From assembly GCF_020085105.1 (NCBI RefSeq), contig NC_058054.1, positions 6,995,595-7,059,594 of the forward strand: a stretch of DNA of 64,000 nt, read 5' to 3'. Shown in pieces: positions 1 through 64,000 of this stretch. The translations under genes were made by a program, and so were the position numbers. Positions within the stretch are counted from its first letter, which is position 1, and every line of letters begins with the position of its first letter. The notes below the pieces were generated by a model that worked only from the letters and a program-made list of their open reading frames with translations, was not told the origin of the DNA and ran no database searches. The stretch comes from Siniperca chuatsi. Its lineage: Eukaryota.

Positions 1-494
1 TGAAAACAGCCTCTTTCTTTTGTTTGTCTCCAGGGAGTCCACTTAGCTCACGAAAATTATAGCCAACATGTGTTTTGTTGTTTTTTTTCCCCCTCCACTC
101 TCGACATGAAACCCACTCCCACACCTGCACACCACCACATGGTGTTTGTGCATGCCGATGAGATTAGGTTGCATTGTGCCCAGTTTATCTGCTTCCTTTT
201 TCAACATCTTCATGGAAGATTTTGGCCCTTTTCACTTCTGCAAAAACAGCAGCACAGTCAGAATCCCTTTTATCATCACTTCCACTCTTGATCTGAGCAT
301 ATACAGTATAAAAAGTGAAACTGAGGAACACTTGAAGTTGAATTCTTGCTCTTTGTTTATGTTTCTCAATCTTTTTGTCTCCCTGACATACACCTCATCT
401 ACACTGTAGACCCAGACCCTTTGTCTTTACAAAAGAAAAAAAAATCTTGGTATTGATATATGATTTTTAAGCAATATTATTTCTGTTGTTTCAG

Positions 495-572
495 AATGAA
501 GGTGGAAACAGGTCCTTGTTTGACAAGCTGGAAGACTTCCGAATTGACCCAGCACAGCCTGAAGACAGACAG
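495..572 (+). CDS. ApoL-like paralog A, internal coding exon (78 nt, phase 0): NEGGNRSLFDKLEDFRIDPAQPEDRQ
   Basis: Polypyrimidine tract and CAG acceptor, GT donor at 573. No stops in frame. Its position matches exon 20654-20728 of paralog B. Confidence 0.45.
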
Positions 573-693
573 GTTGATTTCTGAAGCAAAATATGTCACC
601 ATAGCAACATTTCAATATAAACTGATGCCTCATTATTAACCGTTTGGATAGCAACCATAAACAAACCCATACAAATCTAATGGTGTCTTTCAG

Positions 694-733
694 GATGTGG
701 AAAATCTTATGGAGTGGTGGAACACAGTGGAGT
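694..733 (+). CDS. ApoL-like paralog A exon (40 nt, ends phase 1): DVENLMEWWNTVE
   Basis: CAG acceptor at 691-693 and GTAAGT donor at 734. Paralogous to exon 21920-21959 (ESDELMEWWNTVK), with the same length and phase. Confidence 0.65.
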
Positions 734-904
734 GTAAGTTACAAATAAAATGTTTTTTACTTTGTTTGTCTTTCTTTGTGCTTTCTTCTGAAAGTGGAGG
801 GCCAAATTTTTAATTTCTTCTTGAACCAGTATATGACCAAAAAGTATGTGGACATCCTTGTTTACATACTTTACTGTGCTGTTTTTCATGTTTTGGGCCC
901 CTTA

Positions 905-1340
905 GTACCAATTAAAGGAAATCTTGATGCTGCATAGACAATAGGGTTCTTCCAACTTTTTTGGCAACAGTTTGGGGAAGACCCTTTCCTGTTTTAGCAT
1001 GACATCGCCCCATGCACAAAGCCAGGTCCACAAAGAAAAGGTTTTCCGGGTTTAGTGTGGAGGAACTTGACTGGCCTGCACAGAGCCCTGACCTCAACCC
1101 CATCCAACACCTTTGGGATGAACTGGAATGCAGACTGCAAGCCAGGCTTTATCATCCCAACATCATTGTTGGAATGCTCTAATGCTCTTGTGGCCAAATG
1201 GGAACTAATCCCTGCAGCCAGGTTCCAAAATATGGTGGAAAGTCTGAAAACAGACGAGTGGTAGCAGCAGATTAAAACCCATGCTTTTGGAACAAGAAGT
1301 TCTGGATGTTTTGGTGTCCACCTACTTTTGGCCATGTAAT
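905..1340 (+). mobile_element. Degenerate Tc1/mariner-like transposase remnant (C-terminal part, frameshifted) inside an intron of paralog A
   Basis: Translation reads ..EELDWPAQSPDLNPIQHLWDELECRLQARL.., then frameshifts to ..LLECSNALVAKWELIPAARFQNMVESLKTDEW*. This is a typical Tc1 transposase C-terminus. Confidence 0.7.
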
Positions 1341-1402
1341 GTTTTATAATTTAACATTATGAGAATGCTAAATGTCATTCTTTCTTACTTTTACTTCCTC
1401 AG

Positions 1403-1454
1403 CTTGGGAAGACACGCCTCAAGATGATGAGATGACAGAAAAACAAGAAGCCAA
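1403..1454 (+). CDS. ApoL-like paralog A exon (52 nt, phase 1 in, 2 out): SWEDTPQDDEMTEKQEA
   Basis: AG acceptor at 1401-1402 and GTGAGT donor at 1455. Same length and phase as paralog B exon 22228-22279 (GWTDWNETSNFQEGDEE). Confidence 0.65.
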
Positions 1455-2021
1455 GTGAGTGAAGGCTCAAATAGGCGTTAATATAATATTTAATTGCCTT
1501 GTGTCTTTGGTTTCTTAAAGGGTCTGTTCACCACATGGTTTATGTGTCATTATGTTTATGTGCCGAAGTTTTGAGATATCCTAACCTAGATCTAAAATGT
1601 CTTCCATCACCCCAATTTGTGCTGTTCAAAACACTGAAAAATTACATTTTACAAAACTCAGACAGAAACAATGTCACAAAAACAATGCTACCATTACTCT
1701 AAGTAATCCACAGCCGTTTTCATAGGGACAATGTCTTCAGTAGAGAGTAGTTCCAAAGAAAACTGTTGACAGCAAGTGTGTGGATTATCCAGAGTAATCA
1801 GGACATTGTTTCTAGAAATACACATTGCTGTTTTTTAAATGTGATTTTCCAATGCTTTTCACAGCAGAACTTTTTTTAGGCCTATTCACCTCTATTGTAT
1901 TGAAGAGGAAGCTGGATATCTCAAAACTTGGGCAAATAAAACCACTACTATCTAAATGGCTAGATACACTTTAAATAGTGACCTCTCTCTGTGTAATTAC
2001 TGTATAACTTGTTCCTCTCAG

Positions 2022-2949
2022 GGCGTTTGCTGTGACGGCAGATAAGGTGCAGAAGGGCATCCGTGTCTTCAACAAACTGTTCTCGGAGCGAGCTGAGAGC
2101 CTCTGGCAGCACGTCATTGACCTCAACAGCATCGCCGACGGCCTGGACAAATTCAACAAGAACACAAAGATCGCTCAAATCACCGGCGGCTCCACCAGCG
2201 CTATCGGGGGCGTAACCACCATCACCGGCCTCGCTCTGGCCCCGCTCACCATGGGAGTGTCCTTGATTGTGACGGCGGTGGGATTGGGTGTTGCCACGGC
2301 AGGCGGTCTGACATCAGCTGGTGCCGGCATCTCCAACCAGGTCAACAACTCAATGGACCGCAAGAAGGTGGAGAAGATTGTGCAGGATTATCAGGAGAAG
2401 ATGGTCGACCTCAACAAGTGCCTGACATTCATCAAGCAGGGTATTGAGAACCTGAAGAAATTTGACCTGATCAAGATGAAAAAAACCGCTTACAACCGTG
2501 ACTTCCCTGCGCTCAATAGTAGTTTCTATGCGGATGGTGCCATGGCAGGAAAGGCGATCCTCAGCAATCTTAATGAGATCATGCGTGTGGTGCACATGGC
2601 CAATGTGGCGGGCAGCACAGCAGCCAGAGCGGTCCAGATTGCCAGCATGGCCACTGGTGTACTCACTGGACTCTTTGTAGGTATGGACATCTACTTTGTG
2701 GCCAAAGACTCCAAAGAACTCAAGAAAGGGGCCAAGTCAGAGTTCGCTGCCAAAATCAGGGAGGTGACTACGCAGCTGCATGAAGGTCTGGTGGAGCTCA
2801 ACGGGATACGAGAGGAGCTGCAGTCCACCTCGCCGAAAAACAACGCAGGCAATGTTATCGCTGCTTTGGACAGTAACAAGAAAGAGAAAGATAACAAATA
2901 TGACAGTTCGGATGAACATGAAATCGACCGCATTAAAAAAAGCCATTGA
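2022..2949 (+). CDS. ApoL-like paralog A terminal exon. It holds the complete apolipoprotein-L domain (Gly-rich hairpin ...ITGLALAPLTMGVSLIVTAVGLGVATAGG..., then ...MDIYFVAKDSKELKKGAKSEFAAKIREVTTQLHEGLVELN...). Stop TGA at 2947-2949.
   Basis: Matches the 305-aa ORF in the track. The CAG acceptor at 2019-2021 sits in the same frame. Clear similarity to the ApoL family, for example human APOL6 (GLAPFTEGGSL / [37 protein letters not shown]). Confidence 0.85.
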
Positions 2950-5900
2950 AAAGGACATTGAGAACCGAGAATATGACAGCAGTGCTGCCAAGTTTCACGC
3001 ATTGATTGTGAGAAAGTGTTGGATAGCTTTTCACATGCTCTCAGGCCACACGTCCATTTTCTCCCGCTGCGATAAGCAAATTTAAAGGCTAATTGATAAC
3101 GGCACCAAAAGAGGACAGCGTGCGGACAGACAAGAGCAGCACAGCGCAACAGCGAGTTATTCAGACCATCAGGGGGAAAGAAAGAAATATCCACAAATCT
3201 ATTATATTGTAATTTACTTCAATACATGCTGCTCAGAGTAATCTCAGTCAGCGGCTTCTCTGGCAGCAGCGCACCGTCTCCCTTTCCTCTCACGCCGTGT
3301 GCTCGCAGGCAGTGAGTTACTATGGTTACAGGGACTGTCTGTCGCTCTGAAACTTTGGCGAGATTCCCAATATTAGGTTTTTAGGTTAGTATGCCTATGC
3401 AAAATCATGAATGTAATTGTACCTAAATGCTGAACTCTAGTAGGTAACATTATTTTACATTTTTGGTTAGCATTATACATTGTTGCCAACACACTCTCAT
3501 CTTTCTCAAATCTATCTCACAAATCTCCCGCCAAATAAGAGGAAGCCTCAAAGCCACTCCTTCATGAAAAAATATAATATTTTTGAATATAATATATATA
3601 TATAATATATTTCTTTGCACACAGGACAAAGTCTGAACTTCAGGCTTTTTTTCCAGAGCCCAAAGCACACAGTTTGTGTGGATTTAGTTGAGAAAGGCAC
3701 ACACACACACAAACTGCTACAAAATCAAAAAATGCCTTTCATGTATGCAGAGTTTTGCCTCACTTAGATTACATAAATGGACAGTAGATAATCCAGATTG
3801 AGGGGGTTGAGGAGTGATGACCCCGACCCCTGCGGTGGGTAATGTCGCAGAAGGCCTACTCATAAAATGCACCAACTTCACCAATACAGAATCTCACTCC
3901 AAACAAAATTGAAAACTTGGCAGCCCTGTTTGACTGAAACTTCAAAACTTAATTTATTATTAAGGTTTCAAAGAGAAGATTCAAGCATTGTCAGTTTACC
4001 AGTTCCCCTGGTACAAGTTTTTGAAAGTACCGACTCCAGCATACAGCTGCATTGTTAGTATCTACAAGGTCGTTGGTGCCAGTTTCTTCAAATGGAAAAC
4101 TACAATCAGGCTTATTTTGAATGTCCAAAGAGGAGACTTTCCTCTTTATGAAATACACTGGTTTCTAAAGCTTCTGGACTTTTCTTTTAGGGATCTGACT
4201 AAACAGTATTTACACTGCTGGGAGGAACTGAGGTTTTGTGGTAGATAAAGTATCGTATCTGCTTTCCTGGCAATTGTGCCAACGTGTGAAACAGCCATGA
4301 AAATGGGATTTAAAGATTTATCTAAATCATGTAGTTGGATAGTACAGTTTTAGATTAATTAAAGAAATAGGTGCAAAGTATTTTCTAGACTTTATAATTT
4401 AGACTTTTAAGTGACGCTTAGAGTTTCATCAAAGTGTGTTGGTTCATATTGAAACATGAGGACTTTTACTGACCAGGTGTAGAGATTGTTTATACTCTTA
4501 CGGACGAGTGCCTTTATTATTTATAATTCCTTAGAAATACAGTATGATGCAGTGTAGTCTGTTTCTGTATTTGGGTGTCAGGGCTGCAACAAACCCATTT
4601 CCCGACTTCCCCTGACTGTTTTGGATCTGATGCGGGATGTTGATGTTAAAATTTTACAAGTCTTGTTTGGCTTTATGATATTGGTCTCATTTTGAAGAAT
4701 GACAGTAATAAGATTTGTTTTAGATCGTTTTTTACAAAGAGCCAATAAAATGACAAAATGATGGTGAAAAAGAACCCGGGTGGGGTTGCATCGGCTGTTC
4801 GTGAATCCAAGTTTGTATGTAAAGTGTTTAATAGCTAGTTTCAAACTAGTGATTCACTAAATTGGATAGTACCATTCAAACGTAAGGAATGTCCTAGCTA
4901 CTTTAGTAATGTGTTAATCGGTTGTTAGGAAACATCTGTAGGGATCTGACTAATTGTCAAGTGTAAACAGGACAAGCCGTAACATAACTTCCAAAAGTAA
5001 CAGTTTTAGGGGGGCAAATTACATATCTAACTTAACTGCCAATCATTTGTAAATTTATGCACTAGTTTGTTTTATTTAAGAATGCACACATGGAGAAATA
5101 CATGTGATTCAGAGTTATTAGTATTTATGCAGTTTTAGGATGAGGGAGAAATTTCTGATTATGCTAACGTAACTGACATTATTTCATCATTTAGTGTAAT
5201 GTTTTGGCATTTTTTTGTAATCTGTGGTAGAATGGGTTTCTTCCCAGTTTACATAATTACGAAACAGCATCAGGTCAGATATGTCAACCATATTTCATAT
5301 TATCTCTAAAACTCCCCAGTCTAACCTGGACATATATTAGCAAGCTAGCATTAGCTTTGTTATTTGGTTCCGTTAGCTAGGCAGCCGTTACACCTGGGAG
5401 TTACTGGGTGTAAATATTTTGCTAGCAACTAATGACTATGTGAGAAATAGTTCTTGTGGAGCAACCTGTTTTAATTTAGTGATGTGTAAATCTCCACTTA
5501 GTAAACACTTTTAAATTTCAAGTTAGAACTTGCGAACAGCTGGTGCAACTGGCTCCATGCGAATACAGCAGGGGATGACACAAACATGTCTGAGGTGAAC
5601 TTGTAGAACTGATGGGAAATAAATTACGGTATTTATTTTCTTACAAGTTTAGCCATTGGATTTTAATCATGTCTTCAGTCATATTAGATGTTTAAATGGT
5701 TTCCTGGTGTAAAATAGTCCCTTATTAGACAAGTGGAATGACACAGGACTGTATAAACCAGCCAGCCTTTTGTCATTCCCTTTTATTAAGACATTAATAT
5801 TTTAAAGATTGTTATTTCAAAGTCGGTGTTTGATATGTGGTCTGTACTGTAAGCTCTGAAGATGCCCTGTGTGTTCTGTTTAAAGAACTTTATATTTCAT

Positions 5901-8399
5901 TTTCAGTCTTGTTCTGGGTGTTGTTCATTCAATGATACCTTTATGTGCAATATATTGTATAACTCCCTAACCCTAACCCACTAAATGTAACTGTAGAATT
6001 GATAATTAAAGGTCAGAGAAGCATTTTCTGTCAATCTGTGCGTAATGCAAAGTCTGTATGCAAGCGAGCAAACACTTAATTTCCTTCTACCGACTACTGG
6101 GCACCGAGTTGGTATTTGCTCAGTTAATAACCAAGATAAATGTGTTTGTCAAAGCACCATTTACTTTCCTTCAGAAATTTCCATGACGAATGTAGATGGA
6201 AGTCTTCCAGCTGCAAAAGTCTCAGCATTTCTGTCATCCTTTATATTTTTACCATGAGAATGTATATACTAGTTTGATCTTGTATTATGAGATTAGGGTT
6301 AAATTTATGTTGAGATTACAGTCAATATTTTGTGACAGTATTCAACATTTTACCCCCCCCCCCCATATTCTGTGGATTTTCTGTATGTGTTTAGGCAACA
6401 AGACACAAAAACTCGACCCACCTGTTGTGTTATAGGAAATCCTGGGGCCTGTAAATGAAAACATTATTCAAGAATAATAATATTTTTAAGAAACTATGAA
6501 TGTTTAGACGTTACGCAGCTGTGATTAGAGAGGAAACCTTCGTACTGGAGTGATTTAATGGTGTTTAGACCAAATTTAACACCAGAATATTCATCAATAA
6601 CAATGAAAGCCCACTGTGACATAAAATCACTATAAACTTTTTACAGGGACACAGTGAGTTTTTACTAATATTATAACGGTTACAGTATGTTTTTCTATGG
6701 TTTTACTTTAGGATTCTTTAGAAGATAAACAGTATCTTAAGATTTTACTGTAATATTTTTACCCTCCCAGGGCCAAAGCTACAATTGAGGACACCGAGTT
6801 CATGTCTTTGAATTTGGGCATTTTAACAAATCTGAGGAAAATTTTACATTTTACAGTTACACATTAACAATATCTAAATCGAACAGTTAAATAAAATCGA
6901 ACAGTTAAATTAACAAAATTGATATTGAAAAACTGTACTCTAAAAAGAAAAAAGTGAAATAATCAGATGATCTTAGACTTTTTTTGGTGGTTATAGGAAA
7001 AAAAAAATCTAAGGGGGTGGGACTGAACTGGGAGATTTTAGTCTCATGCCCTCAGTATTTCTAATATTAAGTACAGAATAAATATATGGACCATTATGAT
7101 TTCACAATGTGTCGCTGTTGGGACTTCTGCCAAGATGATAACTGCATCTTTCTTTTCTATTTTTTGGAACAGCTCCCATCAGTTTTTGCTTACATGTTGT
7201 TGACTCGTGAAACTGATGAGTCACACCGGCTGGGAAAGGCACAGACACAGGTAGACCTCAAACTGGCCACGCCCCACTCCCAGGTGAGTCCACAGCCACC
7301 TCAAAGCATCTTCTCCGAATGCAAAAACCAGGTGAGATATTGGACTTTTGATGCTGCCTTTCATCTTTGGAACAATTATCAGATGGACATTTGGTGACAA
7401 AGATCTTCTGTGGTCGCCGTGTATTGTAACAGATGATTTCACTGTGGGGATGTGTGGCACAGAAGCCCTCAGGGCGTGATTTGGTTGGTTTAAGACGCTT
7501 TGATCGACCTTGTTAGTAATGCTGCCTTTGGGTGGTGTCGGAAATATTTGGATTACATAAAGTGGAGGTAAAATAGACTTGAGCAACATGTGAACATGAG
7601 ATGGACAGGTAGAGTGTACATGAGTAGTTGAAATGTAAAGGTGGAGAGGATGAAAGCTGCAATAACCATATTAATGTTTGCATTTTATTCTAGGCTAAAT
7701 AAACAACATTGCATACTTTTATTTCACATTTAGGTATATTTTTGCATTTTTTTGTGTTTGTATTTTATTCTTGTTTTGCACACTTTGTCTTTAAAGGCAC
7801 ATTGGAAATTATTTTTTCTGATGCAATAGTTGTGTAGTTTAACATATTTCTAGATGAAACAGGATGTTGACACTATGGCTGGTTATTTGAAATGTTTCAA
7901 TATGATACCTGTGTTATTAGTAGTGAAAGTAGAATGATACCTTTTTTTGCATGCAAGAACTGAATCTAAACAAAAATCTAGAATAAAGGGAGAGAGGCCT
8001 ACTAAATAAAAAATTATGTTGCAGTGCATCAACCCCCAATGTGCAGTGCAAAGGTTACTTACTGTGTTATAAATTACAAGCAGTGAAAAAAAAAAGATAA
8101 GTTATCATGACAGAATTAATGTATCTTTTTTCTCCATGACATCTCCTGGGCTTCACCAATTTTCAGTAAGATGTTTCAATACTCAAGGAAAAAATAGTAC
8201 AAGTAGCCTACTGAAATGATCAGCCCTGTAATATTTTTGTAGAAATATGTGAGAAAATTAAAAGAAAAAACGTCAATTATTATGCAACATGCTGGAGAAG
8301 CCATTTTTATATACAGTGTGATTATAAAAAAAAGAATCAAGCACTAGCCTACTTATAGTGTACATAACAAAAATAAACCAAAGCGCTTGAGTCGTCTTA

Positions 8400-8599
8400 T
8401 GTGACTGAAGTGCTGTGATTTCGGAGCTTTGGAGGGGCTCTTGAACGCCTCACGTGTGCAGATGTTGTGCGGGTGCGGTGAAGTTTTACAAACTCCTGGG
8501 AATATCGTGACCATGAAGGAGCCGTCACTGCTCGCTGCTTTGACAGTATTTGGTTCAAACTGAATGTAAAAGGATCTCTGAGTTGTCTTCTTATCTTCG
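8400..8599 (+). other. Candidate non-coding first exon (5' UTR) of ApoL-like paralog B
   Basis: GC-richer block that ends at a GTAGGT donor at 8600. It holds only a short uORF. It lies 1.15 kb upstream of the ATG exon. No transcript evidence. Confidence 0.25.
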
Positions 8600-9244
8600 G
8601 TAGGTTGAAACCGCTCAGTCTGACATCAGCGCCATTTAGTTTTATAGTTTTTAGACGTTTATAATGTACAGTTTACCGTCCGTGTAAGTGACGAGTGCAT
8701 TTTCAGATTTTAAATGTTAGCTAGCGTTAGCCAAACGTTTTCAGCTTGTAAGCTAATTTTCAGTAAGGTTAAAATAAAGCAGAGCTGAGTTCAGCACATC
8801 AGGCTACAGTTTTAGGAAATGTTTATTGTGGTAAAGTTACTTCTCCAAATGGTTCATACAGAAAGTGACCACTGTAACTGTATTTCTTCCTATATAAATA
8901 CTTATATTAATTAATAGACTTTTTCTACTCTAGTGTTTTTCTGATCAGTTGAATGTTGCTATGAAAAGCAGAGGTGGACAAGTACTTAAGTTGTAGTGTT
9001 GTACTTCTACAGTTTTGCAGTACTTGTACTTGAGAATTACCATTTTTGTGCTTCATTATACTCCATTGTACTGCATACTGCTGGCAATAGTTACGTTACA
9101 CATAAAGTTTTTGCAAGAAAACCTGATATGCTTATAAATATGATGGATTGCCATTAAGTACTGAACTGCCAAGTACATTATGCTGCTGATACTGGAGTAC
9201 TTTTGAGTACTTTTGAATCCAGTACTTTTACTTTTTGGGTTTGT

Positions 9245-9440
9245 GGTATTTAGGGCTGCAGCTTACAATTATGTTATCCATTAAATGATTAATCATTTGA
9301 TTTTAACGATGTCATATATTCAAATGTCTTATGTCGTCTAACCAGTAGTTAAAAAGCCAAATATATAAATTTTACTATCACATTATCAAAATTGTTGCTG
9401 GTTAATTTTTTGCTGATTGATTAATAAACTAATGATCTCA
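9245..9440. repeat. Copy of a teleost MITE-like interspersed repeat (GGGCTGCAGCTaAC ... ATTATCAAAATTGTTGCTGGTTAATTTT ... CAGCTgTAG). Related copies lie at 43748-43960, 45890-46300 and 47450-47790.
   Basis: Shared internal blocks and inverted termini (tAGAGCTGcAgC / GTTTCAGCTCTA) recur among four copies in this window. Confidence 0.5.
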
Positions 9441-9747
9441 GCTGTAGTTGTATTTCTTATTTTACTGAAGGATCTGAATATGTATTTCCCCACTGGTACT
9501 TGGATAGTACATATACTGTTAGTATGTAGTATGGAATTGGTACATAACATGTGGCCTAAGTGGAATGCAGGTATTATCAATGTAATCAATTACACCTGTG
9601 CTTTTCCTGTTATGGCATGTCAAAAGGTATGCTGTGAAGAACAGTGGAAGTTTGTCTCGTACTTTCATCTGGTCCAGTAGGCATTCAAATTGTAAATGCT
9701 CCAATCACAAACTGTTTACACTTTATCTTCCGGTGTCACTCTTACAG

Positions 9748-9800
9748 GCAGGATGGAGGCGTGTGTGATGAAGCCAGAAGTCAAAAAGAAACTAGAGCCG
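9748..9800 (+). CDS. ApoL-like paralog B, start-codon exon (ATG at 9753): MEACVMKPEVKKKLEP, no signal peptide
   Basis: Acceptor tcttacag at 9741-9747. Kozak-like context gcaggATGG. GTGAGA donor at 9801. Confidence 0.5.
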
Positions 9801-10002
9801 GTGAGAACATTTAGATCTAACACAAAAACACTGAACTAATGCACAACACAGTCTAAATACTCTCCAACACTGAAGTACAACAACACTGTACAGTATATAA
9901 AAACATCAAAAACATCGTACGACAGAGGAAGATGAAACCTGTTATTGTATACAGTACACACTCAGGTCTCATAATGTCTCATGTTCTCTTCTCTTTTCAC
10001 AG

Positions 10003-10029
10003 CCAAAACCTCCTCCAAAGCCTGCAGAG
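10003..10029 (+). CDS. Paralog B mini-exon (27 nt, phase 0): PKPPPKPAE
   Basis: ttttcacag acceptor and GTACTG donor. Open frame continuous with neighbouring exons. Confidence 0.4.
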
Positions 10030-10149
10030 GTACTGGAATAAACCCAAACCTTTGACTAGCTATGTGACAAAGTTACCCAGTAGGTTTTTTTATATATGTT
10101 TTCAGGATGTTGTAGTAAGGCTACTCAGCCAAGTAAACTATCTTTCCAG

Positions 10150-10218
10150 ATAAAAAGAAATGACCCAGAGAGACTGGAGAAACCGACTCCTCTAGTGCCT
10201 CAACGACCTACAGATGCT
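10150..10218 (+). CDS. Paralog B exon (69 nt, phase 0): IKRNDPERLEKPTPLVPQRPTDA
   Basis: ctttccag acceptor and GTAAGT donor. Open frame. Confidence 0.45.
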
Positions 10219-10699
10219 GTAAGTGGAGCATGGTCTTTGGTTTATGTGTACACAATAACGCGTGGGCCAGTTATCTCTAGTGATGTAGGCTCTATAATGT
10301 AATTGTTTTATGTATCCCAGAGTTTACCTTCTACTGAGCAGAAGTGGTGGGCCAACATTTCTTAAAGATCTGGTAAAATGTAACTAAATTAATTAGTCTG
10401 GGTTCCATTGGAGAGGATTTTTCCACTCTGTGAAACGTTAAACTGGGGGAGGGGGTGGTCCATCAAATCTATATCACTTTTAAACATATTGAATATTGAT
10501 ACAAGCTCGCTTCCATCTTTGGCCACTGGCAGCTTCAGCACAGCAATATCAGAACTGATATATGCCGTAAAAAACTAATTGAAAGAAAACAAAAATGTCT
10601 TCATTTGTAATATGAATTATCAGTGTTTTTCATAGAACTTGGAGAATGGGCCTCTTCAGAGAAACAGATTTTTAAAACAGATTGTTGTTTTCTGTGCAG

Positions 10700-10747
10700 G
10701 AACTGACACAATACTGGATAAAAAGAGCTGCAAAAACAAACAATGAG
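10700..10747 (+). CDS. Paralog B exon (48 nt, phase 0): ELTQYWIKRAAKTNNE
   Basis: tctgtgcag acceptor and GTATTT donor. Confidence 0.4.
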
Positions 10748-11649
10748 GTATTTACTGTATATGTTGTTGTTTTTAATAAATTGCTGTTACTTATGTTTTA
10801 CTAGATAGAGAGACAGAAATAAAAGGTGGGGAGGGGATGATATGTGACAATAGTCTTTAGGTTGAGCCTGCATCTGAGAATATCCTGGGAAACTTTGAAG
10901 ACAACTAGACATTTTTTTTATTTAAAAACAAACAAAACTTAGTGGTAAAGACACATACCATGTTTCTGTCAGACTTCTGGTTCAATTCGATTCGATTTGT
11001 TGCGAGTCATAACCCCTTTCTCTCTCCCTCTGTTTTTGTTTCATATCTGCATCTGAACTGTAACCTATTAAAAAAGACTAAATGCAAAATAAATCTCAGG
11101 AAAAAAACCCAAAAGAGGTACGAAAGATTATTTGAAGATGTTAGTCTTATCTGACATCTCACCAATCATTAGCATATAGGTCAATATATGAAACATCAAT
11201 ATAATTATTTAATATGTGGGTTTACATGTGAAAACCAAATTGTTACATATATATATATAAAATATAGCAGCCTGGTTGCTCTGTCTGGCAGCGTTTGACA
11301 TACTTCAGGTCTAGCACGCTACTGCATATAAAGGGGAGAGCATTGTACAGTGAGTCTCAGCTGTGTCAGTTAGCGCTCCCTGGCACTGCTCACCTGAGCC
11401 ACTCCTCCACCTCTCCCTCTCTGCAGCTGATTGCTTAACCATGCCCACCTCCACAGGGAGAAATCTAAATTACTGACCCGCTGCTTGTAAATGCAGATTT
11501 TAGAGTAATCTGATTATAGCAACACATGTAAACATGTTCCTCTGATTCCCTGCCTTAACCTGTTTTGTTTCAGTAGCCTGCTTAACTGTTACTGTTTATG
11601 CTCAGTGTTCATGTTCGCACAGGTTGAGTAACGTTTTTGTTATGTTTAG

Positions 11650-11709
11650 GGTGCAGAGTCGTTACACAGTGAGCTCTCTGCCAGCACTGGCAGCCTGTCG
11701 GAGGCCAAG
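11650..11709 (+). CDS. Repeat array, A-type mini-exon 1: GAESLHSELSASTGSLSEAK
   Basis: tag acceptor and GTGAGT donor. Carries the ELSAS..SLSE motif. 60 nt, phase 0. Confidence 0.6.
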
Positions 11710-12505
11710 GTGAGTCTTCATGTTAGAAATGACAGACAGATCCTCCCCACGCACCCGCTGAAACTACATGAGTCACCATGACTAACATTAAAGCACGTGT
11801 GAGAGAAAATATCTGCAGCTCCGTAGGTGCAAGATAAGGTTCTTTAATTCTGAAATGAAAGAAAATAAGTAAGTAAGCTTTAACATGTTTTCTGCTTTCT
11901 CTTTTTATTGTGGATGTATCGGGGTGGCGGCCTGTGTGTAGTTGTCTCTTGTTTATATTTTTGTCTATACTTGTTCTAAAAGTTTGAAATAAATTACAAA
12001 AAACAATATAACAAAACCCATCACATGCCACTTATGCTGACCTGAATCGACGTAAACAAAATACTGTGTGTACCAACAGCATCATAAACAATACAAAACA
12101 TTTTCACACAGCTCGTCATGGCTGAATCCAAATAGAAAAGGTTCTGTAGAGTCTTTGCCAACACTACAGAAGCTGTAAAAAGATGAAGACTACCTGCTGC
12201 TGCTTGATTATTAGATGACAGAGACTCAACATCATTCCTACCGCCTCATTTCCTGCCTGCGCTCCATTTAACCGGGTTCACCAACCCTATGGGGGGGGGG
12301 GAAAGCAAATGGCAGACCAAATGGAGCACAGCCAGTATGATGCATGTTCCTTGTATGTCCGCCAATGTGCTCAAATGCTTTAATCCAGGAGGAGCAGAAG
12401 TTACAATATGACAGACATTGAAATATTTAAGCACATTTCCTTTTCTTGTAACCCATTTTCTGTGGAGCTTCGCTCTGTTTCTGACCGTTTTAATTCTTTT
12501 TTCAG

Positions 12506-12574
12506 GAGAATCTGTCGGCACAGAAACATCTTTCAGCCAGCAATGACAGTCTGTCTGAGGCTGCCAACACAAAG
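12506..12574 (+). CDS. A-type mini-exon 2: ENLSAQKHLSASNDSLSEAANTK
   Basis: ttttttcag acceptor and GTCAGT donor. 69 nt, phase 0. Confidence 0.65.
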
Positions 12575-13982
12575 GTCAGTTTTTGTTGTAAAAACATTGG
12601 AAATCTGTTATTCACTTTATATTTGAAAGCTGATTTTTAAAGGATCAACATGTCATTTCATTGAATATGATACCTTGGTCCAGTTTCCATAAACAAATGA
12701 GACCAGAGTGTAAAGTTCAGCAGATATTTCCTGAAATCAAACCCCAGGGGCAAACATTGAAAAAATGCAGCACAGAGAAAAGGAGAGGTGATTAGTTGTT
12801 GAATCAGAATCAGAAATACTTTATTGATCCCCGAGGGGAAACTCTTTTGCTGAAGTTATTTTTCAAGCAAAAAGGCCAAAAATTCCCAGATTCCAGCTTC
12901 ACCATTGTGAGGATGAGCTGCTTTTCTTTGCCTTATATAAAATGAGTGTCTTCGGGTTTTGGACTGTGACATCTCTGTGGGCTCCAGGAAATTGTGACAG
13001 ACATTATTCACTATTTTCTGACACTATAGATTAAACCATGAATTGAGAAAATAATCGGCTGATGAATAGATAATGGAAATAATCTTTAGTTGCAGCCCTA
13101 CTTATGGTTGAAATTTAATTTGGTAATGATATGTGCTACCTGTATGTACAGTGATCCAGGTAATACCCTTCACTTTTTCATTTTTCCTTCATTTTATCAG
13201 GTAAAAGTCTTTTTCAAGACATCTGGCGATGAGGGTAGCATTAAAAACATTATTACCACCGTAAATACAAACAACATAAACAAACTAAAACAACTGTCAC
13301 ATGCTTCAAAAGACTACAGACATATATCTAGGACAGATATCTAGTTAGGATTAATTTACAGGTATGAGTTTCCAGAACTTTCAAAATGTTGTAAAAACAA
13401 TAAATTTAGAAGCAAATGCATTGACCAAGAGTACTTTATTAGTTGTTACTGAACGTAACTGCACTACAATGTATTTCTGATCTTTTATTCTGTATGTTGT
13501 TCCAAGAGAGGAAGGAAAAGCATATTTAAAAGCTTTTTTGCCCAACTCTTCGTCTAAACTTCAAAGCATTTCTACAAGGCTCAAGTAAAAAGAAACAGTG
13601 CTTTAAAAAAAATAGAAAATAGCTTTAATGTAGCTATGATAGTGACCAAACTGTGTGCAGAGCTCCTAAAACTAACTAGCATATTTATAAAAATATTCAA
13701 TCTACCTTATTTTCCTGTTCTTTTTTTCTTTATAGATTGTACCTACATTAGGTTATGTTAGGTTTATTAGGAAGATACGTATATACATATATAAATACTG
13801 TAAATGTATTGTATACTTTTTTCTTTTTCTTTTTTTTTTAAAGAAGTTAGCTGTCTTTCTGATTTTAGTTTTATGTGATGTCTTATTATGTATTTTTCTA
13901 ATTGATCCATATGTTCTAAGTCTGGAAGAGGGGATGTGATTACAAAGTAGAAAATAGATAATCATGTCTTCTTTGGAGACAG

Positions 13983-14054
13983 GAGAAAGGAGATGCGTTT
14001 GGTGGAATATTCAAGAAGTCGTCCAGACTTGCACACAGCCCTCCCACAGAGGAA
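13983..14054 (+). CDS. B-type mini-exon 1: EKGDAFGGIFKKSSRLAHSPPTEE
   Basis: AG acceptor at 13981-13982 and GTAAGA donor. 72 nt, phase 0. Carries the GG.F.G.FKK motif. Confidence 0.55.
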
Positions 14055-14332
14055 GTAAGAAGTGTCTTCTTTGTTTTCTGGTCCTTTTCAGTCATCCCAT
14101 ATATCGCTAATATTCTTAAACAGCAAATCAGTGTTTTCAAATTGGATGTTACCAAAATGTCAGACTAGTACACTTGTGACTGGAAGGCTGCTGGTTTGAA
14201 TCCCAGAACCAACAGTAAAAGCATTAGCTGTAAAAGAGCAGTAGGTGGCTCAGTTACCCCTCGCTGTTAGTGATGAAATGTTAAAAAGTCTGTAGCGTGT
14301 AACAGGTTCTGATTGTTTTTATCTCTTCTCAG

Positions 14333-14383
14333 GACGATGAGCTCTCAAGCAGCAGTGAAGCTCTGTCTGAGGACAACACCAAG
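14333..14383 (+). CDS. A-type mini-exon 3: DDELSSSSEALSEDNTK
   Basis: tcttctcag acceptor and GTGAGG donor. 51 nt. Confidence 0.6.
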
Positions 14384-14472
14384 GTGAGGTTTTTTTATGC
14401 ATCATTTAGAAACGGCCCTGAATAACTTTACTTTCGGAGAGAGCACTCATTGTCTGAATATGTATGTTTTAG

Positions 14473-14544
14473 AAAAAAGGAGGAATATTTAGTGGAATAT
14501 TCAAGAAAACTCCCAAACCTGCAAAAGTTGCTCAACCTGAGGAG
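14473..14544 (+). CDS. B-type mini-exon 2: KKGGIFSGIFKKTPKPAKVAQPEE
   Basis: ttttag acceptor and GTAAAA donor. 72 nt. Confidence 0.65.
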
Positions 14545-15031
14545 GTAAAAGTATAATTTGTCTGTGTCATTTACAGCAATATCAACCTTCATATTTTTAT
14601 TTTCTTGGAAGTCTTTTATGATAATGTTTAAATTGTAAAAAGCCTCATTACCTGTTGGGTAGCAGGATATCTGACACTTGTCTTCCAGATTTCTGTTCAA
14701 ATTTGGTGGAAAATTAGGAATACAAACAAACAAGTGATTAGTTGTTGGTGCAGATTCAGTATTTATTTTGAAAGATTTCTTAACATTGTGCATTTTTGAA
14801 TGTTTTCACTATTTTCACATGAACTACTGCACTGAAAATCTGGCACATGTATCCCATGATTGTCTATTACTGTGTATACCATTGCAAAACCATGCTCAGA
14901 TGTTCATTAAATATTTTCTATTACTCATTTCTATTAATATTAATATTACTATACTATATTACTATTAATATAGTAACAGGTAACATTTATTTGTTACCAC
15001 AACTTTTACAACCTCTGATAATTTTTTACAG

Positions 15032-15091
15032 GACGAGTCTTCCGACAACGAGCTCTCAACCAGCAACGAGAATTTATCTGAGAACAAACAG
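15032..15091 (+). CDS. A-type mini-exon 4: DESSDNELSTSNENLSENKQ
   Basis: ttttttacag acceptor and GTCAGT donor. 60 nt. Confidence 0.6.
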
Positions 15092-15189
15092 GTCAGTGAG
15101 TTGAAATCCAAGATGATTAAATGCTTTTCAACAAAACAGCAGTTGGATTTGTAAATACAGTAAAGCCTTTTTATTGTGTATTTCATCAG

Positions 15190-15258
15190 GTGAAAGGTGG
15201 AGGGTTGTTCAGCGGACTCCTGAAAAAGACTCCCAAAGCGTCTGGGGAAAGGACACCG
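15190..15258 (+). CDS. B-type mini-exon 3: VKGGGLFSGLLKKTPKASGERTP
   Basis: cag acceptor and GTGAAT donor. 69 nt. Confidence 0.6.
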
Positions 15259-15347
15259 GTGAATGAGTGTTTCCTGGATGTGCAATGAGTTTCTAAGCCT
15301 GCACGCAATTTCACCCGTTTCATGTAACATAAATTTCTGTGTTTCAG

Positions 15348-15413
15348 GACAGGGAGGCTCAGAAAGAGCTGTCAGCCAGCAACGACGACCCGTCTGAGAA
15401 TAATACGACAAAG
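15348..15413 (+). CDS. A-type mini-exon 5: DREAQKELSASNDDPSENNTTK
   Basis: gtttcag acceptor and GTGAGC donor. 66 nt. Confidence 0.65.
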
Positions 15414-15495
15414 GTGAGCAGTATAATGCAGCAACACCTTAAAAATATAAAATGTCTTTCAAGGGAATGTTCATTGACACCAAATTATTTTCCAG

Positions 15496-15564
15496 GAGAA
15501 AAATATTTTTGGCAACATGTTTAAGAAGCCGCAGAAACCAGCAGAGGGCGCTGCAGCAGACAAG
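15496..15564 (+). CDS. B-type mini-exon 4: EKNIFGNMFKKPQKPAEGAAADK
   Basis: ttttccag acceptor and GTACTG donor. 69 nt. Confidence 0.6.
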
Positions 15565-15664
15565 GTACTGTGATTTGATGAAATTGATTAAATCAGTCTT
15601 TAAACTTCCTGTTATGGAGGATGGAGTAGATGTTGATATTTACTGTTTTCTGGTTTGAATTCAG

Positions 15665-15736
15665 GAGCTGGAGGTGAACAGTGAAAATCAGTTATTTGGT
15701 AGCTGTGAGAATCTGTTTGATACCACCGTCCCGAAG
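15665..15736 (+). CDS. A-type variant mini-exon 6: ELEVNSENQLFGSCENLFDTTVPK
   Basis: ttcag acceptor and GTACAT donor. 72 nt. Confidence 0.55.
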
Positions 15737-16171
15737 GTACATCACTCTTTTAAAAAGAAAACAACACAAAACAAAACCCCTCTTGTTCTTAATTTTTCTG
15801 TCTCAAGGTGGCTGCTGTTGTCATGTGAGCTGAAACCTGATCATGATGATATCTTTGTGTTTGTCCTGTCCTGTCATTGGTCCTGTTGTGCGTTGCATTT
15901 AGCTGCAATCAAATATGCATGTAATAAATAATAATCTTTGTTTGGAGGGCTGTTAGTTACAAAGTGCTTCACACAACAAAAGTAAATAAAAACAAAAATA
16001 ATAAAAAAATTGTTCCAGATGAAAATCAAAAAATGGTGTGAGCAGTGTCTGATTCACTGTGTGTGATTAACTTGGGAGCAGGTTTAGCTTTTGACTCTTG
16101 TTTCTCTTTAGTTTTTCTGTTGTTTCTGAATGTATTCATTGAAGAGAAATAACAAATATTTGTGTTTTTAG

Positions 16172-16237
16172 GAGAAAAAAGGAGGCCTGGCTGGCATCTT
16201 CAAAAGATCAGCCAGCATCGACAGCCTGTTTGACGAG
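16172..16237 (+). CDS. B-type mini-exon 5: EKKGGLAGIFKRSASIDSLFDE
   Basis: tttttag acceptor and GTCAGT donor. 66 nt. Confidence 0.6.
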
Positions 16238-16651
16238 GTCAGTGTCCGCCCCGCACACACTCAACGCAGCATCCTCCCTACAGTTTAAGGCACCACTAAG
16301 GAGACATCATTGTTACACATGACAAAAATAAGTTGCAGAATCTACAGCATGTTTGAAGACAGTACAACTTGATTTTTTTTTTATGGTGTGCTGAAATGAA
16401 CCCAGCGCCTGCCTGAAAGGTAGAAAATAAATCGACTGTATGCTTTGAAACATAATCGGCAAAAATGTATAAAGTGCAATTTGAGGTATGTTTCCTGGAT
16501 AAACCATCTTCTTTCAAGCCTTTTTTTGCACTCTTCACGAGCCAATCGAGAGAAGATTATCAACAAAATGTCCAACATTAAACTGTGTTAATGACCTTTT
16601 ATCTTTGGTTTCAAACTTTGCACTGCACTCATTTGCATTTTCACTCATCAG

Positions 16652-16723
16652 GAAAAAGGCGGGCTGTTCAGTGGACTTCTTAAGAAAACACCCAAAGTGT
16701 CTGGAGATGAGGCAGCTGCAGAA
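16652..16723 (+). CDS. B-type mini-exon 6: EKGGLFSGLLKKTPKVSGDEAAAE
   Basis: cag acceptor and GTGAGT donor. 72 nt. Confidence 0.65.
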
Positions 16724-16810
16724 GTGAGTGTGTGACTTAGTTACACTGTTGGCATCACTGTCTGTGGTGACTGTTGCATATTTATATATTGTCCATTTCT
16801 CTTTTTTCAG

Positions 16811-16876
16811 GACAAAGATGACCAGAAGGAACTGTCAGCAAGTAATGATAGTCTGTTTGAAAACAGCAACACTAAG
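16811..16876 (+). CDS. A-type mini-exon 7: DKDDQKELSASNDSLFENSNTK
   Basis: cttttttcag acceptor and GTGAAA donor. 66 nt. Confidence 0.65.
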
Positions 16877-17041
16877 GTGAAATGTTGGTTTTTGAACCAC
16901 GAAAGGAATTTCAACAAAATTTCAACATGCTCGTACTGTTCTTTGAATTTTACTGTCAGCTGTGACACATTACAGATACTCCTGATGTAGTTTTTACTGC
17001 CACTTATACAGATTGTGTCTGTGTCTAATGTCTGTTTTTAG

Positions 17042-17110
17042 GAGAAAGGTATTTTCAGTGGCATGTTTAAGAAGACTCATAAATCAGCAGAGGGGACTAC
17101 AACAGATGAG
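17042..17110 (+). CDS. B-type mini-exon 7: EKGIFSGMFKKTHKSAEGTTTDE
   Basis: tttttag acceptor and GTACAG donor. 69 nt. Confidence 0.6.
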
Positions 17111-17211
17111 GTACAGCAATGACCCTTTCACATAAAGTTCATAGTATATTATACCATTTGACTCTACTTTGTATCTGTCTTTGTCTTTTTTATGTTTTAT
17201 TTTATGTTCAG

Positions 17212-17283
17212 GAATTGAACACAGGCGAGGATAAGAAGTTATCGGCCAGTTGTGAAAATCTGTTAGAAGCAACCACGTCAAAG
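17212..17283 (+). CDS. A-type mini-exon 8: ELNTGEDKKLSASCENLLEATTSK
   Basis: ttcag acceptor and GTACAA donor. 72 nt. Confidence 0.6.
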
Positions 17284-17380
17284 GTACAAATGTTGTCCGA
17301 CGACCACAATCTCAGCCTGTTTTTCTCTGTTCTGCCACTGATTAATGACTATTAACGTGTGAATGTTTCTTATGTTTCAG

Positions 17381-17452
17381 GAGAAGACTGGAGGACTGGC
17401 AGGGATCTTCAAAAAGTCTCCGAAACCAGCTCCACGCTCGATCGCTACTAAG
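17381..17452 (+). CDS. B-type mini-exon 8: EKTGGLAGIFKKSPKPAPRSIATK
   Basis: tgtttcag acceptor and GTGACC donor. 72 nt. Confidence 0.6.
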
Positions 17453-17642
17453 GTGACCAAATAAACTAATTTTGTTTTGTTTTTTTGTGGTGATGTGTAT
17501 GGTTACCGGTTGTTGAGTTGTCTGTGAAATCTCTCATTTACATTTTTAAGCGAATCATATTGTGCTCAAATTCTTCAAAAATAACCTTCAACAAGTTAAA
17601 ACTAATTGATTTGCCTACAAAATGTTCCTTTTTGTTTTCCAG

Positions 17643-17705
17643 GATCCTCTCAGTGACACAAAGGAACTGTCCGCCAGCTGGGACAGCCTCACAGAAACTG
17701 CCGAG
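17643..17705 (+). CDS. A-type mini-exon 9: DPLSDTKELSASWDSLTETAE
   Basis: ttttccag acceptor and GTGAGA donor. 63 nt. Confidence 0.6.
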
Positions 17706-18206
17706 GTGAGAGCTTCTCGAAGTCTGTGGATGCACTTGGCAACTTGTTGAGCAACGCTGATGCTGTAGGCGACAGTGCCAGTGTACTTTCATGAGAATAT
17801 TGTTTTGCCAGCAAACATTTGAATAGTTTTGAGAGGATGACCCCTCTCAGAACACTATGCTAAGGTTGAAGGCTAAAAAACATATCTGCACACTTATATC
17901 CAATGATATTTTTTAATATTTAAGCCAAGCCAAGCTTTCTTCTTTCATGTTTGACAAAAAGGAATCTCAGAGCACTGGAGCAGTGTGCAGAGCCTTCCTT
18001 TCTCTAGATTATCTGCCAGAAAACATTTAAAATAGATTTGCAATGCCGTTATTTACAGTTTTATATTTACTTTTAAACATCTGAGTAGGTTTTTGATCCT
18101 GTGTTAAACTTTGTTGCCAGTTTATGAGAGGGTTCCCCAACAACCTCACCCAAAAGTTTCAGTAATAACACAATTCTTGTTTTGTTGTTTGTTTTTTATT
18201 TTAAAG

Positions 18207-18269
18207 GATGATCTTGGTGAATTGTCAACCAGTAACAATAATCTTTCTGAAGTTACAAGCACCACAAAG
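18207..18269 (+). CDS. A-type mini-exon 10: DDLGELSTSNNNLSEVTSTTK
   Basis: ttttaaag acceptor and GTGAGT donor. 63 nt. Confidence 0.55.
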
Positions 18270-18366
18270 GTGAGTCTTGTAGAGTGTATTATTCTGTTTG
18301 ATTGTATCAACATAGTTTTGCTGTTTTGTGACTTAAATGAATGCTTTATGTTTTAATTTTTAACAG

Positions 18367-18426
18367 GATAAAAAAGGAGGGTTTGCTGGAATTTTCAGGA
18401 GGACGCCCAAAACAGTTGAACACCAG
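18367..18426 (+). CDS. B-type mini-exon 9: DKKGGFAGIFRRTPKTVEHQ
   Basis: taacag acceptor and GTACGA donor. 60 nt. Confidence 0.6.
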
Positions 18427-19245
18427 GTACGATATCATCAGCAATGAGAGGTGTGAAGTGTATTTATCAACACTTTTTTGAATCGTACAATCAGTAGTAG
18501 TTGGAACAACATATCTAGTAGCAGTAACAGTAGTCATAGTGGTAGTAACCTACAGAGAAGTAGGGCTAATCAGGAATAGGGTTATCGATGTAGATTAATT
18601 TCTAATCTGTACATTTGTTGTCAAAGAAGCAACTGAAGATGCTCTAAATACATAAAGAACATATTTTGTGATTTGATTTGCATGTTATGGTATTTGGCAG
18701 TTTTTAGTTTTATGTGCTTTGTTGTCTCTGTGGTCAATACAAAATGACTTTTAGAAAAAACAAAAACAAATTTATAGTGCTAACTATAAGGGCACTCGGA
18801 GAGCACAGACCTTCGCCAAGGCCAATAGTCCAGTCTTCCATGATATGCAAATCTGCAAGCGCAACCACAATATATGGCTGGATATATTTCCAAAACTATT
18901 AGAATTGCAGCATGTCAAAATATGGTTGTGCCTCATCATCTTAACCCACAATTGACCTATCTCGCAATGTTAACGAAAGTGAAAAATAATTTAGTGTATC
19001 TGCCCCGTGATTCGGATCCGCTCCAAAATTTTATGGGATCTTCCTTAGCCCATGCTACACCCTTCCACATCGTTTTCCTGTAATCCTGCTGACAGACAAA
19101 CAAACGACACCGAAAACATGACCTCCTTGGTTCTTGAAGTAATAATGGGTATAGAGAGTTAGCATTGCGAGCAAGTTAGATGATCCCTATAAAATCCTGT
19201 ACAGCTGTTAAGCAATTATCTTTGCTATCTGTCTTCATTTGTGAG

Positions 19246-19308
19246 GACGTGGAGGCACCAGAAGGAGGTGGGCTGAGACGCAGGACAACCATCAAGAAAA
19301 AAACACGA
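19246..19308 (+). CDS. Candidate additional, degenerate B-like mini-exon: DVEAPEGGGLRRRTTIKKKTR
   Basis: AG acceptor after a pyrimidine-rich tract, strong GTGAGT donor at 19309. 63 nt, phase 0, no stops. The motif is only loosely B-like. Confidence 0.35.
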
Positions 19309-19518
19309 GTGAGTTGTTCACTTCAGAAACATCATGACAGAAGACAGAAAACCAAAGTGTATTTCAACATCTATACCACTAGGTGGTTTAGGTTACTTAT
19401 ACTGTATCCATACATGAGATTATTTTTCTCTTGCTTCTCCAGTTTGAGCTCTTACCTTTTGATGTTAAAGTCATCTTGTCATTGACAAACCTTTCTTGTT
19501 TCGTTTCAATGTTCTCAG

Positions 19519-19581
19519 GTTGTATCATTCCGAGTCAGAAAAACTCTTCCCAAAATACCCAAGCTTAATCTAACTTCACAG
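19519..19581 (+). CDS. Paralog B exon (63 nt, phase 0): VVSFRVRKTLPKIPKLNLTSQ
   Basis: ttctcag acceptor and GTATGT donor. Open frame. Confidence 0.45.
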
Positions 19582-19919
19582 GTATGTAATGATCTCCTCT
19601 AGTTGTTCCTCAGTTACTTCTCACTTTGCTGTTTTGCTCCTGTTCTTTAACTGCATTAACAAAGACCGATCTGAAATTTGGTATAGATATGGATATCAAC
19701 ATGCTGAACATTTTCCTTTTACATTTTTGATTGAATGGTTGTTGTCCTGAGTAATTTTTTGACACAGATACATGTTCTGTCTCTACAAATATGCATTGTC
19801 CTCTTTTAAATTCATATTTCCTTTAGTTGTTTACTGGTTTTATTATTGATGTGTGTTAAAGTTCTCCAATGAACTTATTACTAAGTTAATGACATTAATC
19901 GTCCTTTATTCCTCCATAG

Positions 19920-19982
19920 AGTTCAGACAAGATCCCTGTTTTTGAGGAGACTGTTGAGCTGCAGGATCTGAACCCAGCGCAG
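19920..19982 (+). CDS. Paralog B exon (63 nt, phase 0): SSDKIPVFEETVELQDLNPAQ
   Basis: tccatag acceptor and GTTAGC donor. Open frame. Confidence 0.45.
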
Positions 19983-20653
19983 GTTAGCATGATGATATTA
20001 TAAAATAGATATACAGGAAAAAAACATTTTAGTGGGGTTCACAAATGTCCAACCAAGCCTAAATCTTAACTAAAATTTATATATATATAAAACATCTTTT
20101 ACATTAATAAATTAATTAACTCACTAAATAAAACTGGAACAGTCTGAAGATTCAGATACACTTGTAAAAAGCGAAGAAATGTATAATACATGAAAATGGA
20201 AGTACGTTTTTAAAGCATTGCTGATATGAAAATGTTAAAAACACTGTGTAGTCATTTCAAATGTTTACAAACATAACATATCATGTTTATCATGTAATCA
20301 GACACTTGTGAGTTGTGGGAATCTGCAAATTAAAAAACCTCTGCTGCTCATAAGAGTCTCAGCCTGCGTAAAACAGTATAATAATTACATCATATCCTTA
20401 TAATATTATTAACTGTGTATTTCCTTTTGTGAAGCACAACCTTAGGTCACCACTCTACATCTGATTACAGGGAGAAAATAAACCCTTTTCTGTATGTGAT
20501 ACAGAACCATACAGACTGTCAACCGCTGAGAATCAGAATCTGTGTCCCTCTAACAGGCATACAGAGAGAATGGTAGTGACAGTAGTTACAGATACTAACC
20601 CTTTTAACTGAATTTTTTGTCACAAAGTTGTGTTATTGTGTTTGTTTTTCCAG

Positions 20654-20728
20654 GAGAGCACAGTGGAGGTCCAGCCTGTGAAGATGGCAGCTTACAATAC
20701 TGAAGACAACCCTCTTGAATCTGAGCAG
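20654..20728 (+). CDS. Paralog B exon (75 nt, phase 0): ESTVEVQPVKMAAYNTEDNPLESEQ
   Basis: tttttccag acceptor and GTGTGT donor. Same position as paralog A exon 495-572. Confidence 0.5.
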
Positions 20729-20738
20729 GTGTGTTTTT

Positions 20739-21819
20739 GGGTGCTTTCACACCTGTAGTTTGTCTCTTGGTCCGGATCGAATGAACCAAAGTGACACAAT
20801 ATTGCATTTTAGTTCTGGTCTGGTTCGTGTTCACACTGACTTTTTATAAACAAACCAAAAAGGAGTAAACACAAAGTTATACAGACTGACAGGTAACTCG
20901 TTGATTGGACAGTTTCGGTGATGGCATCCTGCATCATCAGTGCATCATCAGGACCCACGTGGGGAATTCAAATTCCTGTGACTGACAGAAGTTTATGCAG
21001 CAATTTAATGCTTCTGATGTGTATATTTATGTTCTTCGGTGTCACAAAGAGCTCATGAAGAAGTATCTGATTATGAGCATTATTAATATTATTGGACTGC
21101 AAATCGACCGCATGTTATGAATAATGACTTACAGGTAGATAAAGGACTAAAAAGAGGCATCTTGTACAGCAATATTCCAGGGGTAATTACTGTGGGATCA
21201 CTCTGTCACACACTTTTTAATGGACTTAATTAAGTAAATAATTAAGCACATGGAGTAGGATACAAACACAACACACCTGAGGTTTCCAGGTCCAGAAAGA
21301 AAGTTCCTTTGACAATAAATTAACACTTTCTACAGGGAGATAGTCCATGAGTGGCCTCTAAATGTTCAGAAATGGCTGATCATTACCTTTAAGCACAGAG
21401 CTGAGCCTTTCATGTGGTAATACATTAAAGATTTCTTTGTACCAGAAAGTAACAGTAGGAGGGGTTTCCTTGAACGTTTTTTACCAAATGATTTAAATGA
21501 ATATATACATGGCTTATACAGATCATTATCTCACTTATCAGATTGCTTCCTAAACAGTTCAGGACCAGTAGATGGATTTATTAGTAGTTTAGCTTTTGAA
21601 ATCATGCTAAAATCACATCCCTACTATCAAAAAGTCCTGTGGTTGGTCTGTTTGCTTTCAAACCACAAATTAATCGCACCAGAGTCTGCTTGGAGGGTCT
21701 CGGTCCGGTTGTTTGGTTCGAGCGACAGCTCTCACAGCAGCCCAAACGGCCGCACTAACCGGGCAGACGCACCATATTTCATTTTAACTGAACCAAACAG
21801 GTTAGTTGTGAAAGCACCC
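20739..21819. mobile_element. Non-autonomous DNA-transposon-like insertion in a paralog B intron, with about 13-15 bp terminal inverted repeats (GGGTGCTTTCACA ... TGTGAAAGCACCC)
   Basis: The inverted repeat sits at 20739-20753 and 21805-21819. No long ORF lies inside. Confidence 0.45.
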
Positions 21820-21919
21820 TTAGTGTTTGTGTGTGTGTAAGTGTGTTTGCATGTTTTACTACATATATGCAACCGATACTGTATGTTGTCTTTTCATTGA
21901 CGAAGGTCTCTGTTTTCAG

Positions 21920-21959
21920 GAAAGTGATGAGTTGATGGAGTGGTGGAACACCGTCAAAG
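21920..21959 (+). CDS. Paralog B exon (40 nt, ends phase 1): ESDELMEWWNTVK
   Basis: tgttttcag acceptor and GTCAGT donor. Paralogous to exon 694-733. Confidence 0.7.
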
Positions 21960-22062
21960 GTCAGTATGATTGTGTTCATCTTTAATCTTTAAGTTTGTTG
22001 TGCTGTTCCACCAGGAGAATTACCACTGATGCCAAAGAAAGTGTGGAAATCACACACTCACT

Positions 22063-22092
22063 CACACACACACACACACACACACACACAAA
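22063..22092. repeat. (CA)n microsatellite
   Basis: Perfect CA dinucleotide run. Confidence 0.95.
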
Positions 22093-22227
22093 TAAATAAA
22101 AATGTTTCTTTTAATGTAAAGTCCCAAAAAAAGATTCAATAAATCAGCACTAAAAACTAGAAACAAAACACTGTTTTATGTATTTGCTCCATATACTAAT
22201 TGTATTATTTCTGCTTCCGGTTTACAG

Positions 22228-22279
22228 GTTGGACGGACTGGAATGAGACATCCAATTTCCAGGAAGGGGATGAGGAAAT
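22228..22279 (+). CDS. Paralog B exon (52 nt): GWTDWNETSNFQEGDEE(M)
   Basis: tttacag acceptor and GTAAGT donor. Paralogous to exon 1403-1454. Confidence 0.7.
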
Positions 22280-22918
22280 GTAAGTTTATTTTCTTTAATA
22301 ACTTTTCATTCAAATTTACCCAGAAGATATTATTTTGGCATTCTGAGGACATTTTAGTGTGCAGGAGGCTGTTTAATCTTTTTTTTTTAGTCAGCACCAT
22401 CTGACCTGTCGCAAGTACTGTTGCTACTGCTATCTAAAGTAGCTAGGAAGCTCATTGATAATGGGCAAATGTAAAATAATTAAATGAATCAATCATTTTT
22501 AATTGGTTAACTCCATCCATCCATTTTCTGCTTCTTATCCAGATCCAGGTTGTGTTAATATAGTTAATTATAGCATTAGAAATTATTGTTATATACTGCT
22601 GGGAACGAAGTACTGAAAAAAATGTGATATAATAATGAATAATTTTGGGTCATAACGTCCCTGCTAGTTTTCCATCGTACTTTCAAGCTTTGGCCAATAT
22701 GACTGAAACAGGTATTAAACTGGTTTATTGGTGAACTCTGCAGAATCCCTGTTATCCAGTATTTGTCAACATTCGGGTTCAAATGATAAATGTAAATATT
22801 TTAAGAGCCCATGTTTTGCTGGGTCCACACACATGCACGTAGGAAATAGCTATTTCTTAGACTTACAAGCATTTAACTTTAAACTTAACAAATACACCAT
22901 CCATCCACCATTCTCCAG

Positions 22919-23333
22919 GGCGATGGAGCAGGCAGCTGATCGTGTCTACATGGCAGCTCGTCTGTTTGTGCATCTTTTCAACCAGCGGGGGGCGTCCTTA
23001 CAGCATCGCATCCTGGAGCTTTTGGCTCTGGCCGACGCTGCAGATCAATTCCACAAAAGAACAGTGACAGCTGCTGTGGGTGGAGGGGTGGCCAGTGTTG
23101 CAGGCAGCGTGGCAACAATCACAGGGCTCATTCTGGCGCCTTTCACTTTTGGTGCCTCTATTATTGTCACAGCGGTGGGGATTGGCGTGGCGACAGCGGG
23201 CAACATCACGGCAGCGACAGCCAATATCACAGATACAGTTCACTCCAGCATGGACCGCAAGAAGGTGGAGAAGATGATCCAGAGCTATCAGGAGGAGATC
23301 AAAGACATCAGAGAGTGTTTGGAGTTCGTACAG
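22919..23333 (+). CDS. Paralog B exon, first half of the ApoL domain: AMEQAADRVYMAARLFVHLFNQRGASLQHRILELLALADAADQFHKRTVTAAVGGGVASVAGSVATITGLILAPFTFGASIIVTAVGIGVATAGNITAATANITDTVHSSMDRKKVEKMIQSYQEEIKDIRECLEFVQ
   Basis: ttctccag acceptor. The frame carries over from the previous exon (at + g gives atg). GTGAGG donor at 23334. Homologous to paralog A residues AFAVTADKVQ...FIKQ. Confidence 0.8.
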
Positions 23334-24192
23334 GTGAGGAAATGTTTGATTTGAGTTTGTAGCTGAATCTCACATAGGCTTTGCAGATGTGTCTACAGAC
23401 TTATTACTGCTGGTGACATTATACAGGTTCACTGGAGACATAGTAATGCAAAAATACTGTAACTAGACCAGAACTAGAGATTCCTGAAAAAAATGTGGTT
23501 GCTTTGTAGATTAATCTGTAAAAAAAAATTCCAATGTAGTAACAAGAAATGTTTGAAGTAATGTAGAAAGTGTTGCACTGTTACTGCTCGGTATGTATTT
23601 TAGTCACAGTTCTTTCGAAAAATAAATTCAAGGGATTCCTATCCTATGTCCCTAAAATGTTTGTGTTTATGTAAAAAATAATACTGGCCAATATTGTAAC
23701 TCTCAAGTATTAGCATTTTTATATCTGCCTCCAGTATAGAAATCTAGTATTGATCGGGCTGTGACTGCTTTTGAGTTTAGCTTGAGAAGAGCTCAGTTGG
23801 CTTAATCGTTAAACCAGTAGGTGTGTTTTTGTATTGTTAGCTAGCTAACTAGACATTAAGATAGTTTAGTTAGCTAGTAAATACATTTTTATTTGACATG
23901 GACATCACAATAGTAATGGAATTGCATAGAGATGCATTGGGTGTGAGAATGACTTTGTGTAGCAATAATGGAAAACACCTGTCGTCGGGTAATTAACGAA
24001 AGTAACTGATGTCAATATCGAAATGATAGTAGCCACCGCTAAAGCTAGGTTTTACTACATGTAGGCTAAGTAAGGAAGGAAATGTGCATCAAAAATGAGT
24101 TTGGGATTACATATGTGAATAGTTTTAAAATCACGGGAAAACCTTGAACCTTTAGTAGTGTCCTCCTTTTTTTGTCTCTGTGCCACTTGTAG

Positions 24193-25977
24193 GACGGTAT
24201 GGACACCCTGCAGGAGTGGGACTTTGAGAAATACTCAGAGAGTGCTGCCAAAAAGGCTCTGAACCACAACCTCAAGCATGTGATGAAGGAGGGCGGCCGT
24301 GCCGGAAAAGCCTTGATGATCAACACCGATAAGCTCATCAGCACTGTGCAGGTTTTAGGCGCTGCAGGCGGAGCCGCCAGAGCTGCCCAGGCCATCAGCG
24401 TCACCACAGGTGTCATGTCGGCCCTCTTTCTCGCTCTGGATGTTTTCTTCCTCGCCAAAGACTCCCACGAGCTCCACAAGGGCGCCAAAACTAAGTTTGC
24501 CACCAAGATCAGGGACGTATGTAAAGAACTTCAAGAAGGCCTCCTGGAGCTGAACAAGGTGAAGACACAGCTGCAGAAGACCATGGACGGCATTGAGGTG
24601 GAGGAGTACGAGGAGATTGAGGAGGTAGAAGTGGAAGTTGACGACGATTTGGAGTCGGATCCAAAGAAGCTGGCTGAGCTGGAGCAGGAGCTGGACCTCC
24701 TGGAGGAGAAACTGGACAAGAAGGTCGAGGAGGAAGAGCAGAAGAAGATTAAAGAGATGGAGAAAGAAAATTTGAAAAGAAAGAAGGAGAAAAAGGAGGA
24801 GAAGAGCATGAAGGAAAAAGGAGAGCCAGAGGAAAAGAAGGAGAAGGAGGAAACAGGAGAAAAGGATGCTAAGAACGAGGGAAAAAAGGAAAGTAAGAAG
24901 GGAGGAAGTGAGGGAGAAAGCAAGGTTGAGTCAAAATTAGAGAAGATTTCTGATGAGGAAAAAGAGCAGAACAATGAGACAGTCAAAGCAGCCAAAGAGG
25001 AAGTTTTAAATGAACAATCTCAGAAACAGAAGAAGGACAAAGAAACTGAGAACCGAATTACAGCTGGAAAAGAAATATATGAGAGCAAGCAAGACAAGGC
25101 AAAAGAAGACATTAGTACAAATAGAAAGGCAGACGAAAAGGAAAAAGAGAAAAATAAGACTGGAAAAGAACACAAGGAAATTAAGAGCAGATCAGACGAT
25201 TCAAAACGAGAGGACCGGAGTGGAAAAGCATATTCTGAGAGGGTCAAAACAGAGAGAGAAAGCGAAAGGAGTAAGAGCAGCAGAGAGGATGAAAGAGTGA
25301 TGAATAAAGAGAAAGAGGCAGAAAGTGGGAGTGCAAGGAGGCACAGCAGCAGGAGTGACAAAGATAGACCCCACAGACGTGAAAGAGGGAGCAAACACGA
25401 AAATAAAGAAACCGAGAGATGCAGCAGCAGAGACAGAAAACAAAGTGACAGGAGGGAGAGCAAGAGGAGGACAGAGGAGGACAGAGGAGTGAGGGACTGG
25501 AGAGCAGAGATGGCAAAAAGTAGAGACGAGAAGAGAGAGAGCAAGGAAGGAAGAGAATCTAAGAGAGAGACAGAGAGAGGGACAGAAAGGGAACATCATG
25601 GAAAAAGCAACGTGAGCAAAGAGTCACATCGAAGCCACGAAACGGCGACGAGGAGGAAGCATTCGGAAAGAGAGTGGGGGAGCAGCAGGGAGGAATCTGA
25701 CTCGAATAGGAGTCACCACAGGAGAGGAACAGCCCCGCATGATGACCGGAGGGAGAGAGCAGATGAGAAACGAGGGAGCAGGATTGAGAGGGCAAAGAGG
25801 CAGTTTGAGAGAGCAGGGGGTGAGGAGGAGGAGGACAGGGGGAAGAGGAAAGAGGATGGACAGAGTCAGGGGAGGGACAGAGAGAGGAGAGGAAGTGATA
25901 GAGGCAGAGAGCACCACAGCCACCGAGGAGCTCGACCACGATCCAACGCGCTGCTGGAAGACGGACTGAATATTTAA
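24193..25977 (+). CDS. Paralog B terminal exon: second half of the ApoL domain (..VMSALFLALDVFFLAKDSHELHKGAKTKFATKIRDVCKELQEGLLELNKVKTQL..), then an open low-complexity tail of about 480 codons (K/E-rich, then R/S/E/D-rich) to TAA at 25975-25977
   Basis: ttgtag acceptor in frame. This matches the 592-aa ORF in the track. The homology to paralog A stops at about codon 130 of this exon. The tail is only weakly supported, because the GA-rich sequence is open in several frames on both strands. Confidence 0.7.
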   Translation, partial: DGMDTLQEWDFEKYSESAAKKALNHNLKHVMKEGGRAGKALMINTDKLISTVQVLGAAGGAARAAQAISVTTGVMSALFLALDVFFLAKDSHELHKGAKTKFATKIRDVCKELQEGLLELNKVKTQLQKTMDGIEVEEYEEIEEVEVEVDDDLESDPKKLAELEQELDLLEEKLDKKVEEEEQKKIKEMEKENLKRKKEKKEEKSMKEKGEPEEKKEKEETGEKDAKNEGKKESKKGGSEGESKVESKLEKISDEEKEQNNETVKAAKEEVLNEQSQKQKKDKETENRITAGKEIYESKQDKAKEDISTNRKADEKEKEKNKTGKEHKEIKSRSDDSKREDRSGKAYSERVKTERESERSKSSREDERVMNKEKEAESGSARRHSSRSDKDRPHRRERGSKHENKETERCSSRDRKQSDRRESKRRTEEDRGVRDWRAEMAKSRDEKRESKEGRESKRETERGTEREHHGKSNVSKESHRSHETATRRKHSEREWGSSREESDSNRSHHRRGTAPHDDRRERADEKRGSRIERAKRQFERAGGEEEEDRGKRKEDGQSQGRDRERRGSDRGREHHSHRGARPRSNALLEDGLNI

Positions 25978-28900
25978 TTTTAAAGATGTTATCTTTTACA
26001 TTTCTAATGTGTTCTATGTTTGGATTATTTTAAGTCCAACTTGAATTTGACTGCATGATGATGGAGACCTTATTTTTTCCAATACAGCCAATCAAATCTT
26101 GCATAAAGCAGTAACATCATCAGTCCTATCGTAGGCAGAGTTGCTACACAACACAAGAATTAGCACAACACATTAGCTTTACTGCTAAATTCTCCTTACA
26201 GACTTCTTATCCTGCACATTTGCTGCTAACGTCAGTTTGCAGGATAGATAGCTAATTAGCTGCGGCACATTAAACAGCATGTAAACATACCTGCATATGT
26301 CACTTGGGTCTGGTGAGATGCTGTTGTGGTTCTTACTCTTCAATACCACTAACAACAAGCTGTCTGCTCATGACATGTAGGCTACAGAGAGCCGAGTTTG
26401 TTTACTTTGTCACCGACACTCTCAGACCGTTTTTTTTTTTTCCTTTTAACAATACAAAACAATACATTTAAAAAACACGTTATCATTATTTTTTACTACA
26501 AAAAAGGATGACTAAATGTGATTTCAGTTTGACTTTAACACAATACTCGTACAAAATTTCCTTTTTGCGTTTTCCTTGACAGTGTTTCCTTGCCGAGCTG
26601 CACCGGAGGGAAATTGCACACTTGTATTTGTCCGTCTTATGGGGAGTGAATATTCGTATATAAGAGAAGTTTAATCTGGTCTGACCGTGGTGAAAAAGTT
26701 TCTCACAGCAGATACTTTGACTTGTGAAATACAGGTTTAACTAATAATATTATTATTTAATGCACTGGACTGCAATAATTGCTGGAATGGAGCCATCATT
26801 ATTGTTATCAGCACCTGTCTGTGCTTTTCCTGCTAAGTCAAATGTCTGCTGTGAAAAAGGAAGGTGAATCTGAGGCGAGGCTATCAAGATTCAAGTTTGT
26901 GAGATTTACTCAGAAACAAAATGTAAAGTAGGACAGACTTTTGACAGGGAAGAAAGGCAAGAACAGACCAGTTTTTCCATTTCCAAAGTATGAAGAAGCC
27001 TGTCTTCACTTTGGATTTCTATCTCTTGAGTCCACTGTGAATCTAGCAAGAGAACTTTGTGTGCAAAAAGTTTAGACTGTTTTTTTGACAGAAACTAATG
27101 AAAAACATTTGTTAATATTAAAGTATGACAGCCTCACATTAGCTTCAGCTGAACTTTGGAAGAGGACTGCACTTTGTTTTCCATCTCTTACACTGTGGTT
27201 GCACTACAAAGGTTATCTCTTCACGGCCGAAGAGAACAAAGACCCCTTGTGTAGAAATGTTATGTGATTATGGCCTCTTTCTAATTAAATATCTGCTATT
27301 GTAAAGTATTTGTTTGTCGAAAGCTGAAGTACTACCACTAGGAGTCGCCAAAGTTAGACATTTTCAAATCTTGTACATACAGTAGGAGCTCTAACATCTG
27401 CCTCCTAGCTGCTTTGTAAAAATGCTTTTTGCCACAGTATCTTTAAAGAAATCTACAAAGCAGATTTCCTGCTAAATCTGAACTGAATGCAAATGATGTA
27501 AAATACAGAGTAGAGGTTGCTAGTATTTTGTTAATGCCTCATGATAATTATTTATTGATATTGTGATAAACATAACATCTTTTAAATATATATTTAAAAC
27601 CTTAACCTGTGTTTCTGAAACATGTTCTGGTGATTCAGGTTAAAACTAGACGACCCCCCTACTGTTTAAGTCCGTATTGTGCCTTTGCATACTGTGTGTG
27701 TATGGTGTGTTTAGTGCACCTGTGTTTTTTATTTCACTGAAAAGGCCAGTCTGTGTGTGAACATGCTCAGGAGAAACAGGGAATCTTTTCATGCAGTCTT
27801 TTTATTTAAGGCAGGACAAAAACTTGTTGTGGGAAATGTACCAGGATGACAGAATAATAATGACTTATTAAAATCATGTGGTACAGTTCATTTTCACTCA
27901 GTGCACTTTAACCAGGCGTTGCCTCCTTCATGTCTGTGCTCAAGTTTTATGTCACTGATTGATGTTTCTGGAATATTGTACAATGGTACACTTTGTCTGT
28001 AGTTATCACTGTTGTCTGATATTTTATATGTTCACTGTACTGTATTTTTGTGCTGGTTTATTACTGAACAAATAAATAGAGTTGGAATGTGATGCTGTTT
28101 ACAACACTTTGCATATCTATTTCATAGACAGGTGTGTAGGAGAGGGACGAGTGGATCAAAAAATACAAATAAACACCTTCACACTGTCCAACTAACTGCA
28201 ATAATACATTTGTTTGCAACGTTTCGGTCCTATACCTTCATCGGGCAAATGGTTTGTAACAATGAGAAGCCATCTTAAATAGGGAGTGGCTGTAAAAATA
28301 ATGGGTGAATGGTCGAAACATACAGCTTCTGACACTCCAATTGGTAGCAGTACAAATGCAAACTGGACCAAACTGGCCTAAACATTGTGGCTTCAATTGC
28401 ATGAACAAGTTATTTTTTATCCACTTTTATATAATTAATAGTGTTACTTAGGAAGATGATAGGTGGGACAATGAAAGGGTACTTGTGACAGGGCTGTGGG
28501 GAAACATCAGATAAACAAGTTTGGGAACTACTGGTCTGATAAATTGTCTTTGTAACACAACTTAATAGTAGCTTTAATATTTTAAATAATGGCTCATTTT
28601 ATGCCCTGTGCTTTGACACATTTAACTTGTGTCTTTTGCTTTTGTTAATTATCGTCTGTAAATACCAGTGGTTGCATGTAACTAAGTACATTTAATCATT
28701 TACTGTACTTAGGTACAATTTTTAGGTGCTTTACTTGAGTATTACCACACTTTATACTTGACTACATTTATTTCACAGCTTCTGTTACTTTGTATGTTAA
28801 GATTTTACCTACAAATATTGACTTGATATCAACTTCAACATAAAATATGATGCACTGTTACAAATTAAACTACCAAAGAGTAAAGTAGTTTACCAAAGTA

Positions 28901-30279
28901 GTTTACCACCTACAATGCTAGTAATAATAATCCAACATATTAATATATAATAATATATCACTCACAGAGGCCATTTTTCTGCATGATGAGTGCTTTCACT
29001 TTTGATACTTTAACATTTTGCTTATAAAACTTCTTCACTTTAAGTACAATTTTGAATGTTAAAAGGAATTTTTACATTTTACATTTGCTGCTTACCACAG
29101 TAAATGATCTTTATACTTCTTCCGCCACTGGTAAATACTTTGCAGATATTTTGAAAAGACCTTTTAAAATAAAGATAGTTGAAGTAATAATTTTAAAATA
29201 CACATGTACAGGATGAAGTATGGAGCCTACCTTGCAAATTATAAGGCTTTCAAAGATAAAAGAATAAAAATATAAGAATAATAATCTTGTGTTCATGTGT
29301 TGAAATGTAGGATTTTCTCTCAAAGGCCCTGCACACCCACTCTGGTGTTTGCAGTTATTTTTTCTGATTTGACCTCTTTTCAGTCTGAAGTGGTGGAGCT
29401 ACTGGGATTTGTTAAGGCCACCAAAAGAATACACCTGTGAGGGTTTACTATGGGTGTGTATGAGCTCTACTGTAATGAATTGCTGCTTTTTTTGTTTTAG
29501 TTAGGAGACTTGTGCAGGGCTTCTCGTTGAGTTACATGTTCACTGATTCTCAACACTAATCAAAACACTACAACTAAACTAGACAGAGAAGTGAAGTTGT
29601 TAAACCGAAAAATACAAAAGCACAATAACATTTCCTGTGTTCAAGTTGTGGCACTGTTTAAGGTGACACTTATATAATATTATCTTAATCTTTTATTTTT
29701 CTTATCATAAGAAGGTTTCCTTTTTCAAAGCGAGGGTATATTTAACACTGACACACAAGATGTATAATAATATACTAATATAATATACATATAATAGTGT
29801 GTAGTTACATTATATAGCTCTTTTAATCCTTTTATTAAGCTCCTACAACAAAACACAAAACAAAAGATTACTTAATAGAAAAAATGTTAGTGAGATGGGA
29901 GTCTGAAGTTCACCCACCTTCCAAACATTCTCCCACAATACCTGTCTGTCTAACTTTATTTATATAGCAATGTTAAAAAGCATTTGACTAAATAAATCAA
30001 ATCAGATGATCAGATTAGGTTAAATTAGTCACTGTAGATCAGATTATGTAACATCTTGTTGAAATGAATAGAAGGAAATGAGTAGCTTCTGAAATATTTT
30101 CCATCTTGTCATCGGATTTTCTGCAGATTCATATGTCACATGTCCAGAAGAGTTTCCAGTTTTAGTGCTACCAAAACGATTCATATGTCAAATTGTGTGT
30201 AAGTTTTTGTAGGTGGGACTTTTCTTAATGACAACTGTTATACTAATCAAAGTGTTAAGTTTTGACAAGAGTCTACAGC

Positions 30280-31260
30280 AACACTATGAGGCACAGAGCT
30301 AAATGCTAATGTCAGCATGCTAACATGCTCACAGTGACAAAGCTGAAGATGTTGATGTTTAGCAGGTATAATGTTTACCATTATCACCATCTTAGTTTAG
30401 CCTGTTAGCATGCTAACATTTTCTAATAAGCACTAAACACAGACATGTAAGGCTGATGGGAATGTTACTGGCTTTGCACGTAATATATGCACCAAATTTC
30501 ATGGCAACCCATTCAATAGTTGAGTTATTTGACTCAAAACTGCAAATGTCAACTTCGTGATGGCACTAGAAGAAGAAGTCTGGGATCGCCAATGTCATGA
30601 GGATTCATCCTCTGGGCACCATGAAAGTCAATTTTGTGGCAATTCATCCAATGGTTGTTGAGATATTTCAGTCTGGACCAAAGTGGTGGACCGACCAACA
30701 GACTGACATTTCCATTCCCAGCTTGGCTAAAAACAAAACTAAGCCATGCTAACAGCTCTGTGAGGGTGTTAGGCACAGTGGTACTTTGAGCTAAATGCTC
30801 TGCATCCTAACATGCTCACAATGACAATGCTAAACAGGTGCTATGTTTACTATGCTCACTGTCTTACTTTAGTGTGTTAGTTTTAGTTTTGCAGGGATTT
30901 GGTCATAAACCAAAGTATTGGTAAAATGTTGACCTAATGGTGGTGCTAGATAAAAAGGTAAGGAATTACCAAAGTTATTACAACTCATCCTGAGCTGGGC
31001 ATTAATGTTTGTACCAAATTTATTGAGATAGTTCACTTAAAACCACAAATGTGAAACTCATAGTGACGCTAGAGGAAAAGTTAAGAGATCCCCAAAGTAG
31101 GATTCATCCTCTGGGCAACATGAATGTTTGTATAAAATTTAATGGTGATCCATCCACTAGTCCACTTGATGACATTTCCATCCCAATGCACTTTAACATG
31201 GCTAAAAACAATCCCACAGACATTATATTAATATCTCAGCCATTGTATACAGAACAAACT
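30280..31260. repeat. Three tandem partial copies of an interspersed repeat unit (..GCTAAATGCT..CATGCTAACATGCTCACAaTGACA.. / ..GGATTCATCCTCTGGGCAcCATGAA..TTTCCATCCCa..GCTAAAAACAA..)
   Basis: Sub-units near 30290-30780, 30780-31050 and 31050-31260 share long blocks with point differences. Confidence 0.55.
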
Positions 31261-32035
31261 CCACTGAAATTTCAAAATGCTCAGTACTGCACATATATTA
31301 ACTGTACATTATGATGACATGTATAGTTTATAAGTTAATATGAGTTATATGATGCATGCAAGTCTATGGAGGCCCATTGAGTCCCACTGTATTTATAGCA
31401 CAGCACATATATACAGTACAAACTATAATACACACCGGTCAACTGTGAATGAGCTCTTTATGATGACCCCATTTACTCCCATTACATCTTTAACTCAGCG
31501 AATTCACTGCACACGGCTCCTTTAAGCTGTGTATTTTGAATAGAATTAGAGAGACAATCAGTATTGTGACATCAAACATATTTGATGGCATGACTGTTAG
31601 CTAAACCTGTTTTAAAGTAAATGTCTTGGGGTGCTTTTCATATTTTAGATTCTCGCTAAGGAAGAACCTGTCGTGATGCGGTTACCAGTATTTGGTTAAC
31701 CTTTTTTTTTTTATAAATATGACATCATTCTTGTGAATGTTTCTTGTTTTTCAGGTCTCTCTTGGAAAAGAGATTTTGATTTCAATGAGACTGCCTGTTA
31801 AATAAAGATTAAATAAAAAAAATATATATATTACAGAGTGTATGAAAAGGAGATATTTAAAACTCAGTCCTATAACTTAAAATCGATTCTGTCACTCAAG
31901 TAAAATCCCTATTAAGACGGTGTAGTCCCCATAGTCCCTCATGGCTCTTTTAACTTTGTTAACTTTGTTAAAAGAGCCAAAAAACAGGACAAAAGTGCAA
32001 CAGAACCAAGAAGGAACGGTGTCTCCATTCCTTCT

Positions 32036-32557
32036 GTGTCTGGACTGTCTGAAAAACTACAAAGGATCTTTAGACAGCACGATGTTTCTGTTTTCTTTAA
32101 ACCAGGCAACACCTTAAGACAGAAACTTGTTCACCCTAAGGACAAGTTACCCACACAGAAACAGAGCAATGTAGTCTACTCCATTCAGTGCAGTGAGGAA
32201 AACTGCAAAGAACGGTACATAGGCAAGACCAAACAGCCACTTCACAAAAGACTTTATCAGCACAGACGACACGCTAACTCAGGATTACAGAGCGCCGTGC
32301 ATTTGCATCTAAAAGCTACAAACCACACATTTGAAGACAGCGAGGTGAAGATTCTAAGTAGAGAGAAGAGTTGGTTTGAACGGGGCGTCAAGGAAGCCAT
32401 TTTTGTGAAGAAAGAGAACCCCTCTTTGAACAGAAATGGTGGTCTGAGATTTAATCTGCCCAAAGTCTATCAGAGTGTATTATCACCCTGGTCACGCCTA
32501 TCACATGCTAATCAGACACTTAACAGTGATGAAGTAGATGCAGCCAGAAAACAATAG
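32036..32557 (+). mobile_element. 3' fragment of a Penelope-like retroelement ORF: GIY-YIG endonuclease-like domain (..VVYSIQCSEENCKERYIGKTKQPLHKRLYQH..KATNHTFEDSEVKILSREKSWFERGVKEAIFVKKENPSLNRNGG..)
   Basis: 173-aa ORF with a GIY..YIG..R..H..E motif arrangement and a CCHH-like motif, as at the C-terminus of PLE ORFs. No reverse-transcriptase portion is detectable upstream, so the copy is truncated. Confidence 0.5.
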
Positions 32558-33429
32558 ACCTGATTACTGATTACTGGGCCATCTTGGAAACTATTAGGTC
32601 AGTTTCAGGTGAAACTAGCTATTAACAGATACTCAGGCAGATTCCTTCCTGAGGGCAGGGCTTATGTAACTCAGAGTACCTTAAATTTCTAGTTCCCGTC
32701 CCATTTTTTTCACAATTGAGAATGACTTCCGGATGGGAGCCGAAACGTCTTGATTCTGAAAACAGTGTCCAGATGACTACGACTGAAACCTTTTCTACGA
32801 TAAAATCCCTTTTGTCACATTAATATAAACAATTGATTATTCAAGACAATTTTATACAAAGTAACATTTAAATATATATAATCATCTAAAGAAAGAAAGA
32901 AAAGAGCCTGCTGTTTGACGTCAATACTCTGACGTCAAACTGCTGCTGGAAATCCCCGTTTTCAAACCTTCAGTAGATGTCACTGAGATGGAAAAACAAA
33001 AACAGCATCAGTGACATTCCTCAAATGGTTTGACATGGACGGTTTAAACCAGTCTGCCATTTTGGCATTCACTGGAACCAGAACATCCAAATGCGGACTG
33101 TGTCAGAGCGGATGGTGGAGTCGAGGCAGGTTGAGACCTCCAATACGTCAAGCAAACATGCTTCTGACATATCTCTTTTTAAACTGTGATATTTTTTCAC
33201 CATTAGAAGAAAAACAGATTTTCTTCAGTCATTCAATGCAGTTTACATGGAGCCATTAGAGGAACTACAGCTAGAGTAGTTTCATTTGGTCAAGTCCTCT
33301 ATATTTTGTTAGGGGATTTAGGGACTTGTGGAGGCCAATTCCAGTATTTCAAGACTCAAAATATTTGATTTTTACTATTTTTAGGTCAACAACAATTGAA
33401 AAAAAAAGGGTTCAGTATTTCCCTACCTA

Positions 33430-33760
33430 AATTTGATTCTTATCAGTGAGTGTGTTTACACTCAAACTAGTATCCTGGTTATGATCAGGTTTTTGAAATA
33501 TCCATGTGTTGCATGTAACCATCATATTCTGCTTTCAGAAACCTGGATAGGCCACAGTATCCTGGTTTCTGTCAAACACCCGATCCAGGTTTCTGAATAT
33601 TCGTTGTTGGTTCAGAACATAGTGGAGAGAAATCAGGACACAACTGCACACAAATGATCAGAAAACTGGATACTGTTAGAATCATGTTTACAGGGATATG
33701 AATAACCAGGTTTCTCATGTTTGGTGTAAACATCATATCCCAAATATGACAAAATTCATT
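33430..33760. repeat. Compound inverted/direct repeat structure built from the motifs AACCTGGAT, ATCCTGGTT and CAGGTTTCTGAA (MITE-like)
   Basis: Near-symmetric arrangement of related motifs around about 33600, with GTGTAAACAC..CTAGTATCCTGGTTATGATCAGGTTTT on the left arm. Confidence 0.35.
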
Positions 33761-36116
33761 AGTATCCACAGCAGCACATATCACTTTAACTAACTTGATT
33801 TTAAGGACAAGCAACAAACAAAAGCATATGCAGAGGGGTTAAAACCAATACAGCTCGCTTGTTTTATTCCACTTTTATGAGGGAGGGTGTGACATGCAAC
33901 AAAGGCTGGAATCAAACTGGTTATGTGGCATGCGCTGTAACAATTCGGCTACCAAAGCTCTCCCAATAACAGCTTTTTCATTTCTACTTTGATAAAGTAT
34001 TGTACTAAACGACTTTCGCATAGCCTATAGTTAATCTGTTATGGCCCAATCGTGGGGAGATTTAACGTGGTCAGCACTTTGTGTCCACTTACTAGCTTTC
34101 GGAGCTTTAAAACACATTTCATGGTCTTTTTCAGAGTATGCTAAAAGCTAGTAAATGGAAAATTGAGCTTAGATTATAATGTTGCTTATTATTGTCATGG
34201 ATCAAATCTAAAACTGTTCAGTAAAATATAAATAAATGTTGTTACTGTCTGTTACTGTAAGTACTCATAATAGTCCTAAAAAGCAGATCAAAATCTTAAC
34301 TACTAGTTGAAAAGGATACTTAAGCACCTCTACTCCTCCATACTGCTTCACTGTGTTTATTGTACACTGTACTTTGTGCTGTATTGTATAGACACACGCT
34401 ATACCCTTCATTGTTTTTAACAACAATACCAGAGCAGATGTGGAAAAGTTGAGTTCCCCTTTGAGATTTAGTGTCAGGAAAAGTAAAACTGGTTCTTTCT
34501 TTCCACATTACCTTTAGCATATTTGTTAAGGGTGCCTGTAGGTAGACCAATTCAGATCAGAATATCACAATAACTAATGGAGGTTTCTCCCTGATGTCAC
34601 AAAAACAAAGTCCTTGTCTGTAAAGGAAAATCTTCATTCTTCATTTTCCAGAGTTTGCTCCTGTTGTTGAGCAGGGGCACGCCTTGCTTTAAAAGAACTA
34701 ACAGCAAAAGAAATGTAATCATTCTGAATCTCAGCATAGAGTTTCACAAGGCTCTAAACATAGTTTCACAGGCTTCTCCCCTTTTCATGCTCAATTGAAG
34801 TGCATAAAAGTTTATATATTTATATGCTGTAATCTCAGATACTGCGCCTTGTTAAGTGTACTGTTGCATTTGCGATGTTCTCTTTCATTATTTGTACTAT
34901 AAACTTCAGGAAATAAACCAAACCTTTCTTACTGGGAAACACAGGGGATGGAAACACCAGGAATATAACCAATCTGATAGGAATGTTAGATCACAATGTG
35001 CCCTTGGTTTTACTAGAATATTTGGAATAATGACAGCAAACTGTCTGTTTCTGTCGTCACACCAGGTGACACTGGATGGTGAAGTACATTGTTTACTTTG
35101 TTAGACAATAACTTATCACATGGCAGTATGAGCTACAATAAACTAATAACTGTATTTTTTTTTTACAAGTACTGTCTGAGAGTAAGGTACAATTTCCCAC
35201 AGATTATTAACTACTACTTCTCATTAAAAAACACAACCAGTTTAATCTTAGTTGAAGAGAGCTATTGTGAAATACAGCTATAATTCTGCTTTCTCTACTT
35301 CACTTTTAATTCGGCTCTCACTACTGCGTGTTTCTTTTCTTGAATTTGGGGCAGCTTATTACTAGACTGTAACTGCACTAGAACTGTATTTCTGGTCTAT
35401 TATTGTCTGTTTTTATTCTGTTTTATTTATCTCATTTTATTAAAGTTGTTCTAATGCATTTATTCGCCTTATGTAAAGCATTTTGAATTGCCTCTGCTGT
35501 GTCTAAACAAATAAACTTGCCTTACCTTAATATTTAAAAAAGAAAAGTAAAAAGAAAACTATCACCTGAAATCACTGACTTCACATTTAACGCGCAGATA
35601 ATCGAGTGAATTGTATAAGAAAATGTGTTGAAAGACAGCTAGTAACCTCACTTATAACCAATAGTGAAATCTGTTTTTTTTTTTATTTCAAAGTATATTT
35701 CAAACAGATTTTATAATTTTGGAATAAATAGCCTTTATTTCACTTTGTGAGTTTATATGAAAGTAGATAAAAAATGTGGGTAAACCAGAAGATAGCAGAT
35801 TACATTTTAAGTAGATAATGAACTATCTGTTAAAATATAAAGTGGATGAACAATCGAATAGGCCCACAATCTGTAATCCAAACTCTGAACTACAATAAAC
35901 TAAAATAAGGTGCTTTGTGAGGAACAAATCCTGTTCAGTAAACCAGAAACTGTATTCCTATCAAGAGTGCAAGGCTGGTTTTGGAAGAACTGCTTCCTGG
36001 AGACACCGTCCATGCATGTTGTTAGTCAGGTGAATTCTTTCCAGGCCACGCCCTCTTCAGGATACTGAAAGCCACCCCCTGCACCCCCACCACCGAGCAT
36101 CAGCCCTGCCTGCTGA

Positions 36117-36214
36117 TTTAAATACTTCCCTCAGCGATCATTTGCACACAGAGAAGCAGAAACAGCTGAAACAAGGACATTCCTGCAGCTCAACATTTGA
36201 CTTTTACGGCTTAA
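36117..36214 (+). promoter_or_regulatory. Candidate TATA-like promoter element (TTTAAATA at 36117-36124) and non-coding first exon of the DOMON-domain gene, ending at a GTAAGA donor at 36215
   Basis: TATA-like box about 30 bp upstream of a block with a CA initiator-like start. The donor is cttaaGTAAGA. The ATG exon follows after a roughly 630-bp intron. Confidence 0.3.
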
Positions 36215-36842
36215 GTAAGAAAACTTGATCAAATCACATTTCTATATTTGGATTCTCCTGAATGATTAATGTCACTTTTATTATTTATTTTCATTATTTT
36301 TTAAAGTTTAATAAGGTTAATTGAAAGAATATTAAGTAATAGTAACTAGATGATTTGAAAGACAGAAATCTGTTTTGCTGATTTTGGGTAAAGTGGAAAG
36401 TTTCTTTTACAGAATATGATGATGAATATAATTTAAATTCTAATCTATGAATACAGATTTTGTTTTTGTATAATTCAGCATCTTTTCACTGAACCAAATG
36501 TGCTTTCTTAGCAGAATTGTATGAATACAAATTTTAACTTCAGATATGTTATTAATGTTATTGGGTATGGATGTGCTAAGAAAAGTTTTAATGTAAGAAC
36601 AAAGGGTCGCACACTCTGGCTCCATATGCATTTCTCTTTTATTCAGATGACGTTTCGGCCCTTGGGCCTTCTTCAAGATCAACAGTCCTGAACAGTTTTA
36701 ATATCTCTAGGATTTATTAAGATTTTCCAACTTAAATTGAAGTCTATTGGTGATAGAAGGGCTCTCAAATCAGACCTTATTTGTCCGATTTTTTGACATT
36801 GACTTGATTATTTTTTGTTCATTTACTGTGCCCTCCTGTTAG

Positions 36843-36943
36843 GAATGGAACGAGGATTGATCCTGTTGGTTGCTGCACTGATGGCTTATGTGGCACCGGG
36901 TGTCCAAGGAACTGCTCAATTGTCATTTGCCAATAATACACAG
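36843..36943 (+). CDS. DOMON/reeler-like secreted protein gene, exon with ATG (36845) and signal peptide: MERGLILLVAALMAYVAPGVQGTAQLSFANNTQ
   Basis: Hydrophobic core with an AxA/VQG cleavage-like site. GTTGGA donor at 36944. Confidence 0.6.
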
Positions 36944-38021
36944 GTTGGATCTAATTCACTTTAATCGTCTCAGTGTAAATACCTGCTTGACCTTTGTACT
37001 TTAAACAGATAACTATAATATTTGTTTAACTATCACTTTCAAGTTGTGTTTCCTTTTGAGCTTTAACAGCATCTGTTTGGCTTGATTCAGTATTTTTTAT
37101 TCGTTTATAAAAACTTTCCAAATCCATTTTTTAAATGTAACACCTAAACAATACAAGGGTTTATGTCGGGTTCTTTATACCTGGTTACTGATCATTTTTA
37201 GTTGATATTGTGTTAACATCTGCATATTGAAGTATCAAAATCTGCCACATTTCCTGTGTTTGGACTTCTCTTTTATTGAGAAATGTTGATCAGTTTGTGG
37301 TGCACATGTTTTGGGTCCTTTTCCGATAAACAGCTTCTGGTTTTAAAGGGATACTCCAGCAATCTCACTATTGCACATCCAGAAAGTTGAGGAACTCACA
37401 GGGAACAGATTTTAAAATGGTCAAAATTGATGGAGTAGAGGCAGAGATATTCTGACTTTTAGTCCCTAGAATGGGTCAAGATCCAAAAAATGCTGGATCC
37501 TACACTTCACACAATGCAACTCAATAGTATCTTTCTTTAGTTGACATCTCAGAGTTTAGAAAGACATTACACAACAGCTTCAACAGGCTGATCAGTACTC
37601 AGATTCACGTATAACCTGAAATTCTTATGTAAAATTGGTGCCGTGCCCATTTAACTCAGCAGCGCTATCTCAGTCAACCTGCTTCTTGGAGCAGCCATTG
37701 CCTGACAAAGTCAATTTTACACATTTTTACACATCAAAACAAACACCAAGCAGATTCAGCTAAGTAATGACTCCTTTCTCACTGCTGTACAGGGCAAAAA
37801 GAAGTGTTTAAAATAACAGATTTCAGCTTTAAAAGCAAATCATTCCATTGGAGGTATTATCAAAAATGTATAAGTTGTAGTTTTACCACAAAATATTTTC
37901 ATGACCCAACTGGAGAACAGATTTTAGTCCAGTGAGAGTAGGTGCAAATGATTTAAGCCCTTAAATGTCTACTCTTGTGACTTGGTGTATTAATGACAGC
38001 GTGCGTGTGTTTGTCTACCAG

Positions 38022-38234
38022 GTGAACATCACTCGGGCTGGTTGTAGAGTCAGCAAACTGTGTGTGGAGACACCAGCTGACTGTGATCCTACTGGAAACA
38101 ACAGCTGTCTGTTTGCGTCTGTGGTCGCCAGCACCCCAGTGGCTCCCAACGGCACTGAACTGTCCATCGAACTCAGCGGAGCCTCCAAGGGATACATCGC
38201 ACTGGGACTCACTGCGAAAGCTTCAGCGGTAACA
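38022..38234 (+). CDS. DOMON-like gene exon 2 (213 nt, phase 0): VNITRAGCRVSKLCVETPADCDPTGNNSCLFASVVASTPVAPNGTELSIELSGASKGYIALGLTAKASA
   Basis: ctaccag acceptor and GTAACA donor. The motif pattern C..C...DCDP....SCLF...............ELSG...GY.A.G is typical of DOMON/reeler-type domains (FRRS1 family). Confidence 0.6.
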
Positions 38235-38449
38235 CACACACACAAGTACTAGTGTAATAATCCAGTTACCAGTTGTGGCCAATTTCAAACATGTTTTTGC
38301 TAAATTGGACACATAATTGTAGCTCACGTCATTTTTGTTTTAGCAGGACGTTCTTCAAAATATGTGACACATAATGGACACAAATCTGTCTTACCGGTTA
38401 CCTTTTAAGATGCTGAGTCCCAAATATACAGTCTATTGTCCAAAATCAA

Positions 38450-39731
38450 GGGCTGGATCCTCCAAAGGACTTAGGTATGCCCCTTCAGAGGACCTCCTCC
38501 TCTTCCCCAAATGAGACAGTATAGATTCACAGAGACCAAATCTAATGCTGTGTTAGGCAGCCATTGTCTTGTTAGGTCAAAGATTTCCACAAGGAAGTTG
38601 CCCTTTATCTGCCAGTGGCAGTGGAGACTGAGAAGTTGTCTAATACCTGATAGACATAGGAAAATATTTTACCATGTTAATGATACTGTATCCATTTTTA
38701 TGTGACGCCTAGGTGTCCAACAAAAGCAGAAGCAAATTCACTTCCTTCTTTATTTATACTTTTATTGATTGAATGCAAACACCTGTCGTTAAATACGACA
38801 TGGCCATGTGGCTTGTATTGACTTTATAGCTATTAATTAAGTTGACTGAATAGTCCATTAAACAACTGACCTGTATTTATTTTATAATCAGATTCAGAAA
38901 TACTTCAGTATGACTAGAATCAGTGTAGCTTATTAGATGATTATGAGATGGTGGATATTGCACAGCAGTAATAGAAGTATGAATAAATATCCATAAATTA
39001 AACAGAGTATATTACACCAGAGTATTAAACAGAGTATATTGCACAATATTTCAACTATGACGCTCTGTGGTGCATTTTGGGGGATGAGTCTTCCGCTGAA
39101 GGTACTCCTTTGTTTGACCAGCACGTCATGGAGCGGGTGGGAGACACTGTCCAAGATGGCGTGTAGTTTGGCCAGCATCCTCCTCTCTGACACCACCGAC
39201 AGAGAGTCCAGCTCCACCCCCACAATGTCACTGGCCTTACGGATCAGTTTGTTGAGCCTGTTGGCGTCCGCTACCCTCAGCCTGCTGCCCCAGCATGCAA
39301 CAGCATACAGGATAGCACTGGCCACCACAGACTCATAAAACATCCTCAGCATTGTCCGGCAGATGTTGAAGGACCTCGGCCTCCTCAGAAAACAGAGGCA
39401 GCTCTGGCCCTTCCTGTAAACAGCTTGAGTGTTCTTAGCCCAGTCCAGTTTGTTATCCAAGTGTACTCCCAGGTACTTGTAGTCCTCCACAATGTCCACA
39501 CTGACCCCCTGGATGGAAACCGGGGTCACTGGTGCCTTGGCCCTCCGTAGATCCACAATCAGCTCCTTAGACTTTGTTGCATTGACCCCGGTACTGAAGG
39601 CAGGAATACATTGTGTCATTTATAAATTTATAATTTGGACAAAAGGCTCAATTTATCTGCCTATACATGGAGGAGCCTTTCAATCCATTATGTTTTCTGT
39701 ATAAACACATGGACTTTGGAGGATCCAGCCC
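38450..39731. mobile_element. Unit bounded by a perfect 18-bp inverted repeat (GGGCTGGATCCTCCAAAG at 38450-38467; reverse complement at 39714-39731). It encloses a LINE (L2/CR1-like) ORF2 C-terminal fragment.
   Basis: The inverted repeat can be read directly. The minus-strand ORF at 38933-39619 translates to ..YLGVHLDNKLDWAKNTQAVYRKGQSCLCFLRRPRSFNICRTMLRMFYESVVASAILYAVACWGSRLRVADANRLNKLIRKASDIVGVELDSLSVVSERRMLAKLHAILDSVSHPLHDVL.., a typical fish non-LTR retrotransposon RT C-terminus. Confidence 0.6.
38933..39619 (-). mobile_element. LINE (L2/CR1-clade) reverse-transcriptase C-terminal fragment in intron 2 of the DOMON-like gene
   Basis: 228-aa ORF with the conserved LINE ORF2 C-terminal motifs listed above. 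It is truncated and has no upstream RT core. Confidence 0.65.
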
Positions 39732-40479
39732 CTGAATTGTGACCATGGATGTATTATTATACATCAATGATTGGGACATAGCACGTAATACAATTTCTCC
39801 TCCATGTTTGAAAAGGGCAACAGGTGCTATATGGCTGCAATGTTTTCACAGAAGAGTAATAAACTGGTGTCTTATTACTGGATGACGTTATAGTGGAACA
39901 GTATTATCATGCTATGATGTTTCACCTGCTGTAACACACAGTTAAATGTAGCGTTAACTCCACATTACCGAGATACCAAGTGTAACGTCTCGTACATTAA
40001 AACTAAAACAAAACAAAAAAGAAACTCACAAAATTCCAACTGTCATCATTAACTGTCCAACTACCTAGCAAAGCTAACGAGCTAGCATTGTGAAGACACA
40101 CATTGCAAACCTGTCTGTGAAGAATGTACATAGTGCTAGCATCCTGTGGACCAAACAATAGGTGGTAAAAGGTTAAACCTGGACAGAAAAATCACAGGCT
40201 TGTTACTTACAGCTTTCCAGAACTGTGCAATGAACTTGACATGAACACACAATGACATGAATTAACAGGAAAGTAAAAAATAATGCACGATGGCTCCAAA
40301 ACATTCACAGGTGAACACACAGACAAAACAAGGAGGTCTGGAAACTAAACTATTGTCTGGACTATTTCATCAATTTATTTACTTATTTCCAGCCTTAACA
40401 AAGACACTGTATAATGGTCTTTTATTGTCTGCACTTTAAGGAAACCATCTCATCCTTTCACCACGGTTTCTTTCCTTAG

Positions 40480-40590
40480 GGTACCACCATGCTTTTCATC
40501 TGTGCTCAAAACAGCTCCAACAATGGGACGTTCCTCTTCCGGACAAAACAGAGAAACAACACTGATGGTGTGCTCACTCCAACAGAGACG
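40480..40590 (+). CDS. DOMON-like gene exon 3 (111 nt): GTTMLFICAQNSSNNGTFLFRTKQRNNTDGVLTPTET
   Basis: tttccttag acceptor and GTGAGG donor. Confidence 0.55.
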
Positions 40591-40844
40591 GTGAGGCCTC
40601 ATATTTACTGTCTATACATAGAGGGATGAAAAATGTATTTAATCCATTCTTCATACGTAAGGAAATTTACTTGTTTATGTTATATGAAACAAAGGATGAA
40701 CAGTAAATATAATACATGCACTTAAAAATGATTAAAGACAATTTTATATAATTGGTTATGATAAAAAAAAAAATCTAAATATTTTGAAAATAAATGTTAA
40801 ATGAATGCATTTATTTAACAAACATAAAAATGATTTTTTTTCCC

Positions 40845-41140
40845 TCAACCTTTCAGACAGGGATTATTTTCTATCAAATCATTCAAGTTAAAATAAACTT
40901 GCAGAGACTTGAAATTTAAGACACAGATGATATACAAATTAAAGGAAAACCCAGCATAAAATGTCTTAGTAAGGTGTCTGGCCACCACGACTCTCTTTTG
41001 GATCAATGAGCACAATTTTTCCAAAAGATATTCCCTCATTTGGTGTTTTGATGATGGTGTTTTCGAGACACATTGCTCCAAAATCTCCCATCGGTGTTCA
41101 GTCGGGTTGAGATCTGGTGACTGTGAAGGCCATAGCATAT
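40845..41140 (-). mobile_element. Tc1-like transposase C-terminal fragment in intron 3 of the DOMON-like gene
   Basis: The minus-strand ORF reads ..[51 protein letters not shown]... [13 protein letters not shown] is the Tc1/mariner DDE-region signature. Confidence 0.7.
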
Positions 41141-41358
41141 AATTCCCACCATTTTAATACTCATCAAATATGCCTTTGACACCCATCTGTGGGTAATCAA
41201 ATGTCAAAAATGACATCATAGTCCCATAGTAACATGTACAAGTGATATATACCATAAGTGGTATTTAAATAATTTCTTCTGCATATTCTGTGTGTAATTA
41301 CATGTTGCTGTATTTTCTTCTTATTTCACAGTACTCATATCTTGCTTTATTTTTCTAG

Positions 41359-41500
41359 AGCGTGACAGAAATCCGAGGCACGGTGAAAGGCAATGTGATC
41401 CAGTGCGAGTTCAACGTCCCTAACGTGAACGCCAGCAGGACCAGGACCAGCCCTGATACCACCTTCTCCATCCTCATCGGGACTGGAACTTTTGATGGAA
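41359..41500 (+). CDS. DOMON-like gene exon 4 (142 nt, ends phase 1): SVTEIRGTVKGNVIQCEFNVPNVNASRTRTSPDTTFSILIGTGTFDG
   Basis: tttttctag acceptor and GTAAGT donor. Confidence 0.55.
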
Positions 41501-42022
41501 GTAAGTGGACGCACATTAACAGACACTGTAAATAATATGATTTTGGTTCACAACATGATTTCCCTGTAGAAACCTGGTTTAGAAGTTACACAGTATTTGT
41601 AGATCATGTATTTCCCCCTGAGAATACTACTTGTTATTACATATAGTTTAAATTTAATGTACAACCAAAAACAGTGGTGTGTATTTACTGAGGACAAATT
41701 GGCCATAAATAGAAAAATAAGCTTTACTGTATGTTTTCCCATGCCAGTACATCAGTTTACTGGTATAAATGCCAAGACAATTATTGTTTTCACCCTGTAG
41801 GCATAAATAAAAATCAACTAATGATATCATCACAGGTTTAAGCTTAGCCACCCTTTCTTCTCCAGAAATACAGAAGGATCTACTGCTTTACATTCAATTT
41901 CAACTGTAAATTAAAGTGAATTAAATGCCATTTTATTGTGACTTTAAGCTACTCACCCACACAGCTGTCAGTGACGACATGTCTAACCTCCCACTGCTCT
42001 GTCCCCTCATGTAATTGTTCAG

Positions 42023-42139
42023 CTGATTTTGGTCCCTTCAACATCTCCCGGGACAGCGGTCCTCTGAACCTCGCCGACCCGACCAGCAACGCCACCACAA
42101 CGGCACCTACGGGATCCAGTGGAGCTGTCCACCCTCAAG
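42023..42139 (+). CDS. DOMON-like gene exon 5 (117 nt, phase 1 in and out): (T)DFGPFNISRDSGPLNLADPTSNATTTAPTGSSGAVHPQ
   Basis: ttgttcag acceptor and GTAAAC donor. Ser/Thr-rich stalk. Confidence 0.55.
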
Positions 42140-43128
42140 GTAAACAACGTTTTAAATTTGCACTTTAGTTTAAGCTCTTCAGATGCTCTAGTTCAGAAGG
42201 ATTTGGTGTCCTAATTTAACACATTTGAGAGAAATCTCTATGGATTGAACTGCAGTATAACGATAACATTTAGCATGCCGATTAAAAAATGTGACTACTA
42301 TGAATAGATAAAATCACAATTTACATGAGTTGTTTGATAGTTCATGTTCAGAAGGATGTGTAGTACTGTAGCCTGCAAGAAATATTTTTAGGGCCATAAA
42401 TAAGAGATAACGAGATAAGGAGAAAACCTCTAAAATTTGTTAAAGAGAAGGAAAATAAAGCTGTTTATTAGCTTTCACCTGAAATAATTAAATAAATGTA
42501 TAGACTGGATTAAACTTCTATCACATTCAGTTAGTTGCAGAATGACAGATGTTCCTTTGAATATTGGTTCATTCTATTCGACCACTGTGGCAAATAAATG
42601 TTACAAAATATTCATGATTAAACTGTGTTTTTCTTACAGTGATTAAAATTTAATTATTAAAAGGGTCAGTTCACCCAAATTACAAAAAAAACCAAAAACA
42701 TATTTTCTCTCTTACCTCTAGTGGTAGCCATGTAGATAATTTGTATTTTATTTGTCCAGTTTCTGCCTCCACCCCAACACAATGGAGATGTGGTGCTCAA
42801 AAGATTGCACAATGACATTTAAAAAGTTCCCCAGCAACATGTCTGTCCAGAAACAATGTCTCAAATAGTCTCAATAATCCAAAGACCTTACTGGGAACCG
42901 TTTTTATTGCAACTACTGTAGAACTAGTTCCAATGAAAACTGTTAGCGAGGATTATTACTGACTAGAGAATATATATATACCAAGAAAAAATAGAGTTTT
43001 GTAATTGGGCTGATCCGTTACAAACCTCACTGCACTGAGCTGCCGTGTCATTAAAGAATAAACAGAAGAGGAAGGGCTTAATGAACAAACTTGTTTTTAT
43101 AAACACCTTTTGTCTCTTTCACTGCCAG

Positions 43129-43181
43129 CTGTGCTGCTCTTGCTGAGCGTCCTCACACTGTCCGTCATGCTGAGAGCCTGA
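43129..43181 (+). CDS. DOMON-like gene terminal exon: (A)VLLLLSVLTLSVMLRA*, a hydrophobic C-terminus consistent with a GPI-anchor signal
   Basis: actgccag acceptor and TGA at 43179-43181. An AATAAA signal lies 35 nt downstream (43216-43221). Confidence 0.55.
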
Positions 43182-43215
43182 GAAGTCCAGGAGGAAGTTG
43201 TGGCCAGTTGAATAC

Positions 43216-43221
43216 AATAAA
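43216..43221 (+). terminator. AATAAA polyadenylation signal of the DOMON-like gene
   Basis: Canonical hexamer 35 nt after the stop. Confidence 0.5.
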
Positions 43222-45593
43222 GACGGCTGATGCACAGAGAAAAATTGAGTATTACTATAGTAATACAAGCTATACTTTTACTTTTTTATTTTTTTTTATT
43301 TTACTTGTTTATACAAGTTAAAAACAAATTATATTCATAAGGAATTTGGACTTCTTGTGTTAGTAATCTAATTATTTAATTTTCTGCATAGGACTACAGG
43401 AAGTGTGTTGTTATTCCAGTTTTGCACTAAAATTTACATCATCAACCGACCCATCTGGCGACACAAGGAGTGTCTGCAAATGCACATTTACAGACTTGGG
43501 CGTAACACATTTGAGCCATTTACCTGAACATCCTGGAAAACTCCAACCAGGATGGTTATTATCTTTTAATATTGACATGTGATTGTACTGTGATAATTGT
43601 TTAAAAGGGACAGCTAAAAAGGTTCATGTATTGTAAATTAATAAAAGTTGAAACCATGATTTGTTTGTTTGTGGCATCATATCATTGACATCTCCTCCTT
43701 GAAAAAAAATGCAGCAAGAGAACAAGAAGGAAACCAAACCAAAGCTTGACTAGAGCTGCAGCTAACAATTATCTCAATTACTGAATAAAATGTGAAAAAT
43801 ATATAACTTATATAAAACAAAAAGCAGCCAATCCAGCAGGCAATGTTTGTCATTTTTCCTTTAAAAATTACTGTATTATAAAATTAGTTGCAGATTTAAT
43901 TTTTTATTTTTTAGACCAACTGACTAATTGTTTCAGCTCTACATGACATCACCTGTCAACATCTGCACGCTTTACTCCTTCACAAAGAAAAATAAATGTT
44001 GCTAAAAGCCGCTATACATTATAATTTCAGATCGTTCCAGACAAAAACTGACAATTATAAGAGAAACATGATGAAATTTCTGGTGGCCAGTCCAAAACGA
44101 TGGTCCTAAAGTCAAACTAAGACATGCTCACCAACGGCAAGATTCAAGAGCTTTGGCGAACAAAACCTCAGAAATCTGACAGTGTCACAAATTTAGGACC
44201 AAATTCTCAGTGTGACTGCTGGGACAACCCCAAACTACACACCAACCAATTGGAGTTTGGCATAACATGATGCAGAATACACCGATGCAACATTGTAAGG
44301 GCAAAGCTTGTAACGTTCAATAAACCCGCAAAGTCTCCATTATTAGTTTAATACAGTATACTGAAATTTTCATACCATTGCAACCCTAATGGCACTGTGT
44401 AGGGGCTTTATTTACTTTTGTGAACTCTAACTTGGGCTTGTATATTTTTGAATCTTTGGCCATTGGTTCTAACAGTTATGACATCACTGTACTCAAAGTT
44501 AATGCTGAGATCTGGAATACGCCAACAGCGGGAGTCAGGTGATCACACAGGTTGTAAACAAGCCAACAACTAGCAATTAATCTGGAGGTTAAACTGAGTA
44601 CACACCTGTAGCAAGTAGTGTAGGTCAATGTTGAACTAAGACGGAGTGTCTGTAAACTATGATGATGTTTACAACAAACCGTTTGGGTTATAATCTTACT
44701 GTTCGCCTTTGTTTTCTCGCCTAATAAATGTGACTGTGGGCCTGGATGCAACCTGTACGGTCGTCTGACTGCTTGAGCTGGTTGCCCCCTTGGATCTTTT
44801 TATTTAGACTGGCACAGAACGAGATCTCGATTACTTTGGTGATTACAGCGTTCTCATAACCCTCAAAAGAACCGGTGGCCAAAGCTTCAAAATCTAATTC
44901 CAAGTTGTAAATAAAAATAAACCGTGGTTTTCCTTTAAGCTCTCAAGGAGAAGGAAGTGCTTTTTTATTATTAAAAACTTTACTGGTTTGTGAATTAATC
45001 GTAGTCCATCGGTTTAGTTGATTTCATTTCAACTAAAAAAAAATCCAATTTTCTTCCCAGAAATCACCAAGGCAGTTTATGGCAGAAAAAAAAACAAAAA
45101 AAACCAAAAACCTAAAAAGTGCTTTCCATTTTAATATTTTATTGCAATTTATTCCTTTACAGTTAAACTGAATAGTATAAAAAAAAACCTTGACATTAAG
45201 ATACAGACACACAAGGTCAAACAAACTCACGATGAAGAAAAATACATTGAACCTAAAAAAACAAAAACAAAAAAAACAACGGTCTTTTGTAGCAGAGTGT
45301 TCGTCCTCACATTAAGACATGTCCGTCGAGCTGTCGTCTCTGAGAACATAGTTTCCACCTTCTCCCGAAGACACATAACAACGCAGTAAAAACACAAACC
45401 GGAACCTACGGCTAGTTATTCCTGTTACAGTGATAAAATGAGCAACAACAAAAAAAACGGCTTCAGGGACAATGGACAGAGTGTGTGCACCATGCTCGTT
45501 TGCTTTTTGTATCTACAATATGAGTGTTAAAACAGGAGTCCGAGTTCCTACTGGAAGCGGTGTGTACGCTGCATGCGTCGGGGTCGTCCATGC

Positions 45594-45698
45594 CTACGAG
45601 TCGTCTTCGCCGTTTACACTGTCACCATCGTCGTCACCTTCCACGTGCTCTCCTTCCTCTTCCTCCTCCTCTTCATCCTCCCTCTCTTGACTCTTCAC
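45594..45698 (-). CDS. hnrnpc: hnrnpc terminal exon: VKSQEREDEEEEEEGEHVEGDDDGDSVNGEDDS*
   Basis: ctgtag acceptor (minus) and TAG stop at 45596-45594. The C-terminus ...NGEDDS matches the vertebrate hnRNP C end exactly. Confidence 0.8.
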   Translation of the reverse strand: MKSQEREDEEEEEEEGEHVEGDDDGDSVNGEDDS

Positions 45699-46698
45699 CT
45701 ACAGTTTGTATGAGTGACAGATGATTTAGTGGTGAAATGGGATAAACTTAAGACCACGTAACAACAGCAGTGGGTCATAATGTAATAAACACTTCAAACC
45801 TCATGGCCAGGAATGTGTTTGTGAAGAGATTACTTTTAGAATTACACAAAAAACACTTGTGTGCTACTATTGGCGTTGAAAAGTATCTAGAGCTGCAACT
45901 AAGGTTTTTTTTTTTTTTTTTTAAAGTAGTTTTCAACATGGCCAGACAGATACAGGATATGAGGTGGAGAGTTTAAAAATATATCGTCCAATATGTGTTT
46001 TTTCAAACATGCGACCATGACACATGAGCTGGACATTTTACAGTTGAAAAATCAACGTGTCGTTGCTCTTTGCGCTGGACAAAGTATGTCATGTGGAAAC
46101 TGGTTCGAAGGTACTTCAAACTTCAAACAAACGCGTTTTTGTACTGAAATTTTCTTGTTACTTTTCGGCCGACAGATACCGAAACGAGATATATCTGCAA
46201 TAGGCTAATAGTGGCTGATGTATTAGGCTGGCTGATTTATCAGTCTCTCTCCAGTTGTCAATTTTTCGATTAGTTGATTAATCGTTTGTCTATTGTGTAT
46301 AAAAAAATAAATAAATAAATAAAAAAAATAAATTTAAAAAAAATCACAATTTCCAACCTATAGTTCAAAACCCAAAGATATTACAGTTATAATTATATGA
46401 AAACAAAGAAAAGCAGCGAATTCTCATATTAGAGAAGCTGGAACCAGCAAATGTTTTGCTTGATATGGACTTAAATTATATTATCATATAAATATATTTT
46501 AAGGGTTACACCAATATACTGGTTTGCCAGCACTGGTGAACAATATCCAATACATTTCAGTTTGAGTGTTCAGTGTACGCACCGAAAACTTGACATTTTA
46601 AAAAAACGTGTTGACATGAAATGGAATCGATAGATTAACAGTAGAGGAAACGTTTGTGCATCCCTGGTCAGAGTCAACCTTTTTTTTTCTCGTCTCAC

Positions 46699-46862
46699 CT
46701 CTTCCTCCTCCAGCAGGTCTCCCTCCTCTTCTTCATCGTCGTCCTCGTCCGAGTCGTTCATCTCCTGGCTCTCCCGGTCTCTCTTTATCCCCTCATCCTT
46801 CTTGTTGCTTGGGTGCGGAGGTGAAGTCACCTCTCCTGGCTCCGTTTTTATACTCTTAGCTT
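46699..46862 (-). CDS. hnrnpc: hnrnpc exon 6: EAKSIKTEPGEVTSPPHPSNKKDEGIKRDRESQEMNDSDEDDDEEEEGDLLEEEE
   Basis: gtccggcag acceptor and GTGAGA donor (minus). Acidic region with an EEGDLL motif, as in hnRNP C. Confidence 0.75.
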
Positions 46863-47103
46863 CTGCCGGACATGAGCGCACATTTAGAAATCATTATCCG
46901 TGATATTAAATGGAGGTTATAAGAAGCACTCCGAGAAATTGTGGCTGTGCATTCCTTGTGCGGTTGTTTCAGACTATGACTGTATTACATTTGTGACTGT
47001 GAGAACTTTCTGTGCTGTAGGTTTTAGTTTACAACTCATATAGTCACATTTTCACTTAGATAAATAAACCAAGCAGGGGTCAGACACTCTCCGCTCCCCA
47101 TTA

Positions 47104-47394
<291 letters not shown>

Positions 47395-48449
47395 TCAACT
47401 GGGCTTGGCTAAAATGGTTTATTTGTGCGTGGGGCTGTGACTATTACCAATAAATAAAAAAAAAAAACTAAAAAAAAAAAAACTAGGACTGTAACTAAAG
47501 TTTATTATTGACTAATTAATTGATCATTTTGATTCATCATCTTTGATGTGTCAGAAAATAGTGAAGAATGCTTATCACAATTTCCCAGAACCCAAAATGA
47601 CATTTTCAAAACTGCGCGTTTTGCCCGAACGACAGTCAAAAACCCAAAGCTATTTCATATACAGTGATATGACAAACGAGTCCAGCAGCAAATGTTTGGC
47701 CATTTTGTTTAATTACTGACTAGACAATTATTCAATTATCAAAATTGTTGCTGGTTAATTTTCTGTCAATCGACTAATCGTTTCAGCTCTAAATTGAATA
47801 ATTAAAATCAATTGTAGCTTATTATGTCTGAATAATTAAAAAAAGAGCCAAACGTGTTCAACTTGCAAAGAAATGAAATACAGATAAGCAGGAAATTCTT
47901 ACATTTTAGAAACTGAAACCAGCTAATGTCTGAGTTTTGTTTAATATATGATGATTGATTATCAAAAAAAACTTGTTTCAGCACTTATGTATCCACCACA
48001 CCTCCTAATTGATAGTATATTGCTAGCCTGTAGGGCTGGGGCGATTCATCATTCATTTGCATAACATGCATCAGAGCGTCACAATGACGTGTGGCTGCAC
48101 CCGGTCAAAGCATGGATTTCCCCGGAGAACAAGCTGCAGCTGAAAAACCTCGTCCACGATCATCTAAAAAAAAAAAAGCAGTGTGTCCCACACAGGTATA
48201 TTAACGGCCGCTAAAGTATATTGGCGACCCATTTTAGCACCGTGGCTGAGTAAATAGTGGACACTCTCCCCTCACTCTACCCCCCCTGCACATGGTTGTG
48301 CAGGATTTCAAATTTTTGAACTGTTGTACCACTTTATTACTTAAAAACAGCTTAGATGGTGCTAACATTCACTTTTCCTCACAAGTAAAAAGACTTCAGA
48401 ACATTACAACTGTGCAGTGCCCCGTTGCTTTTTGCTGCTACTCTCCCTA

Positions 48450-48704
<255 letters not shown>

Positions 48705-49006
48705 CTAAACATGAACAGACTGTGGTAAGACTGTACAGCTGTGGTGAATATGGACAATTTTATTCAATGGAGGTAAAAACTGTCCCCTACTCTTACACAC
48801 TGAAAGTAAAGAACATTATGAGTTTACTTTCACCGTTAACAAAACATTACTTGTATGCTCAATTTACAGCATTGTGCAAATGGGCAAGAGGGACAGGAAG
48901 AAATTCAGGAAATAGAGAAAATACTGACTTCTTAGTGACAGACAAAAAGGTGATTTGTCATTCTGTTTCTTTCAAACTGAGAGGCAAATGGAAACATTTT
49001 ACTCAC

Positions 49007-49057
49007 CTGTCGTAATAATCTCTCTGAAAGTCATAGTCGAGGTCAAATGAGGAACTG
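49007..49057 (-). CDS. hnrnpc: hnrnpc exon 3: [17 protein letters not shown]
   Basis: ttgaacag acceptor and GTGAGT donor (minus). Matches the conserved hnRNP C motif [21 protein letters not shown]. Confidence 0.8.
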
Positions 49058-49240
49058 CTGTTCAAGAAGAAGAATGGGAAGAGTCCATGTAAGCAAATAT
49101 GGAGACTGATTTTATTTACAGTACTTTTGTGGTTTAATTCCTGGCTAGATTTTTAGATTTCTCTCGCCACTTGTGGTATTTTTCTTGAAGTGCAGATTAA
49201 CAGCTGTGACGCTGGTAGTGTAAGTATCATTGTGACTGAC

Positions 49241-49313
49241 CTGTACATGTCTCCAGCTGAGCGTTTGGTGGTTTTTGACCGGTGTGGTTTGGGTTCTCCA
49301 GCCAGGTTGATGT
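49241..49313 (-). CDS. hnrnpc: hnrnpc exon 2: DINLAGEPKPHRSKTTKRSAGDMY
   Basis: ctgtttttctcag acceptor (minus) and GTCAGT donor. Phase continuity (1 in, 2 out). Matches hnRNP C DINLAAEPKVNRGK..AEMY. Confidence 0.75.
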
Positions 49314-50207
49314 CTGAGAAAAACAGATCACAGATAAATCAGAGAGTGATGCCAAGGACTTCGGAGCCAGTTCCTTTAATGTTCAGATTTTGTAAACAGT
49401 TGGGCAATTATTTACCTTTAAATTATATTTTGAAAATCATCATCATAAGAAACCGAATTGAATCAAACTGGAACATCTTGTCCTCAGCCGATCTCAAAAA
49501 CATTCCTGATCCGGCATCTCATTTTACTTACTGCTGGATGTTTACACAACACAAACTTACTTAAAATATTTGTACACTCAAAGTATAATCAAACTTTTTT
49601 GTGGGAAAAGCATGAGAAATTATTCAAAGCAGATTTTTTTGGTCTTAACACATGTCTGGATCTTTAACCTTGCAACAAAAAGCTAAAAATCTTCAGTTAA
49701 TAGTGCACCAGAACTTGAAATTTCAAAGCTGCAGCCTTGAAAGATTGACTGGCAATGAAAAGGCTTAAGTGTGTAGATTTTGTTTTTATTTTGTCCATAG
49801 CTTTCGCATCATTGTCTCCAACTGCAGTGGTTCCCACCTAGGAGGTCAGAAACCCTCCAAAGGGTCACAAGGTCAATATTGACTCAGGACAGGAAAGCAA
49901 AAAATAATATTAAATCAATTTCTATGTATGTTTTTTCTTCTTTAGGCTTTGCTCTACTCTTGTGTGAGGTACTTAATCATTTTACCTCCTAAAGGCCTTA
50001 AATTACCCAGATCAGTCTGAGAAGGGAAAATGACCCTTTGGCTAACTGTTACCAGCTATTAAAACATAAACAACCTTTGACAAAGAACCTTAAATAATAG
50101 CGCTTAGTTTTAAAAGGGATCATAAGCTCAAAAGGTTGGGAACCACTGTCCTACTGGAACCTGCTTTAAAGAAAAGATAAGAGCAGCTTTACCAAGGACG
50201 TGTCTTA

Positions 50208-51521
50208 TAGTGTTGTCAAAAATATCGATATTTTGATAAATATCGATACTGAAATATCTGAACGGTACCAATACTAATTTCCCGAAGTATCGATACTAGC
50301 CGCACTTTCACTTCTCTCCAAAGGCGCGTTGACGACCACCACACGAGCACTCGCACTCGTCTCATTCGCTCTGGTTAGCAAAAGTGAAGTGAATGGAAAG
50401 ATGGCGAGTGCAACGCCCACGCGACCGGCTTTGGTTGATAAGGAACACAGCAGGAGTGCTATCTGGAAATATTTTGCATATGAAGCAAATGAACATGGAA
50501 AGCCGAAGGACACAAGCAAGCCAATATGCAAGAGATGCTACAGAACAGTGCTAACAAAAGGCGCTAACACCACTAATATAGCAAAGCACCGTGAGAGACC
50601 GACACCCGGATCTGTATAAAGAATTTCTCGAGGTTGGTATTATTATTATACATTACTGACACTCTATCCTCCAATTTGATACTGTTAAGAGCTTTGACAC
50701 AATCTGTATTGTTAAAAGCACTATATAAATAAAGGTGACTTGACGACTTCATGTCGATCCAGGGAGCACTGTTTTCGCGTGTGATGCACGCACGTTTGCG
50801 TTTAAATCTGTTCATCAAATAACGTTAATGTATTAACCAGCTTTTATGACCGATGAGCAATGCATTTGTTACAGTATATTGTAATCTTTGATAACAGTAG
50901 GTATTAGGTAATAAAAATATAACAGATCATGTTAGCTCTGGTCCAATGAAAAAATATTAACAAATAGAACTTTGGATTTTAATTAGTACATGTATTAGTG
51001 AATGTTAGTTTAAATCAACTTTTAACTTTGATTAACAAATGTTTTGTAAGTATTTTTCATTGCTTATTCATGTTAACAAATATCTATTACCATTAACCTA
51101 AGTTCTTAGATTAGTTCATTCAGTTCAAAAACTGCAGCAACAGATTCCATTTAATTATTTTGTTTACTAATTTGATACTTGATGCATAAGATTGCACTGA
51201 TTTTGTTTTTGCTTGAAGTTTAAGTATCTTTTATTGACATTGTGATTTGATTTTACTTGGAAATACAAAAGATTGCACTTTTTTTTACTTGCATTTTATT
51301 GGTTTTTGAATGTAATGCAATCTGAGAGGCTTTTGAACAAGTGCACTACCTCAGGACAGTTTTGTTAATGTAAAATATATGTTCTAGACTTGTTATATTT
51401 AGCTTTAAATAAAAAAATAACCCCTTAATATTGTGGCAGTTTTTTTCTCCGTGGTATCGAATATCGATATTTTTCAAGGTATCGTATCGAAGTTAGAAAT
51501 TCTAGTATCGTGACAACACTA
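50208..51521. mobile_element. Non-autonomous hAT-family DNA transposon (1314 bp) in an hnrnpc intron. It has 11-bp terminal inverted repeats TAGTGTTGTCA and a perfect 8-bp target-site duplication GTGTCTTA (50200-50207 and 51522-51529).
   Basis: The inverted repeats and duplication can be read directly. Subterminal TATCGATA repeats lie at both ends. An internal + strand ORF at 50401-50619 reads ..SAIWKYFAYEANEHGKPKDTSKPICKRCYRTVLTKGANTTNIAKHRE.. This is a BED-type zinc-finger N-terminus characteristic of hAT transposases. The rest of the transposase is missing. Confidence 0.75.
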
Positions 51522-51558
51522 GTGTCTTATATTAAAAGTACAGTCATGAGAGTACCTA

Positions 51559-51984
<426 letters not shown>

Positions 51985-53296
51985 TCACCCCTCTGAACTA
52001 CTCCTGCTGCTGGGTCAAATACTGGAGAGTCCCCAGCTGTGGTGACTGTGAATCAGGACAACAGCGGACATGATCAGCAGGCTTTCCTGGGAAATTAAAA
52101 GGTTTAAATCAAAAATAGACCAGTGCTGACGACAGAGGAGAAAACTGCAGGAAGTTATGGGTTGATGTGAGGCCATTTACCCTGTTTGTATCAACAGGGG
52201 ACATGTGTCCAACCCTGTCCTAAATTTGATGTTTTGAAATTACTGAGGAATTGTCATCAGCCTTTCCTCGCAGCAAGTGTAGCTGCAGAATATTATTCCC
52301 TTCTTATTCAGTGACCACCAATTCCCTCAGTCTAAAAATAATCATAAGTGATTGAAAAAATAAAATAAAGAAAACGTTAATTTCTCATTTGGCACCACAT
52401 GCTCACACAAACCAGGAAAATGAATTAGATTACAGATTACACAAAGAGCATCCACATTTAAAGCCTGTAACAAACTCAAACACATACTGACCAGACAGTA
52501 TGTGTGGGATCATAGTACCGGCATCAAAATGACCCTTGCACACTGAATTATGAATTTGAGATGCAGCATTTACTAAGAACTAAAAAAGGTAACAGTAGCA
52601 TACGACCCTTTAAGTCATTAAGTTAACATCAGTGTATTTGTTTTAGCTATTCCAGTATATGAAGTGTGGTGCTGCTGTTATCAAGTGACTACTATATAGT
52701 ATTTATTTCATACCCCCCAGTGTTATATTGCAACATGTGAACTTTAGCATCACTATGAGGTATGTGTTTGGCTGTACAGGAGGCTAAACATTAGCTTGAT
52801 TTTAAAGCATCTGAATAACTGGGTTCTAGCATGCTACTGGACATTATATTCAAGGACTTTGAAATGGACCGTACAAGACATTAAAGCTCAGTTAAAAGAC
52901 TCAATACGGGTAACCGATAACTCTACTTGCACACCACAGAGGTGTCGCTGTTTTAGTCGAGACTTTGTGAAGTGATGACATCCTTGCTAAATCCCTTATA
53001 TTACAACTTTATCAAAACACAAATAACCATCACCAGTGTTTCCCAACAGGATGTTATATTTCAAGTGACAAGAAGTCACACCATTTCAAGGCAACCAATT
53101 CATTTTCAAAATGTTGAAAACCTATTAACTATCAAGGATTTCCAAGACAGTGGCATGTTTAAAGCCTAAGTGTTATTGCAAGGAACAACACATTTCAATT
53201 CCCTGGCATGACAGTAAGCTGCATGGTTCAAATCCCAGTAACCATCCTTCACTCCCACCTGAGTGACAGAAACAGGACCTGGAACCACTTGAAGGT

Positions 53297-53298
<2 letters not shown>

Positions 53299-53326
<28 letters not shown>
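53299..53326. repeat. (GA)n microsatellite
   Basis: GAGAGA... run followed by GATAGATA. Confidence 0.95.
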
Positions 53327-53331
<5 letters not shown>

Positions 53332-56140
53332 TATTTTACAGGGTTTACAGCAGGACTTGTCAAAATTATATATTTTCAATGTCACGTGCCAGCAAGTCTA
53401 CGTTTTCCAAAGCTGTGAGGTAGTCCTACTGTTAAGAGTTTGATGAGTTCAGGGTTTAGAGGTGGGTGATACAATAGAAATCTCACAATACTGTAAGTCA
53501 ATGTTCATTAACTGACATTTTGGGCAAGTCTATTTGTGCTTTTCAGTATTAAATCAGGGGTGGGCGATTTTGTTTCTGGGGATTTGTCAGGTGAATATGA
53601 AGGTGAAGCAGGGAGAAACAGTTACTGTTCGTTACACATGTTCAGAAACGTATAATTTAGCTGTAATGCGTCATTTAAGACCAGCAGAGGACACCATTTA
53701 AACTACACCACAATATTATAACTAGTCTGATATCATACTCTAAGCACCAACAATACCAGACTTATTTATATTACCTGGGGTCCTACAGGCTAAAAATATG
53801 TACTCTTCTGGTGCTGTAAAGCTGACCGGTCCTACTCTCGATATCCAATAAACAGGGTATATTACAATTATTCTAAGAGACACAAGGGAAGGTATGAGTA
53901 CCCAGTGAAGCCCAGAGCCTTGTGTGAATTTGGAGACAGGAAGTGAGCCCTGATACAGCAAACATGAAAACAGTAGTGGCATCAACAGTAACCCCCCTGG
54001 CTGACAGGGGGTCGAACATTCATCACTCACTCCATAGCGTCTGTGTGCAGGGCTGTCGTCTGTCTGATGTTTGACACTGTGGGCTGGGATCAGTTTGGGC
54101 TGGTGTCTCGACCTTCACCTTCGCCCCTCGCGATTTATACTGAGGTGACAGAAAACACACCTCAGTCAAGCTGAGCAGGGTTATCTCGTACCAAGTCTTA
54201 CCTGGGTGGAGAATGTACAAGAGTCACCGACGAGGCAAAAACAACTATTAAAAACACAAAGAGGTGTGTCTCTCCAAGAAAATCCCATTACAACTAAACC
54301 ACTATGGGACTGCAACCTGACCCTAATGCATGTTAAAGTGCAACATGTAATGCTATCAAACAGAAGCTGTGAGAAGTGGGAGAATACAGTCTAGAGATCC
54401 AAGTTTTAGAGAAACAAATCTAAACCTGGGACTGAACACAAAAGTGATAAAACCATTACATTCATATCACTAACTGGACAGAAAAGTGCATTGGGTAGGC
54501 CAGTTGGTCCACATGTGCTTATGTTTGTATAGCACTTATCAAAACACACCAAACATGGTACTATATAAGCAGTGTCTGTGAAGCCCTTTGAGAATAATGT
54601 CAGCAGAGGATCAACTTGAACGACAAGCCTTCTAACAAGTGTGTAAATAAACTCAATGTTACCTTGCAAAATCTTAAAACCGACAAATCATGTGAACCTA
54701 TCAAAAAGGCATTTTCATGTTTAGACAAATTGAAAGCAAATGTTGATTAGTGATGAGTCAAATATAACAACTAACAGGTAAGACTACATGAGCAAGATTA
54801 TTACATTTTATAGGAAAATCTCACAGGAGTTTTGCCAACAAGTAATTTATAGTCTAAACATGGGTAGTCCCATTTATTTCATACTCTTTAAACATGGAGG
54901 AATCAGTTTGGAGTGACATTAAAAACAGGTTAGGAATTAATGATCTCTAATATATGAATAAATCTAAACTAGCTGTGCATGAATATCATCATCATCATCA
55001 TCATTAACACAATAAAAATACTGCGGATTCAGGGAAAATAAGAGATTTCACTATTAGCACTCAATGTGATTATAGGACAACTCGTTAGCGTCCTGTGAAT
55101 GAAATCCTCCAGTGATGTGTTTGTAATGTCTTAGTATTTTTCACTTAAACACTTTTATTCATTGGCTTTTGTATCTAATGAAATGACTTAGTGAGGGTTT
55201 ATGAGTGTACCTGCGGCCTAGGAGTGAATATGAAGGCGTGAGTAGATTGATACACATAAAAAGCCATAATACTCTTTCAGATTGATAAATGTTTAATTAT
55301 TAAAATGTGTATTTGTAACGTTATGTAACAAAACTGAGGCCACTGGCAGTCCAAAGCTTCCAAAATCAGAAAAATCACTCTTCATCATGGGAGGAAGAAA
55401 AACACGGGGGGGAAAAAAAAAATCTACTCCACAAGAAAAAACAAACTGAGCAGTAACATGTGGCCAGAAAAGCAAAGTCTGGGGATTATCAAAAATTACC
55501 TAAACCATCCACAACACACCCGCCTGGAACACCGACAGCGCCATCACCTGGCTTTAGTGTGAACACAGCAGGCCCTGCGTTAGCCTCGGTGCCTCAAAGC
55601 CGGCTAGCATGGCTAACGTTAGCCAACCACCACTTGAAAAGCACAAAAAATACACAGACATCAGACCAGTTCCTCTGCTTGCAAAAACCAAAACCTGCAA
55701 AATTCTGATAAATCTGTAGTCGATAATCTGTAATCAATCATTGATGAGGATGAAGCTGCGACTATAAAACCAAAAGGAGCCTCTGACGTTGTTAGCTAGC
55801 GCTAGCTTAGCTGGTGGGCTAGCTGAGAAGCGTGCCAAAAACAAATCAGTCCCGTCAAGGAAAAGTCTTCACAATAAACGCTACAAAAACAAAGCTACAC
55901 AAACTTGCAAAAAGGGGGTGAAACTGTAGCTAAGGTGCATCCAAAGCTTCGTGTTTCTAAAAACCACAACCAGCGTTCGTGTATTTTTTTTTTGAGGGGG
56001 GATGAGCGTCTCCAAGTTAGCTACCTCGCTAGCCAGCACATTCTGTCCACTCGCAAAATAGAAAAAGCATCGTTGTAAAAAATCCAAAAAGAAAAGAAAA
56101 AGGAAGGAAAAATGAAAAATGTCTGGAACAAAATACTCAC

Positions 56141-56340
56141 CACGACCTTTACGAGTAAAATGTCTTGCTTTCGGTAAAATCTGTCAAATTGCTACTTGGG
56201 TCGTCCCTTTTGAGCACAAGCGATTCGCCCCCTTGAGCAGCGAGCTAGCTTTCTTCTAGCTACCGAGCTAACGTAAAGAGATGGCGCAGTGCTGGACGGA
56301 GGTGCTGGTTTTGTTTCACAGCGCAGTCCGAGGGAGCGGG
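56141..56340 (-). promoter_or_regulatory. hnrnpc: Candidate hnrnpc promoter and non-coding first exon (GTGAGT donor on minus immediately below 56141), about 4.2 kb upstream of the ATG exon
   Basis: CpG-containing block (..CGCAGTCCGAGGGAGCGGGGTCGGC..) with a strong minus-strand GTGAGT donor at 56140-56135. The surrounding sequence is rich in GCTAGC / GTTAGC palindromes. The transcription start site was not determined. Confidence 0.3.
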
Positions 56341-59300
56341 GTCGGCAACTGAGCTATCGCATAAAGAACACCACCTTCCCCGGTGTGACCTGCTGTATAA
56401 AACGTACTCACCTGTTGTCTTTGAAAATCAGTCCGTCCTGCCTCCAAATATCTTTGCTTTGATTTGCTTTTAACTTTGCTTTTGTAAACTAGCCAACGGC
56501 TATATGAGTGACAATCGTAAATTATGTCAATCTTAAGTCACAAACACGTTTTATTTCATGGTTTTAGTTCTCTTGGCAGGGTAAAAAATGAATTAAATGA
56601 ATTATTGCTAGTGTTATTCTACATGGCACCTGCATTTCTCTTTACACATGAAGGCTTTAAATAATTTGTGCTACATGATATATATTATCATGACGCAACC
56701 ACTTAAAGGAGATTTATGCCAAAACACAAAGCTTTTTTTTTTGTTTTGTTTTTGTGATTGGTGCACTTGTTCTCTTGTTGCTCTTGAAAATTGACACATC
56801 AAAGTGATAGACCTTTTTTTTAAACAGCTGACATACCGTGCAACTAATTGGCAATCAGCCTAATATATGTCACATATGCAGCTGTGATTAACTGTGACTT
56901 TTGTTTCCCTTTTTTGTGTGAGGTGTTTTCACTCATGTCTCCACCACCTAAACAACCTGCATCTTTGCTGTGTCTTTATTTCGATACAAGTTTGACTCCA
57001 GTTAAATGCAGCGAATAAATGTAACACCCCAGTTTGTAAATCAAACTGTATTTAAATATTGTACTTTTGTAAAGAGAGAACATAACACAACAAATCATTG
57101 GCGTATTACCACAGGAAGCCAGGAGGTGGCACTGCTGCTATGAAAATAAATGAATGGTGACATTTTGACAAACTGAAGATAAAAACTTACAATTGGGTTG
57201 TCTGCTTCTCTACGCTACACAAAATCTCTCACACACAGTAATCAAAATCAGAATAAAGGATTACGCCCCACTTAGATTATATTCATACTGGTTCTTGTAT
57301 GTCCCCAGTGCAGGACTGTTGGGACAATGTGTGATTTTGGTTTAACTACTGCATGTGGGACGGCAGATCAACCGAACATCCTGTTTCAGGTTCCTCATCT
57401 GGAATCACAAGAAAAAGCTCTAAAGATAGATAAGAAGTTTCATAAGAATAAAGTTTAGTAAGATGTTTAAAAGTCTCTCAAACACTCATGGTGCACCCAC
57501 AGTGGTGTTTTCATTTATTTTGTACTGATTAGACCTCATCACAGCAGCGCTTCACTCTCCTGTCAAAGCTGTTAAGGTGGGACAACTTGAATATTTCTCA
57601 TTATTGGTACATTAAGTGTGATTTCCTCACATAATTCTATTCATAGCTGTCTAATTTCAACCTGAGCACAGGTCTAATCAGCCAGAATAACTGAAAACAC
57701 CTGTGCGGGATATTTAAATCTAATGCCAATATTGTCAGATGAGTTGTCATCTTATCTCACACAAACCTCATCAAACAAACCAATCTTAAAAAATAACATG
57801 TAACACATTTGAGAGCTTTGCAGCATAAATCTGGTAAATGCAGCAATAAAACTACCCTTTATACATACACACACACACAGGAAATAATGAGCAGCTGTGC
57901 AGGCAGGTGGATAATGACAAATAAAGTCAGGTGATCCACAGAGGCAGGAAACTCACTGAGGACATCTAGTGCACAGGTGTTGTACAACAGAGGAAAAGCA
58001 CAGGTGTAACTGATAACACAAATGCTGACTTAGTTGCATTAAGTGTCCCAATAAACTGTGCAAGAGAGCCAGCATGCATACTACCTTATAGCACCTTATT
58101 GTGATGGAGTCATTGTCTATGTCATTAATTACACCTGTGCTGTTCCCGTTATGACAGTTGTCTCCAACCTTTTTGGCCTGTGACCAGCGGTGGAAGAAGT
58201 ACTCAGTAAAAGTAGCAATACCACAGTGTAGAAATACCGTTACAAGTAAAAGTACTGCATTAAAAATCTAAAATATCCTTAAAGTACCAAAAAGAAGTAC
58301 TCATTATACAGAATGGGCCATTTCAGAACAATGTAGCTGTTGCCGGGTAGCTTGTGAATTTCACTAAAGGCTCAATAAAGTCTAATCTTTATCCATCTGA
58401 ATCTGCAAAGAAACTAAAGGTATCAAATAGATGAGAAAAAGTACAATATTTCCCTCTGAATTATAGGGGAGTAGAAGTAGAAAGTAGCATAAAATGGAGA
58501 TACTCAAGTAAAGTACAAGTACCTCAAAATCGTACTTAAGTAAAGTGTAAGAGTGGTCTCATTTGCATCATTAGCTTGGCAGTGTTTATTTGATTAAATT
58601 AGATGTTAGATTAGAAACCTCAAAGCACCTCTATGCTTCTCATTGCATCAAAGGCCTTTTTCCGTGGAAGACATTTTGAGATGTCCCAGTAGGAAAAGCT
58701 CAGGTGTAAATAACAAAATGACAGATGGCTGAATTCCATTTAGCTGCTTCAGTTTCAAGGTCCTGGTCTTGTGTATGCTGGCTCACTGTCATGGCTGCCA
58801 CTGAGACACTTGATTAGAAGAGAGCCATCGTTACATTTGTGCTTTTCCTGCTGTGACAAGTCAAAAAGTCTGCTGTGAAAAATACCTATTAATAAATCTG
58901 AATGAATTTATTGCACCTGAGGAGGAAGAGAGACAGAAAGAGAAATGATGGCCAGTAAAAGAGACCAATACCAGCTGTTTTCTGTATCTAGTTACAAGAT
59001 GAAACCAATTTTTCATGGAAAATATGTTCTTTTGTGAATTGTTTTCACCCATCTGGTTTTGTTTTGAGCACCGTCCCAGAGGACTTGTTTACAGCTCTGT
59101 GCATCATCTCGGGAATAAGAAATATAACTCCGACTTGCAGTTTCACTGTGTAATCAGATATACAGATAAAAAGGTTTCTCTGCTTGTTTGCCTCCTTTGT
59201 GTATTTATGTCAATCTCAACAGTGCGAGGAAGGGCCAGATGTTTGACAGGCTGTCATACAGTATGTCCAAGTTTTGATGTGATTGGTACAAATGTGGGAG

Positions 59301-61589
59301 GGACAGGGAGTATACTTCACCTCCTGAATGTGATGATGAAGGTAATACTTAGCATTAATTTTTTACCCCAGTGTACATTATACAGAGCTGGTGATTACAG
59401 AGACACCATAGGAAATTCTGCAAGCCAAAAACCAGAATATGGTCAGTATGAGGTCAATACTGAGCACCACAAACACACAAAATTACAGGGATACTACTGG
59501 AAATAAAAAGAACATTAACTGCAAAAGGACCCATGTGAACTCACTATTAAGTACTAATGACACTCAGTTATTACATGGGAATATTAGTAAACCATAGGGG
59601 AGAAGCAGCTACAATACGTTATATTATATTTCTTTGATGCATGCAATCCTTTTCCATATATTTGGAGCAATTTGAGGTTCAGTGTTTTGCTTAAGAACAC
59701 TTTGACCTGTGGACAAGCTGAGAATGAACCACCAAACCTTTGATTGATGGCCGACTCACTCTTCCAAGTTAGACACATGCTTCAATATGACCTTTATTTA
59801 CTTTAACACAAGGTTAATTGTGATGCCATTAAAAAGGTATCAAGTAGCAGGTACATCACTGTAGATAGATCACCCAGAATGGGTTTCTATGAGAATATTG
59901 AGCTGCCTAACATAGAGACACAGTGGTGTCGATGTCGAATTATTATTGCATTATCTAGCAATACCATTTGGGACATCGCTCAGTGAGGTCCTTACTAGTA
60001 TTGGAAATAACTTTACAGAAGTTTCTCTTAACTAACTATTGAGCATGAGTCCCCATTACAGTGATATCACAGGAGATCAAAACACATACGATATCAAAAA
60101 GGTCACTATTAATGAATCACTGAGTATCACAAGCATTCAAAATCTGTTACCATTTCCTAAAAAGTTGCCCTCCACCCAAAAACGTGTTTTGCTTATTGTT
60201 ACTTGGATGTTTGAGCGTCACTGTGCAGAATGATGTATGTGCAGAGTTTGACACTAGAAGGCTGTCAAGTTTCTCTGCGCTCACCTTAAATCTGAGTTTA
60301 ACACGTGTACGTACGTTCAGGATTTTGCAACATCACAACCAGCTTGGAGGCCGAACGTGGTCCAATATGCAACTTACAAAAGTGTGATGTGGAAACTTGA
60401 AACCTCCAACACGCCAAATGGACTTTTCAGTGAAGTGGAAGACATCTTGTGTCCAGCTGTTAAACTTTTGAAATGAACAATATTTGCATAGATTCTGGGT
60501 TTTTCAATGAGGGAGGAGTAGATGTAAGAATTTTTAACTACGGAATTGAACTTTTTCATAACATATCAATTCAATTCAATTTTATTTATATAGCGCCAAT
60601 TCATAACAGAAGTTATCTCATTGCACTTTTCCTATAGAGCAGGTCTAGACTGTACTCTTTGTAATATTATCAGACACAAATCATTATTGCAGCAGAGTAT
60701 TTTTATATGTCTTAAACATGTCTGGAGGGAATATTTAATATATCATTTACTAATACTTTATAGAGCAGTTATAAGCCATTGTTAACGTAAACTTTTGGGT
60801 TGCCTGGTTGTGATGATTCTCTCTGGTTGATGAATAATTGATTGGAGAGTTCTTTACTTTTCCCACTTTCTAATAAACCACAAAAATTGCATTTATAAAG
60901 TTAGTAAGTTATTAATAAAGGGCAATAAACCATTAGATTATAATGGTATAATTAGATTAAGTTATAAATGTTATTGAGGGTCAAGAGTCAAAAGTTAGCC
61001 ATCTATACTGGCATATAATTGTTAATGAGTCCATAATAAAAAGGTTCAATAATGTTAATATGTGGTTGTAAATGTTAATACATTGTTAATAAACAGATTC
61101 TGATGCCCTGCAGCTGCTTTCCAGAAGGTCAGAGGTCAAATTGGAGTTTACACAGGAACTAAAGAACTAAAAAGACAAAGCAAGTGTGACACAGGAGGAG
61201 GATAAACACCAGCCCCCACCTGGCAACCCAGAAGTTGTTCTTATTAATGGCTTACAGTATAACTGATCTATACAACGTTAGTAAATTATTTATTAACCAT
61301 TAGTAAATGGTTGACAAATCATTAAAATCAATAAACGTTTTTGGCTCAATATAGTTACAACTTATAAACCCATTATAAAAGGTGACTTACTGGAAACATT
61401 TTATTGGAATAATATTAGAAAATATCACAGCAAAGCCACAGGCGATAATAATACCAATAAGCAGGGATGAGGTCATCATGAAGGAGTATAGGAACATTAT
61501 AACAGATTAAATAAATGCATATATGTTTTATTAAGTGACTTGAATTAGCTGCATCACATCTTCTGTTTATTAAGACAAAAAAAAAAAAC

Positions 61590-61755
61590 TGCTTGTGAGT
61601 GCATGCGTGTGCGCGCGCGCAGCAGCAAAGCAGATGCAGACAGAGCTCGCGGTGCAGAGAGCGCTGCTGTCACAGTGGGGAAGCACAATCCGCGTGCAGC
61701 CAGCGCGAGGCAGAGACCTACCAACAAGCTGTGAACTATGGCTGGACACAAAACG
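61590..61755 (+). other. GC-rich candidate first exon of an unidentified + strand gene (ATG at 61738; MAGHKT, then a GTAAGA donor at 61756)
   Basis: CpG-dense block (GCGTGTGCGCGCGCGCAGCAGC...CGCGGTGCAGAGAGCGCTGC) ending at a good donor right after a short open frame from an ATG in aactATGG context. No downstream exons identified. Confidence 0.25.
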
Positions 61756-63226
61756 GTAAGAACAGCGCTCTAAATGTTACCTTACTGTAATTATAACGTG
61801 TTTTAAATGTATAAACTTGTAGACACAGTGTTGTCATGACTTTTAAAGACGTTACCACGTGATTTATGTTATGTCTTTTAGACGTGCAAGATTGTAGAAA
61901 ACGTTTTAATGGGGATTCAGTGTCTGTAGTGTTCAGTTAGATCTTCTCGAAATCTGCTGAAATTACTTTTATTTTTCTTTTGACAATGAGCGTGATGAAA
62001 GAAATTAAGAAATATACATCACTGTAAATGTTAACAGCTGTCTGTAAGCGCTCAAAGTGACTCCAGCTGAGACACGAAGCATTGTTTGGTGGATGCAGGA
62101 TGTGCAGTAATTACAACACTAACTTGTCAAGAGTTTATGATAAATGAAGAGAATTCTCTCTATGGTGGAAAATAGTTGGACAAACCGTGCACACTCTTGT
62201 TAGGAAATGTTATTATCAGGTCTAATTTTACCTCTGGATCATGGGTTACACAAGAACTTGTTTTGATTGTGCAACAAGGACTGGAGGAAGACAATTAATA
62301 GATATGCTACTCTATACTGTAGTAAACTCTTACCCAAATGGTTCCCTGGGATATTTTTTCCTTTCTTATTACTTATGGGACTCTTCCTTTCCACTCCTCT
62401 GCAGTCCACTGATTTATGTAATGTAGCTGGAATGAAAAGTGCTGCGCAGGGGGTGGAAATCTGGCTTTCTGAAAGTCAAACAGATGAGGAGTCTTGTTTT
62501 AATCATTAGTCTCATTGTATCACTGGCATGGAGCTTGTGCTGGGGAATCATGGTTTACTTGCAGGCCTCGGCCGGTGTTCCCATTGCACAGAGGTGTGTG
62601 CAGCGAGTGCTGAATCACAGTGGATTTTATCATTTACCTCATTTAAGCTTATATATGTGGCTATTAAAGGGGTAATAAACAATATTGGTAATGTTCTGTA
62701 AAGCACATACTTACCTTAATATGCCTTTTGGATGGTTGATCAGGCTGTTGATCAATAGCAATGACTCTGCGATTATTTCACCAGATGCTCAGATTGTTTG
62801 TGCAAGTGCTCAGATGGAGCATGGTGCTATAAGAGCGAGAGAGAGACAGCAGCGAGCCAAGATTTGTTTCGCCCCAAAAATATTTGTTTGCCCTGGCAGT
62901 GTATGTTCGCCTCGATTTCACACCAGGGGAAGAAAATAACAAAAGCATTTAAATTCTAGAGGATTGTTTTCCTATGCTGACTTTTCAAAATCCAAACAAC
63001 GATTTCAAAATATTTCAATCCAAGTATGAACCCCAAAACAGAGGTTAGAGATTACTTGTCATTCAAATAGTGACTAAATTATCCATTTGCCACTGCACAT
63101 ATATATGTAAATTTAAAAAACAAAAACAAAAGGTGAGATGAGGGCACATTGCCAGGGAAAGCACCGTTTTATAAGGGACACAAATGTTGATGCAACAGTC
63201 CAGCTTGTCCAGCTTGACGGTTCACG

Positions 63227-63399
63227 CTTGACCTTGGAAACAGTCACTGAATCTGCTGAAGACTGTGTGATGAGGTCAAATGCTCCCAAACAAACGAGTA
63301 AGTGGACCTTGAGTTAAAACGGACGCATGGCATTGTATGTTGAATGTTTCTGACCTTGGAAACAGTAAAAAATAATCTTAACTCAAGGTCCACTTACAA
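63227..63399. repeat. MITE-like structure: direct repeat TGACCTTGGAAACAGT (63227, 63352) plus a 20-bp inverted repeat GTAAGTGGACCTTGAGTTAA / TTAACTCAAGGTCCACTTAC (63298-63318 and 63379-63399)
   Basis: Read directly from the sequence. Confidence 0.5.
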
Positions 63400-64000
63400 G
63401 CTCTTTTCTGGAGCTGTCAACCCACAGTCTTCATTAGTGAATGGAAATTGCTCAGCTGGGACAACTCCGGAAAAAGCTGTTAAGATTATTTTGCCAAACG
63501 ATCACAACGGTATTTAAAATCTTAATTTATTACCTGTTCTCTCAATGTCTGTGTTGGACCTGTAATTGGATCAATAATGTCCCATCACCTGTTTTTTTTT
63601 TACCTGAATTTTTTGCGATAACACAACAAATTAGAGGAAAAACACCTAACTATTAGAAAAAAGTTGTTTTCATACTTGAATGAATAAAAATATTCAAAAG
63701 ATTGATGGAAATGGAACCACTTCGCTTTTTTTCTGTCAGCATAAAGTGGCTCCACTTAAAGGAACAATTTGACATTTTGGGAAATAGGCTTATTTGCTTT
63801 CTTGCTGAGAAAAAGCTCTATACCACTCTCATATCTGTCCAGTAAATATACAGCTACACACAGCAGACAGTTAGCTTAGCATAAAGACTGGAAACAGGGG
63901 GAAACAGCTATCTAACGTCGCTCTGAATGCGCCTGGTATTTGTTCTTCAAGAAATAGTTACAGATAGTACGTAACTCCCTGTAAAACCACACATTGTGAT

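What the first reader, a model, noticed from the sequence alone, without database searches (positions are those of the whole stretch)
2022..25977. Precise intron presence/absence difference between the two tandem ApoL-like paralogs
In paralog B the ApoL domain is split by an 859-bp GT-AG intron (23334-24192), after codon ..EFVQ and before DGMDTLQEW... In paralog A the homologous junction (..FIKQ|GIENLKK.. at about 2437) is continuous coding sequence in a single 928-bp exon. The flanking exon and intron architecture upstream is otherwise conserved between the paralogs (40-nt and 52-nt exons with identical phases). This is therefore a clean intron loss in A or intron gain in B after duplication. 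Such cases are useful for studying the mechanism, for example retro-conversion by partial cDNA.
Basis: seen in the sequence. Interest (0 to 1): 0.5.

Follow-up and report, generated by a model that had tools for sequence, protein, structure and literature searches.

The report
Ancient intron gain in teleost apold1
Two neighbouring fish ApoL genes do differ by one intron, but it was inserted into the apold1 lineage before modern teleosts diversified and has been kept since, so it is an ordinary example of a known kind of event and tells us little about mechanism.

Summary
Gene B has an 859-bp GT-AG, phase-0 intron (23334-24192) inside its ApoL domain. Gene A reads straight through the homologous point in one 928-nt exon. 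The 40-nt and 52-nt upstream exons match in size and phase. Two corrections apply. The genes are not recent duplicates: they share about 45% protein identity. A is the orthologue of teleost apol1 and B of apold1a, and the same pair sits side by side in carp and Paramormyrops, with both genes annotated on one Albula contig. I polarised the event with nine loci from other species. All six teleost apold1 genes examined (a and b copies; Elopomorpha, Osteoglossomorpha, Otophysi, Percomorpha) have an intron at exactly this codon boundary. All ten other genes lack it at this site: four teleost apol1 or apol1-like genes, both gar genes, sterlet, reedfish and two caecilian genes. An eleventh, the sea-bass apol1b-like gene, also lacks it there but has its own intron elsewhere. 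This fits one intron gain on the teleost apold1 stem, after the gar split and before the crown teleosts. It does not fit cDNA-mediated loss in A. The event is probably over 250 Myr old, so no trace of the mechanism remains. Lineage-specific intron gains in ray-finned fish are already documented.

The parts
494..572 (+). Gene A (apol1 orthologue): coding exon. The gene's 5' end lies beyond the window start.
   Evidence: AG/GT flanks and reading frame. Orthologues 72-90% identical across teleosts are named apolipoprotein L, 1.
694..733 (+). Gene A: 40-nt exon encoding ..MEWWNTVE..
   Evidence: Pairs with the B exon as repeat D3.
1403..1454 (+). Gene A: 52-nt exon
2022..2949 (+). Gene A: last coding exon, 928 nt to the stop. 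It encodes the whole ApoL domain without interruption.
   Evidence: Pfam ApoL E = 1.8e-35.
2434..2439 (+). Point in A homologous to the B intron: AAG|CAG (K138|Q139), between bases 2436 and 2437.
   Evidence: Gap-free pairwise and 32-sequence alignments.
13980..17705 (+). Approximate region holding upstream, low-complexity exons of gene B. Exon boundaries were not resolved.
   Evidence: Weak tblastn hits from long relatives of 990-1322 aa found in the representative search.
20654..20728 (+). Gene B (apold1a orthologue): coding exon
21920..21959 (+). Gene B: 40-nt exon encoding ..MEWWNTVK..
   Evidence: An exon of the same size is present in gar, sterlet, Paramormyrops and both Albula species.
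22228..22279 (+). Gene B: 52-nt exon
22919..23333 (+). Gene B: 415-nt exon encoding the N-terminal half of the ApoL domain. It ends ..CLEFVQ.
23334..24192 (+). Gene B: the 859-bp GT-AG, phase-0 intron that splits the ApoL domain.
   Evidence: Donor CAG|gtgagg, a pyrimidine tract followed by tag|G, and stops in all frames. GC 34.9%. Introns at the same codon boundary in five other teleost apold1 genes. No Rfam family, no repeat copy in the window, and no similarity to other loci.
24193..25977 (+). Gene B: last coding exon. It holds the C-terminal half of the ApoL domain (to about 24600) and then a tail of about 460 aa rich in Glu, Lys, Arg and Ser, up to the stop.

Best explanation
The 859-bp segment is an ordinary, constitutively spliced U2-type GT-AG intron in the apold1a gene. 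It was gained once, by insertion at a codon boundary (phase 0) with no loss or gain of codons. The target was the large exon that originally encoded the whole ApoL domain. The insertion happened on the stem of the teleost apold1 lineage, after the separation from gars and before the crown teleosts. It most likely also preceded the teleost whole-genome duplication, because both apold1a and apold1b carry the intron. The neighbouring gene apol1 (A) simply keeps the ancestral uninterrupted exon.

Shown here: the presence and exact position of the intron in six teleost apold1 genes; its absence at that site in eleven other family members; splicing in a transcript of a close relative. Inferred: the polarity (by parsimony on the gene tree), the timing, and insertion at a proto-splice-like site. 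The molecular source of the inserted DNA cannot be recovered.
For: (1) Orthology. B's best hits are apold1a / si:rp71-1g18.13 at 73-91% identity, and apold1b sequences are about 70% identical. A's best hits are apolipoprotein L, 1 at 72-90%.

(2) Old tandem pair. apol1 lies just upstream of apold1 on the same strand in carp (L002) and Paramormyrops (L007). An apol1-like gene lies upstream of apold1b in Albula goreensis (L005) and sea bass (L009). In gar a second ApoL gene lies upstream in the same orientation.

(3) Intron present at the identical boundary ..F[VLM]Q|[DE]G.. with exon junction CAG|GA: window (859 bp), Albula glossodonta apold1a (464), carp apold1a (115), Albula goreensis apold1b (1174), Paramormyrops apold1 (292) and Dicentrarchus apold1b (310).

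(4) Intron absent at that point, with one continuous ORF: window apol1, carp apol1, Paramormyrops apol1, Albula goreensis apol1-like, both gar genes, sterlet, reedfish and two Rhinatrema genes. The sea-bass apol1b-like gene also reads through this point.

(5) NJ tree with 500 bootstraps. The teleost apold1 clade has 100% support and apol1 has 99%. The split {apol1 genes + upstream gar gene} versus {apold1 + gar + sturgeons + bichirs + amphibians} has 94%. The intron-bearing clade is therefore nested among intronless genes. This needs 1 gain, against at least 5 independent precise losses.

(6) The alignment is gap-free around the site in all 32 sequences. This fits insertion, not conversion of coding sequence into intron.

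(7) Intronless relatives read AAG|C (gar, apol1) or AAA|A (sterlet) at the site. AAG|C fits the MAG|N proto-splice consensus reported for intron gains in fish serpins (PMC2746811). AAA|A does not.

(8) The 40-nt exon is conserved in gar and sterlet. The upstream introns are therefore ancient and retained, and only this one is teleost-specific.

(9) Splicing. A 1202-nt Logan contig from a close relative encodes 383 aa, 94% identical over the domain. It reads CLEFVQAGMDTLQEW straight across the junction and across the three upstream junctions.
Against: The polarity rests on parsimony, and in vertebrates intron loss is generally thought to be more frequent than gain. This is the 3'-most intron, which is the class most prone to reverse-transcriptase-mediated loss, so repeated loss is not impossible.

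The tree is a simple neighbour-joining tree on 262 columns. The upstream gar gene and the Albula apol1-like gene are long branches that attract each other (83%). The relations among gar, sturgeons and apold1 are unresolved (21-41%).

No bowfin, shark, coelacanth or mammalian locus was examined here. Transcript evidence comes from a related species and not from the source genome. Nothing indicates where the inserted DNA came from.
Confidence: 0.85

Rival explanations
1. The intron is ancestral to the ApoL subfamily. It was precisely lost several times: in the apol1 lineage, gar, sturgeons, bichirs and tetrapods. The likely route would be recombination with reverse-transcribed mRNA, which favours 3' introns.
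For: It is the last intron of the gene, the position most susceptible to cDNA-mediated loss. Teleosts are reported to have elevated intron turnover, including losses (PMC12357937). The deep branching order of the tree is weakly resolved.
Against: It needs at least five independent, exact losses of the same intron. In each case the three introns immediately upstream would have to be spared; the 40-nt exon is conserved in gar and sterlet. Against this stands a single gain. All ten genes with an uninterrupted ApoL exon come from five lineages outside teleost apold1, and the sea-bass apol1b-like gene also lacks an intron at this site.
Confidence: 0.08
2. One reading: gene A lost the intron recently through retro-conversion by a partial cDNA, after a recent tandem duplication in this lineage.
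For: Only the raw difference between A and B in the window.
Against: A and B share only about 45% protein identity. Each has 72-91% identical orthologues across teleosts. apol1 is also intronless at this site in carp and Paramormyrops. The gar, sterlet, reedfish and caecilian genes lack the intron too. A keeps all its upstream introns.
Confidence: 0.01
3. Independent parallel gains at the same site in apold1a and apold1b, or in separate teleost lineages, and not one gain before their divergence.
For: Convergent intron insertion sites have been reported in fish slc26 genes (PMC12357937). The ApoL exon has a second, different intron in the sea-bass apol1b-like gene. The orthologous introns share no detectable sequence.
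Against: All six genes have the identical phase and codon boundary and the same exon junction, CAG|GAR-GG. They form one clade with 100% support. Loss of intron sequence similarity is expected over this time span.
Confidence: 0.04
4. The segment is not an intron: it is retained coding sequence, or an assembly or insertion artefact in a pseudogene.
For: No RNA data exist for the source genome itself.
Against: There are stops in all three frames, and read-through ends after 6 codons. The splice signals are canonical and the GC content falls to intron level. Both flanking exons are under clear protein constraint, 73-91% identical to orthologues. A spliced transcript contig exists in a relative. 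Introns sit at the same place in five other species' genes.
Confidence: 0.01

Closest known systems
Lineage-specific intron gains in ray-finned fish genes (serpins, Ragg et al. 2009, PMC2746811; slc26a1/slc26a2, Torii et al. 2025, PMC12357937)
   Same: A new phase-0 spliceosomal intron was inserted into a formerly continuous coding exon of a vertebrate gene. It is restricted to a ray-finned fish clade. In gar and apol1 the intronless site reads AAG|C, which fits the MAG|N proto-splice consensus. No codons were added or removed.
   Different: The insertion is older, on the stem of all living teleosts and carried by both ohnologues, whereas the published cases arose within Euteleostei or later. 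No source sequence is identifiable, unlike the transposon-like notothenioid slc26a2 introns. This gene has not been described in that context; no paper in the library mentions apold1a or apold1b.
Reverse-transcriptase-mediated (cDNA recombination) intron loss
   Same: It would also give an exact presence/absence difference between paralogues and would favour 3' introns.
   Different: It requires the intron to be ancestral. Here all genes outside the teleost apold1 clade lack it, and the neighbouring upstream introns are intact in A.
Apolipoprotein L family (Pfam PF05461; human APOL1-6 and APOLD1)
   Same: Both window genes encode a full ApoL domain. In most family members examined here the domain is encoded in one large terminal exon.
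   Different: Teleost apold1a/b split the domain with an extra intron and add long low-complexity N- and C-terminal extensions. One-to-one orthology of the fish 'apold1' genes with human APOLD1 was not tested. The window also holds an RRM-domain ORF that I recognise from memory as resembling hnRNP C or RALY, which could be a synteny lead.

Membership tests
ApoL domain protein (Pfam PF05461) | Significant full-length match to the ApoL profile above the gathering score | tested here: met
   A: E = 1.8e-35, 123 bits, profile positions 44-297 of 298. B: E = 3.4e-34, 119 bits. The cut-off is 25.9 bits.
Teleost apold1a orthologue (gene B) and apol1 orthologue (gene A) | Closest relatives carry that name, with much higher identity than to the other paralogue, and gene order is conserved (apol1 upstream of apold1, same strand) | tested here: met
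   B is 73-91% identical to apold1a / si:rp71-1g18.13. A is 72-90% identical to apolipoprotein L, 1. A and B are about 45% identical. The same order is seen in carp and Paramormyrops loci, and for the b copies in Albula goreensis and sea bass. Clade support is 100% and 99%.
U2-type GT-AG spliceosomal intron | GT donor and AG acceptor with a pyrimidine tract; removal restores an uninterrupted reading frame collinear with homologues | tested here: met
   CAG|gtgagg ... tcctcctttttttgtctctgtgccacttgtag|GAC. The joined exons align gap-free to 31 homologues.
U2-type GT-AG spliceosomal intron | Actually removed from mRNA | tested here: inconclusive
   A 1202-nt Logan contig from a related species (94% identity over the domain) encodes 383 aa straight across this junction and the three upstream junctions. 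No transcript data exist for the source genome.
Reverse-transcriptase-mediated intron loss (in gene A) | The intron is ancestral: outgroups and orthologues of the intronless gene carry it | tested here: not met
   The intron is absent at this site from carp and Paramormyrops apol1, the Albula and sea-bass apol1-like genes, both gar genes, sterlet, reedfish and two caecilian genes.
Reverse-transcriptase-mediated intron loss (in gene A) | Adjacent introns are often lost together towards the 3' end | tested here: not met
   A retains the three upstream introns flanking the 40-nt and 52-nt exons.
Intron gain by insertion at a proto-splice site | Intronless homologues show MAG|N at the homologous point, and there is no indel in the coding alignment | tested here: met
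   AAG|C in gar and the three apol1 genes. AAA|A in sterlet, CAA|C in the Albula apol1-like gene and AAC|A in reedfish do not fit the consensus. Intron-bearing genes read CAG|G. The alignment is gap-free. This is compatible with gain, but on its own it is weak evidence.
Transposon-derived or 'introner' intron | Terminal repeats or target-site duplication, and other copies of the intron sequence in the genome | tested here: inconclusive
   The intron has no copy in the 64-kb window. blastn finds no similarity to the rest of the window or to nine loci. Given the inferred age of the event, any signal would have decayed. No genome-wide repeat library was available.

The most novel reading that the evidence does not exclude
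The large ApoL-domain exon may be a repeated target of new intron insertion in teleosts. Besides the old apold1 intron at residue boundary 138|139, the sea-bass apol1b-like gene next to apold1b carries a different phase-0 intron, 24 codons upstream (DRKK|VETV; L009 6265-6592). That point reads AAG|GTG in intronless relatives, and the intron is absent from the Albula apol1-like gene. If this second intron is a younger gain within the Clupeocephala, it could still carry traces of its origin. The family would then offer a dated series of vertebrate intron gains.
Probability: 0.35. Interest if true: 0.45.

Novelty: new member of a known kind. Interest (0 to 1): 0.3.

Why it matters
Intron gain is rare in vertebrates, and well-polarised cases are useful markers. 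This one gives a clean shared derived character: an intron at ..FVQ|[DE]G.. It unites the teleost apold1a and apold1b genes examined here and separates them from gar, sturgeon, bichir and caecilian ApoL genes. It adds a very old, teleost-stem case to the known list of gains in ray-finned fish. It does not open a new question.

Tried and rejected
1. I looked for more ApoL copies in the window by tblastn. There are only two.

2. I tested the intron for a hosted RNA or a repeat. Rfam at gathering thresholds found nothing anywhere in the window. No repeat family involves the intron. blastn of the intron against the rest of the window and nine loci found nothing at E <= 0.01. No hosted element, transposon identity or conserved intronic block is therefore supported.

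3. I compared the intron ends by eye with the adjacent exon ends, looking for the signature of the tandem-duplication (AGGT) model. I saw no convincing similarity, and none is expected at this age.

4. The first bootstrap run with Biopython timed out. The support values from its get_support function were unreliable because the bootstrap trees were rooted arbitrarily. I replaced them with split-based counts.

5. Three contig look-ups returned nothing: sea-bass isoform X2, paddlefish isoform X2 and Rhinatrema isoform X2. I used other proteins in their place.

6. My splice-finder gave no result for carp because the deposited carp protein model differs from the true exon. I read that junction directly from the DNA.

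7. The literature search found no paper mentioning apold1a or apold1b. The APOL1 evolution paper (PMC8557400) did not give a usable exon map for the ApoL domain.
Full report
**What is in the window**

The window is teleost genomic DNA. Two genes on the + strand encode ApoL domains (Pfam PF05461, E = 1.8e-35 and 3.4e-34). tblastn with either protein finds only these two copies.

Gene A has exons 494-572, 694-733 (40 nt), 1403-1454 (52 nt) and 2022-2949. Its 5' end lies beyond the window start. Gene B has exons 20654-20728, 21920-21959 (40 nt), 22228-22279 (52 nt), 22919-23333 and 24193-25977. Weak hits from long homologues suggest further upstream exons at about 13980-17705.

**Checking the observation**

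The B intron runs from 23334 to 24192, which is 859 bp. It starts CAG|gtgagg and ends with a long pyrimidine tract followed by tag|GAC. It is in phase 0 and has stops in all three frames; read-through would terminate after six codons.

Its GC content is 34.9%. Both flanking exons are 54.7%, and the other introns of the two genes are 33-41%.

Joining the exons gives ..CLEFVQ|DGMDTLQEW... This aligns to gene A, and to 30 other ApoL proteins, without any gap around the junction. Gene A is one continuous 928-nt coding exon across the same region. The 40-nt and 52-nt exons and their phases match between the genes.

Two details need correcting.
- In the gap-free alignment the intron position Q138|D139 in B corresponds to K138|Q139 in A. 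The homologous point is ATC AAG|CAG GGT at 2436|2437, read as FIK|QGI.
- A and B share only about 45% protein identity. They are old paralogues, not a recent tandem duplicate.

**What the genes are**

B's closest relatives are annotated apold1a / si:rp71-1g18.13. They are 73-91% identical across teleosts, including the elopomorphs Albula and Megalops. A second group, apold1b / si:cabz01007802.1, is about 70% identical. A's closest relatives are annotated apolipoprotein L, 1, at 72-90% identity from Percomorpha to Albula and Denticeps.

The same arrangement, apol1 just upstream of apold1 on the same strand, occurs in carp (L002) and Paramormyrops (L007). An apol1-like gene also lies upstream of apold1b in Albula goreensis (L005) and Dicentrarchus (L009). 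In Albula glossodonta both genes are annotated on one 232-kb contig. In gar, a second and more divergent ApoL gene lies upstream of the gene most similar to apold1, in the same orientation.

**Polarising the difference**

I fetched nine loci and mapped the ApoL-coding region by tblastn and by exact splice reconstruction.

An intron sits at exactly the same codon boundary in all six teleost apold1 genes. The boundary reads ..F[VLM]Q|[DE]G.., in phase 0, with exon junction CAG|GA.

| Gene | Intron length |
|---|---|
| Window apold1a | 859 bp |
| Albula glossodonta apold1a | 464 bp |
| Carp apold1a | 115 bp |
| Albula goreensis apold1b | 1174 bp |
| Paramormyrops apold1 | 292 bp |
| Dicentrarchus apold1b | 310 bp |

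The ApoL domain is one uninterrupted exon in ten other genes:
- window apol1, carp apol1 and Paramormyrops apol1
- the Albula goreensis apol1-like gene
- both gar genes
- sterlet
- reedfish
- two caecilian (Rhinatrema) genes

The sea-bass apol1b-like gene also reads straight through this point, although it has a different intron elsewhere (see "Seen in passing").

The 40-nt upstream exon is present in gar and sterlet as well. The upstream introns are therefore ancient and retained, and only the ApoL-domain intron is confined to teleost apold1.

I built a neighbour-joining tree of 32 ApoL domains (262 columns, 500 bootstraps).
- The teleost apold1 clade has 100% support.
- The apol1 clade has 99%.
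- The split {apol1 genes + upstream gar gene} versus {apold1 + downstream gar gene + sturgeons + bichirs + amphibians} has 94%.
- Relations among gar, sturgeons and apold1 are unresolved (21-41%).
- The two long branches, the upstream gar gene and the Albula apol1-like gene, attract each other (83%).

Under every resolution the intron-bearing clade is nested among intronless genes. One gain explains the pattern. An ancestral intron would need at least five independent exact losses, each sparing the upstream introns.

**Timing**

Both the a and b copies carry the intron, and so do representatives of Elopomorpha, Osteoglossomorpha, Otophysi and Percomorpha. The gar relative lacks it. The gain therefore lies on the teleost stem, after the split from Holostei and before the crown teleosts. 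It most likely also preceded the teleost genome duplication.

That the duplication followed the gar split is established knowledge, not something tested here. The a/b ohnologue status is inferred from names, separate chromosomes in Albula goreensis and the tree. An age above roughly 250 Myr is my estimate from general knowledge.

**Mechanism**

The coding alignment has no indel at the site. This fits insertion of foreign DNA, not conversion of coding sequence into intron.

Intronless relatives read AAG|C (gar and the three apol1 genes), AAA|A (sterlet), CAA|C (Albula apol1-like) and AAC|A (reedfish). Intron-bearing genes read CAG|G. AAG|C is compatible with the MAG|N proto-splice consensus reported for fish serpin intron gains (PMC2746811). 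This is weak evidence on its own.

The intron contains no Rfam family. It has no other copy in the window and no similarity to the rest of the window or to any of the nine fetched loci, which include the orthologous introns. The source of the inserted DNA cannot be recovered.

Today the intron works as a normal constitutive intron. A 1202-nt Logan contig from a close relative encodes 383 aa, 94% identical over the domain. It runs straight across this junction and the three upstream junctions, so it must derive from spliced mRNA.

**Comparison with what is known**

Intron gain is rare in vertebrates, but ray-finned fish are the known exception. Documented cases include serpins (PMC2746811) and slc26a1/slc26a2 in Eurypterygii and notothenioids. 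Teleosts also show higher intron turnover than tetrapods or cartilaginous fish (PMC12357937).

The present case is another member of that class. It is older than those examples and, as far as the searchable literature shows, undescribed: no paper mentions apold1a or apold1b. The gene structure itself is presumably visible in public annotations.

**Verdict**

Its either/or interpretation resolves to gain in B's lineage. The cDNA-mediated-loss example and the hoped-for use in studying mechanism are not supported. I give about 0.85 confidence to a single ancient gain, about 0.08 to an ancestral intron with multiple losses, and small residuals to parallel gains or artefact. Interest is modest (0.3).

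**Seen in passing**

- The sea-bass apol1b-like gene has a different phase-0 intron in the ApoL domain, at DRKK|VETV (L009 6265-6592). This corresponds to A's 2364|2365, which reads AAG|GTG. The Albula apol1-like gene lacks it. It may be a second, younger gain in the same ancestral exon.
- A's intron between the 40-nt and 52-nt exons holds a decayed Tc1-like transposase remnant.
- B has a C-terminal tail of about 460 aa rich in Glu, Lys, Arg and Ser.
- The window also holds a GIY-YIG ORF that may belong to a Penelope-like element, a fragment that may be retroelement-derived, and an RRM exon that resembles hnRNP C or RALY. Only the Pfam domain hits are tool results; those identities are my own recognition.

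Noticed in passing
L009 6265-6592 (Dicentrarchus labrax, apol1b-like gene upstream of apold1b); homologous point in the window is A 2364|2365: A second, different phase-0 GT-AG intron (328 bp) splits the ApoL domain at DRKK|VETV, 24 codons upstream of the apold1 intron site. Intronless relatives read AAG|GTG there. The Albula goreensis apol1-like gene has no intron at that point. It may be an independent, younger intron gain in the same ancestral exon.
   Followed up: partly
window about 1000-1330 (+), inside gene A's intron between the 40-nt and 52-nt exons: A decayed Tc1/mariner-like transposase remnant, with the peptide ..LDWPAQSPDLNPIQHLWDELE... It gives a sub-threshold Pfam DDE_3 hit (E = 6e-4, 20 bits, against a cut-off of 28.6).
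   Followed up: partly
window 24600-25974 (+): The last exon of gene B continues past the ApoL domain into a low-complexity tail of about 460 aa rich in Glu, Lys, Arg and Ser. The tail is only about 40% identical to long relatives from the representative search. Those relatives are 990-1600 aa long and also have long N-terminal extensions, so the full gene B probably starts near 14 kb in the window.
   Followed up: partly
window 51556-51984 (-): An ORF holding an RRM domain (Pfam RRM_1, E = 3e-13). From memory its sequence resembles hnRNP C or RALY-type proteins; this was not tested. One apold1b hit is annotated as a fusion with METTL3. If both leads hold, the fish 'apold1' region might correspond to the human HNRNPC-METTL3 region and not to the human APOLD1 locus. 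The human locations are from memory, and orthology with human APOLD1 was not tested.
   Followed up: no
window 32036-32557 (+) and 38933-39619 (-): ORFs that may derive from transposable elements. One has a GIY-YIG endonuclease domain (E = 8e-7), which may indicate a Penelope-like element. The other matches the ALKBH8_N profile (E = 5e-6) and may be a retroelement fragment. The element identities were not tested.
   Followed up: no
L003 3566-4309 (spotted gar): A divergent ApoL gene with a single-exon ApoL domain lies about 10 kb upstream of the gar gene named 'Apolipoprotein L domain containing 1b' in UniRef, in the same orientation. It groups with teleost apol1 genes (94% bootstrap split). 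This suggests the apol1/apold1 tandem pair predates the gar-teleost split, although long-branch attraction is possible.
   Followed up: partly
window 22058-22091 (+), inside gene B's intron between the 40-nt and 52-nt exons: A (CA)n microsatellite.
   Followed up: no

Follow-up and report, generated by a model that had tools for sequence, protein, structure and literature searches.

A predicted apold1a orthologue of Siniperca chuatsi with an array of duplicated mini-exons ahead of its ApoL domain

The + strand of the 64 kb Siniperca chuatsi window (the whole stretch of DNA analysed) contains, between positions 9748 and 25977, one open model with 31 coding exons and a product of up to 1,336 amino acids. 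The model has five parts, which follow each other in the order Pro/Lys-rich head, array of 19 mini-exons, linker exons, ApoL domain and charged tail. It is part of one transcription unit on the + strand, extending from a candidate non-coding first exon at approximately 7.25 kb to 25,977. Sequence comparison identifies the predicted gene as the orthologue of teleost apold1a (alias si:rp71-1g18.13). Taken whole, an apold1a orthologue with a duplicated exon array and a proposed membrane arm is the explanation that we regard as probable. This kind of gene is already annotated in teleosts, yet uncharacterised.

The joined exons form a single ORF. The exon set of the initial annotation encodes 1,257 amino acids, and four additional phase-0 exons extend the product to 1,336. 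The start (9748/9753) and the stop (25975-25977) of that earlier model proved correct, but it lacked seven exons and joined the array directly to the ApoL exon in incompatible phases. When the window was compared with the Solea senegalensis locus by blastn, the conserved islands coincided with 27 of the 31 model exons, in the same order, and residues 93-1336 of the model aligned with full-length Solea isoforms in a single HSP.

At the 5′ end, the candidate upstream exon shares about 90% identity with positions 3106-3162 of Solea locus L004, an exon coding for NLKVATPHSQ in one Solea model. The first coding exon has counterparts at the N-termini of P0123, P0121 and P0129 as well as of many full-length orthologues. 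The 5′ exons are:

7246..7283, +, candidate upstream exon (5′ UTR or alternative first exon); CAG|GTGAGT donor at its end, 5′ boundary undefined
9748..9800, +, first coding exon, MEACVMKPEVKKKLEP; ATG at 9753, AG acceptor at 9746-9747, donor GTGAGA
10003..10029, +, exon PKPPPKPAE, 27 nt, phase 0-0; orthologous exon in Syngnathoides and Solea
10150..10218, +, exon IKRNDPERLEKPTPLVPQRPTDA, 69 nt, phase 0-0; donor GTAAGT; tblastn to P0124/P0123, E 2e-7 to 5e-6
10700..10747, +, exon ELTQYWIKRAAKTNNE, 48 nt, phase 0-0; conserved with Solea exon ELTGTQYRVKRAAATINE, absent from the initial annotation

The head is hydrophilic and Pro/Lys-rich. Its N-terminus, MEACVMKPEVKKKLEPPKPPPKP, is hydrophilic and therefore, by inspection, not a signal peptide, in agreement with the earlier proposal. 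No counterpart was found in this window for exons that other species have between the head and the array; the model may therefore be missing exons.

Profiles of the two repeat motifs were run over the 64 kb window in six-frame translation, with a cut-off of E<0.1. The search returned 19 matches, all of them on the + strand and located from 11.65 to 18.43 kb; elsewhere in the window no match below E=0.7 was found in any of the six frames. Each unit corresponds to one phase-0 mini-exon of 51-72 nt with a polypyrimidine-AG acceptor and a GT donor. The motif profiles and the splice sites thus bear out the short symmetric exons and the alternating two-motif repeat described initially. Units of type A are acidic and Ser-rich (ELSASNDSLSE; net charge -1 to -5), those of type B have a basic/aromatic core (EKGGxFSGxFKKSPKP; charge +1 to +4). 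Across the family, A units conserve S at 99%, L at 97% and D at 78%, and B units G at 92%, K/R at 97% and F at 73-76%. The units are:

11650..11709, +, A1, GAESLHSELSASTGSLSEAK; HMM E 7e-7; AG/GT, phase 0
12506..12574, +, A2, ENLSAQKHLSASNDSLSEAANTK; HMM E 9e-12; splice sites present
13983..14054, +, B1, EKGDAFGGIFKKSSRLAHSPPTEE; HMM E 0.075; 85% DNA identity with Solea exon EKGGGFSGMFKKSSRLVDGPPTEK
14333..14383, +, A3, DDELSSSSEALSEDNTK; HMM match; splice sites present
14473..14544, +, B2, KKGGIFSGIFKKTPKPAKVAQPEE; HMM E 9e-14; splice sites present
15032..15091, +, A4, DESSDNELSTSNENLSENKQ; HMM E 0.008; 82% identity with Solea exon DESPDKELSASSENLSENKQ
15190..15258, +, B3, VKGGGLFSGLLKKTPKASGERTP; HMM E 4e-10; splice sites present
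15348..15413, +, A5, DREAQKELSASNDDPSENNTTK; HMM E 8e-12; splice sites present
15496..15564, +, B4, EKNIFGNMFKKPQKPAEGAAADK; HMM E 0.004; 76% DNA identity with unit B7 (family D6)
15665..15736, +, A6, degenerate, ELEVNSENQLFGSCENLFDTTVPK; weak HMM match; orthologues in P0133 and P0208, order kept; 5′ end uncertain because of several in-frame acceptors
16172..16237, +, B5, B/A hybrid, EKKGGLAGIFKRSASIDSLFDE; HMM E 6e-10; orthologous exon in Nematolebias, Syngnathoides and Solea
16652..16723, +, B6, EKGGLFSGLLKKTPKVSGDEAAAE; HMM E 2e-12; splice sites present
16811..16876, +, A7, DKDDQKELSASNDSLFENSNTK; HMM E 6e-12; splice sites present
17042..17110, +, B7, EKGIFSGMFKKTHKSAEGTTTDE; HMM E 3e-13; splice sites present
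17212..17283, +, A8, ELNTGEDKKLSASCENLLEATTSK; HMM E 4e-10; splice sites present
17381..17452, +, B8, EKTGGLAGIFKKSPKPAPRSIATK; HMM E 1e-12; best-conserved unit across species
17643..17705, +, A9, DPLSDTKELSASWDSLTETAE; HMM E 1e-9; orthologous DPLSD...SASWDSLTE in Nothobranchius and Poecilia
18207..18269, +, A10, DDLGELSTSNNNLSEVTSTTK; HMM E 0.02; splice sites present
18367..18426, +, B9, last unit, DKKGGFAGIFRRTPKTVEHQ; HMM E 2e-12; splice sites present

Two A+B pairs, at 15348-15564 and 16811-17110, match each other (families D4 and D6), as expected from the suggested growth by cassette duplication. Repeats within the locus are confined to exons, and the one-unit-per-exon layout recurs in other species. 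Judged from the sequences, the array arose by old duplications of A+B exon pairs and was evidently kept by selection acting on the exons only. In the AlphaFold2 prediction the array is disordered, with a pLDDT of about 30. Motif B had been called basic and amphipathic; the basic character stood, whereas a long or classical amphipathic helix was rejected, the unit being a short patch of basic and aromatic residues that ends at Pro, in a region of predicted disorder.

The array and the ApoL exon are separated by six conserved exons; with the exon at 10700-10747 near the 5′ end as the seventh, they make up those missing from the initial annotation. The ApoL exon at 22919 starts in phase 2 and therefore cannot be spliced directly from the array; the exon at 22228..22279 is required for the frame into it. 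The linker exons are:

19246..19308, +, DVEAPEGGGLRRRTTIKKKTR, strongly basic; tblastn to P0133, E 1e-5; donor GTGAGT; 89% identity with Solea
19519..19581, +, VVSFRVRKTLPKIPKLNLTSQ; tblastn to P0133, E 8e-6; splice sites present
19920..19982, +, SSDKIPVFEETVELQDLNPAQ; conserved, absent from the initial annotation
20654..20728, +, ESTVEVQPVKMAAYNTEDNPLESEQ; contains the start Met of short annotated isoforms
21920..21959, +, ESDELMEWWNTVK(G), phase 0 to 1; region confidently helical in AlphaFold2
22228..22279, +, (G)WTDWNETSNFQEGDEE(M), phase 1 to 2; GTAAGT donor

The linker at 19519..19581 resembles the motif (T/S)FR(I/V)KR.LP of a third ApoL group, annotated 'apolipoprotein L6-like'. The cDNA-like contig L001 contains the equivalent of 20654..20728 in spliced form; in Mastacembelus isoform X4 this exon is skipped.

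The ApoL domain assigned earlier to the C-terminal exons was recovered with the whole model, residues 610-863 of which match Pfam PF05461 with 118.7 bits (cut-off 25.9; E 4.5e-34). It is encoded by the last two exons, the second of which continues into the tail:

22919..23333, +, ApoL exon 1, phase 2 entry, AMEQAADRVYM... and Gly-rich hydrophobic hairpin
24193..24700, +, first part of the last exon, ApoL C-terminal half (…LDVFFLAKDSHELHKGAKTKFA…), then an acidic helix
24701..25977, +, rest of the last exon, K/E/R/S/D low-complexity tail of about 425 amino acids; TAA stop at 25975-25977

Taken separately, the exon at 22919-23333 matched profile positions 48-171 (E 1.3e-23; 85% DNA identity with Solea) and the last exon positions 222-297 (E 1e-9). 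In the model sequence the hairpin is Gly/Ala/Val/Ile-rich, helical and free of acidic residues; an ApoL hairpin without acidic residues has been argued to be able to insert at neutral pH (review PMC11726835). The strand is purine-rich, so the open frame of the tail alone is weak coding evidence. Over 379 amino acids of the last exon, covering the C-terminal half of ApoL and the beginning of the tail, identity with P0117 is 60%, and the tail terminates in a conserved ...ALLEDGLNI, the C-terminus (L)L.DGL(N/Y/D)I being found in at least 12 full-length orthologues.

Several annotation pipelines divide the locus between two genes, one with the array alone ('nucleolar protein dao-5-like' or 'titin homolog') and one with ApoL, a reading opposed by more than 15 teleost gene models and by Nothobranchius proteins, in which the array is joined with ApoL. 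In contig L001, which is intronless, the five 3′ exons are joined in an ORF open at its 5′ end. These comparisons support the initial assignment of mini-exons and ApoL exons to a single predicted gene. Within this one gene the array-containing form may be a minor isoform, because many annotated orthologues are short and ApoL-only, with MEQAADR or the Met of exon 20654 as their start. RefSeq isoform sets differ by whole A+B cassettes; the skipping of symmetric exons foreseen initially is seen in Osmerus isoforms, which lack entire 45-amino-acid cassettes.

Tentatively, and with considerable doubt, we infer that the array is a splicing- and phosphorylation-tunable membrane-binding arm on a cytosolic ApoL hairpin protein. 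The hairpin would anchor the protein in the cytosolic leaflet of a membrane, and the disordered array would serve as a multivalent arm. In the B units, patches of Lys/Arg and Phe might bind acidic phospholipids, opposed by the adjoining acidic A units. Phosphorylation could tune this binding at CK2-type S-x-x-E/D sites in A units and at S/T-P within KK(S/T)PKP in B units. How many cassettes the arm has, and therefore its avidity, would depend on alternative splicing of the symmetric exons. The role of a pore-forming or innate-immunity effector put forward in the initial annotation is speculative.

The initial annotation had held such an array on an ApoL protein to be undescribed. No paper or Pfam family describing the array was found, but public predicted proteomes across Teleostei already include the same architecture, encoded by two paralogous genes. 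For many teleosts RefSeq and Ensembl list predicted full-length proteins that share the head, the array, the ApoL domain and the C-terminal motif and are named apold1a, si:rp71-1g18.13 or "uncharacterized"; examples are 'apold1a' of Osmerus, Sardina and Pungitius, si:rp71-1g18.13 of Oryzias, and proteins of Solea and Oncorhynchus. In the ApoL part, including that of the last exon, identity with orthologues ('apolipoprotein L domain containing 1a' / si:rp71-1g18.13) is 90-94%. An array query retrieved 39 teleost proteins, about 20 of them also with PF05461, and phmmer against 1.84 billion representatives returned only 56 proteins. The full-length phmmer matches split into two families by their N- and C-termini. 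A tandem paralogue (apol1-like) shares the array, and its 3′ end occupies positions 691-2937 of the window.

By composition the DNA of the window is AT-rich and of vertebrate type. Translation of the region 9-26.5 kb made both repeat motifs visible, together with a 594-aa open last exon containing LDVFFLAKDSHELHKGAKTKFA. Profiles were built from six A units (acidic, Ser-rich) and seven B units (basic, aromatic), and every stop-free segment of the 64 kb was searched in all six frames. This yielded 19 matches at E<0.1, all on the + strand between 11,656 and 18,429; in the rest of the window there was none below E=0.7. Every unit is 51-72 nt long, is flanked by a polypyrimidine-AG acceptor and a GT donor, and has phase 0, as the initial annotation had proposed for some 20 short exons. 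Tandem Repeats Finder detected no array at the DNA level in the window. DNA repeats within 11-19 kb are limited to exon cores (60-85% identity), and the introns are non-repeated. An A+B pair at 15348-15564 matches the A+B pair at 16811-17110 (repeat families D4 and D6), which supports the earlier suggestion that the array grew by duplication of a two-exon cassette.

The A units carry a net charge of -1 to -5, contain 17-38% Ser/Thr and usually have one S-x-x-D/E site. The core of the B units has a charge of +1 to +4, with S/T-P inside KK(S/T)PKP. Consensus sequences were derived from all retrieved proteins: ELSASNDSLSE for 195 non-identical A units (S 99%, L 97%, S 92%, D 78%) and EKGGxFSGmFKK(S/T)PKP for 345 non-identical B units (G 92%, K/R 97%, F 73-76%, P 71%). 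A Pfam search of the array matched no family. In the AlphaFold2 structure predicted for a Nothobranchius isoform from a 38-sequence alignment, the array has a pLDDT of ~30 and is essentially without secondary structure, which does not speak for amphipathic helices in the cassette; confidence is high for the LMEWWN/W.EWNE segment and for the ApoL helices.

The ApoL domain read in the C-terminal exons is firmly assigned. The whole model matches Pfam PF05461 with 118.7 bits (E 4.5e-34; gathering threshold 25.9 bits) over residues 610-863, a stretch that takes in profile positions 43-297 of 298. Each of the two ApoL exons matches on its own as well, exon 22919-23333 with E 1.3e-23 and the last exon, which starts at 24193, with E 1e-9. 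A hydrophobic double-helix hairpin, GGGVASVAGSVATITGLILAPFTFGASIIVTAVGIGVATAGNI, is present and contains no acidic residues; it is a putative membrane-insertion element. A review makes the case that neutral pH allows hairpins of this kind to insert, and that membrane remodelling by APOLs proceeds from the cytosol (PMC11726835).

Exon 22919 has a strong acceptor and is entered in phase 2, whereas the mini-exons have phase 0, so that direct splicing of an array unit to it is impossible. Splicing of the last B exon straight to 22919 was ruled out for this reason, and the earlier picture of an array running directly into the ApoL exon had to be abandoned: linker exons intervene. In the orthologues a conserved sequence precedes the ApoL domain, and the matching exons were all found in the window with canonical splice sites. 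These exons, and an additional one near the 5′ end, are as follows:

10700-10747, + strand, extra exon near the 5′ end
19246-19308, + strand, linker exon, DVEAPEGGGLRRRTTIKKKTR
19519-19581, + strand, linker exon, VVSFRVRKTLPK…
19920-19982, + strand, linker exon with canonical splice sites
20654-20728, + strand, linker exon, ESTVEVQPVKMAAYNTED…, holding the Met used as start by short annotated orthologues
21920-21959, + strand, linker exon, ESDELMEWWNTVK, phase 0 to 1
22228-22279, + strand, linker exon, WTDWNETSNFQEGDEE, phase 1 to 2, donor GTAAGT

The resulting 31-exon coding sequence is open from end to end and encodes 1,336 aa, with the N-terminus MEACVMKPEVKKKLEPPKPPPKP, the C-terminus ALLEDGLNI and a TAA stop at 25975-25977. 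The first exons of the initial annotation (ATG 9753; 10003-10029; 10150-10218) match the N-termini of the orthologues. The exons that in other species separate the N-terminal head from the array have no detected counterpart in the window. That the purine-rich tail is coding is supported by the conservation of its sequence and of the C-terminal peptide across species, not by its open frame.

An ORF at 10096 (MFSGCCSK…) was considered as an alternative start or a palmitoylation site and was rejected: its upstream part has no counterpart in the orthologues, and the conserved part begins at the acceptor 10149/10150. Four non-coding islands conserved with the Solea locus, 4148-4639, 7246-7304, 7436-7600 and 8413-8518 (+ strand), lie between the 3′ end of a neighbouring paralogue and the first apold1a coding exon; they are candidates for promoter, 5′ UTR or paralogue 3′ UTR. 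One of them stops at the GTGAGT donor at 7284 and matches an upstream exon of Solea. This conserved exon, which ends at 7283, is likely to be a non-coding first exon. The linker exons between 19246 and 19581 (+ strand) give a very basic stretch, RRRTTIKKKTR-VVSFRVRKTLPK, in which a K-x-R-x-x-S-F arrangement resembles a basophilic-kinase (AGC-type) site. A similar motif, (T/S)FR(I/V)KR.LP, occurs in a third ApoL group annotated as 'apolipoprotein L6-like'. The intron between exons 21920-21959 and 22228-22279 contains a (CA)20 microsatellite (22051-22090).

The gene is the orthologue of an annotated, uncharacterised teleost gene, apold1a / si:rp71-1g18.13. In its ApoL part it shares 90-94% identity with fish proteins that bear the name 'apolipoprotein L domain containing 1a' or si:rp71-1g18.13; none of the databases searched held an identical protein, the best match being 94% in the ApoL part. 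The array alone, used as query, retrieved 39 teleost proteins, about 20 of which also contain PF05461 (for example Chanos 'apold1a', Neolamprologus si:rp71-1g18.13, Nematolebias and Poecilia). A phmmer search of 1.84 billion representative proteins with an array-only orthologue returned only 56 proteins, and the full-length matches among these fall into two families by their N- and C-termini. Members of the first start with MEAC.MKPEVKKK… and end with …DGL(N/Y)I, as does the window model; they include Osmerus apold1a X1-X7 (1,290-1,533 aa), Sardina apold1a X2 (1,703 aa) and proteins of Solea, Takifugu, Oryzias, Oncorhynchus, Anabas, Mastacembelus and Pungitius. Among the retrieved homologues, P0207, P0210, P0212, P0215-P0217, P0223, P0226 and P0232 also combine a MEAC.MKPE.KKK…PKPPPKP start with a …DGL(N/Y/D)I end. 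The second family starts with MDRYDNLDLDLECEGGG…, ends with …DYENREYV and is called apolipoprotein L1 in Alosa.

Against the Solea isoforms the window model gave a single HSP covering residues 93-1336, with 63% identity over 1,313 aa. The array and the linkers (RRRTIKKK, VVSFRVKK, VEMAAYPTE, LMEWWNTVK, W.EWNE) stand upstream of ApoL in one reading frame. The model matches the Solea, Nematolebias and Syngnathoides loci exon by exon, and in these three fishes, too, each repeat unit is one phase-0 exon with AG/GT boundaries. A blastn comparison between 3-28 kb of the window and the Solea locus recovered 27 of the 31 model exons with their order kept, and 3,992 of the 5,996 aligned bases were exonic, exons making up only ~16% of the region. 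The array units are one-to-one and collinear with those of P0208, a retrieved homologue, and of Solea (two percomorph-type sequences). This unit-by-unit orthology indicates that the array is old and stable, and has not been recently homogenised.

The model thus resembles the named apold1a proteins (Osmerus eperlanus X1-X7, Sardina pilchardus X2, Solea senegalensis LOC122772061, Oryzias latipes A0A3P9J5N8) in head, linkers, ApoL domain and tail. It also has their N-terminus (MEAC.MKPEVKKK…PKPPPKP) and an A/B array with one phase-0 exon per unit, and it shares the order of units with the percomorph proteins. It differs from Solea and Osmerus in having fewer array units: the mapped coding exons number 48 in Solea and 31 here, including the 19 array mini-exons. 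The named array-protein matches are all from teleosts, ranging from eels and tarpon through percomorphs, and the ApoL protein of gar (P0111) has no array. Among the 56 proteins, all teleost where named, the A/B array occurs only in two tandem ApoL paralogues.

Mammalian APOLD1 (VERGE), APOL3 and APOL6 share with the model the ApoL domain, a flexible hydrophobic hairpin and the absence of a signal peptide, and they operate at the cytosolic membrane face (PMC11726835, PMC8557400). These proteins are ~280-400 aa long, and the ApoL literature searched describes no N-terminal array or long charged tail. The putative link to mammalian APOLD1 is one of name, given by the sources alone; RefSeq calls the same fish proteins APOL3-, APOL4- or APOL6-like. 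An APOL evolution paper and the APOL review PMC11726835 do not treat the fish proteins, and no literature on the A/B array was found, including under the names 'apold1a' and 'rp71-1g18.13'. The ApoL architecture had been called undescribed from the sequence, which holds for the literature but not for the databases, where predicted apold1a proteins already exist.

Evidence on splicing came from other sources than the window itself. A cDNA-like Logan contig of 1,202 nt (L001) contains no intron at the five 3′ exon junctions and has an ORF that stays open as far as its 5′ end. Array units are united with ApoL in Nothobranchius proteins, namely UniProt A0A1A8… entries, which we take to be derived from transcriptome assemblies, and N. 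furzeri 'transcript variants X1-X11'. A homologue search with the array-ApoL junction region returned genome-based models and L001, and no spanning transcript contig. The anticipated skipping of symmetric exons is reflected in RefSeq isoform sets, which differ by whole cassettes and consist of predicted isoforms of other species: a 45-aa A+B pair or a 185-aa unit block is missing from Osmerus isoforms, a 179-aa block from Solea isoforms, and from Mastacembelus X4 precisely the 25-aa counterpart of exon 20654-20728. The array and the ApoL exons thus appear to constitute one gene, whose splicing would be supported here through L001, the Nothobranchius proteins and the RefSeq isoforms of other species.

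Some annotations would suit two separate genes, one encoding an upstream repeat-only disordered protein and the other a two-exon ApoL gene starting at ATG 22923. Array-only proteins are annotated in Syngnathoides, Cottoperca, Polymixia, Hippocampus and Poeciliopsis (RefSeq and others), and at the Syngnathoides locus (L003) an array-only model is followed by an ApoL model 235 bp on. ATG 22923 has a reasonable context (gcgATGg), and many database proteins begin at its equivalent. However, the Syngnathoides array-only model has no terminal exon of its own and runs past the last B-exon donor into intronic sequence (…KTVDKE, then VRVRFI). The strong phase-2 acceptor of exon 22919 is fitted exactly by the conserved exons 21920 and 22228, L001 is spliced across the linker and ApoL exons with its ORF open at the 5′ end, and array units are joined to ApoL in the Nothobranchius proteins. 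With fused full-length models in more than 15 species, conserved at both termini, we consider two genes very unlikely. Alternatively, a single gene may mainly yield a short ApoL-only protein through an internal promoter or start close to exon 20654, the array being confined to rarer long isoforms. This is a possibility to be taken seriously although it falls somewhat short of probable; it is compatible with our main explanation. Many orthologues are annotated from MAAYPTE…, the Met of which lies within exon 20654, among them a zebrafish 382-aa 'novel protein similar to human apolipoproteins' (P0015) and stickleback P0003, and so an internal-start ApoL-only isoform stays plausible. The Nothobranchius transcript variants, at least 11, differ mostly at the 5′ end, and the zebrafish 'apol1' locus used in APOL1-nephropathy modelling is short, 2.6 kb (PMC4492502). 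The short models may nevertheless be truncated predictions, since the L001 ORF runs upstream of this Met without a stop, and the clear constraint on the array exons, with unit-by-unit orthology in percomorphs, would be unexpected for rarely used exons.

MARCKS-type effector segments are short unstructured clusters of Lys/Arg and Phe near phosphorylatable Ser/Thr, and they serve as electrostatic switches. By analogy the B units, which likewise combine Lys/Arg and Phe with adjacent Ser/Thr and lack structure, could bind acidic lipids reversibly; the likeness lies at the level of sequence features (core charge +1 to +4, consensus, pLDDT ~30). The MARCKS-like character noticed earlier concerns the basic-aromatic composition and the neighbouring Ser/Thr; homology at the sequence level is absent, and the patch is much shorter. 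Unlike in MARCKS, the B motif is repeated at least nine times, is interleaved with acidic Ser-rich units and has an exon of its own for each repeat. We tentatively propose a mechanism in which a cytosolic protein would be anchored by the ApoL hairpin. The disordered array would bind acidic lipids multivalently through the B patches, opposed by the A units and by phosphorylation, and the number of spliced-in cassettes would set the avidity. That the array is an undescribed teleost-specific module, a splice-tunable, phosphorylation-gated, multivalent membrane-binding arm controlling the ApoL hairpin protein, is a view that we hold with low confidence. Should membrane engagement indeed be regulated by the array, this would be a natural case of avidity tuned by the number of cassette exons.

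About equally defensible as a lipid-binding arm is a protein scaffold of short linear motifs, with B as a docking peptide and A as an acidic, CK2-phosphorylated sorting or adaptor cluster, which would bring cytoskeletal or trafficking machinery to ApoL-marked membranes. The motifs L-S-A-S-x-D-x-L-S-E of A and G-x-F-S-G-x-F-K-K-S/T-P-K-P of B (G 92%) are conserved well beyond what charge would need, the array is predicted to be disordered, and mammalian APOL and APOLD1 have been reported with cytoskeletal and trafficking partners (PMC11726835, PMC9973481). Nevertheless no known motif class was matched, Pfam is blank on the array, no partner is known, and basic-aromatic patches are classical lipid binders as well; the scaffold, too, is a doubtful reading. 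Far less probable is a secreted, lipoprotein-associated ApoL acting, like human APOL1, as an extracellular pore-forming factor of innate immunity. Membership of the ApoL family would agree with it, as would a weak match of the hairpin region to toxin components: a single-sequence phmmer search of PDB sequences aligned it with NheB (6tao_A) and Vibrio MakE (6w08_A) at E 6e-4. This alignment spans a helix and the hydrophobic hairpin (TITGLILAPFTFGASIIV versus TIFGVVLAPFTLGGSLIL, 22919-23333 region). The match to these ClyA-family alpha-pore-forming toxins was, however, absent when the family profile was used, and Foldseek with the AlphaFold2 model found nothing in the PDB at E<0.001, only generic helical bundles. 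No literature joining apolipoprotein L with ClyA was found. The resemblance may reflect composition only, and we treat it as a lead. With MEACVMKPEVKKKLEPPKPPPKPAE the protein has a hydrophilic N-terminus that by inspection contains no signal peptide, as had been noted at the outset; its length, disorder and high charge also make secretion most improbable. An immune or pore-forming role is unsupported.

Directly upstream of apold1a and on the same strand, the window contains the 3′ end of a second ApoL gene (691-2937, + strand), with two exons:

691-732, + strand, small exon of the paralogue, QDVENLMEWWNTVE
2008-2946, + strand, single-exon ApoL domain of the paralogue, Pfam E 1.9e-35, ending …IEKDIENREY

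The same order, paralogue then apold1a, is found at the Syngnathoides and Solea (L004) loci. Proteins of this paralogue ('apolipoprotein L, 1'; Alosa alosa X1-X7, Scomber scombrus P0143, Synaphobranchus P0137) likewise have an A/B array followed by LMEWWNTVE and ApoL. They differ in the N-terminus (MDRYDNLDLDLECEGGG…), the C-terminus (…DYENREYV) and extra NPF(R/K)-type repeats, and in having the ApoL domain in a single exon and no long K/E/R/S tail. Judging by full-length relatives in other fishes, the array of the paralogue would fall upstream of the window. Teleosts thus possess two ApoL genes with a large conserved disordered N-terminal array.

The locus illustrates how easily a gene of some thirty symmetric exons of 27-75 nt is split or truncated in annotation. 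The Oncorhynchus gorbuscha model P0122 is out of frame across the linker and ApoL exons, and product names in fishes include 'titin homolog', 'futsch-like', 'nucleolar protein dao-5-like', 'apolipoprotein L6' and 'apold1a'. Studies of fish ApoL, including the zebrafish apol1 kidney-disease models, seem to have dealt with the ApoL-domain part only, and what is described in zebrafish as a short apol1 locus may represent just a fragment of a far larger gene that bears the array.

Further downstream, an ORF at 37965-38273 (+ strand) is similar to the DOMON-domain C-terminal part of the Chanos 'apold1a' protein P0136 (tblastn E 2e-6), which probably merges apold1a with a downstream neighbour. An ORF segment at 51559-51984 (- strand) encodes an RRM domain (Pfam E 3.4e-13) and belongs to a neighbouring gene on the opposite strand; we take it to resemble hnRNP C/RALY. 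Three transposon remnants were also detected:

31916-32554, + strand, GIY-YIG domain ORF (Penelope-like)
38936-39619, - strand, reverse-transcriptase-associated, with a Pfam ALKBH8_N match typical of LINE ORF2 tails
40848-41153, - strand, DDE_3 (Tc1/mariner-type) fragment

What the first reader, a model, noticed from the sequence alone, without database searches (positions are those of the whole stretch)
11650..18426. Exon-level organisation of the repeat: strict A/B alternation with occasional A-A and B-B neighbours
By my count there are 10 A-type and 9 B-type exons, with a tenth degenerate B-type candidate. The order is A A B A B A B A B A B B A B A B A A B, then the degenerate B-type candidate. 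Every exon is phase 0 and a multiple of 3 in length, so any subset can be skipped or duplicated without disturbing the frame. This is the signature of an expanding and contracting exon array. Similar arrays occur in titin PEVK exons, mucins and some antifreeze or immune genes. Copy-number variation between individuals and extensive alternative splicing are both likely. The intron between adjacent cassettes is short (80-450 bp), consistent with unequal crossing-over.
Basis: seen in the sequence. Interest (0 to 1): 0.7.

Follow-up and report, generated by a model that had tools for sequence, protein, structure and literature searches.

The report
Repeat mini-exon array in fish ApoL gene
The 19 short exons are real: they encode a disordered repeat region, alternating an acidic serine-rich motif with a basic phenylalanine motif, at the front of a teleost apolipoprotein-L-family protein, and the array is old and conserved rather than currently expanding.

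Summary
There are 19 exons (10 A, 9 B) in the stated order, all with AG/GT borders, all multiples of 3, all phase 0. Introns are 82-1408 bp, not 80-450. The array is the N-terminal part of one 31-exon, 1336-aa teleost ApoL-domain gene (+ strand, 9753-25977). Orthologous exons are conserved in Cottoperca and Scomber: exon identity 88.8% against 77.6% for introns, and dN/dS 0.32. The breaks in alternation have specific causes. B-B (11|12) is the junction of an old block duplication [7-11]/[12-16], and exon 11 is a fused B+A exon. A1-A2 has a decayed B pseudo-exon between them. A17-A18 is ancient. Introns of paralogous cassettes share no significant similarity, so nothing in this window is a recent duplication. 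Across teleosts, exons and blocks are gained, lost, fused and locally re-amplified, so 'expanding and contracting' holds on an evolutionary scale. Isoform sets from four species show no A/B cassette skipping. Variation between individuals could not be tested. The region is a predicted disordered, charge-blocked polyampholyte with a 45-aa period. No Pfam family matches it, and I found no literature on it. Its function is inferred only.

The parts
9753..9800 (+). Exon N1 with the start codon (MEACVMKPEVKKKLEP)
   Evidence: Read from the sequence. Matches the N-termini of the orthologues ('MEACMMKPEVKK'). GT donor, phase 0.
10003..10029 (+). Exon N2 (PKPPPKPAE)
   Evidence: AG/GT borders, 27 nt, phase 0.
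10150..10218 (+). Exon N3 (IKRNDPERLEKPTPLVPQRPTDA)
   Evidence: tblastn match to P0001 and P0005. AG/GT borders, 69 nt.
10700..10747 (+). Exon N4 (ELTQYWIKRAAKTNNE)
   Evidence: Syntenic with the Cottoperca exon ELSQTQYRMKKATSDE. AG/GT borders, 48 nt.
11227..11607 (+). Site of a large contraction: 380 bp here correspond to about 6.7 kb in Cottoperca that carry several further N-terminal exons and about 7 A/B exons
   Evidence: Collinear blastn with a gap and no residual similarity. The missing units are present in Syngnathoides and Scomber.
11650..11709 (+). Array exon 1, type A (GAESLHSELSASTGSLSEAK)
11826..11877 (+). Probable decayed B pseudo-exon between exons 1 and 2 (acceptor CAG changed to CAA, in-frame TAA, 12-nt gap)
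   Evidence: Syntenic alignment to the intact Cottoperca B exon at L002 18886-18945. The B exon is also present in Scomber and P0036.
12506..12574 (+). Array exon 2, type A (ENLSAQKHLSASNDSLSEAANTK)
13983..14054 (+). Array exon 3, type B (EKGDAFGGIFKKSSRLAHSPPTEE)
14333..14383 (+). Array exon 4, type A (DDELSSSSEALSEDNTK)
14473..14544 (+). Array exon 5, type B (KKGGIFSGIFKKTPKPAKVAQPEE). Absent in Cottoperca, present in Scomber and Syngnathoides.
15032..15091 (+). Array exon 6, type A (DESSDNELSTSNENLSENKQ). Absent in Cottoperca.
15190..15258 (+). Array exon 7, type B; first exon of block copy 1; paralogue of exon 12
15348..15413 (+). Array exon 8, type A; paralogue of exon 13
15496..15564 (+). 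Array exon 9, type B; paralogue of exon 14
15665..15736 (+). Array exon 10, type A; paralogue of exon 15
16172..16237 (+). Array exon 11, a fused B+A exon (EKKGGLAGIFKR + SASIDSLFDE); last exon of block copy 1; its B half is the paralogue of exon 16
   Evidence: A-profile hit at 16208-16234. DNA similarity of its 3' half to the A exons 2 and 8. Conserved as a fusion in Scomber, Syngnathoides, Neolamprologus, Hippocampus and P0036.
16652..16723 (+). Array exon 12, type B; first exon of block copy 2
16811..16876 (+). Array exon 13, type A
17042..17110 (+). Array exon 14, type B
17212..17283 (+). Array exon 15, type A
17381..17452 (+). Array exon 16, type B (EKTGGLAGIFKKSPKPAPRSIATK); the most widely conserved unit, recognisable as far out as Sardina
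17643..17705 (+). Array exon 17, type A
18207..18269 (+). Array exon 18, type A (the A17-A18 adjacency is conserved in other percomorphs)
18367..18426 (+). Array exon 19, type B (DKKGGFAGIFRRTPKTVEHQ)
19246..19308 (+). A conserved basic exon, but not B-like by profile.
19519..20728 (+). Linker exons L2 (19519-19581), L3 (19920-19982) and L4 (20654-20728), all phase 0
21920..22279 (+). Linker exons L5 (21920-21959, ends in phase 1) and L6 (22228-22279, phase 1 to 2), encoding the W-rich motif ELMEWWNTVKGWTDWNE
22919..23333 (+). First ApoL-domain exon
   Evidence: Pfam PF05461, E=1.2e-23. Borders.
24193..25977 (+). Last exon: second part of the ApoL domain plus a charged low-complexity tail of about 430 aa, then the stop codon
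   Evidence: Pfam PF05461, E=1e-9. ORF. Model.

Best explanation
The 19 mini-exons are genuine coding exons of a single teleost ApoL-family gene ('apold1a'-type; + strand, 9753-25977; 31 exons; 1336 aa). The protein reads: short N-terminus, the A/B array (residues 65-485), a basic/acidic linker, the ApoL membrane-active domain, and a long charged tail.

The array is built from a two-exon unit of about 45 aa. The acidic, serine-rich A motif has the core L-S-[AG]-S-[NST]-[DE]-[SN]-L-[ST]-[ED]. The basic-aromatic B motif has the core K-G-G-x-F-x-G-[MIL]-F-[KR]-[KR]-[ST]-P-K-P.

The array grew by tandem duplication of B+A exon pairs and larger blocks. Every exon is symmetric and phase 0, so duplication, deletion, decay or fusion of exons leaves the frame intact, and the array evolves by exon birth and death.

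In this genome the copies are old and individually conserved. The recent events are losses: the 5' third of the array, and one B exon that is now a pseudo-exon. Each departure from strict alternation has a specific history. B-B (11|12) is the seam of an old block duplication ([7-11] against [12-16], and possibly 17), in which exon 11 is a B+A fusion. A1-A2 flank the dead B exon. A17-A18 is an ancient percomorph feature.

Protein level, inferred and not shown: the region is an intrinsically disordered, charge-blocked polyampholyte. Its many weak basic-aromatic B motifs (similar in character to the MARCKS effector domain) would give multivalent binding to acidic membranes or to a partner. The interleaved A motifs, which carry CK2-type serine sites, would tune that binding. 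Together they would target or regulate the ApoL domain.
For: Shown:
- Exon borders, lengths and order.
- One continuous 1336-aa ORF over 31 exons, with 27 consecutive phase 0-0 exons.
- ApoL domain downstream.
- 27 of 48 further family representatives carry A/B units followed by ApoL in one protein. The same is true of P0008, P0015, P0016 and P0020.
- The window is collinear with the Cottoperca locus, introns included.
- Orthologous exons are 67-100% identical in protein. Exon identity is 88.8% against 77.6% for introns, exon indels are all multiples of 3, and dN/dS is 0.32.
- Block duplication: 7-12, 8-13, 9-14 and 10-15 are reciprocal best partners and exon 11's best partner is 16. DNA alignments span exon-intron-exon with E=4e-16 and 8e-15.
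- No significant intron similarity between paralogous cassettes.
- Scomber has collinear counterparts of 18 of the 19 window exons, 15 of them by a wide margin, plus the B exon between 1 and 2; the exon 4 counterpart appears.
- Pseudo-exon relic in the window, and a frameshifted fused exon 8'/9' in Cottoperca.
- An intronless transcript contig of the paralogue carries 13 A/B units in one ORF.
- Motif cores derived from 96 A and 131 B units.
- Disorder: pLDDT 23-34 with no secondary structure over the A/B units and the first three linker exons of the orthologue. The array is 81% polar residues, FCR 0.32, with charge segregation z=2.9-4.3 and a period of about 45 aa.
Against: The biochemical role has not been tested. 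No Pfam family, including WH2, MARCKS and Treacle, matches the repeats even at E<=10, so the membrane-binding and phospho-switch idea rests only on composition and on resemblance recalled from memory. The AlphaFold alignment had only 10 sequences, so low confidence is weak evidence for disorder. There are no transcript data for this species. NCBI models in three species (Cottoperca, Syngnathoides, Hippocampus) separate the array from ApoL, so transcripts that end early cannot be excluded. The 6.7-kb 'deletion' at 11227-11607 could be an assembly collapse.
Confidence: 0.8

Rival explanations
1. One reading: an actively expanding and contracting cassette array, with copy number varying between individuals and extensive alternative splicing of A and B exons.
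For: All exons are symmetric phase 0. Copy number and content differ between species. Scomber has an exact 43-aa B-A duplicate. Sardina and Albula have near-identical re-amplified units.
Against: In this window no cassette pair shares intron similarity and TRF finds no tandem array. 18 of the 19 exons have a collinear counterpart in Scomber. 23 predicted isoforms in four species never skip an A or B exon. There are no population data.
Confidence: 0.2
2. The array is a separate gene encoding a stand-alone repeat protein, distinct from the downstream ApoL gene, as annotated in Syngnathoides, Cottoperca and Hippocampus.
For: The NCBI models P0001, P0005 and P0006 end before ApoL.
Against: Those models break at three different places and end by reading into introns. 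In Cottoperca the break coincides with a frameshifted duplicate exon, and the rest of the array sits in the next model, which carries ApoL. Most full-length family members join the array to ApoL. In the window, exon 19 through L1-L6 into ApoL splices in frame.
Confidence: 0.08
3. The B units are functional short motifs of a known type (WH2/thymosin-like 'LKKT' actin binders), or they are released as cationic peptides from a polyprotein whose A units act as acidic spacers.
For: B contains [LIM]-[FL]-K-K-[ST] and is cationic and aromatic, while A is acidic. The alternation of acidic spacers with cationic peptides recalls amphibian peptide precursors (from memory).
Against: No WH2 hit or any other Pfam hit at E<=10. 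The N-terminus MEACVMKPEVKKK is not a signal peptide. The B units are not flanked by dibasic processing sites. The hydrophobic part of B is much shorter than a WH2 helix.
Confidence: 0.05
4. Chance ORF fragments or dead pseudo-exons.
Against: Cross-species exon conservation, dN/dS 0.32, indels in multiples of 3, family-wide presence, and a transcript contig of the paralogue.
Confidence: 0.01

Closest known systems
Apolipoprotein L family (Pfam PF05461; human APOL1-6 and APOLD1)
   Same: The gene carries a clear ApoL domain, including the hydrophobic helical hairpin. Sources name its relatives apold1a, apolipoprotein L1 or L6.
   Different: The mammalian APOLs and APOLD1, and the compact zebrafish 'apol1' locus studied so far (2.6 kb; PMC4492502), are not described as having a repeat extension. 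The A/B array of 400-700 aa and the long charged tail were found only in teleost proteins in the samples I could name.
Treacle (TCOF1) and Nopp140 (NOLC1, DAO-5) repeat regions
   Same: Disordered repeats that alternate acidic serine-rich (CK2-type) stretches with basic stretches, encoded by in-phase repeated exons (from memory). Automatic annotation calls several family members 'nucleolar protein dao-5-like'.
   Different: No profile similarity. Here each half of the repeat has its own exon. The B motif is aromatic (two Phe) as well as basic. The array is attached to a membrane-active ApoL domain rather than to LisH or SRP40 modules.
Titin PEVK, nebulin and collagen-type arrays of short symmetric exons
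   Same: Tandem short exons in the same phase that encode low-complexity or disordered protein. They evolve by duplication of single exons and multi-exon super-repeats, and exon loss is frame-neutral. Some members are auto-named 'titin homolog'.
   Different: No sequence relationship. The two-exon A/B alternation is specific to this family. The extensive differential splicing seen in PEVK is not seen in the predicted isoforms here.
MARCKS effector domain (basic-aromatic membrane-binding segment with a phosphorylation switch)
   Same: B (…SG[MIL]FKK[ST]PK…) resembles the MARCKS '…SGFSFKKNKK' segment in character: Phe residues plus a Lys cluster, next to phosphorylatable Ser/Thr (from memory; motif).
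   Different: No Pfam MARCKS match. Each B unit is shorter and weaker, but there are 9-15 of them, interleaved with acidic units. Lipid binding has not been tested.

Membership tests
ApoL family (PF05461) | Significant match to the ApoL domain profile in the same gene product | tested here: met
   E=1.2e-23 and 1e-9 for the two exons, both above the gathering score. They lie in frame with the array.
APOLD1 orthologue ('apold1a') | Orthology of the ApoL domain to tetrapod APOLD1 rather than to other APOLs (phylogeny or synteny) | not tested
   Only source-given names support this (Sardina 'apold1a', Poecilia 'apold1a', Channa 'Apolipoprotein L domain-containing protein 1'). Other sources name relatives APOL1 or APOL6.
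Symmetric-exon tandem arrays (titin-PEVK-like kind) | Tandem short exons, all in the same phase and all multiples of 3 | tested here: met
   19 array exons, and 27 consecutive phase 0-0 exons in total.
Symmetric-exon tandem arrays (titin-PEVK-like kind) | Evidence of duplication of exons or blocks | tested here: met
   Block [7-11]/[12-16]. Lineage-specific duplicates in Cottoperca and Scomber.
Symmetric-exon tandem arrays (titin-PEVK-like kind) | Extensive differential splicing of the cassettes | tested here: not met
   No A/B cassette differs among 23 predicted isoforms from four species. These are predicted models from other species, so the test is indirect.
Treacle / Nopp140 repeats | Profile similarity to Treacle or SRP40/Nopp140 families | tested here: not met
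   No Pfam hit in the repeat region at E<=10, in the window protein or in P0001.
Treacle / Nopp140 repeats | Alternating acidic Ser-rich and basic segments | tested here: met
   A exons have net charge -1 to -5 with 4-8 Ser/Thr each. B exons have net charge 0 to +5. Charge segregation z=2.9-4.3, period about 45 aa.
Treacle / Nopp140 repeats | Nucleolar localisation and CK2 phosphorylation | not testable with these tools
   This needs cell biology or phosphoproteomics.
WH2 / thymosin-beta actin-binding motif | Match to the WH2 profile (amphipathic helix followed by LKK[TV]) | tested here: not met
   No WH2 hit at E<=10. B has only the 'KK[ST]' part.
MARCKS effector domain | Match to the MARCKS family profile; binding to acidic lipids reversed by phosphorylation | tested here: not met
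   No Pfam hit. Lipid binding cannot be tested here, so the resemblance is one of composition only.

The most novel reading that the evidence does not exclude
Teleosts have given ApoL-family membrane-active proteins a lineage-specific, evolvable targeting module. It is a valency-tunable array of weak basic-aromatic membrane-binding motifs (B) interleaved with phospho-regulated acidic motifs (A). Exon gain and loss would set how strongly, and under what signalling state, the ApoL domain is delivered to acidic host or pathogen membranes. This would be an undescribed short-motif pair and a new mode of regulating ApoL proteins.
Probability: 0.2. Interest if true: 0.55.

Novelty: new member of a known kind. 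Interest (0 to 1): 0.35.

Why it matters
ApoL proteins are membrane-active innate-immunity and cell-death factors, and they matter medically (APOL1 kidney disease, trypanosome lysis). Fish are used to model them. The fish genes that carry this array are named inconsistently ('dao-5-like', 'titin homolog', 'claspin-like', 'apolipoprotein L1', 'apold1a'), and in three of the species I examined the models cut the array from the ApoL part. Recognising a conserved, teleost-wide two-motif repeat region attached to ApoL would correct those annotations, define two candidate short linear motifs to test, and provide a clean example of exon birth, death and fusion in a phase-0 array. It does not bear on a long-standing open question, and arrays of this general kind are well known.

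Tried and rejected
- Tandem Repeats Finder on 10-20 kb found no array. The copies are too diverged at the DNA level.
- Intron-against-intron global alignments with shuffle controls gave no significant pair, and the pairs expected from the block duplication were not even among the top scores. Recent unequal crossing-over in this genome is therefore rejected.
- Pfam on the spliced array at E<=0.01 and then E<=10 found nothing. Membership of the WH2, MARCKS, Treacle, Nopp140 and PEVK families is rejected. The 'faint' precomputed Pfam marks on homologues (PF26369, PF11881) were not reproduced.
I used the orthologue P0020 instead. The model is too low in confidence for a fold search, so none was run.
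- An exact look-up of my 1336-aa model found it is not in the protein collection, so the source species was not identified.
- Literature searches for 'apold1a', for the motif strings and for the zebrafish clone name returned only gene-list mentions. The zebrafish apol1 papers and the APOL evolution paper do not mention the repeats.
- The L1 exon as a tenth B unit is rejected by the profile score against shuffles.
- I did not run a second homology search with the ApoL domain to settle APOLD1 orthology, because the output would be swamped by fish orthologues.

Full report
**1. The observation**

The window is teleost genomic DNA. Between 11650 and 18426 on the + strand there are 19 short exons of 51-72 nt. 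Each is preceded by AG, followed by GT, and is a multiple of 3 in length.

The introns are 82-1408 bp, not 80-450; the first two are 796 and 1408 bp.

The 'tenth degenerate B' is most likely the next exon, 19246-19308 (DVEAPEGGGLRRRTTIKKKTR), which lies outside the stated range. It is conserved among species, but against the B profile it scores no better than its own shuffles (-2.2 bits; shuffles average -0.4 and reach 9.2). I therefore do not count it as a B unit.

**2. What the exons belong to**

ORFs downstream (22728-23354 and 24199-25977) and upstream (2032-2949) match Pfam ApoL, PF05461. A search with the conceptually spliced array found homologues only in teleosts, and several of them carry the A/B repeats followed by an ApoL domain in one protein.

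Mapping those proteins onto the window and reading the splice sites gives a 31-exon model: N1-N4 (9753-10747), array exons 1-19, linker exons L1-L6 (19246-22279), and two ApoL exons (22919-23333 and 24193-25977). It translates into 1336 aa with no internal stop. N1 through L4 are 27 consecutive phase 0-0 exons. The phases become mixed only from L5 onward, just before the ApoL domain.

The upstream ApoL ORF belongs to a tandem paralogue. Relatives of that paralogue (P0022, P0023, P0007) also carry A/B units at the N-terminus. The repeat therefore predates the duplication of the gene.

**3. The exons are real and under constraint**

The orthologous loci of Syngnathoides (L001) and Cottoperca gobio (L002) show the same gene order. 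The window aligns collinearly with L002, introns included.

- Orthologous exons are 67-100% identical in protein, while paralogous exons within a genome are much less alike.
- Over the aligned blocks, exon identity is 88.8% and intron identity 77.6%.
- There are 21 gap columns in exons, all forming multiples of 3, against 253 in introns.
- dN/dS is 0.32.
- An intronless 1,747-bp contig assembled from an SRA run (P0007/L003) encodes 13 A/B units of the paralogue in a single ORF. This is transcript-level evidence that such exons are spliced in series.

Chance ORFs are excluded.

**4. Why alternation is broken where it is**

Exon 11 also pairs with exon 16. At the peptide level 7-12, 8-13, 9-14 and 10-15 are reciprocal best partners at a constant offset of five exons. 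An old duplication of a five- or six-exon block therefore placed the two B exons 11 and 12 side by side.

Exon 11 (EKKGGLAGIFKR-SASIDSLFDE) is itself a B motif fused to an A motif. Its 3' half hits the A profile (it is significant in Scomber) and resembles A exons at the DNA level. At the motif level alternation is therefore kept. The fusion is conserved in Scomber, Syngnathoides, Neolamprologus, Hippocampus and P0036.

*A-A (exons 1|2).* Cottoperca, Scomber and P0036 have a B exon between the orthologues of exons 1 and 2. The window keeps a decayed relic at about 11826-11877, with the acceptor CAG changed to CAA, an in-frame TAA and a 12-nt gap.

*A-A (exons 17|18).* This adjacency is shared by other percomorphs and is therefore ancient.

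**5. How dynamic the array is**

Within this window no duplication is recent:

- TRF finds nothing.
- Paralogous introns show no significant similarity.
- Scomber has collinear counterparts of 18 of the 19 exons, 15 of them by a wide margin; the exon 4 counterpart appears.

Across species, however, the content changes by whole exons and blocks:

| Lineage | Change |
|---|---|
| Window | 380 bp (11227-11607) where Cottoperca has about 6.7 kb with several further N-terminal exons and about 7 A/B exons that Syngnathoides and Scomber also have |
| Cottoperca | Lacks exons 5-6. Has an extra diverged block whose exon 8'/9' is a fusion with a 1-nt frameshift, which explains why its annotation splits the gene |
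| P0036 (species not identified) | Lacks exons 7-10 |
| Hippocampus | Much-reduced array |
| Scomber | An exact 43-aa B-A duplicate |
| Sardina, Gymnothorax, Albula | Arrays of locally re-amplified, near-identical B-A units, with only the last units orthologous |

Gains and losses mostly involve B+A pairs or multiples of them. That is what register-preserving unequal exchange between like exons would produce; this last step is an inference. So 'expanding and contracting' is correct on an evolutionary timescale but does not describe the present state of this locus.

**6. Alternative splicing and individual variation**

Predicted isoform sets are available for Hippocampus zosterae (11), Betta splendens (5), Alosa alosa (4) and Synchiropus splendidus (3). 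They differ at alternative 5' exons, at one non-A/B exon, in the C-terminal tail, or by single residues. They never differ by an A or B cassette. This is indirect evidence (predicted models, other species), but it speaks against 'extensive' cassette splicing. Copy-number variation between individuals cannot be tested with these tools.

**7. Distribution and prior knowledge**

An exhaustive phmmer search of 1.84 billion representative proteins with the Syngnathoides protein found only 56 clusters at E<=1e-3. Of the 48 new ones, 27 have A/B units N-terminal to an ApoL domain. Every hit whose organism I could retrieve is a teleost, from Elopomorpha through Clupeiformes and Siluriformes to Percomorpha.

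The names given by sources are inconsistent: dao-5-like, titin homolog, claspin-like, ankycorbin-like, apolipoprotein L1 or L6, apold1a. Pfam has no model for the repeats. The searchable literature has nothing on 'apold1a' or on the motif strings. The zebrafish apol1 papers (PMC4492502, PMC4854397) and the APOL evolution paper (PMC8557400) do not mention such a region.

**8. How it most likely works**

*Genomic level (shown).* This is a phase-0 symmetric exon array that evolves by duplication, decay, deletion and fusion of exons, with purifying selection on the individual units.

*Protein level (inferred).* From 96 A and 131 B units the conserved cores are:

- A = L-S-[AG]-S-[NST]-[DE]-[SN]-L-[ST]-[ED], with one Ser invariant
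- B = K-G-G-x-F-[SAG]-G-[MIL]-F-[KR]-[KR]-[ST]-P-K-P

A exons carry net charge -1 to -5 and 4-8 Ser/Thr. B exons carry net charge 0 to +5. The 421-aa array is 81% polar residues, nearly neutral overall, and its charges are more segregated than in shuffles (z=2.9-4.3), with a period of about 45 aa. AlphaFold2 on the Poeciliopsis orthologue gives pLDDT 23-34 and no secondary structure over the A/B units and the first linker exons, while the ApoL helices reach 60-85 (the alignment was shallow). The N-terminus is not a signal peptide.

My best guess is a disordered, multivalent module. The basic-aromatic B motifs would bind acidic membranes or a partner weakly but with avidity. The acidic A motifs contain S-x-x-[DE] sites of the CK2 type (established consensus, recalled from memory) and would modulate that binding. 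Together they would target or regulate the membrane-active ApoL domain. I put the probability of this at about 0.2-0.25. Nothing here tests it.

**9. Verdict**

The array is a previously undescribed member of a well-known kind: tandem symmetric exons encoding a disordered repeat. It is attached to an ApoL-family protein and is teleost-specific as far as sampled. Interest is moderate to low. The finding is useful for annotation and as a source of two candidate motifs, but it is not surprising in kind.

Noticed in passing
window 492-563 and 2020-2949 (+): A tandem paralogue of the array gene, of the 'apolipoprotein L1' type (77% identical to Astatotilapia P0023 over the ApoL part). Relatives of this paralogue also carry A/B repeats at the N-terminus, so its own array should lie just upstream of the window.
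   Followed up: partly
window 24700-25977 (+): The last exon continues into a tail of about 430 aa, rich in E/K/R/S, on a strongly purine-rich strand (GC skew 0.35, AT skew 0.47). It ends in a conserved '...EDGLNI'. Betta isoforms differ mainly in this tail.
   Followed up: partly
window 21920-22279 (+): A tryptophan-rich linker motif, ELMEWWNTVKGWTDWNE, lies just before the ApoL domain and is conserved in both paralogue groups (for example LMDWWGTVEQWEDM in Oncorhynchus). Its function is unknown.
   Followed up: no
L002 21293-21379 (Cottoperca gobio locus): A duplicate exon that fuses the first 15 nt of exon 8 to exon 9 and carries a 1-nt insertion in an A-run. It shifts the frame and coincides with the point where the NCBI annotation splits the gene into two models. 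It could be a real pseudo-exon or a homopolymer sequencing error.
   Followed up: yes
L001, L002 and Hippocampus zosterae proteins P0006/P0010: Public gene models separate the repeat array from the ApoL part at three different positions, each ending by reading into an intron. These are probably annotation artefacts, but early-terminating transcripts are possible.
   Followed up: partly
window 32036-32557 (+): An ORF with a GIY-YIG nuclease domain (Pfam E=7.7e-7), typical of Penelope-like retroelements.
   Followed up: no
window 38933-39619 (-): A 228-aa ORF with a weak ALKBH8_N Pfam hit. It looks like the C-terminal part of a retrotransposon reverse-transcriptase ORF rather than a host gene.
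   Followed up: no
window 51556-51984 (-): An exon encoding an RRM domain (Pfam E=3.4e-13), hnRNP-C/RALY-like. It belongs to an unrelated neighbouring gene on the opposite strand.
   Followed up: no
window 14908-14989: An AT-rich palindrome (self reverse-complement alignment of about 82 bp) inside the intron between exons 5 and 6.
   Followed up: no
window 12788-12822 and 14734-14768: A short similar segment shared by two introns ('gattagttgtt…', 77% over 35 bp). It is probably a fragment of an interspersed repeat rather than a trace of cassette duplication.
   Followed up: no
Hippocampus zosterae isoforms X1-X11 (P0006, P0010, P0024-P0032): The isoforms are mosaics of two slightly different versions of the 5' non-repeat exons. 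This suggests a duplicated 5' exon block used alternatively in that species.
   Followed up: no

What the first reader, a model, noticed from the sequence alone, without database searches (positions are those of the whole stretch)
24540..25977. About 480-codon open purine-rich tail appended to the ApoL domain. It may be a real charged low-complexity C-terminus or a non-coding GA-rich tract.
Homology with paralog A ends near 24600, and paralog A stops about 60 codons later. In paralog B the frame stays open for 1.4 kb. It first reads as E/K-rich sequence (EEEQKKIKEMEKENLKRKKEKKEEK...) and then as an R/S/E/D/H-rich segment resembling RS- or RD/RE-repeat domains (RSDKDRPHRRERGSKHENKETERCSSRDRKQSDRRESKRR...). 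The region is so purine-rich that several frames on both strands are also open, as the track ORFs 24531-24995(-), 25020-25544(-) and 25010-25300(+) show. Openness alone is therefore weak evidence. If it is translated, it adds a highly charged and probably disordered nucleic-acid-binding or phase-separating tail to a pore-forming domain, which is an unusual combination. If it is not, the true C-terminus needs an unrecognised donor.
Basis: partly seen in the sequence, partly recalled or inferred. Interest (0 to 1): 0.5.

Follow-up and report, generated by a model that had tools for sequence, protein, structure and literature searches.

The report
Conserved charged tail of fish ApoL gene
The 1.4-kb purine-rich stretch is real coding sequence: it is the disordered, highly charged C-terminal tail of a teleost "apold1a"-type ApoL-domain protein. 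The tail is conserved in frame across teleosts and already predicted in many annotated genomes, but nobody has studied its function.

Summary
Window 24538-25974 is 479 stop-free codons in frame with the ApoL exon that begins at 24193.

The open frame is not a side effect of purine richness. None of 2000 dinucleotide shuffles was stop-free, and the other five frames carry 4-40 stops.

The tail is translated sequence of the last exon of a ~16-kb, many-exon gene (about 10117-25977, + strand).
- Seven orthologous DNAs keep the same single frame open to a homologous stop.
- All 41 indels in frame-blind DNA alignments with four species are multiples of three.
- Third codon positions diverge fastest.
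- dN/dS is 0.25-0.45.
- Three intron-less contigs, inferred to be cDNA, join 23333 to 24193 and read through the tail into the 3'UTR.
- All 15 listed Micropterus isoforms keep the same 441-residue tail.

The tail has four parts:
- an acidic stretch;
- a conserved helix (DPKKLAELEQELDLLEEKLDKK...);
- an E/K-rich segment;
- an R/E/S/D/H mixed-charge segment with conserved islands (RRHSSRS, RDWRAEM, EKRGSRIE..FERAGGEE, ERRGSDR) and an L/F-x-I C-terminus present in all 41 sequences chosen for a related ending.

It is not an RS domain. The architecture is standard for this unstudied teleost family, so the finding is ordinary at annotation level. Its function is inferred only.

The parts
10117..22280 (+). 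N-terminal part of the same gene. It is roughly 20 mini-exons encoding alternating 'ELSASxxSLSE' and '(E/K)KGG(L/I)FSGLLKKTPK' peptides, followed by the 'LMEWWNTVKGW' and 'DWNETSNFQEGDEEM' exons.
   Evidence: tblastn of Micropterus salmoides isoform X1 (P0134) against the window gives collinear hits from 10117 to 22280. Exon boundaries in this part were not refined.
22919..23333 (+). Penultimate coding exon. It encodes the N-terminal half of the ApoL domain, including the Gly/Ala/Val-rich hydrophobic hairpin (VGGGVASVAGSVATITGLILAPFTFGASIIVTAVGIGVATAG).
   Evidence: Pfam PF05461 ApoL, E = 1.9e-23. Acceptor AG lies at 22917-18 and donor GT at 23334-35. It is 95% identical to Micropterus. The contigs L001, L002 and L003 start and stop matching at these limits.
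23334..24192 (+). Phase-0 intron (GT...AG) between the two ApoL exons.
   Evidence: Read from the sequence. It is absent from contigs L001, L002 and L003, which join 23333 to 24193. It shows no codon-position signal (p = 0.64).
24193..24582 (+). First part of the last exon. It encodes the C-terminal half of the ApoL domain: a hydrophobic helix (AISVTTGVMSALFLALDVFFLAKDS) and a leucine-heptad helix (KIRDVCKELQEGLLELNKVKTQLQKT). Homology with paralog A ends here.
   Evidence: Pfam ApoL, E = 1e-9, reaching model position 297 of 298. BLASTP with paralog A gives 46% identity and ends at ...QLQKT. dN/dS is 0.07-0.33.
24583..24660 (+). Acidic stretch MDGIEVEEYEEIEEVEVEVDDDLES. Its first third is nearly invariant across teleosts.
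   Evidence: Most positions are 70-99% identical to the window residue across 40 orthologues, falling to about 40-50% in the DDDL stretch. It is also present in zebrafish, eel and salmonid proteins.
24661..24801 (+). Predicted long alpha-helix: DPKKLAELEQELDLLEEKLDKK followed by the E/K-rich VEEEEQKKIKEMEKENLKRKKEKK.
   Evidence: AlphaFold2 helix at residues 294-340 of the joined protein. It is the only stretch with 10-residue block means of pLDDT at 60-76. The first 22 residues are 60-99% conserved. dN/dS of 24568-24720 is 0.08-0.21.
24727..25227 (+). E/K-rich segment, last-exon aa 179-345. Fraction of charged residues is 0.61 and net charge is 0. It tolerates indels and has moderately conserved islands (EEKEQ..ETVKAAKEEVL.EQSQK.KKDKE.EN).
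   Evidence: Composition and conservation. dN/dS is 0.28-0.57; dN is below dS at p between 3e-8 and 0.015 in four of five pairs, and at p = 0.08 against L001. AF2 pLDDT is below 50 with no secondary structure beyond 24801.
25228..25974 (+). R/E/S/D/H mixed-charge segment, aa 346-594. Fraction of charged residues is 0.54 and net charge is +15, with 14 His. Conserved islands: RRHSSRSDKD (25336-25365), DRGVRDWRAEMAK (25480-25518), RSHHRRGTAPHD (25705-25740), EKRGSRIERAKRQFERAGGEE (25765-25827) and ERRGSDR (25882-25902).
   Evidence: Composition and dipeptide counts; island conservation. dN/dS is 0.22-0.60, with dN below dS at p between 1e-11 and 0.014. phmmer against 1.84 billion representatives found 10 proteins. 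The match lies at the extreme C-terminus of all nine full-length ones; the tenth is a 95-aa fragment matched over nearly its whole length. All nine carry ApoL by Pfam (precomputed or scanned). AF2 predicts disorder.
25951..25977 (+). Conserved C-terminus LLEDGLNI plus the TAA stop (25975-25977). The last three residues fit hydrophobic-x-Ile.
   Evidence: All 41 aligned sequences (the window plus 40 orthologues) end L/F-x-I: LNI 18, LYI 16, LDI 4, FYI 2 and LHI 1. These sequences were chosen partly for a related ending, so the count is not an independent test. Eel and bonefish proteins, outside that set, end PLSI. The stop lies at the homologous place in 6 of the 7 other species' DNAs; L002 (salmonid-like) ends in a divergent ...CQFYI.
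25978..27651 (+). 3'UTR, at least in part. Patches at 26834-26931 and 27458-27651 match the 3'UTR of contig L001. Candidate poly(A) signals are ATTAAA at 27867 and AATAAA at 28071.
   Evidence: blastn of L001 against the window, and a poly(A)-signal scan. The true 3' end in this species was not determined.
2032..2949 (+). Paralog A: a short ApoL gene without the tail, used as the comparator. A 'LMEWWNTVE' mini-exon lies at 691-732.
   Evidence: ORF, BLASTP and tblastn.

Best explanation
Window 24538-25974 is translated sequence. It is the 3' three-quarters of the last coding exon (24193-25977) of a teleost 'apold1a'-type gene that spans about 10117-25977 on the + strand.

The exon first finishes the ApoL domain, with a hydrophobic helix and a leucine-heptad helix. 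It then encodes a ~465-residue C-terminal extension made of four parts:
1. an acidic stretch;
2. a conserved amphipathic helix that continues into an E/K-rich helix;
3. an E/K-rich polyampholyte spacer;
4. an Arg-rich mixed-charge region ending in ...LLEDGLNI.

Shown here:
- the frame is conserved;
- the tail is under purifying selection, weaker than on the domain;
- orthologous transcripts are continuous through it;
- it occurs only in this family.

Inferred, not shown: the ApoL hairpins anchor the protein in a membrane, and the tail lies in the cytosol as an intrinsically disordered tether or scaffold. Its charged bulk would act as a flexible, length-tolerant spacer. Its conserved islands would be short linear motifs. 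Three of them centre on basophilic-kinase consensus sites (RRHS, KRGS, RRGS). One is a Trp-containing motif (RDWRAEM). The free C-terminus (hydrophobic-x-Ile) would dock a partner such as a class II PDZ-type domain.

I put the tail being coding at about 0.95. I put the scaffold / linear-motif mechanism at about 0.35. The confidence value given for this explanation (0.9) refers to the coding-tail claim.
For: Open frame:
- 0 stops in 479 codons, against 12 and 40 in the other forward frames and 4-8 in the reverse frames. None of 2000 dinucleotide shuffles was stop-free.
- Only this frame is stop-free in all eight species compared.

Orthologue DNA:
- tblastn gives one single-frame HSP over the whole last exon in 7 orthologous DNAs. 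Four are genomes (Micropterus salmoides, M. dolomieu, Cottoperca gobio, Etheostoma cragini) and three are Logan contigs.
- Frame-blind MAFFT DNA alignments of the window with M. salmoides, Cottoperca, Etheostoma and L001 contain 41 indels, all multiples of 3.
- Mismatch rate is highest at codon position 3, for example 0.134/0.103/0.270 against Cottoperca.
- NG86 dN/dS of the tail is 0.25-0.45. dN is below dS by Fisher test, at p down to 1e-13 for aa 179-500.
- Codon-position composition signal has p = 5e-12 in the tail, against 0.6 in the intron and the 3' flank.

Transcripts and isoforms:
- Contigs L001, L002 and L003 lack the window's introns, join 23333|24193 and continue through the tail; L001 and L003 also carry about 0.6-1 kb of 3'UTR.
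- All 15 listed Micropterus isoforms carry the same 441-residue tail, identical within each species; they differ only in the N-terminal part.

Conservation and specificity:
- Conserved islands are seen across 40 teleost orthologues, and all of them end L/F-x-I.
- Eel, bonefish and salmonid proteins share the architecture.
- The tail has no Pfam domain and no PDB relative.
- All detectable relatives among 1.84 billion proteins are C-termini of ApoL proteins.

Structure:
- AF2 gives a helix at 294-340 and no structure from 341 to 731.
Against: - There is no RNA-seq, ribosome-profiling or proteomic data from the window's own species.
- That the Logan contigs are cDNA is inferred from their lack of introns, not from run metadata.
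- dN/dS was computed on protein-guided alignments of low-complexity sequence. This can understate dN. The pairwise comparisons are also not independent.
- Trinucleotide-periodic purine repeats could by themselves favour 3n indels.
- Cyprinid models have only a 41-74-residue tail, so most of the tail is dispensable in some lineages.
- The AF2 model has low confidence overall (mean pLDDT 42, even in the ApoL domain). 'Disordered' is therefore suggestive only.
- Membrane topology, phosphorylation and PDZ binding are untested inferences.
- Donor-like GTAAGA sites exist inside the tail, with the exon ending at 24892 or 25270. Minor isoforms that splice out part of the tail cannot be excluded.
Confidence: 0.9

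Rival explanations
1. The GA-rich tract is non-coding (3'UTR or intron), open only because it lacks T. The real protein would end through an unrecognised splice donor near 24.56-24.7 kb.
For: T content is only 9.5%, and long ORFs also appear in other frames. A donor-like AAG|GTGAAG lies at 24558|24559 (sequence), and GTAAGA sites lie with the exon ending at 24892 and 25270. Some database models end early, for example P0103 at ...LNKVKTQLQRHG and apold1b-type models at ...KKLAQLEE.
Against: None of 2000 shuffles was stop-free. Only this frame is open in 8 species. All 41 indels are multiples of 3. dN is significantly below dS. The C-terminal motif is conserved, and the stop is homologous in six of the seven other species' DNAs. 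Three intron-less contigs read through the tail. No listed Micropterus isoform removes it.
Confidence: 0.03
2. The distal tail is an RS-like or arginine-rich mixed-charge domain. It would bind RNA or partition into condensates, as in nuclear-speckle proteins, giving a membrane-anchored ApoL protein a phase-separating or nucleic-acid-binding module.
For: Fraction of charged residues is 0.54, net charge is +15, and there are 26 RE/ER and 12 RD/DR dipeptides in 249 aa. AF2 predicts disorder. Arg-enriched mixed-charge domains drive speckle condensation in other proteins (bioRxiv 10.1101/771592; PMC9324279).
Against: There are only 11 RS/SR dipeptides and no RS runs, so it is not an SR-type RS domain. 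The protein carries hydrophobic ApoL hairpins and should be tied to a membrane. No RNA-binding domain was found. Conservation is concentrated in discrete motifs rather than in charge pattern alone. Cyprinid orthologues lack the region.
Confidence: 0.15
3. The tail is translated but largely functionless. On this view it is a tolerated, drifting low-complexity expansion created by replication slippage in a purine-rich exon, and only the proximal helix and the last few residues matter.
For: There are large lineage-specific deletions: 62 codons are missing in L001, 81 and 51 nt are missing in Etheostoma, and most of the tail is missing in cyprinids. dN/dS is higher than in the ApoL domain. Several short internal repeats are present.
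Against: dN/dS stays well below 1 in both the E/K and the R-rich segments. Several internal islands are conserved from salmonid-like to percomorph sequences (ERGV(R/K)DWRAEM, EKRGS..E....FE). Tandem Repeats Finder finds only a few ~2-copy repeats, not an expanding array. The tail persists from elopomorphs to percomorphs.
Confidence: 0.2

Closest known systems
Predicted teleost 'apold1a' proteins, e.g. Micropterus salmoides XP_038573382.1 ('titin homolog isoform X3') and Cottoperca gobio LOC115022310
   Same: They are collinear with the window gene over the whole length: N-terminal mini-exon repeats, the MEWWNTVKGW motif, the ApoL domain, the same phase-0 exon junction, the acidic/helix/E-K/R-rich tail, and the ...LLEDGLNI end. 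Identity over the last exon is 74-76%.
   Different: They differ only by species-level divergence: nucleotide identity is 83-86% in the tail, with 3n indels. No identical protein was found in the collection, so the window's species or allele is not represented there.
Mammalian APOLD1 / VERGE, an endothelial early-response ApoL-domain protein found at cell junctions and Weibel-Palade bodies (PMC9973481; PMC11726835)
   Same: Both have an ApoL-type hydrophobic hairpin plus a C-terminal hydrophobic and leucine-zipper helix pair. Database sources give the fish gene the name apold1a.
   Different: From my own knowledge, mammalian APOLD1 is a small protein (about 280 aa) with neither the ~490-aa N-terminal repeat region nor the ~465-aa charged tail. 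Orthology was not tested here, and the name comes from the sources only.
Paralog A in the same window (2032-2949) and cyprinid or apold1b-type proteins
   Same: Paralog A is 46% identical across the ApoL domain up to the leucine-heptad helix. Both paralogs share the upstream MEWWNTV motif.
   Different: Paralog A ends 39 codons after the homology stops. Cyprinid tails are 41-74 aa, and apold1b-type models end within the conserved helix. None of these has the E/K and R-rich segments.
Arginine-enriched mixed-charge domains of nuclear-speckle proteins (bioRxiv 10.1101/771592; PMC9324279)
   Same: Both show a high fraction of charged residues, intermixed Arg and Asp/Glu, and predicted disorder.
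   Different: The tail here is attached to a membrane-hairpin protein. It is richer in Lys, Ser and His, and its charge pattern is irregular rather than RD/RE dipeptide repeats. Localisation is unknown.
Mouse APOL6 'specific C-terminal region', which inhibits lipolysis at lipid droplets (as summarised in PMC11726835)
   Same: It is a precedent for an ApoL-family member gaining function through a lineage-specific C-terminal extension beyond the shared domain.
   Different: No sequence similarity was detected. The parallel is one of principle only.

Membership tests
ApoL domain family (Pfam PF05461) | Significant match to the ApoL profile above the gathering score | tested here: met
   Exon 22919-23333 scores 83.8 bits (E = 1.9e-23). 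The last exon scores 38.7 bits (E = 1e-9). The cutoff is 25.9 bits. Together they cover model positions 47-171 and 222-297 of 298.
ApoL domain family (Pfam PF05461) | Membrane insertion, pore formation or membrane-fusion activity of the hairpin | not testable with these tools
   Only the hydrophobic Gly/Ala/Val-rich hairpin sequence can be read. The AF2 model of the domain has low confidence.
Teleost apold1a orthologue group (long-tailed) | Collinear similarity through the tail, in one frame, to a homologous stop | tested here: met
   Single-frame tblastn HSPs cover query aa 1-2 to 595 in six of seven loci and aa 1-589 in L002. The tail is found only in ApoL-positive proteins.
Teleost apold1a orthologue group (long-tailed) | Conserved exon junction (..EFVQ | xGMDTL..) and C-terminal DGL-x-I | tested here: met
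   The junction 23333|24193 is reproduced in three intron-less contigs. D/E-G-L-x-I is present in 36 of 41 sequences, and L/F-x-I in all 41.
Mammalian APOLD1 (VERGE) orthology | Reciprocal best similarity and conserved synteny with tetrapod APOLD1 | not tested
   Only the names given by the sources ('apold1a') are available. No tetrapod sequence or synteny was examined.
SR-protein RS domain | Dense, mostly consecutive Arg-Ser / Ser-Arg dipeptides | tested here: not met
   There are 5 RS and 6 SR dipeptides in 249 aa, with no runs. RE/ER number 26 and RD/DR number 12.
Arginine-enriched mixed-charge domain (R-MCD) | Long disordered stretch dominated by intermixed Arg and acidic residues | tested here: inconclusive
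   Fraction of charged residues is 0.54, K+R is 75, D+E is 60, and AF2 predicts disorder. However, Lys, Ser and His are abundant and the charge pattern is irregular. No formal criterion was applied.
Arginine-enriched mixed-charge domain (R-MCD) | Condensation or nuclear-speckle targeting | not testable with these tools
   This needs cell imaging or in-vitro phase-separation assays.
ER/K single alpha-helix (SAH) | At least 30-40 uninterrupted residues of E/K(R) alternation, predicted as an isolated stable helix | tested here: inconclusive
   AF2 places one helix at residues 294-340, with block-mean pLDDT of 60-76. Its second half (VEEEEQKKIKEMEKENLKRKKEKK) is E/K-rich. The rest of the E/K segment contains Gly, Pro and Ser and is not predicted helical.
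Class II PDZ-binding C-terminus | Free C-terminus of the form hydrophobic-x-hydrophobic | tested here: met
   L-N-I in the window and L/F-x-I in all 41 aligned sequences (chosen partly for that ending); eel and bonefish proteins outside the set end L-S-I. This is a pattern match only.
Class II PDZ-binding C-terminus | Actual binding to a PDZ domain | not testable with these tools
   This needs peptide-array or pull-down experiments.

The most novel reading that the evidence does not exclude
This teleost ApoL protein could be a membrane-anchored scaffold. Its ancient ~465-residue mixed-charge tail would work as a phospho-regulated tether or condensate-forming module. Conserved RRxS/T sites, a Trp motif and an L-x-I C-terminus would link ApoL-shaped membranes, such as junctions or secretory granules, to cytoskeletal or PDZ partners. 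That function would have no counterpart in the short mammalian APOLD1.
Probability: 0.2. Interest if true: 0.55.

Novelty: already known. Interest (0 to 1): 0.25.

Why it matters
For the scan, this settles an annotation question. The purine-rich 1.4 kb is CDS, not UTR or intron, and no hidden donor needs to be found.

Biologically, it points to a whole teleost gene family that has no literature. Full-text searches for 'apold1a' and 'si:rp71-1g18.13' returned nothing. In this family an ApoL membrane-hairpin domain sits between a repetitive N-terminal region and a long conserved disordered tail.

Automatic names such as 'titin homolog', 'myb-like protein X' and 'neurofilament medium polypeptide' are artefacts of low-complexity matching and hide the relationship between these genes.

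If the conserved islands are real docking or phosphorylation sites, they give concrete handles for studying ApoL-family function in fish. The natural short-tailed cyprinid versions would serve as a comparison.

Tried and rejected
- Pfam scan of the last exon found only ApoL and nothing in the tail, down to E = 0.1.
- PDB sequence search with the tail found no hits at E <= 0.01.
- Literature searches for 'apold1a' and 'rp71-1g18.13' returned 0 papers. Searches combining APOLD1 with zebrafish, and apolipoprotein L with teleost, returned nothing about the fish tail.
- Exact-product look-ups of P0001 and P0019 were not on record. The longest isoforms, P0134 and P0132, worked instead.
- AlphaFold2 on a 35-sequence alignment gave mean pLDDT 42 and pTM 0.25. 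That is too poor for a fold search, so none was run. Only the helix call and the disordered call are used, with caution.
- Tandem Repeats Finder found a few ~2-copy short repeats. The tail is therefore not a simple tandem array.
- The antisense and alternative-frame ORFs were considered as possible genes. They were rejected because every such frame carries stops in all eight species.
- The DNA alignment with the more distant L003 gave non-3n gaps (14, 37, 10, 29). I take these to be alignment artefacts at 69% identity. The L003 frame is nonetheless open throughout, and tblastn gives one HSP.
- Orthology to mammalian APOLD1 was not tested. The window's species was not identified.
Full report
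**What is there.** The window is teleost genomic DNA. The finding lies in the last coding exon of a multi-exon gene on the + strand. That exon starts at the acceptor AG|G at 24193 and runs open to TAA at 25975-25977. The preceding exon (22919-23333, donor GT at 23334) and the first 130 codons of the last exon both match Pfam ApoL (PF05461) above threshold, at 83.8 and 38.7 bits (acceptor read). The two exons join in phase 0 (...EFVQ|DGMDTL...).

tblastn with a full-length Micropterus orthologue places about 25 collinear exons between 10117 and 25974. The 'tail' is therefore the 3' end of a gene of about 16 kb. Paralog A (2032-2949) is a shorter ApoL gene. BLASTP homology between the paralogs (46% identity) ends at ...QLQKT, which is window 24582, and paralog A stops 39 codons later.

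**Checking the observation.**
- From 24538 to 25974 there are 479 codons with no stop. The sequence is 78% purine and 9.5% T.
That is not so. The other two forward frames have 12 and 40 stops and the reverse frames have 6, 4 and 8.
- Dinucleotide shuffles average 17.5 stops per frame, and none of 2000 was stop-free.
- Base composition differs by codon position in the tail (p = 5e-12) and in each of its three sub-segments. It does not differ in the adjacent intron or the 3' flank (p about 0.6).

**Is it coding? Comparative evidence.** A protein search returned 495 homologues. The best are teleost proteins of 650-1280 aa that carry ApoL and a long charged C-terminus. Automatic names include 'titin homolog', 'myb-like protein X', 'neurofilament medium polypeptide' and 'apold1a'. 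I fetched orthologous DNA from four genomes and three short Logan contigs. The genomes are Micropterus salmoides, M. dolomieu, Cottoperca gobio and Etheostoma cragini.

- In all seven, tblastn gives one single-frame HSP across the entire last exon; in six it reaches a homologous stop, while L002's last residues diverge.
- Only that frame is stop-free in all eight sequences.
- In frame-blind MAFFT DNA alignments of the window tail with M. salmoides, Cottoperca, Etheostoma and L001, all 41 indels are multiples of three.
- Mismatches are most frequent at third positions.
- Pairwise NG86 dN/dS for the tail is 0.25-0.45, against 0.07-0.33 for the ApoL part. dN is below dS by Fisher test for the E/K and R-rich segments separately, in nearly every pair.

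There are caveats. The alignments are protein-guided, the sequence is low-complexity, and the pairs are not independent.

**Transcript evidence, in orthologues only.** The three Logan contigs are collinear with the window's exons but lack its introns. Each joins 23333 to 24193 and then runs uninterrupted through the tail to the stop; L001 and L003 carry a further 0.6-1 kb of 3'UTR. Two 3'UTR patches of L001 match window 26834-26931 and 27458-27651. I infer that these contigs are cDNA-derived because they lack introns. I did not see run metadata.

Fifteen of the 27 RefSeq isoforms clustered from the two Micropterus species were listed, and all 15 carry the same 441-residue tail (identical within each species, a handful of substitutions between them). 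The isoforms differ only in the N-terminal mini-exons. Donor-like sites do exist in the tail: AAG|GTGAAG at 24558|24559, and GTAAGA with the exon ending at 24892 or 25270. Minor spliced isoforms in this species cannot be excluded.

**Anatomy of the tail.** Coordinates below are last-exon amino acids and window nucleotides.
1. aa 131-156 (24583-24660): acidic MDGIEVEEYEEIEEVEVEVDDDLES.
2. aa 157-203 (24661-24801): DPKKLAELEQELDLLEEKLDKK followed by an E/K-rich run. AlphaFold2 predicts one helix here, and it is the only stretch with block-mean pLDDT of 60-76. Parts 1 and 2 are mostly 60-99% identical across 40 orthologues (the acidic DDDL stretch falls to about 40-50%). They also occur in zebrafish, eel, bonefish and salmonid proteins.
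3. aa 179-345 (24727-25227): E/K-rich, with a fraction of charged residues of 0.61 and net charge 0.
4. aa 346-594 (25228-25974): R/E/S/D/H-rich, with a fraction of charged residues of 0.54, net charge +15 and 14 His.

AF2 gives no secondary structure and pLDDT below 50 beyond residue 340 of the joined protein. The whole model is poor (mean pLDDT 42), so this is only suggestive of disorder.

Part 4 contains conserved islands:
- RRHSSRSDKD (25336-25365);
- DRGVRDWRAEMAK (25480-25518);
- RSHHRRGTAPHD (25705-25740);
- EKRGSRIERAKRQFERAGGEE (25765-25827);
- ERRGSDR (25882-25902);
- the C-terminus LLEDGLNI (25951-25974).

All 41 aligned sequences end L/F-x-I, though they were selected partly for a related ending. 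Eel and bonefish proteins, outside that set, end PLSI. Between the islands, lineage-specific 3n deletions are common. For example, 62 codons are missing in L001. Cyprinid models keep only 41-74 residues after the ApoL domain.

**Specificity.** The tail has no Pfam domain and no PDB relative. phmmer of the R-rich segment against 1.84 billion representatives found only 10 proteins. The match lies at the extreme C-terminus of all nine full-length ones; the tenth is a 95-aa fragment. All nine carry ApoL by Pfam, precomputed or scanned here. The tail is therefore a family-specific invention that is old within teleosts, not a borrowed domain.

**What it is not.** It is not an SR-type RS domain. It has 11 RS/SR dipeptides in 249 aa, against 26 RE/ER and 12 RD/DR. 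In composition it resembles arginine-enriched mixed-charge domains (bioRxiv 10.1101/771592; PMC9324279). Whether it behaves like them is untested. It is not a tandem-repeat array. The antisense and off-frame ORFs are by-products of composition.

**Most likely mechanism (inference).** ApoL-family proteins are built around a hydrophobic hairpin flanked by amphipathic helices, with a C-terminal hydrophobic and leucine-zipper pair. APOLD1 localises to endothelial junctions and Weibel-Palade bodies (PMC11726835; PMC9973481). In this protein the hairpins would anchor it in a membrane. The two long hydrophilic extensions contain no further hydrophobic segments, so they would lie in the cytosol.

The pattern of conserved islands embedded in a fast-evolving, indel-tolerant charged matrix is typical of disordered tethers that carry short linear motifs. 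Three islands centre on R-R/K-x-S/T basophilic-kinase consensus sites, one contains an invariant-looking Trp, and the free C-terminus fits a class II PDZ-type ligand. I therefore favour a phospho-regulated scaffold or tether. I hold this at about 0.35. I hold the coding status at about 0.95.

**Comparison and novelty.** The gene is an orthologue of proteins already predicted in dozens of fish genomes, with 74-76% identity over the last exon to Micropterus and Cottoperca. At annotation level the tail is therefore already known. No paper in the searchable library mentions apold1a or its zebrafish clone name, so functionally it is unexplored. Orthology to mammalian APOLD1 rests on source names only and was not tested. 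From my own knowledge, mammalian APOLD1 is short and lacks both extensions.

**Verdict.** The 'real C-terminus' reading is supported. The 'non-coding tract' and 'RS domain' readings are not supported. This is an ordinary, already-annotated feature with modest residual interest as an unstudied, conserved disordered tail.

Noticed in passing
window 10117-22280 (+), especially 14327-18420: The N-terminal half of the same gene is a chain of about 20 mini-exons. They alternate 'ELSASxxSLSE'-type and '(E/K)KGG(L/I)FSGLLKKTPK'-type peptides. All isoform variation seen in Micropterus lies in this region. The repeated basic, amphipathic peptide has no assigned function.
   Followed up: partly
window 691-732 and 2032-2949 (+): Paralog A is a second, short ApoL gene upstream. 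Its ApoL domain is encoded without the intron that splits paralog B. It shares the 'LMEWWNTV' mini-exon motif and has no long tail.
   Followed up: partly
window 32036-32557 (+): An ORF with a GIY-YIG nuclease domain (Pfam E = 7.7e-7). It is probably a remnant of a Penelope-like retroelement.
   Followed up: partly
window 38933-39619 (-): A 228-aa ORF with an ALKBH8_N-type Pfam hit. From my own knowledge, it looks like the C-terminal part of a LINE reverse-transcriptase ORF, so probably a transposon fragment.
   Followed up: partly
window 51556-51984 (-): An exon encoding an RRM domain (Pfam E = 3.4e-13) that resembles hnRNP C or RALY. It belongs to a neighbouring gene on the opposite strand.
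   Followed up: partly
window 37965-38252 (+): An ORF that looks like part of a DOMON-type extracellular domain. One Chanos chanos model (P0068) fuses ApoL with PF03351 DOMON, which suggests that a DOMON gene is the conserved downstream neighbour. Pfam gave no hit for this fragment.
   Followed up: partly
window 25993-26833: About 840 nt of the presumed 3'UTR have no counterpart in contig L001, where only about 58 nt separate the flanking matches. This may be a lineage-specific insertion.
   Followed up: no
P0075-P0096 (cyprinid orthologues), compared with window 24727-25974: Cypriniform proteins, including zebrafish, end 41-74 residues after the ApoL domain. Eels, salmonids and percomorphs keep tails of 100-480 residues. 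This looks like a secondary loss or truncation and offers a natural experiment.
   Followed up: partly
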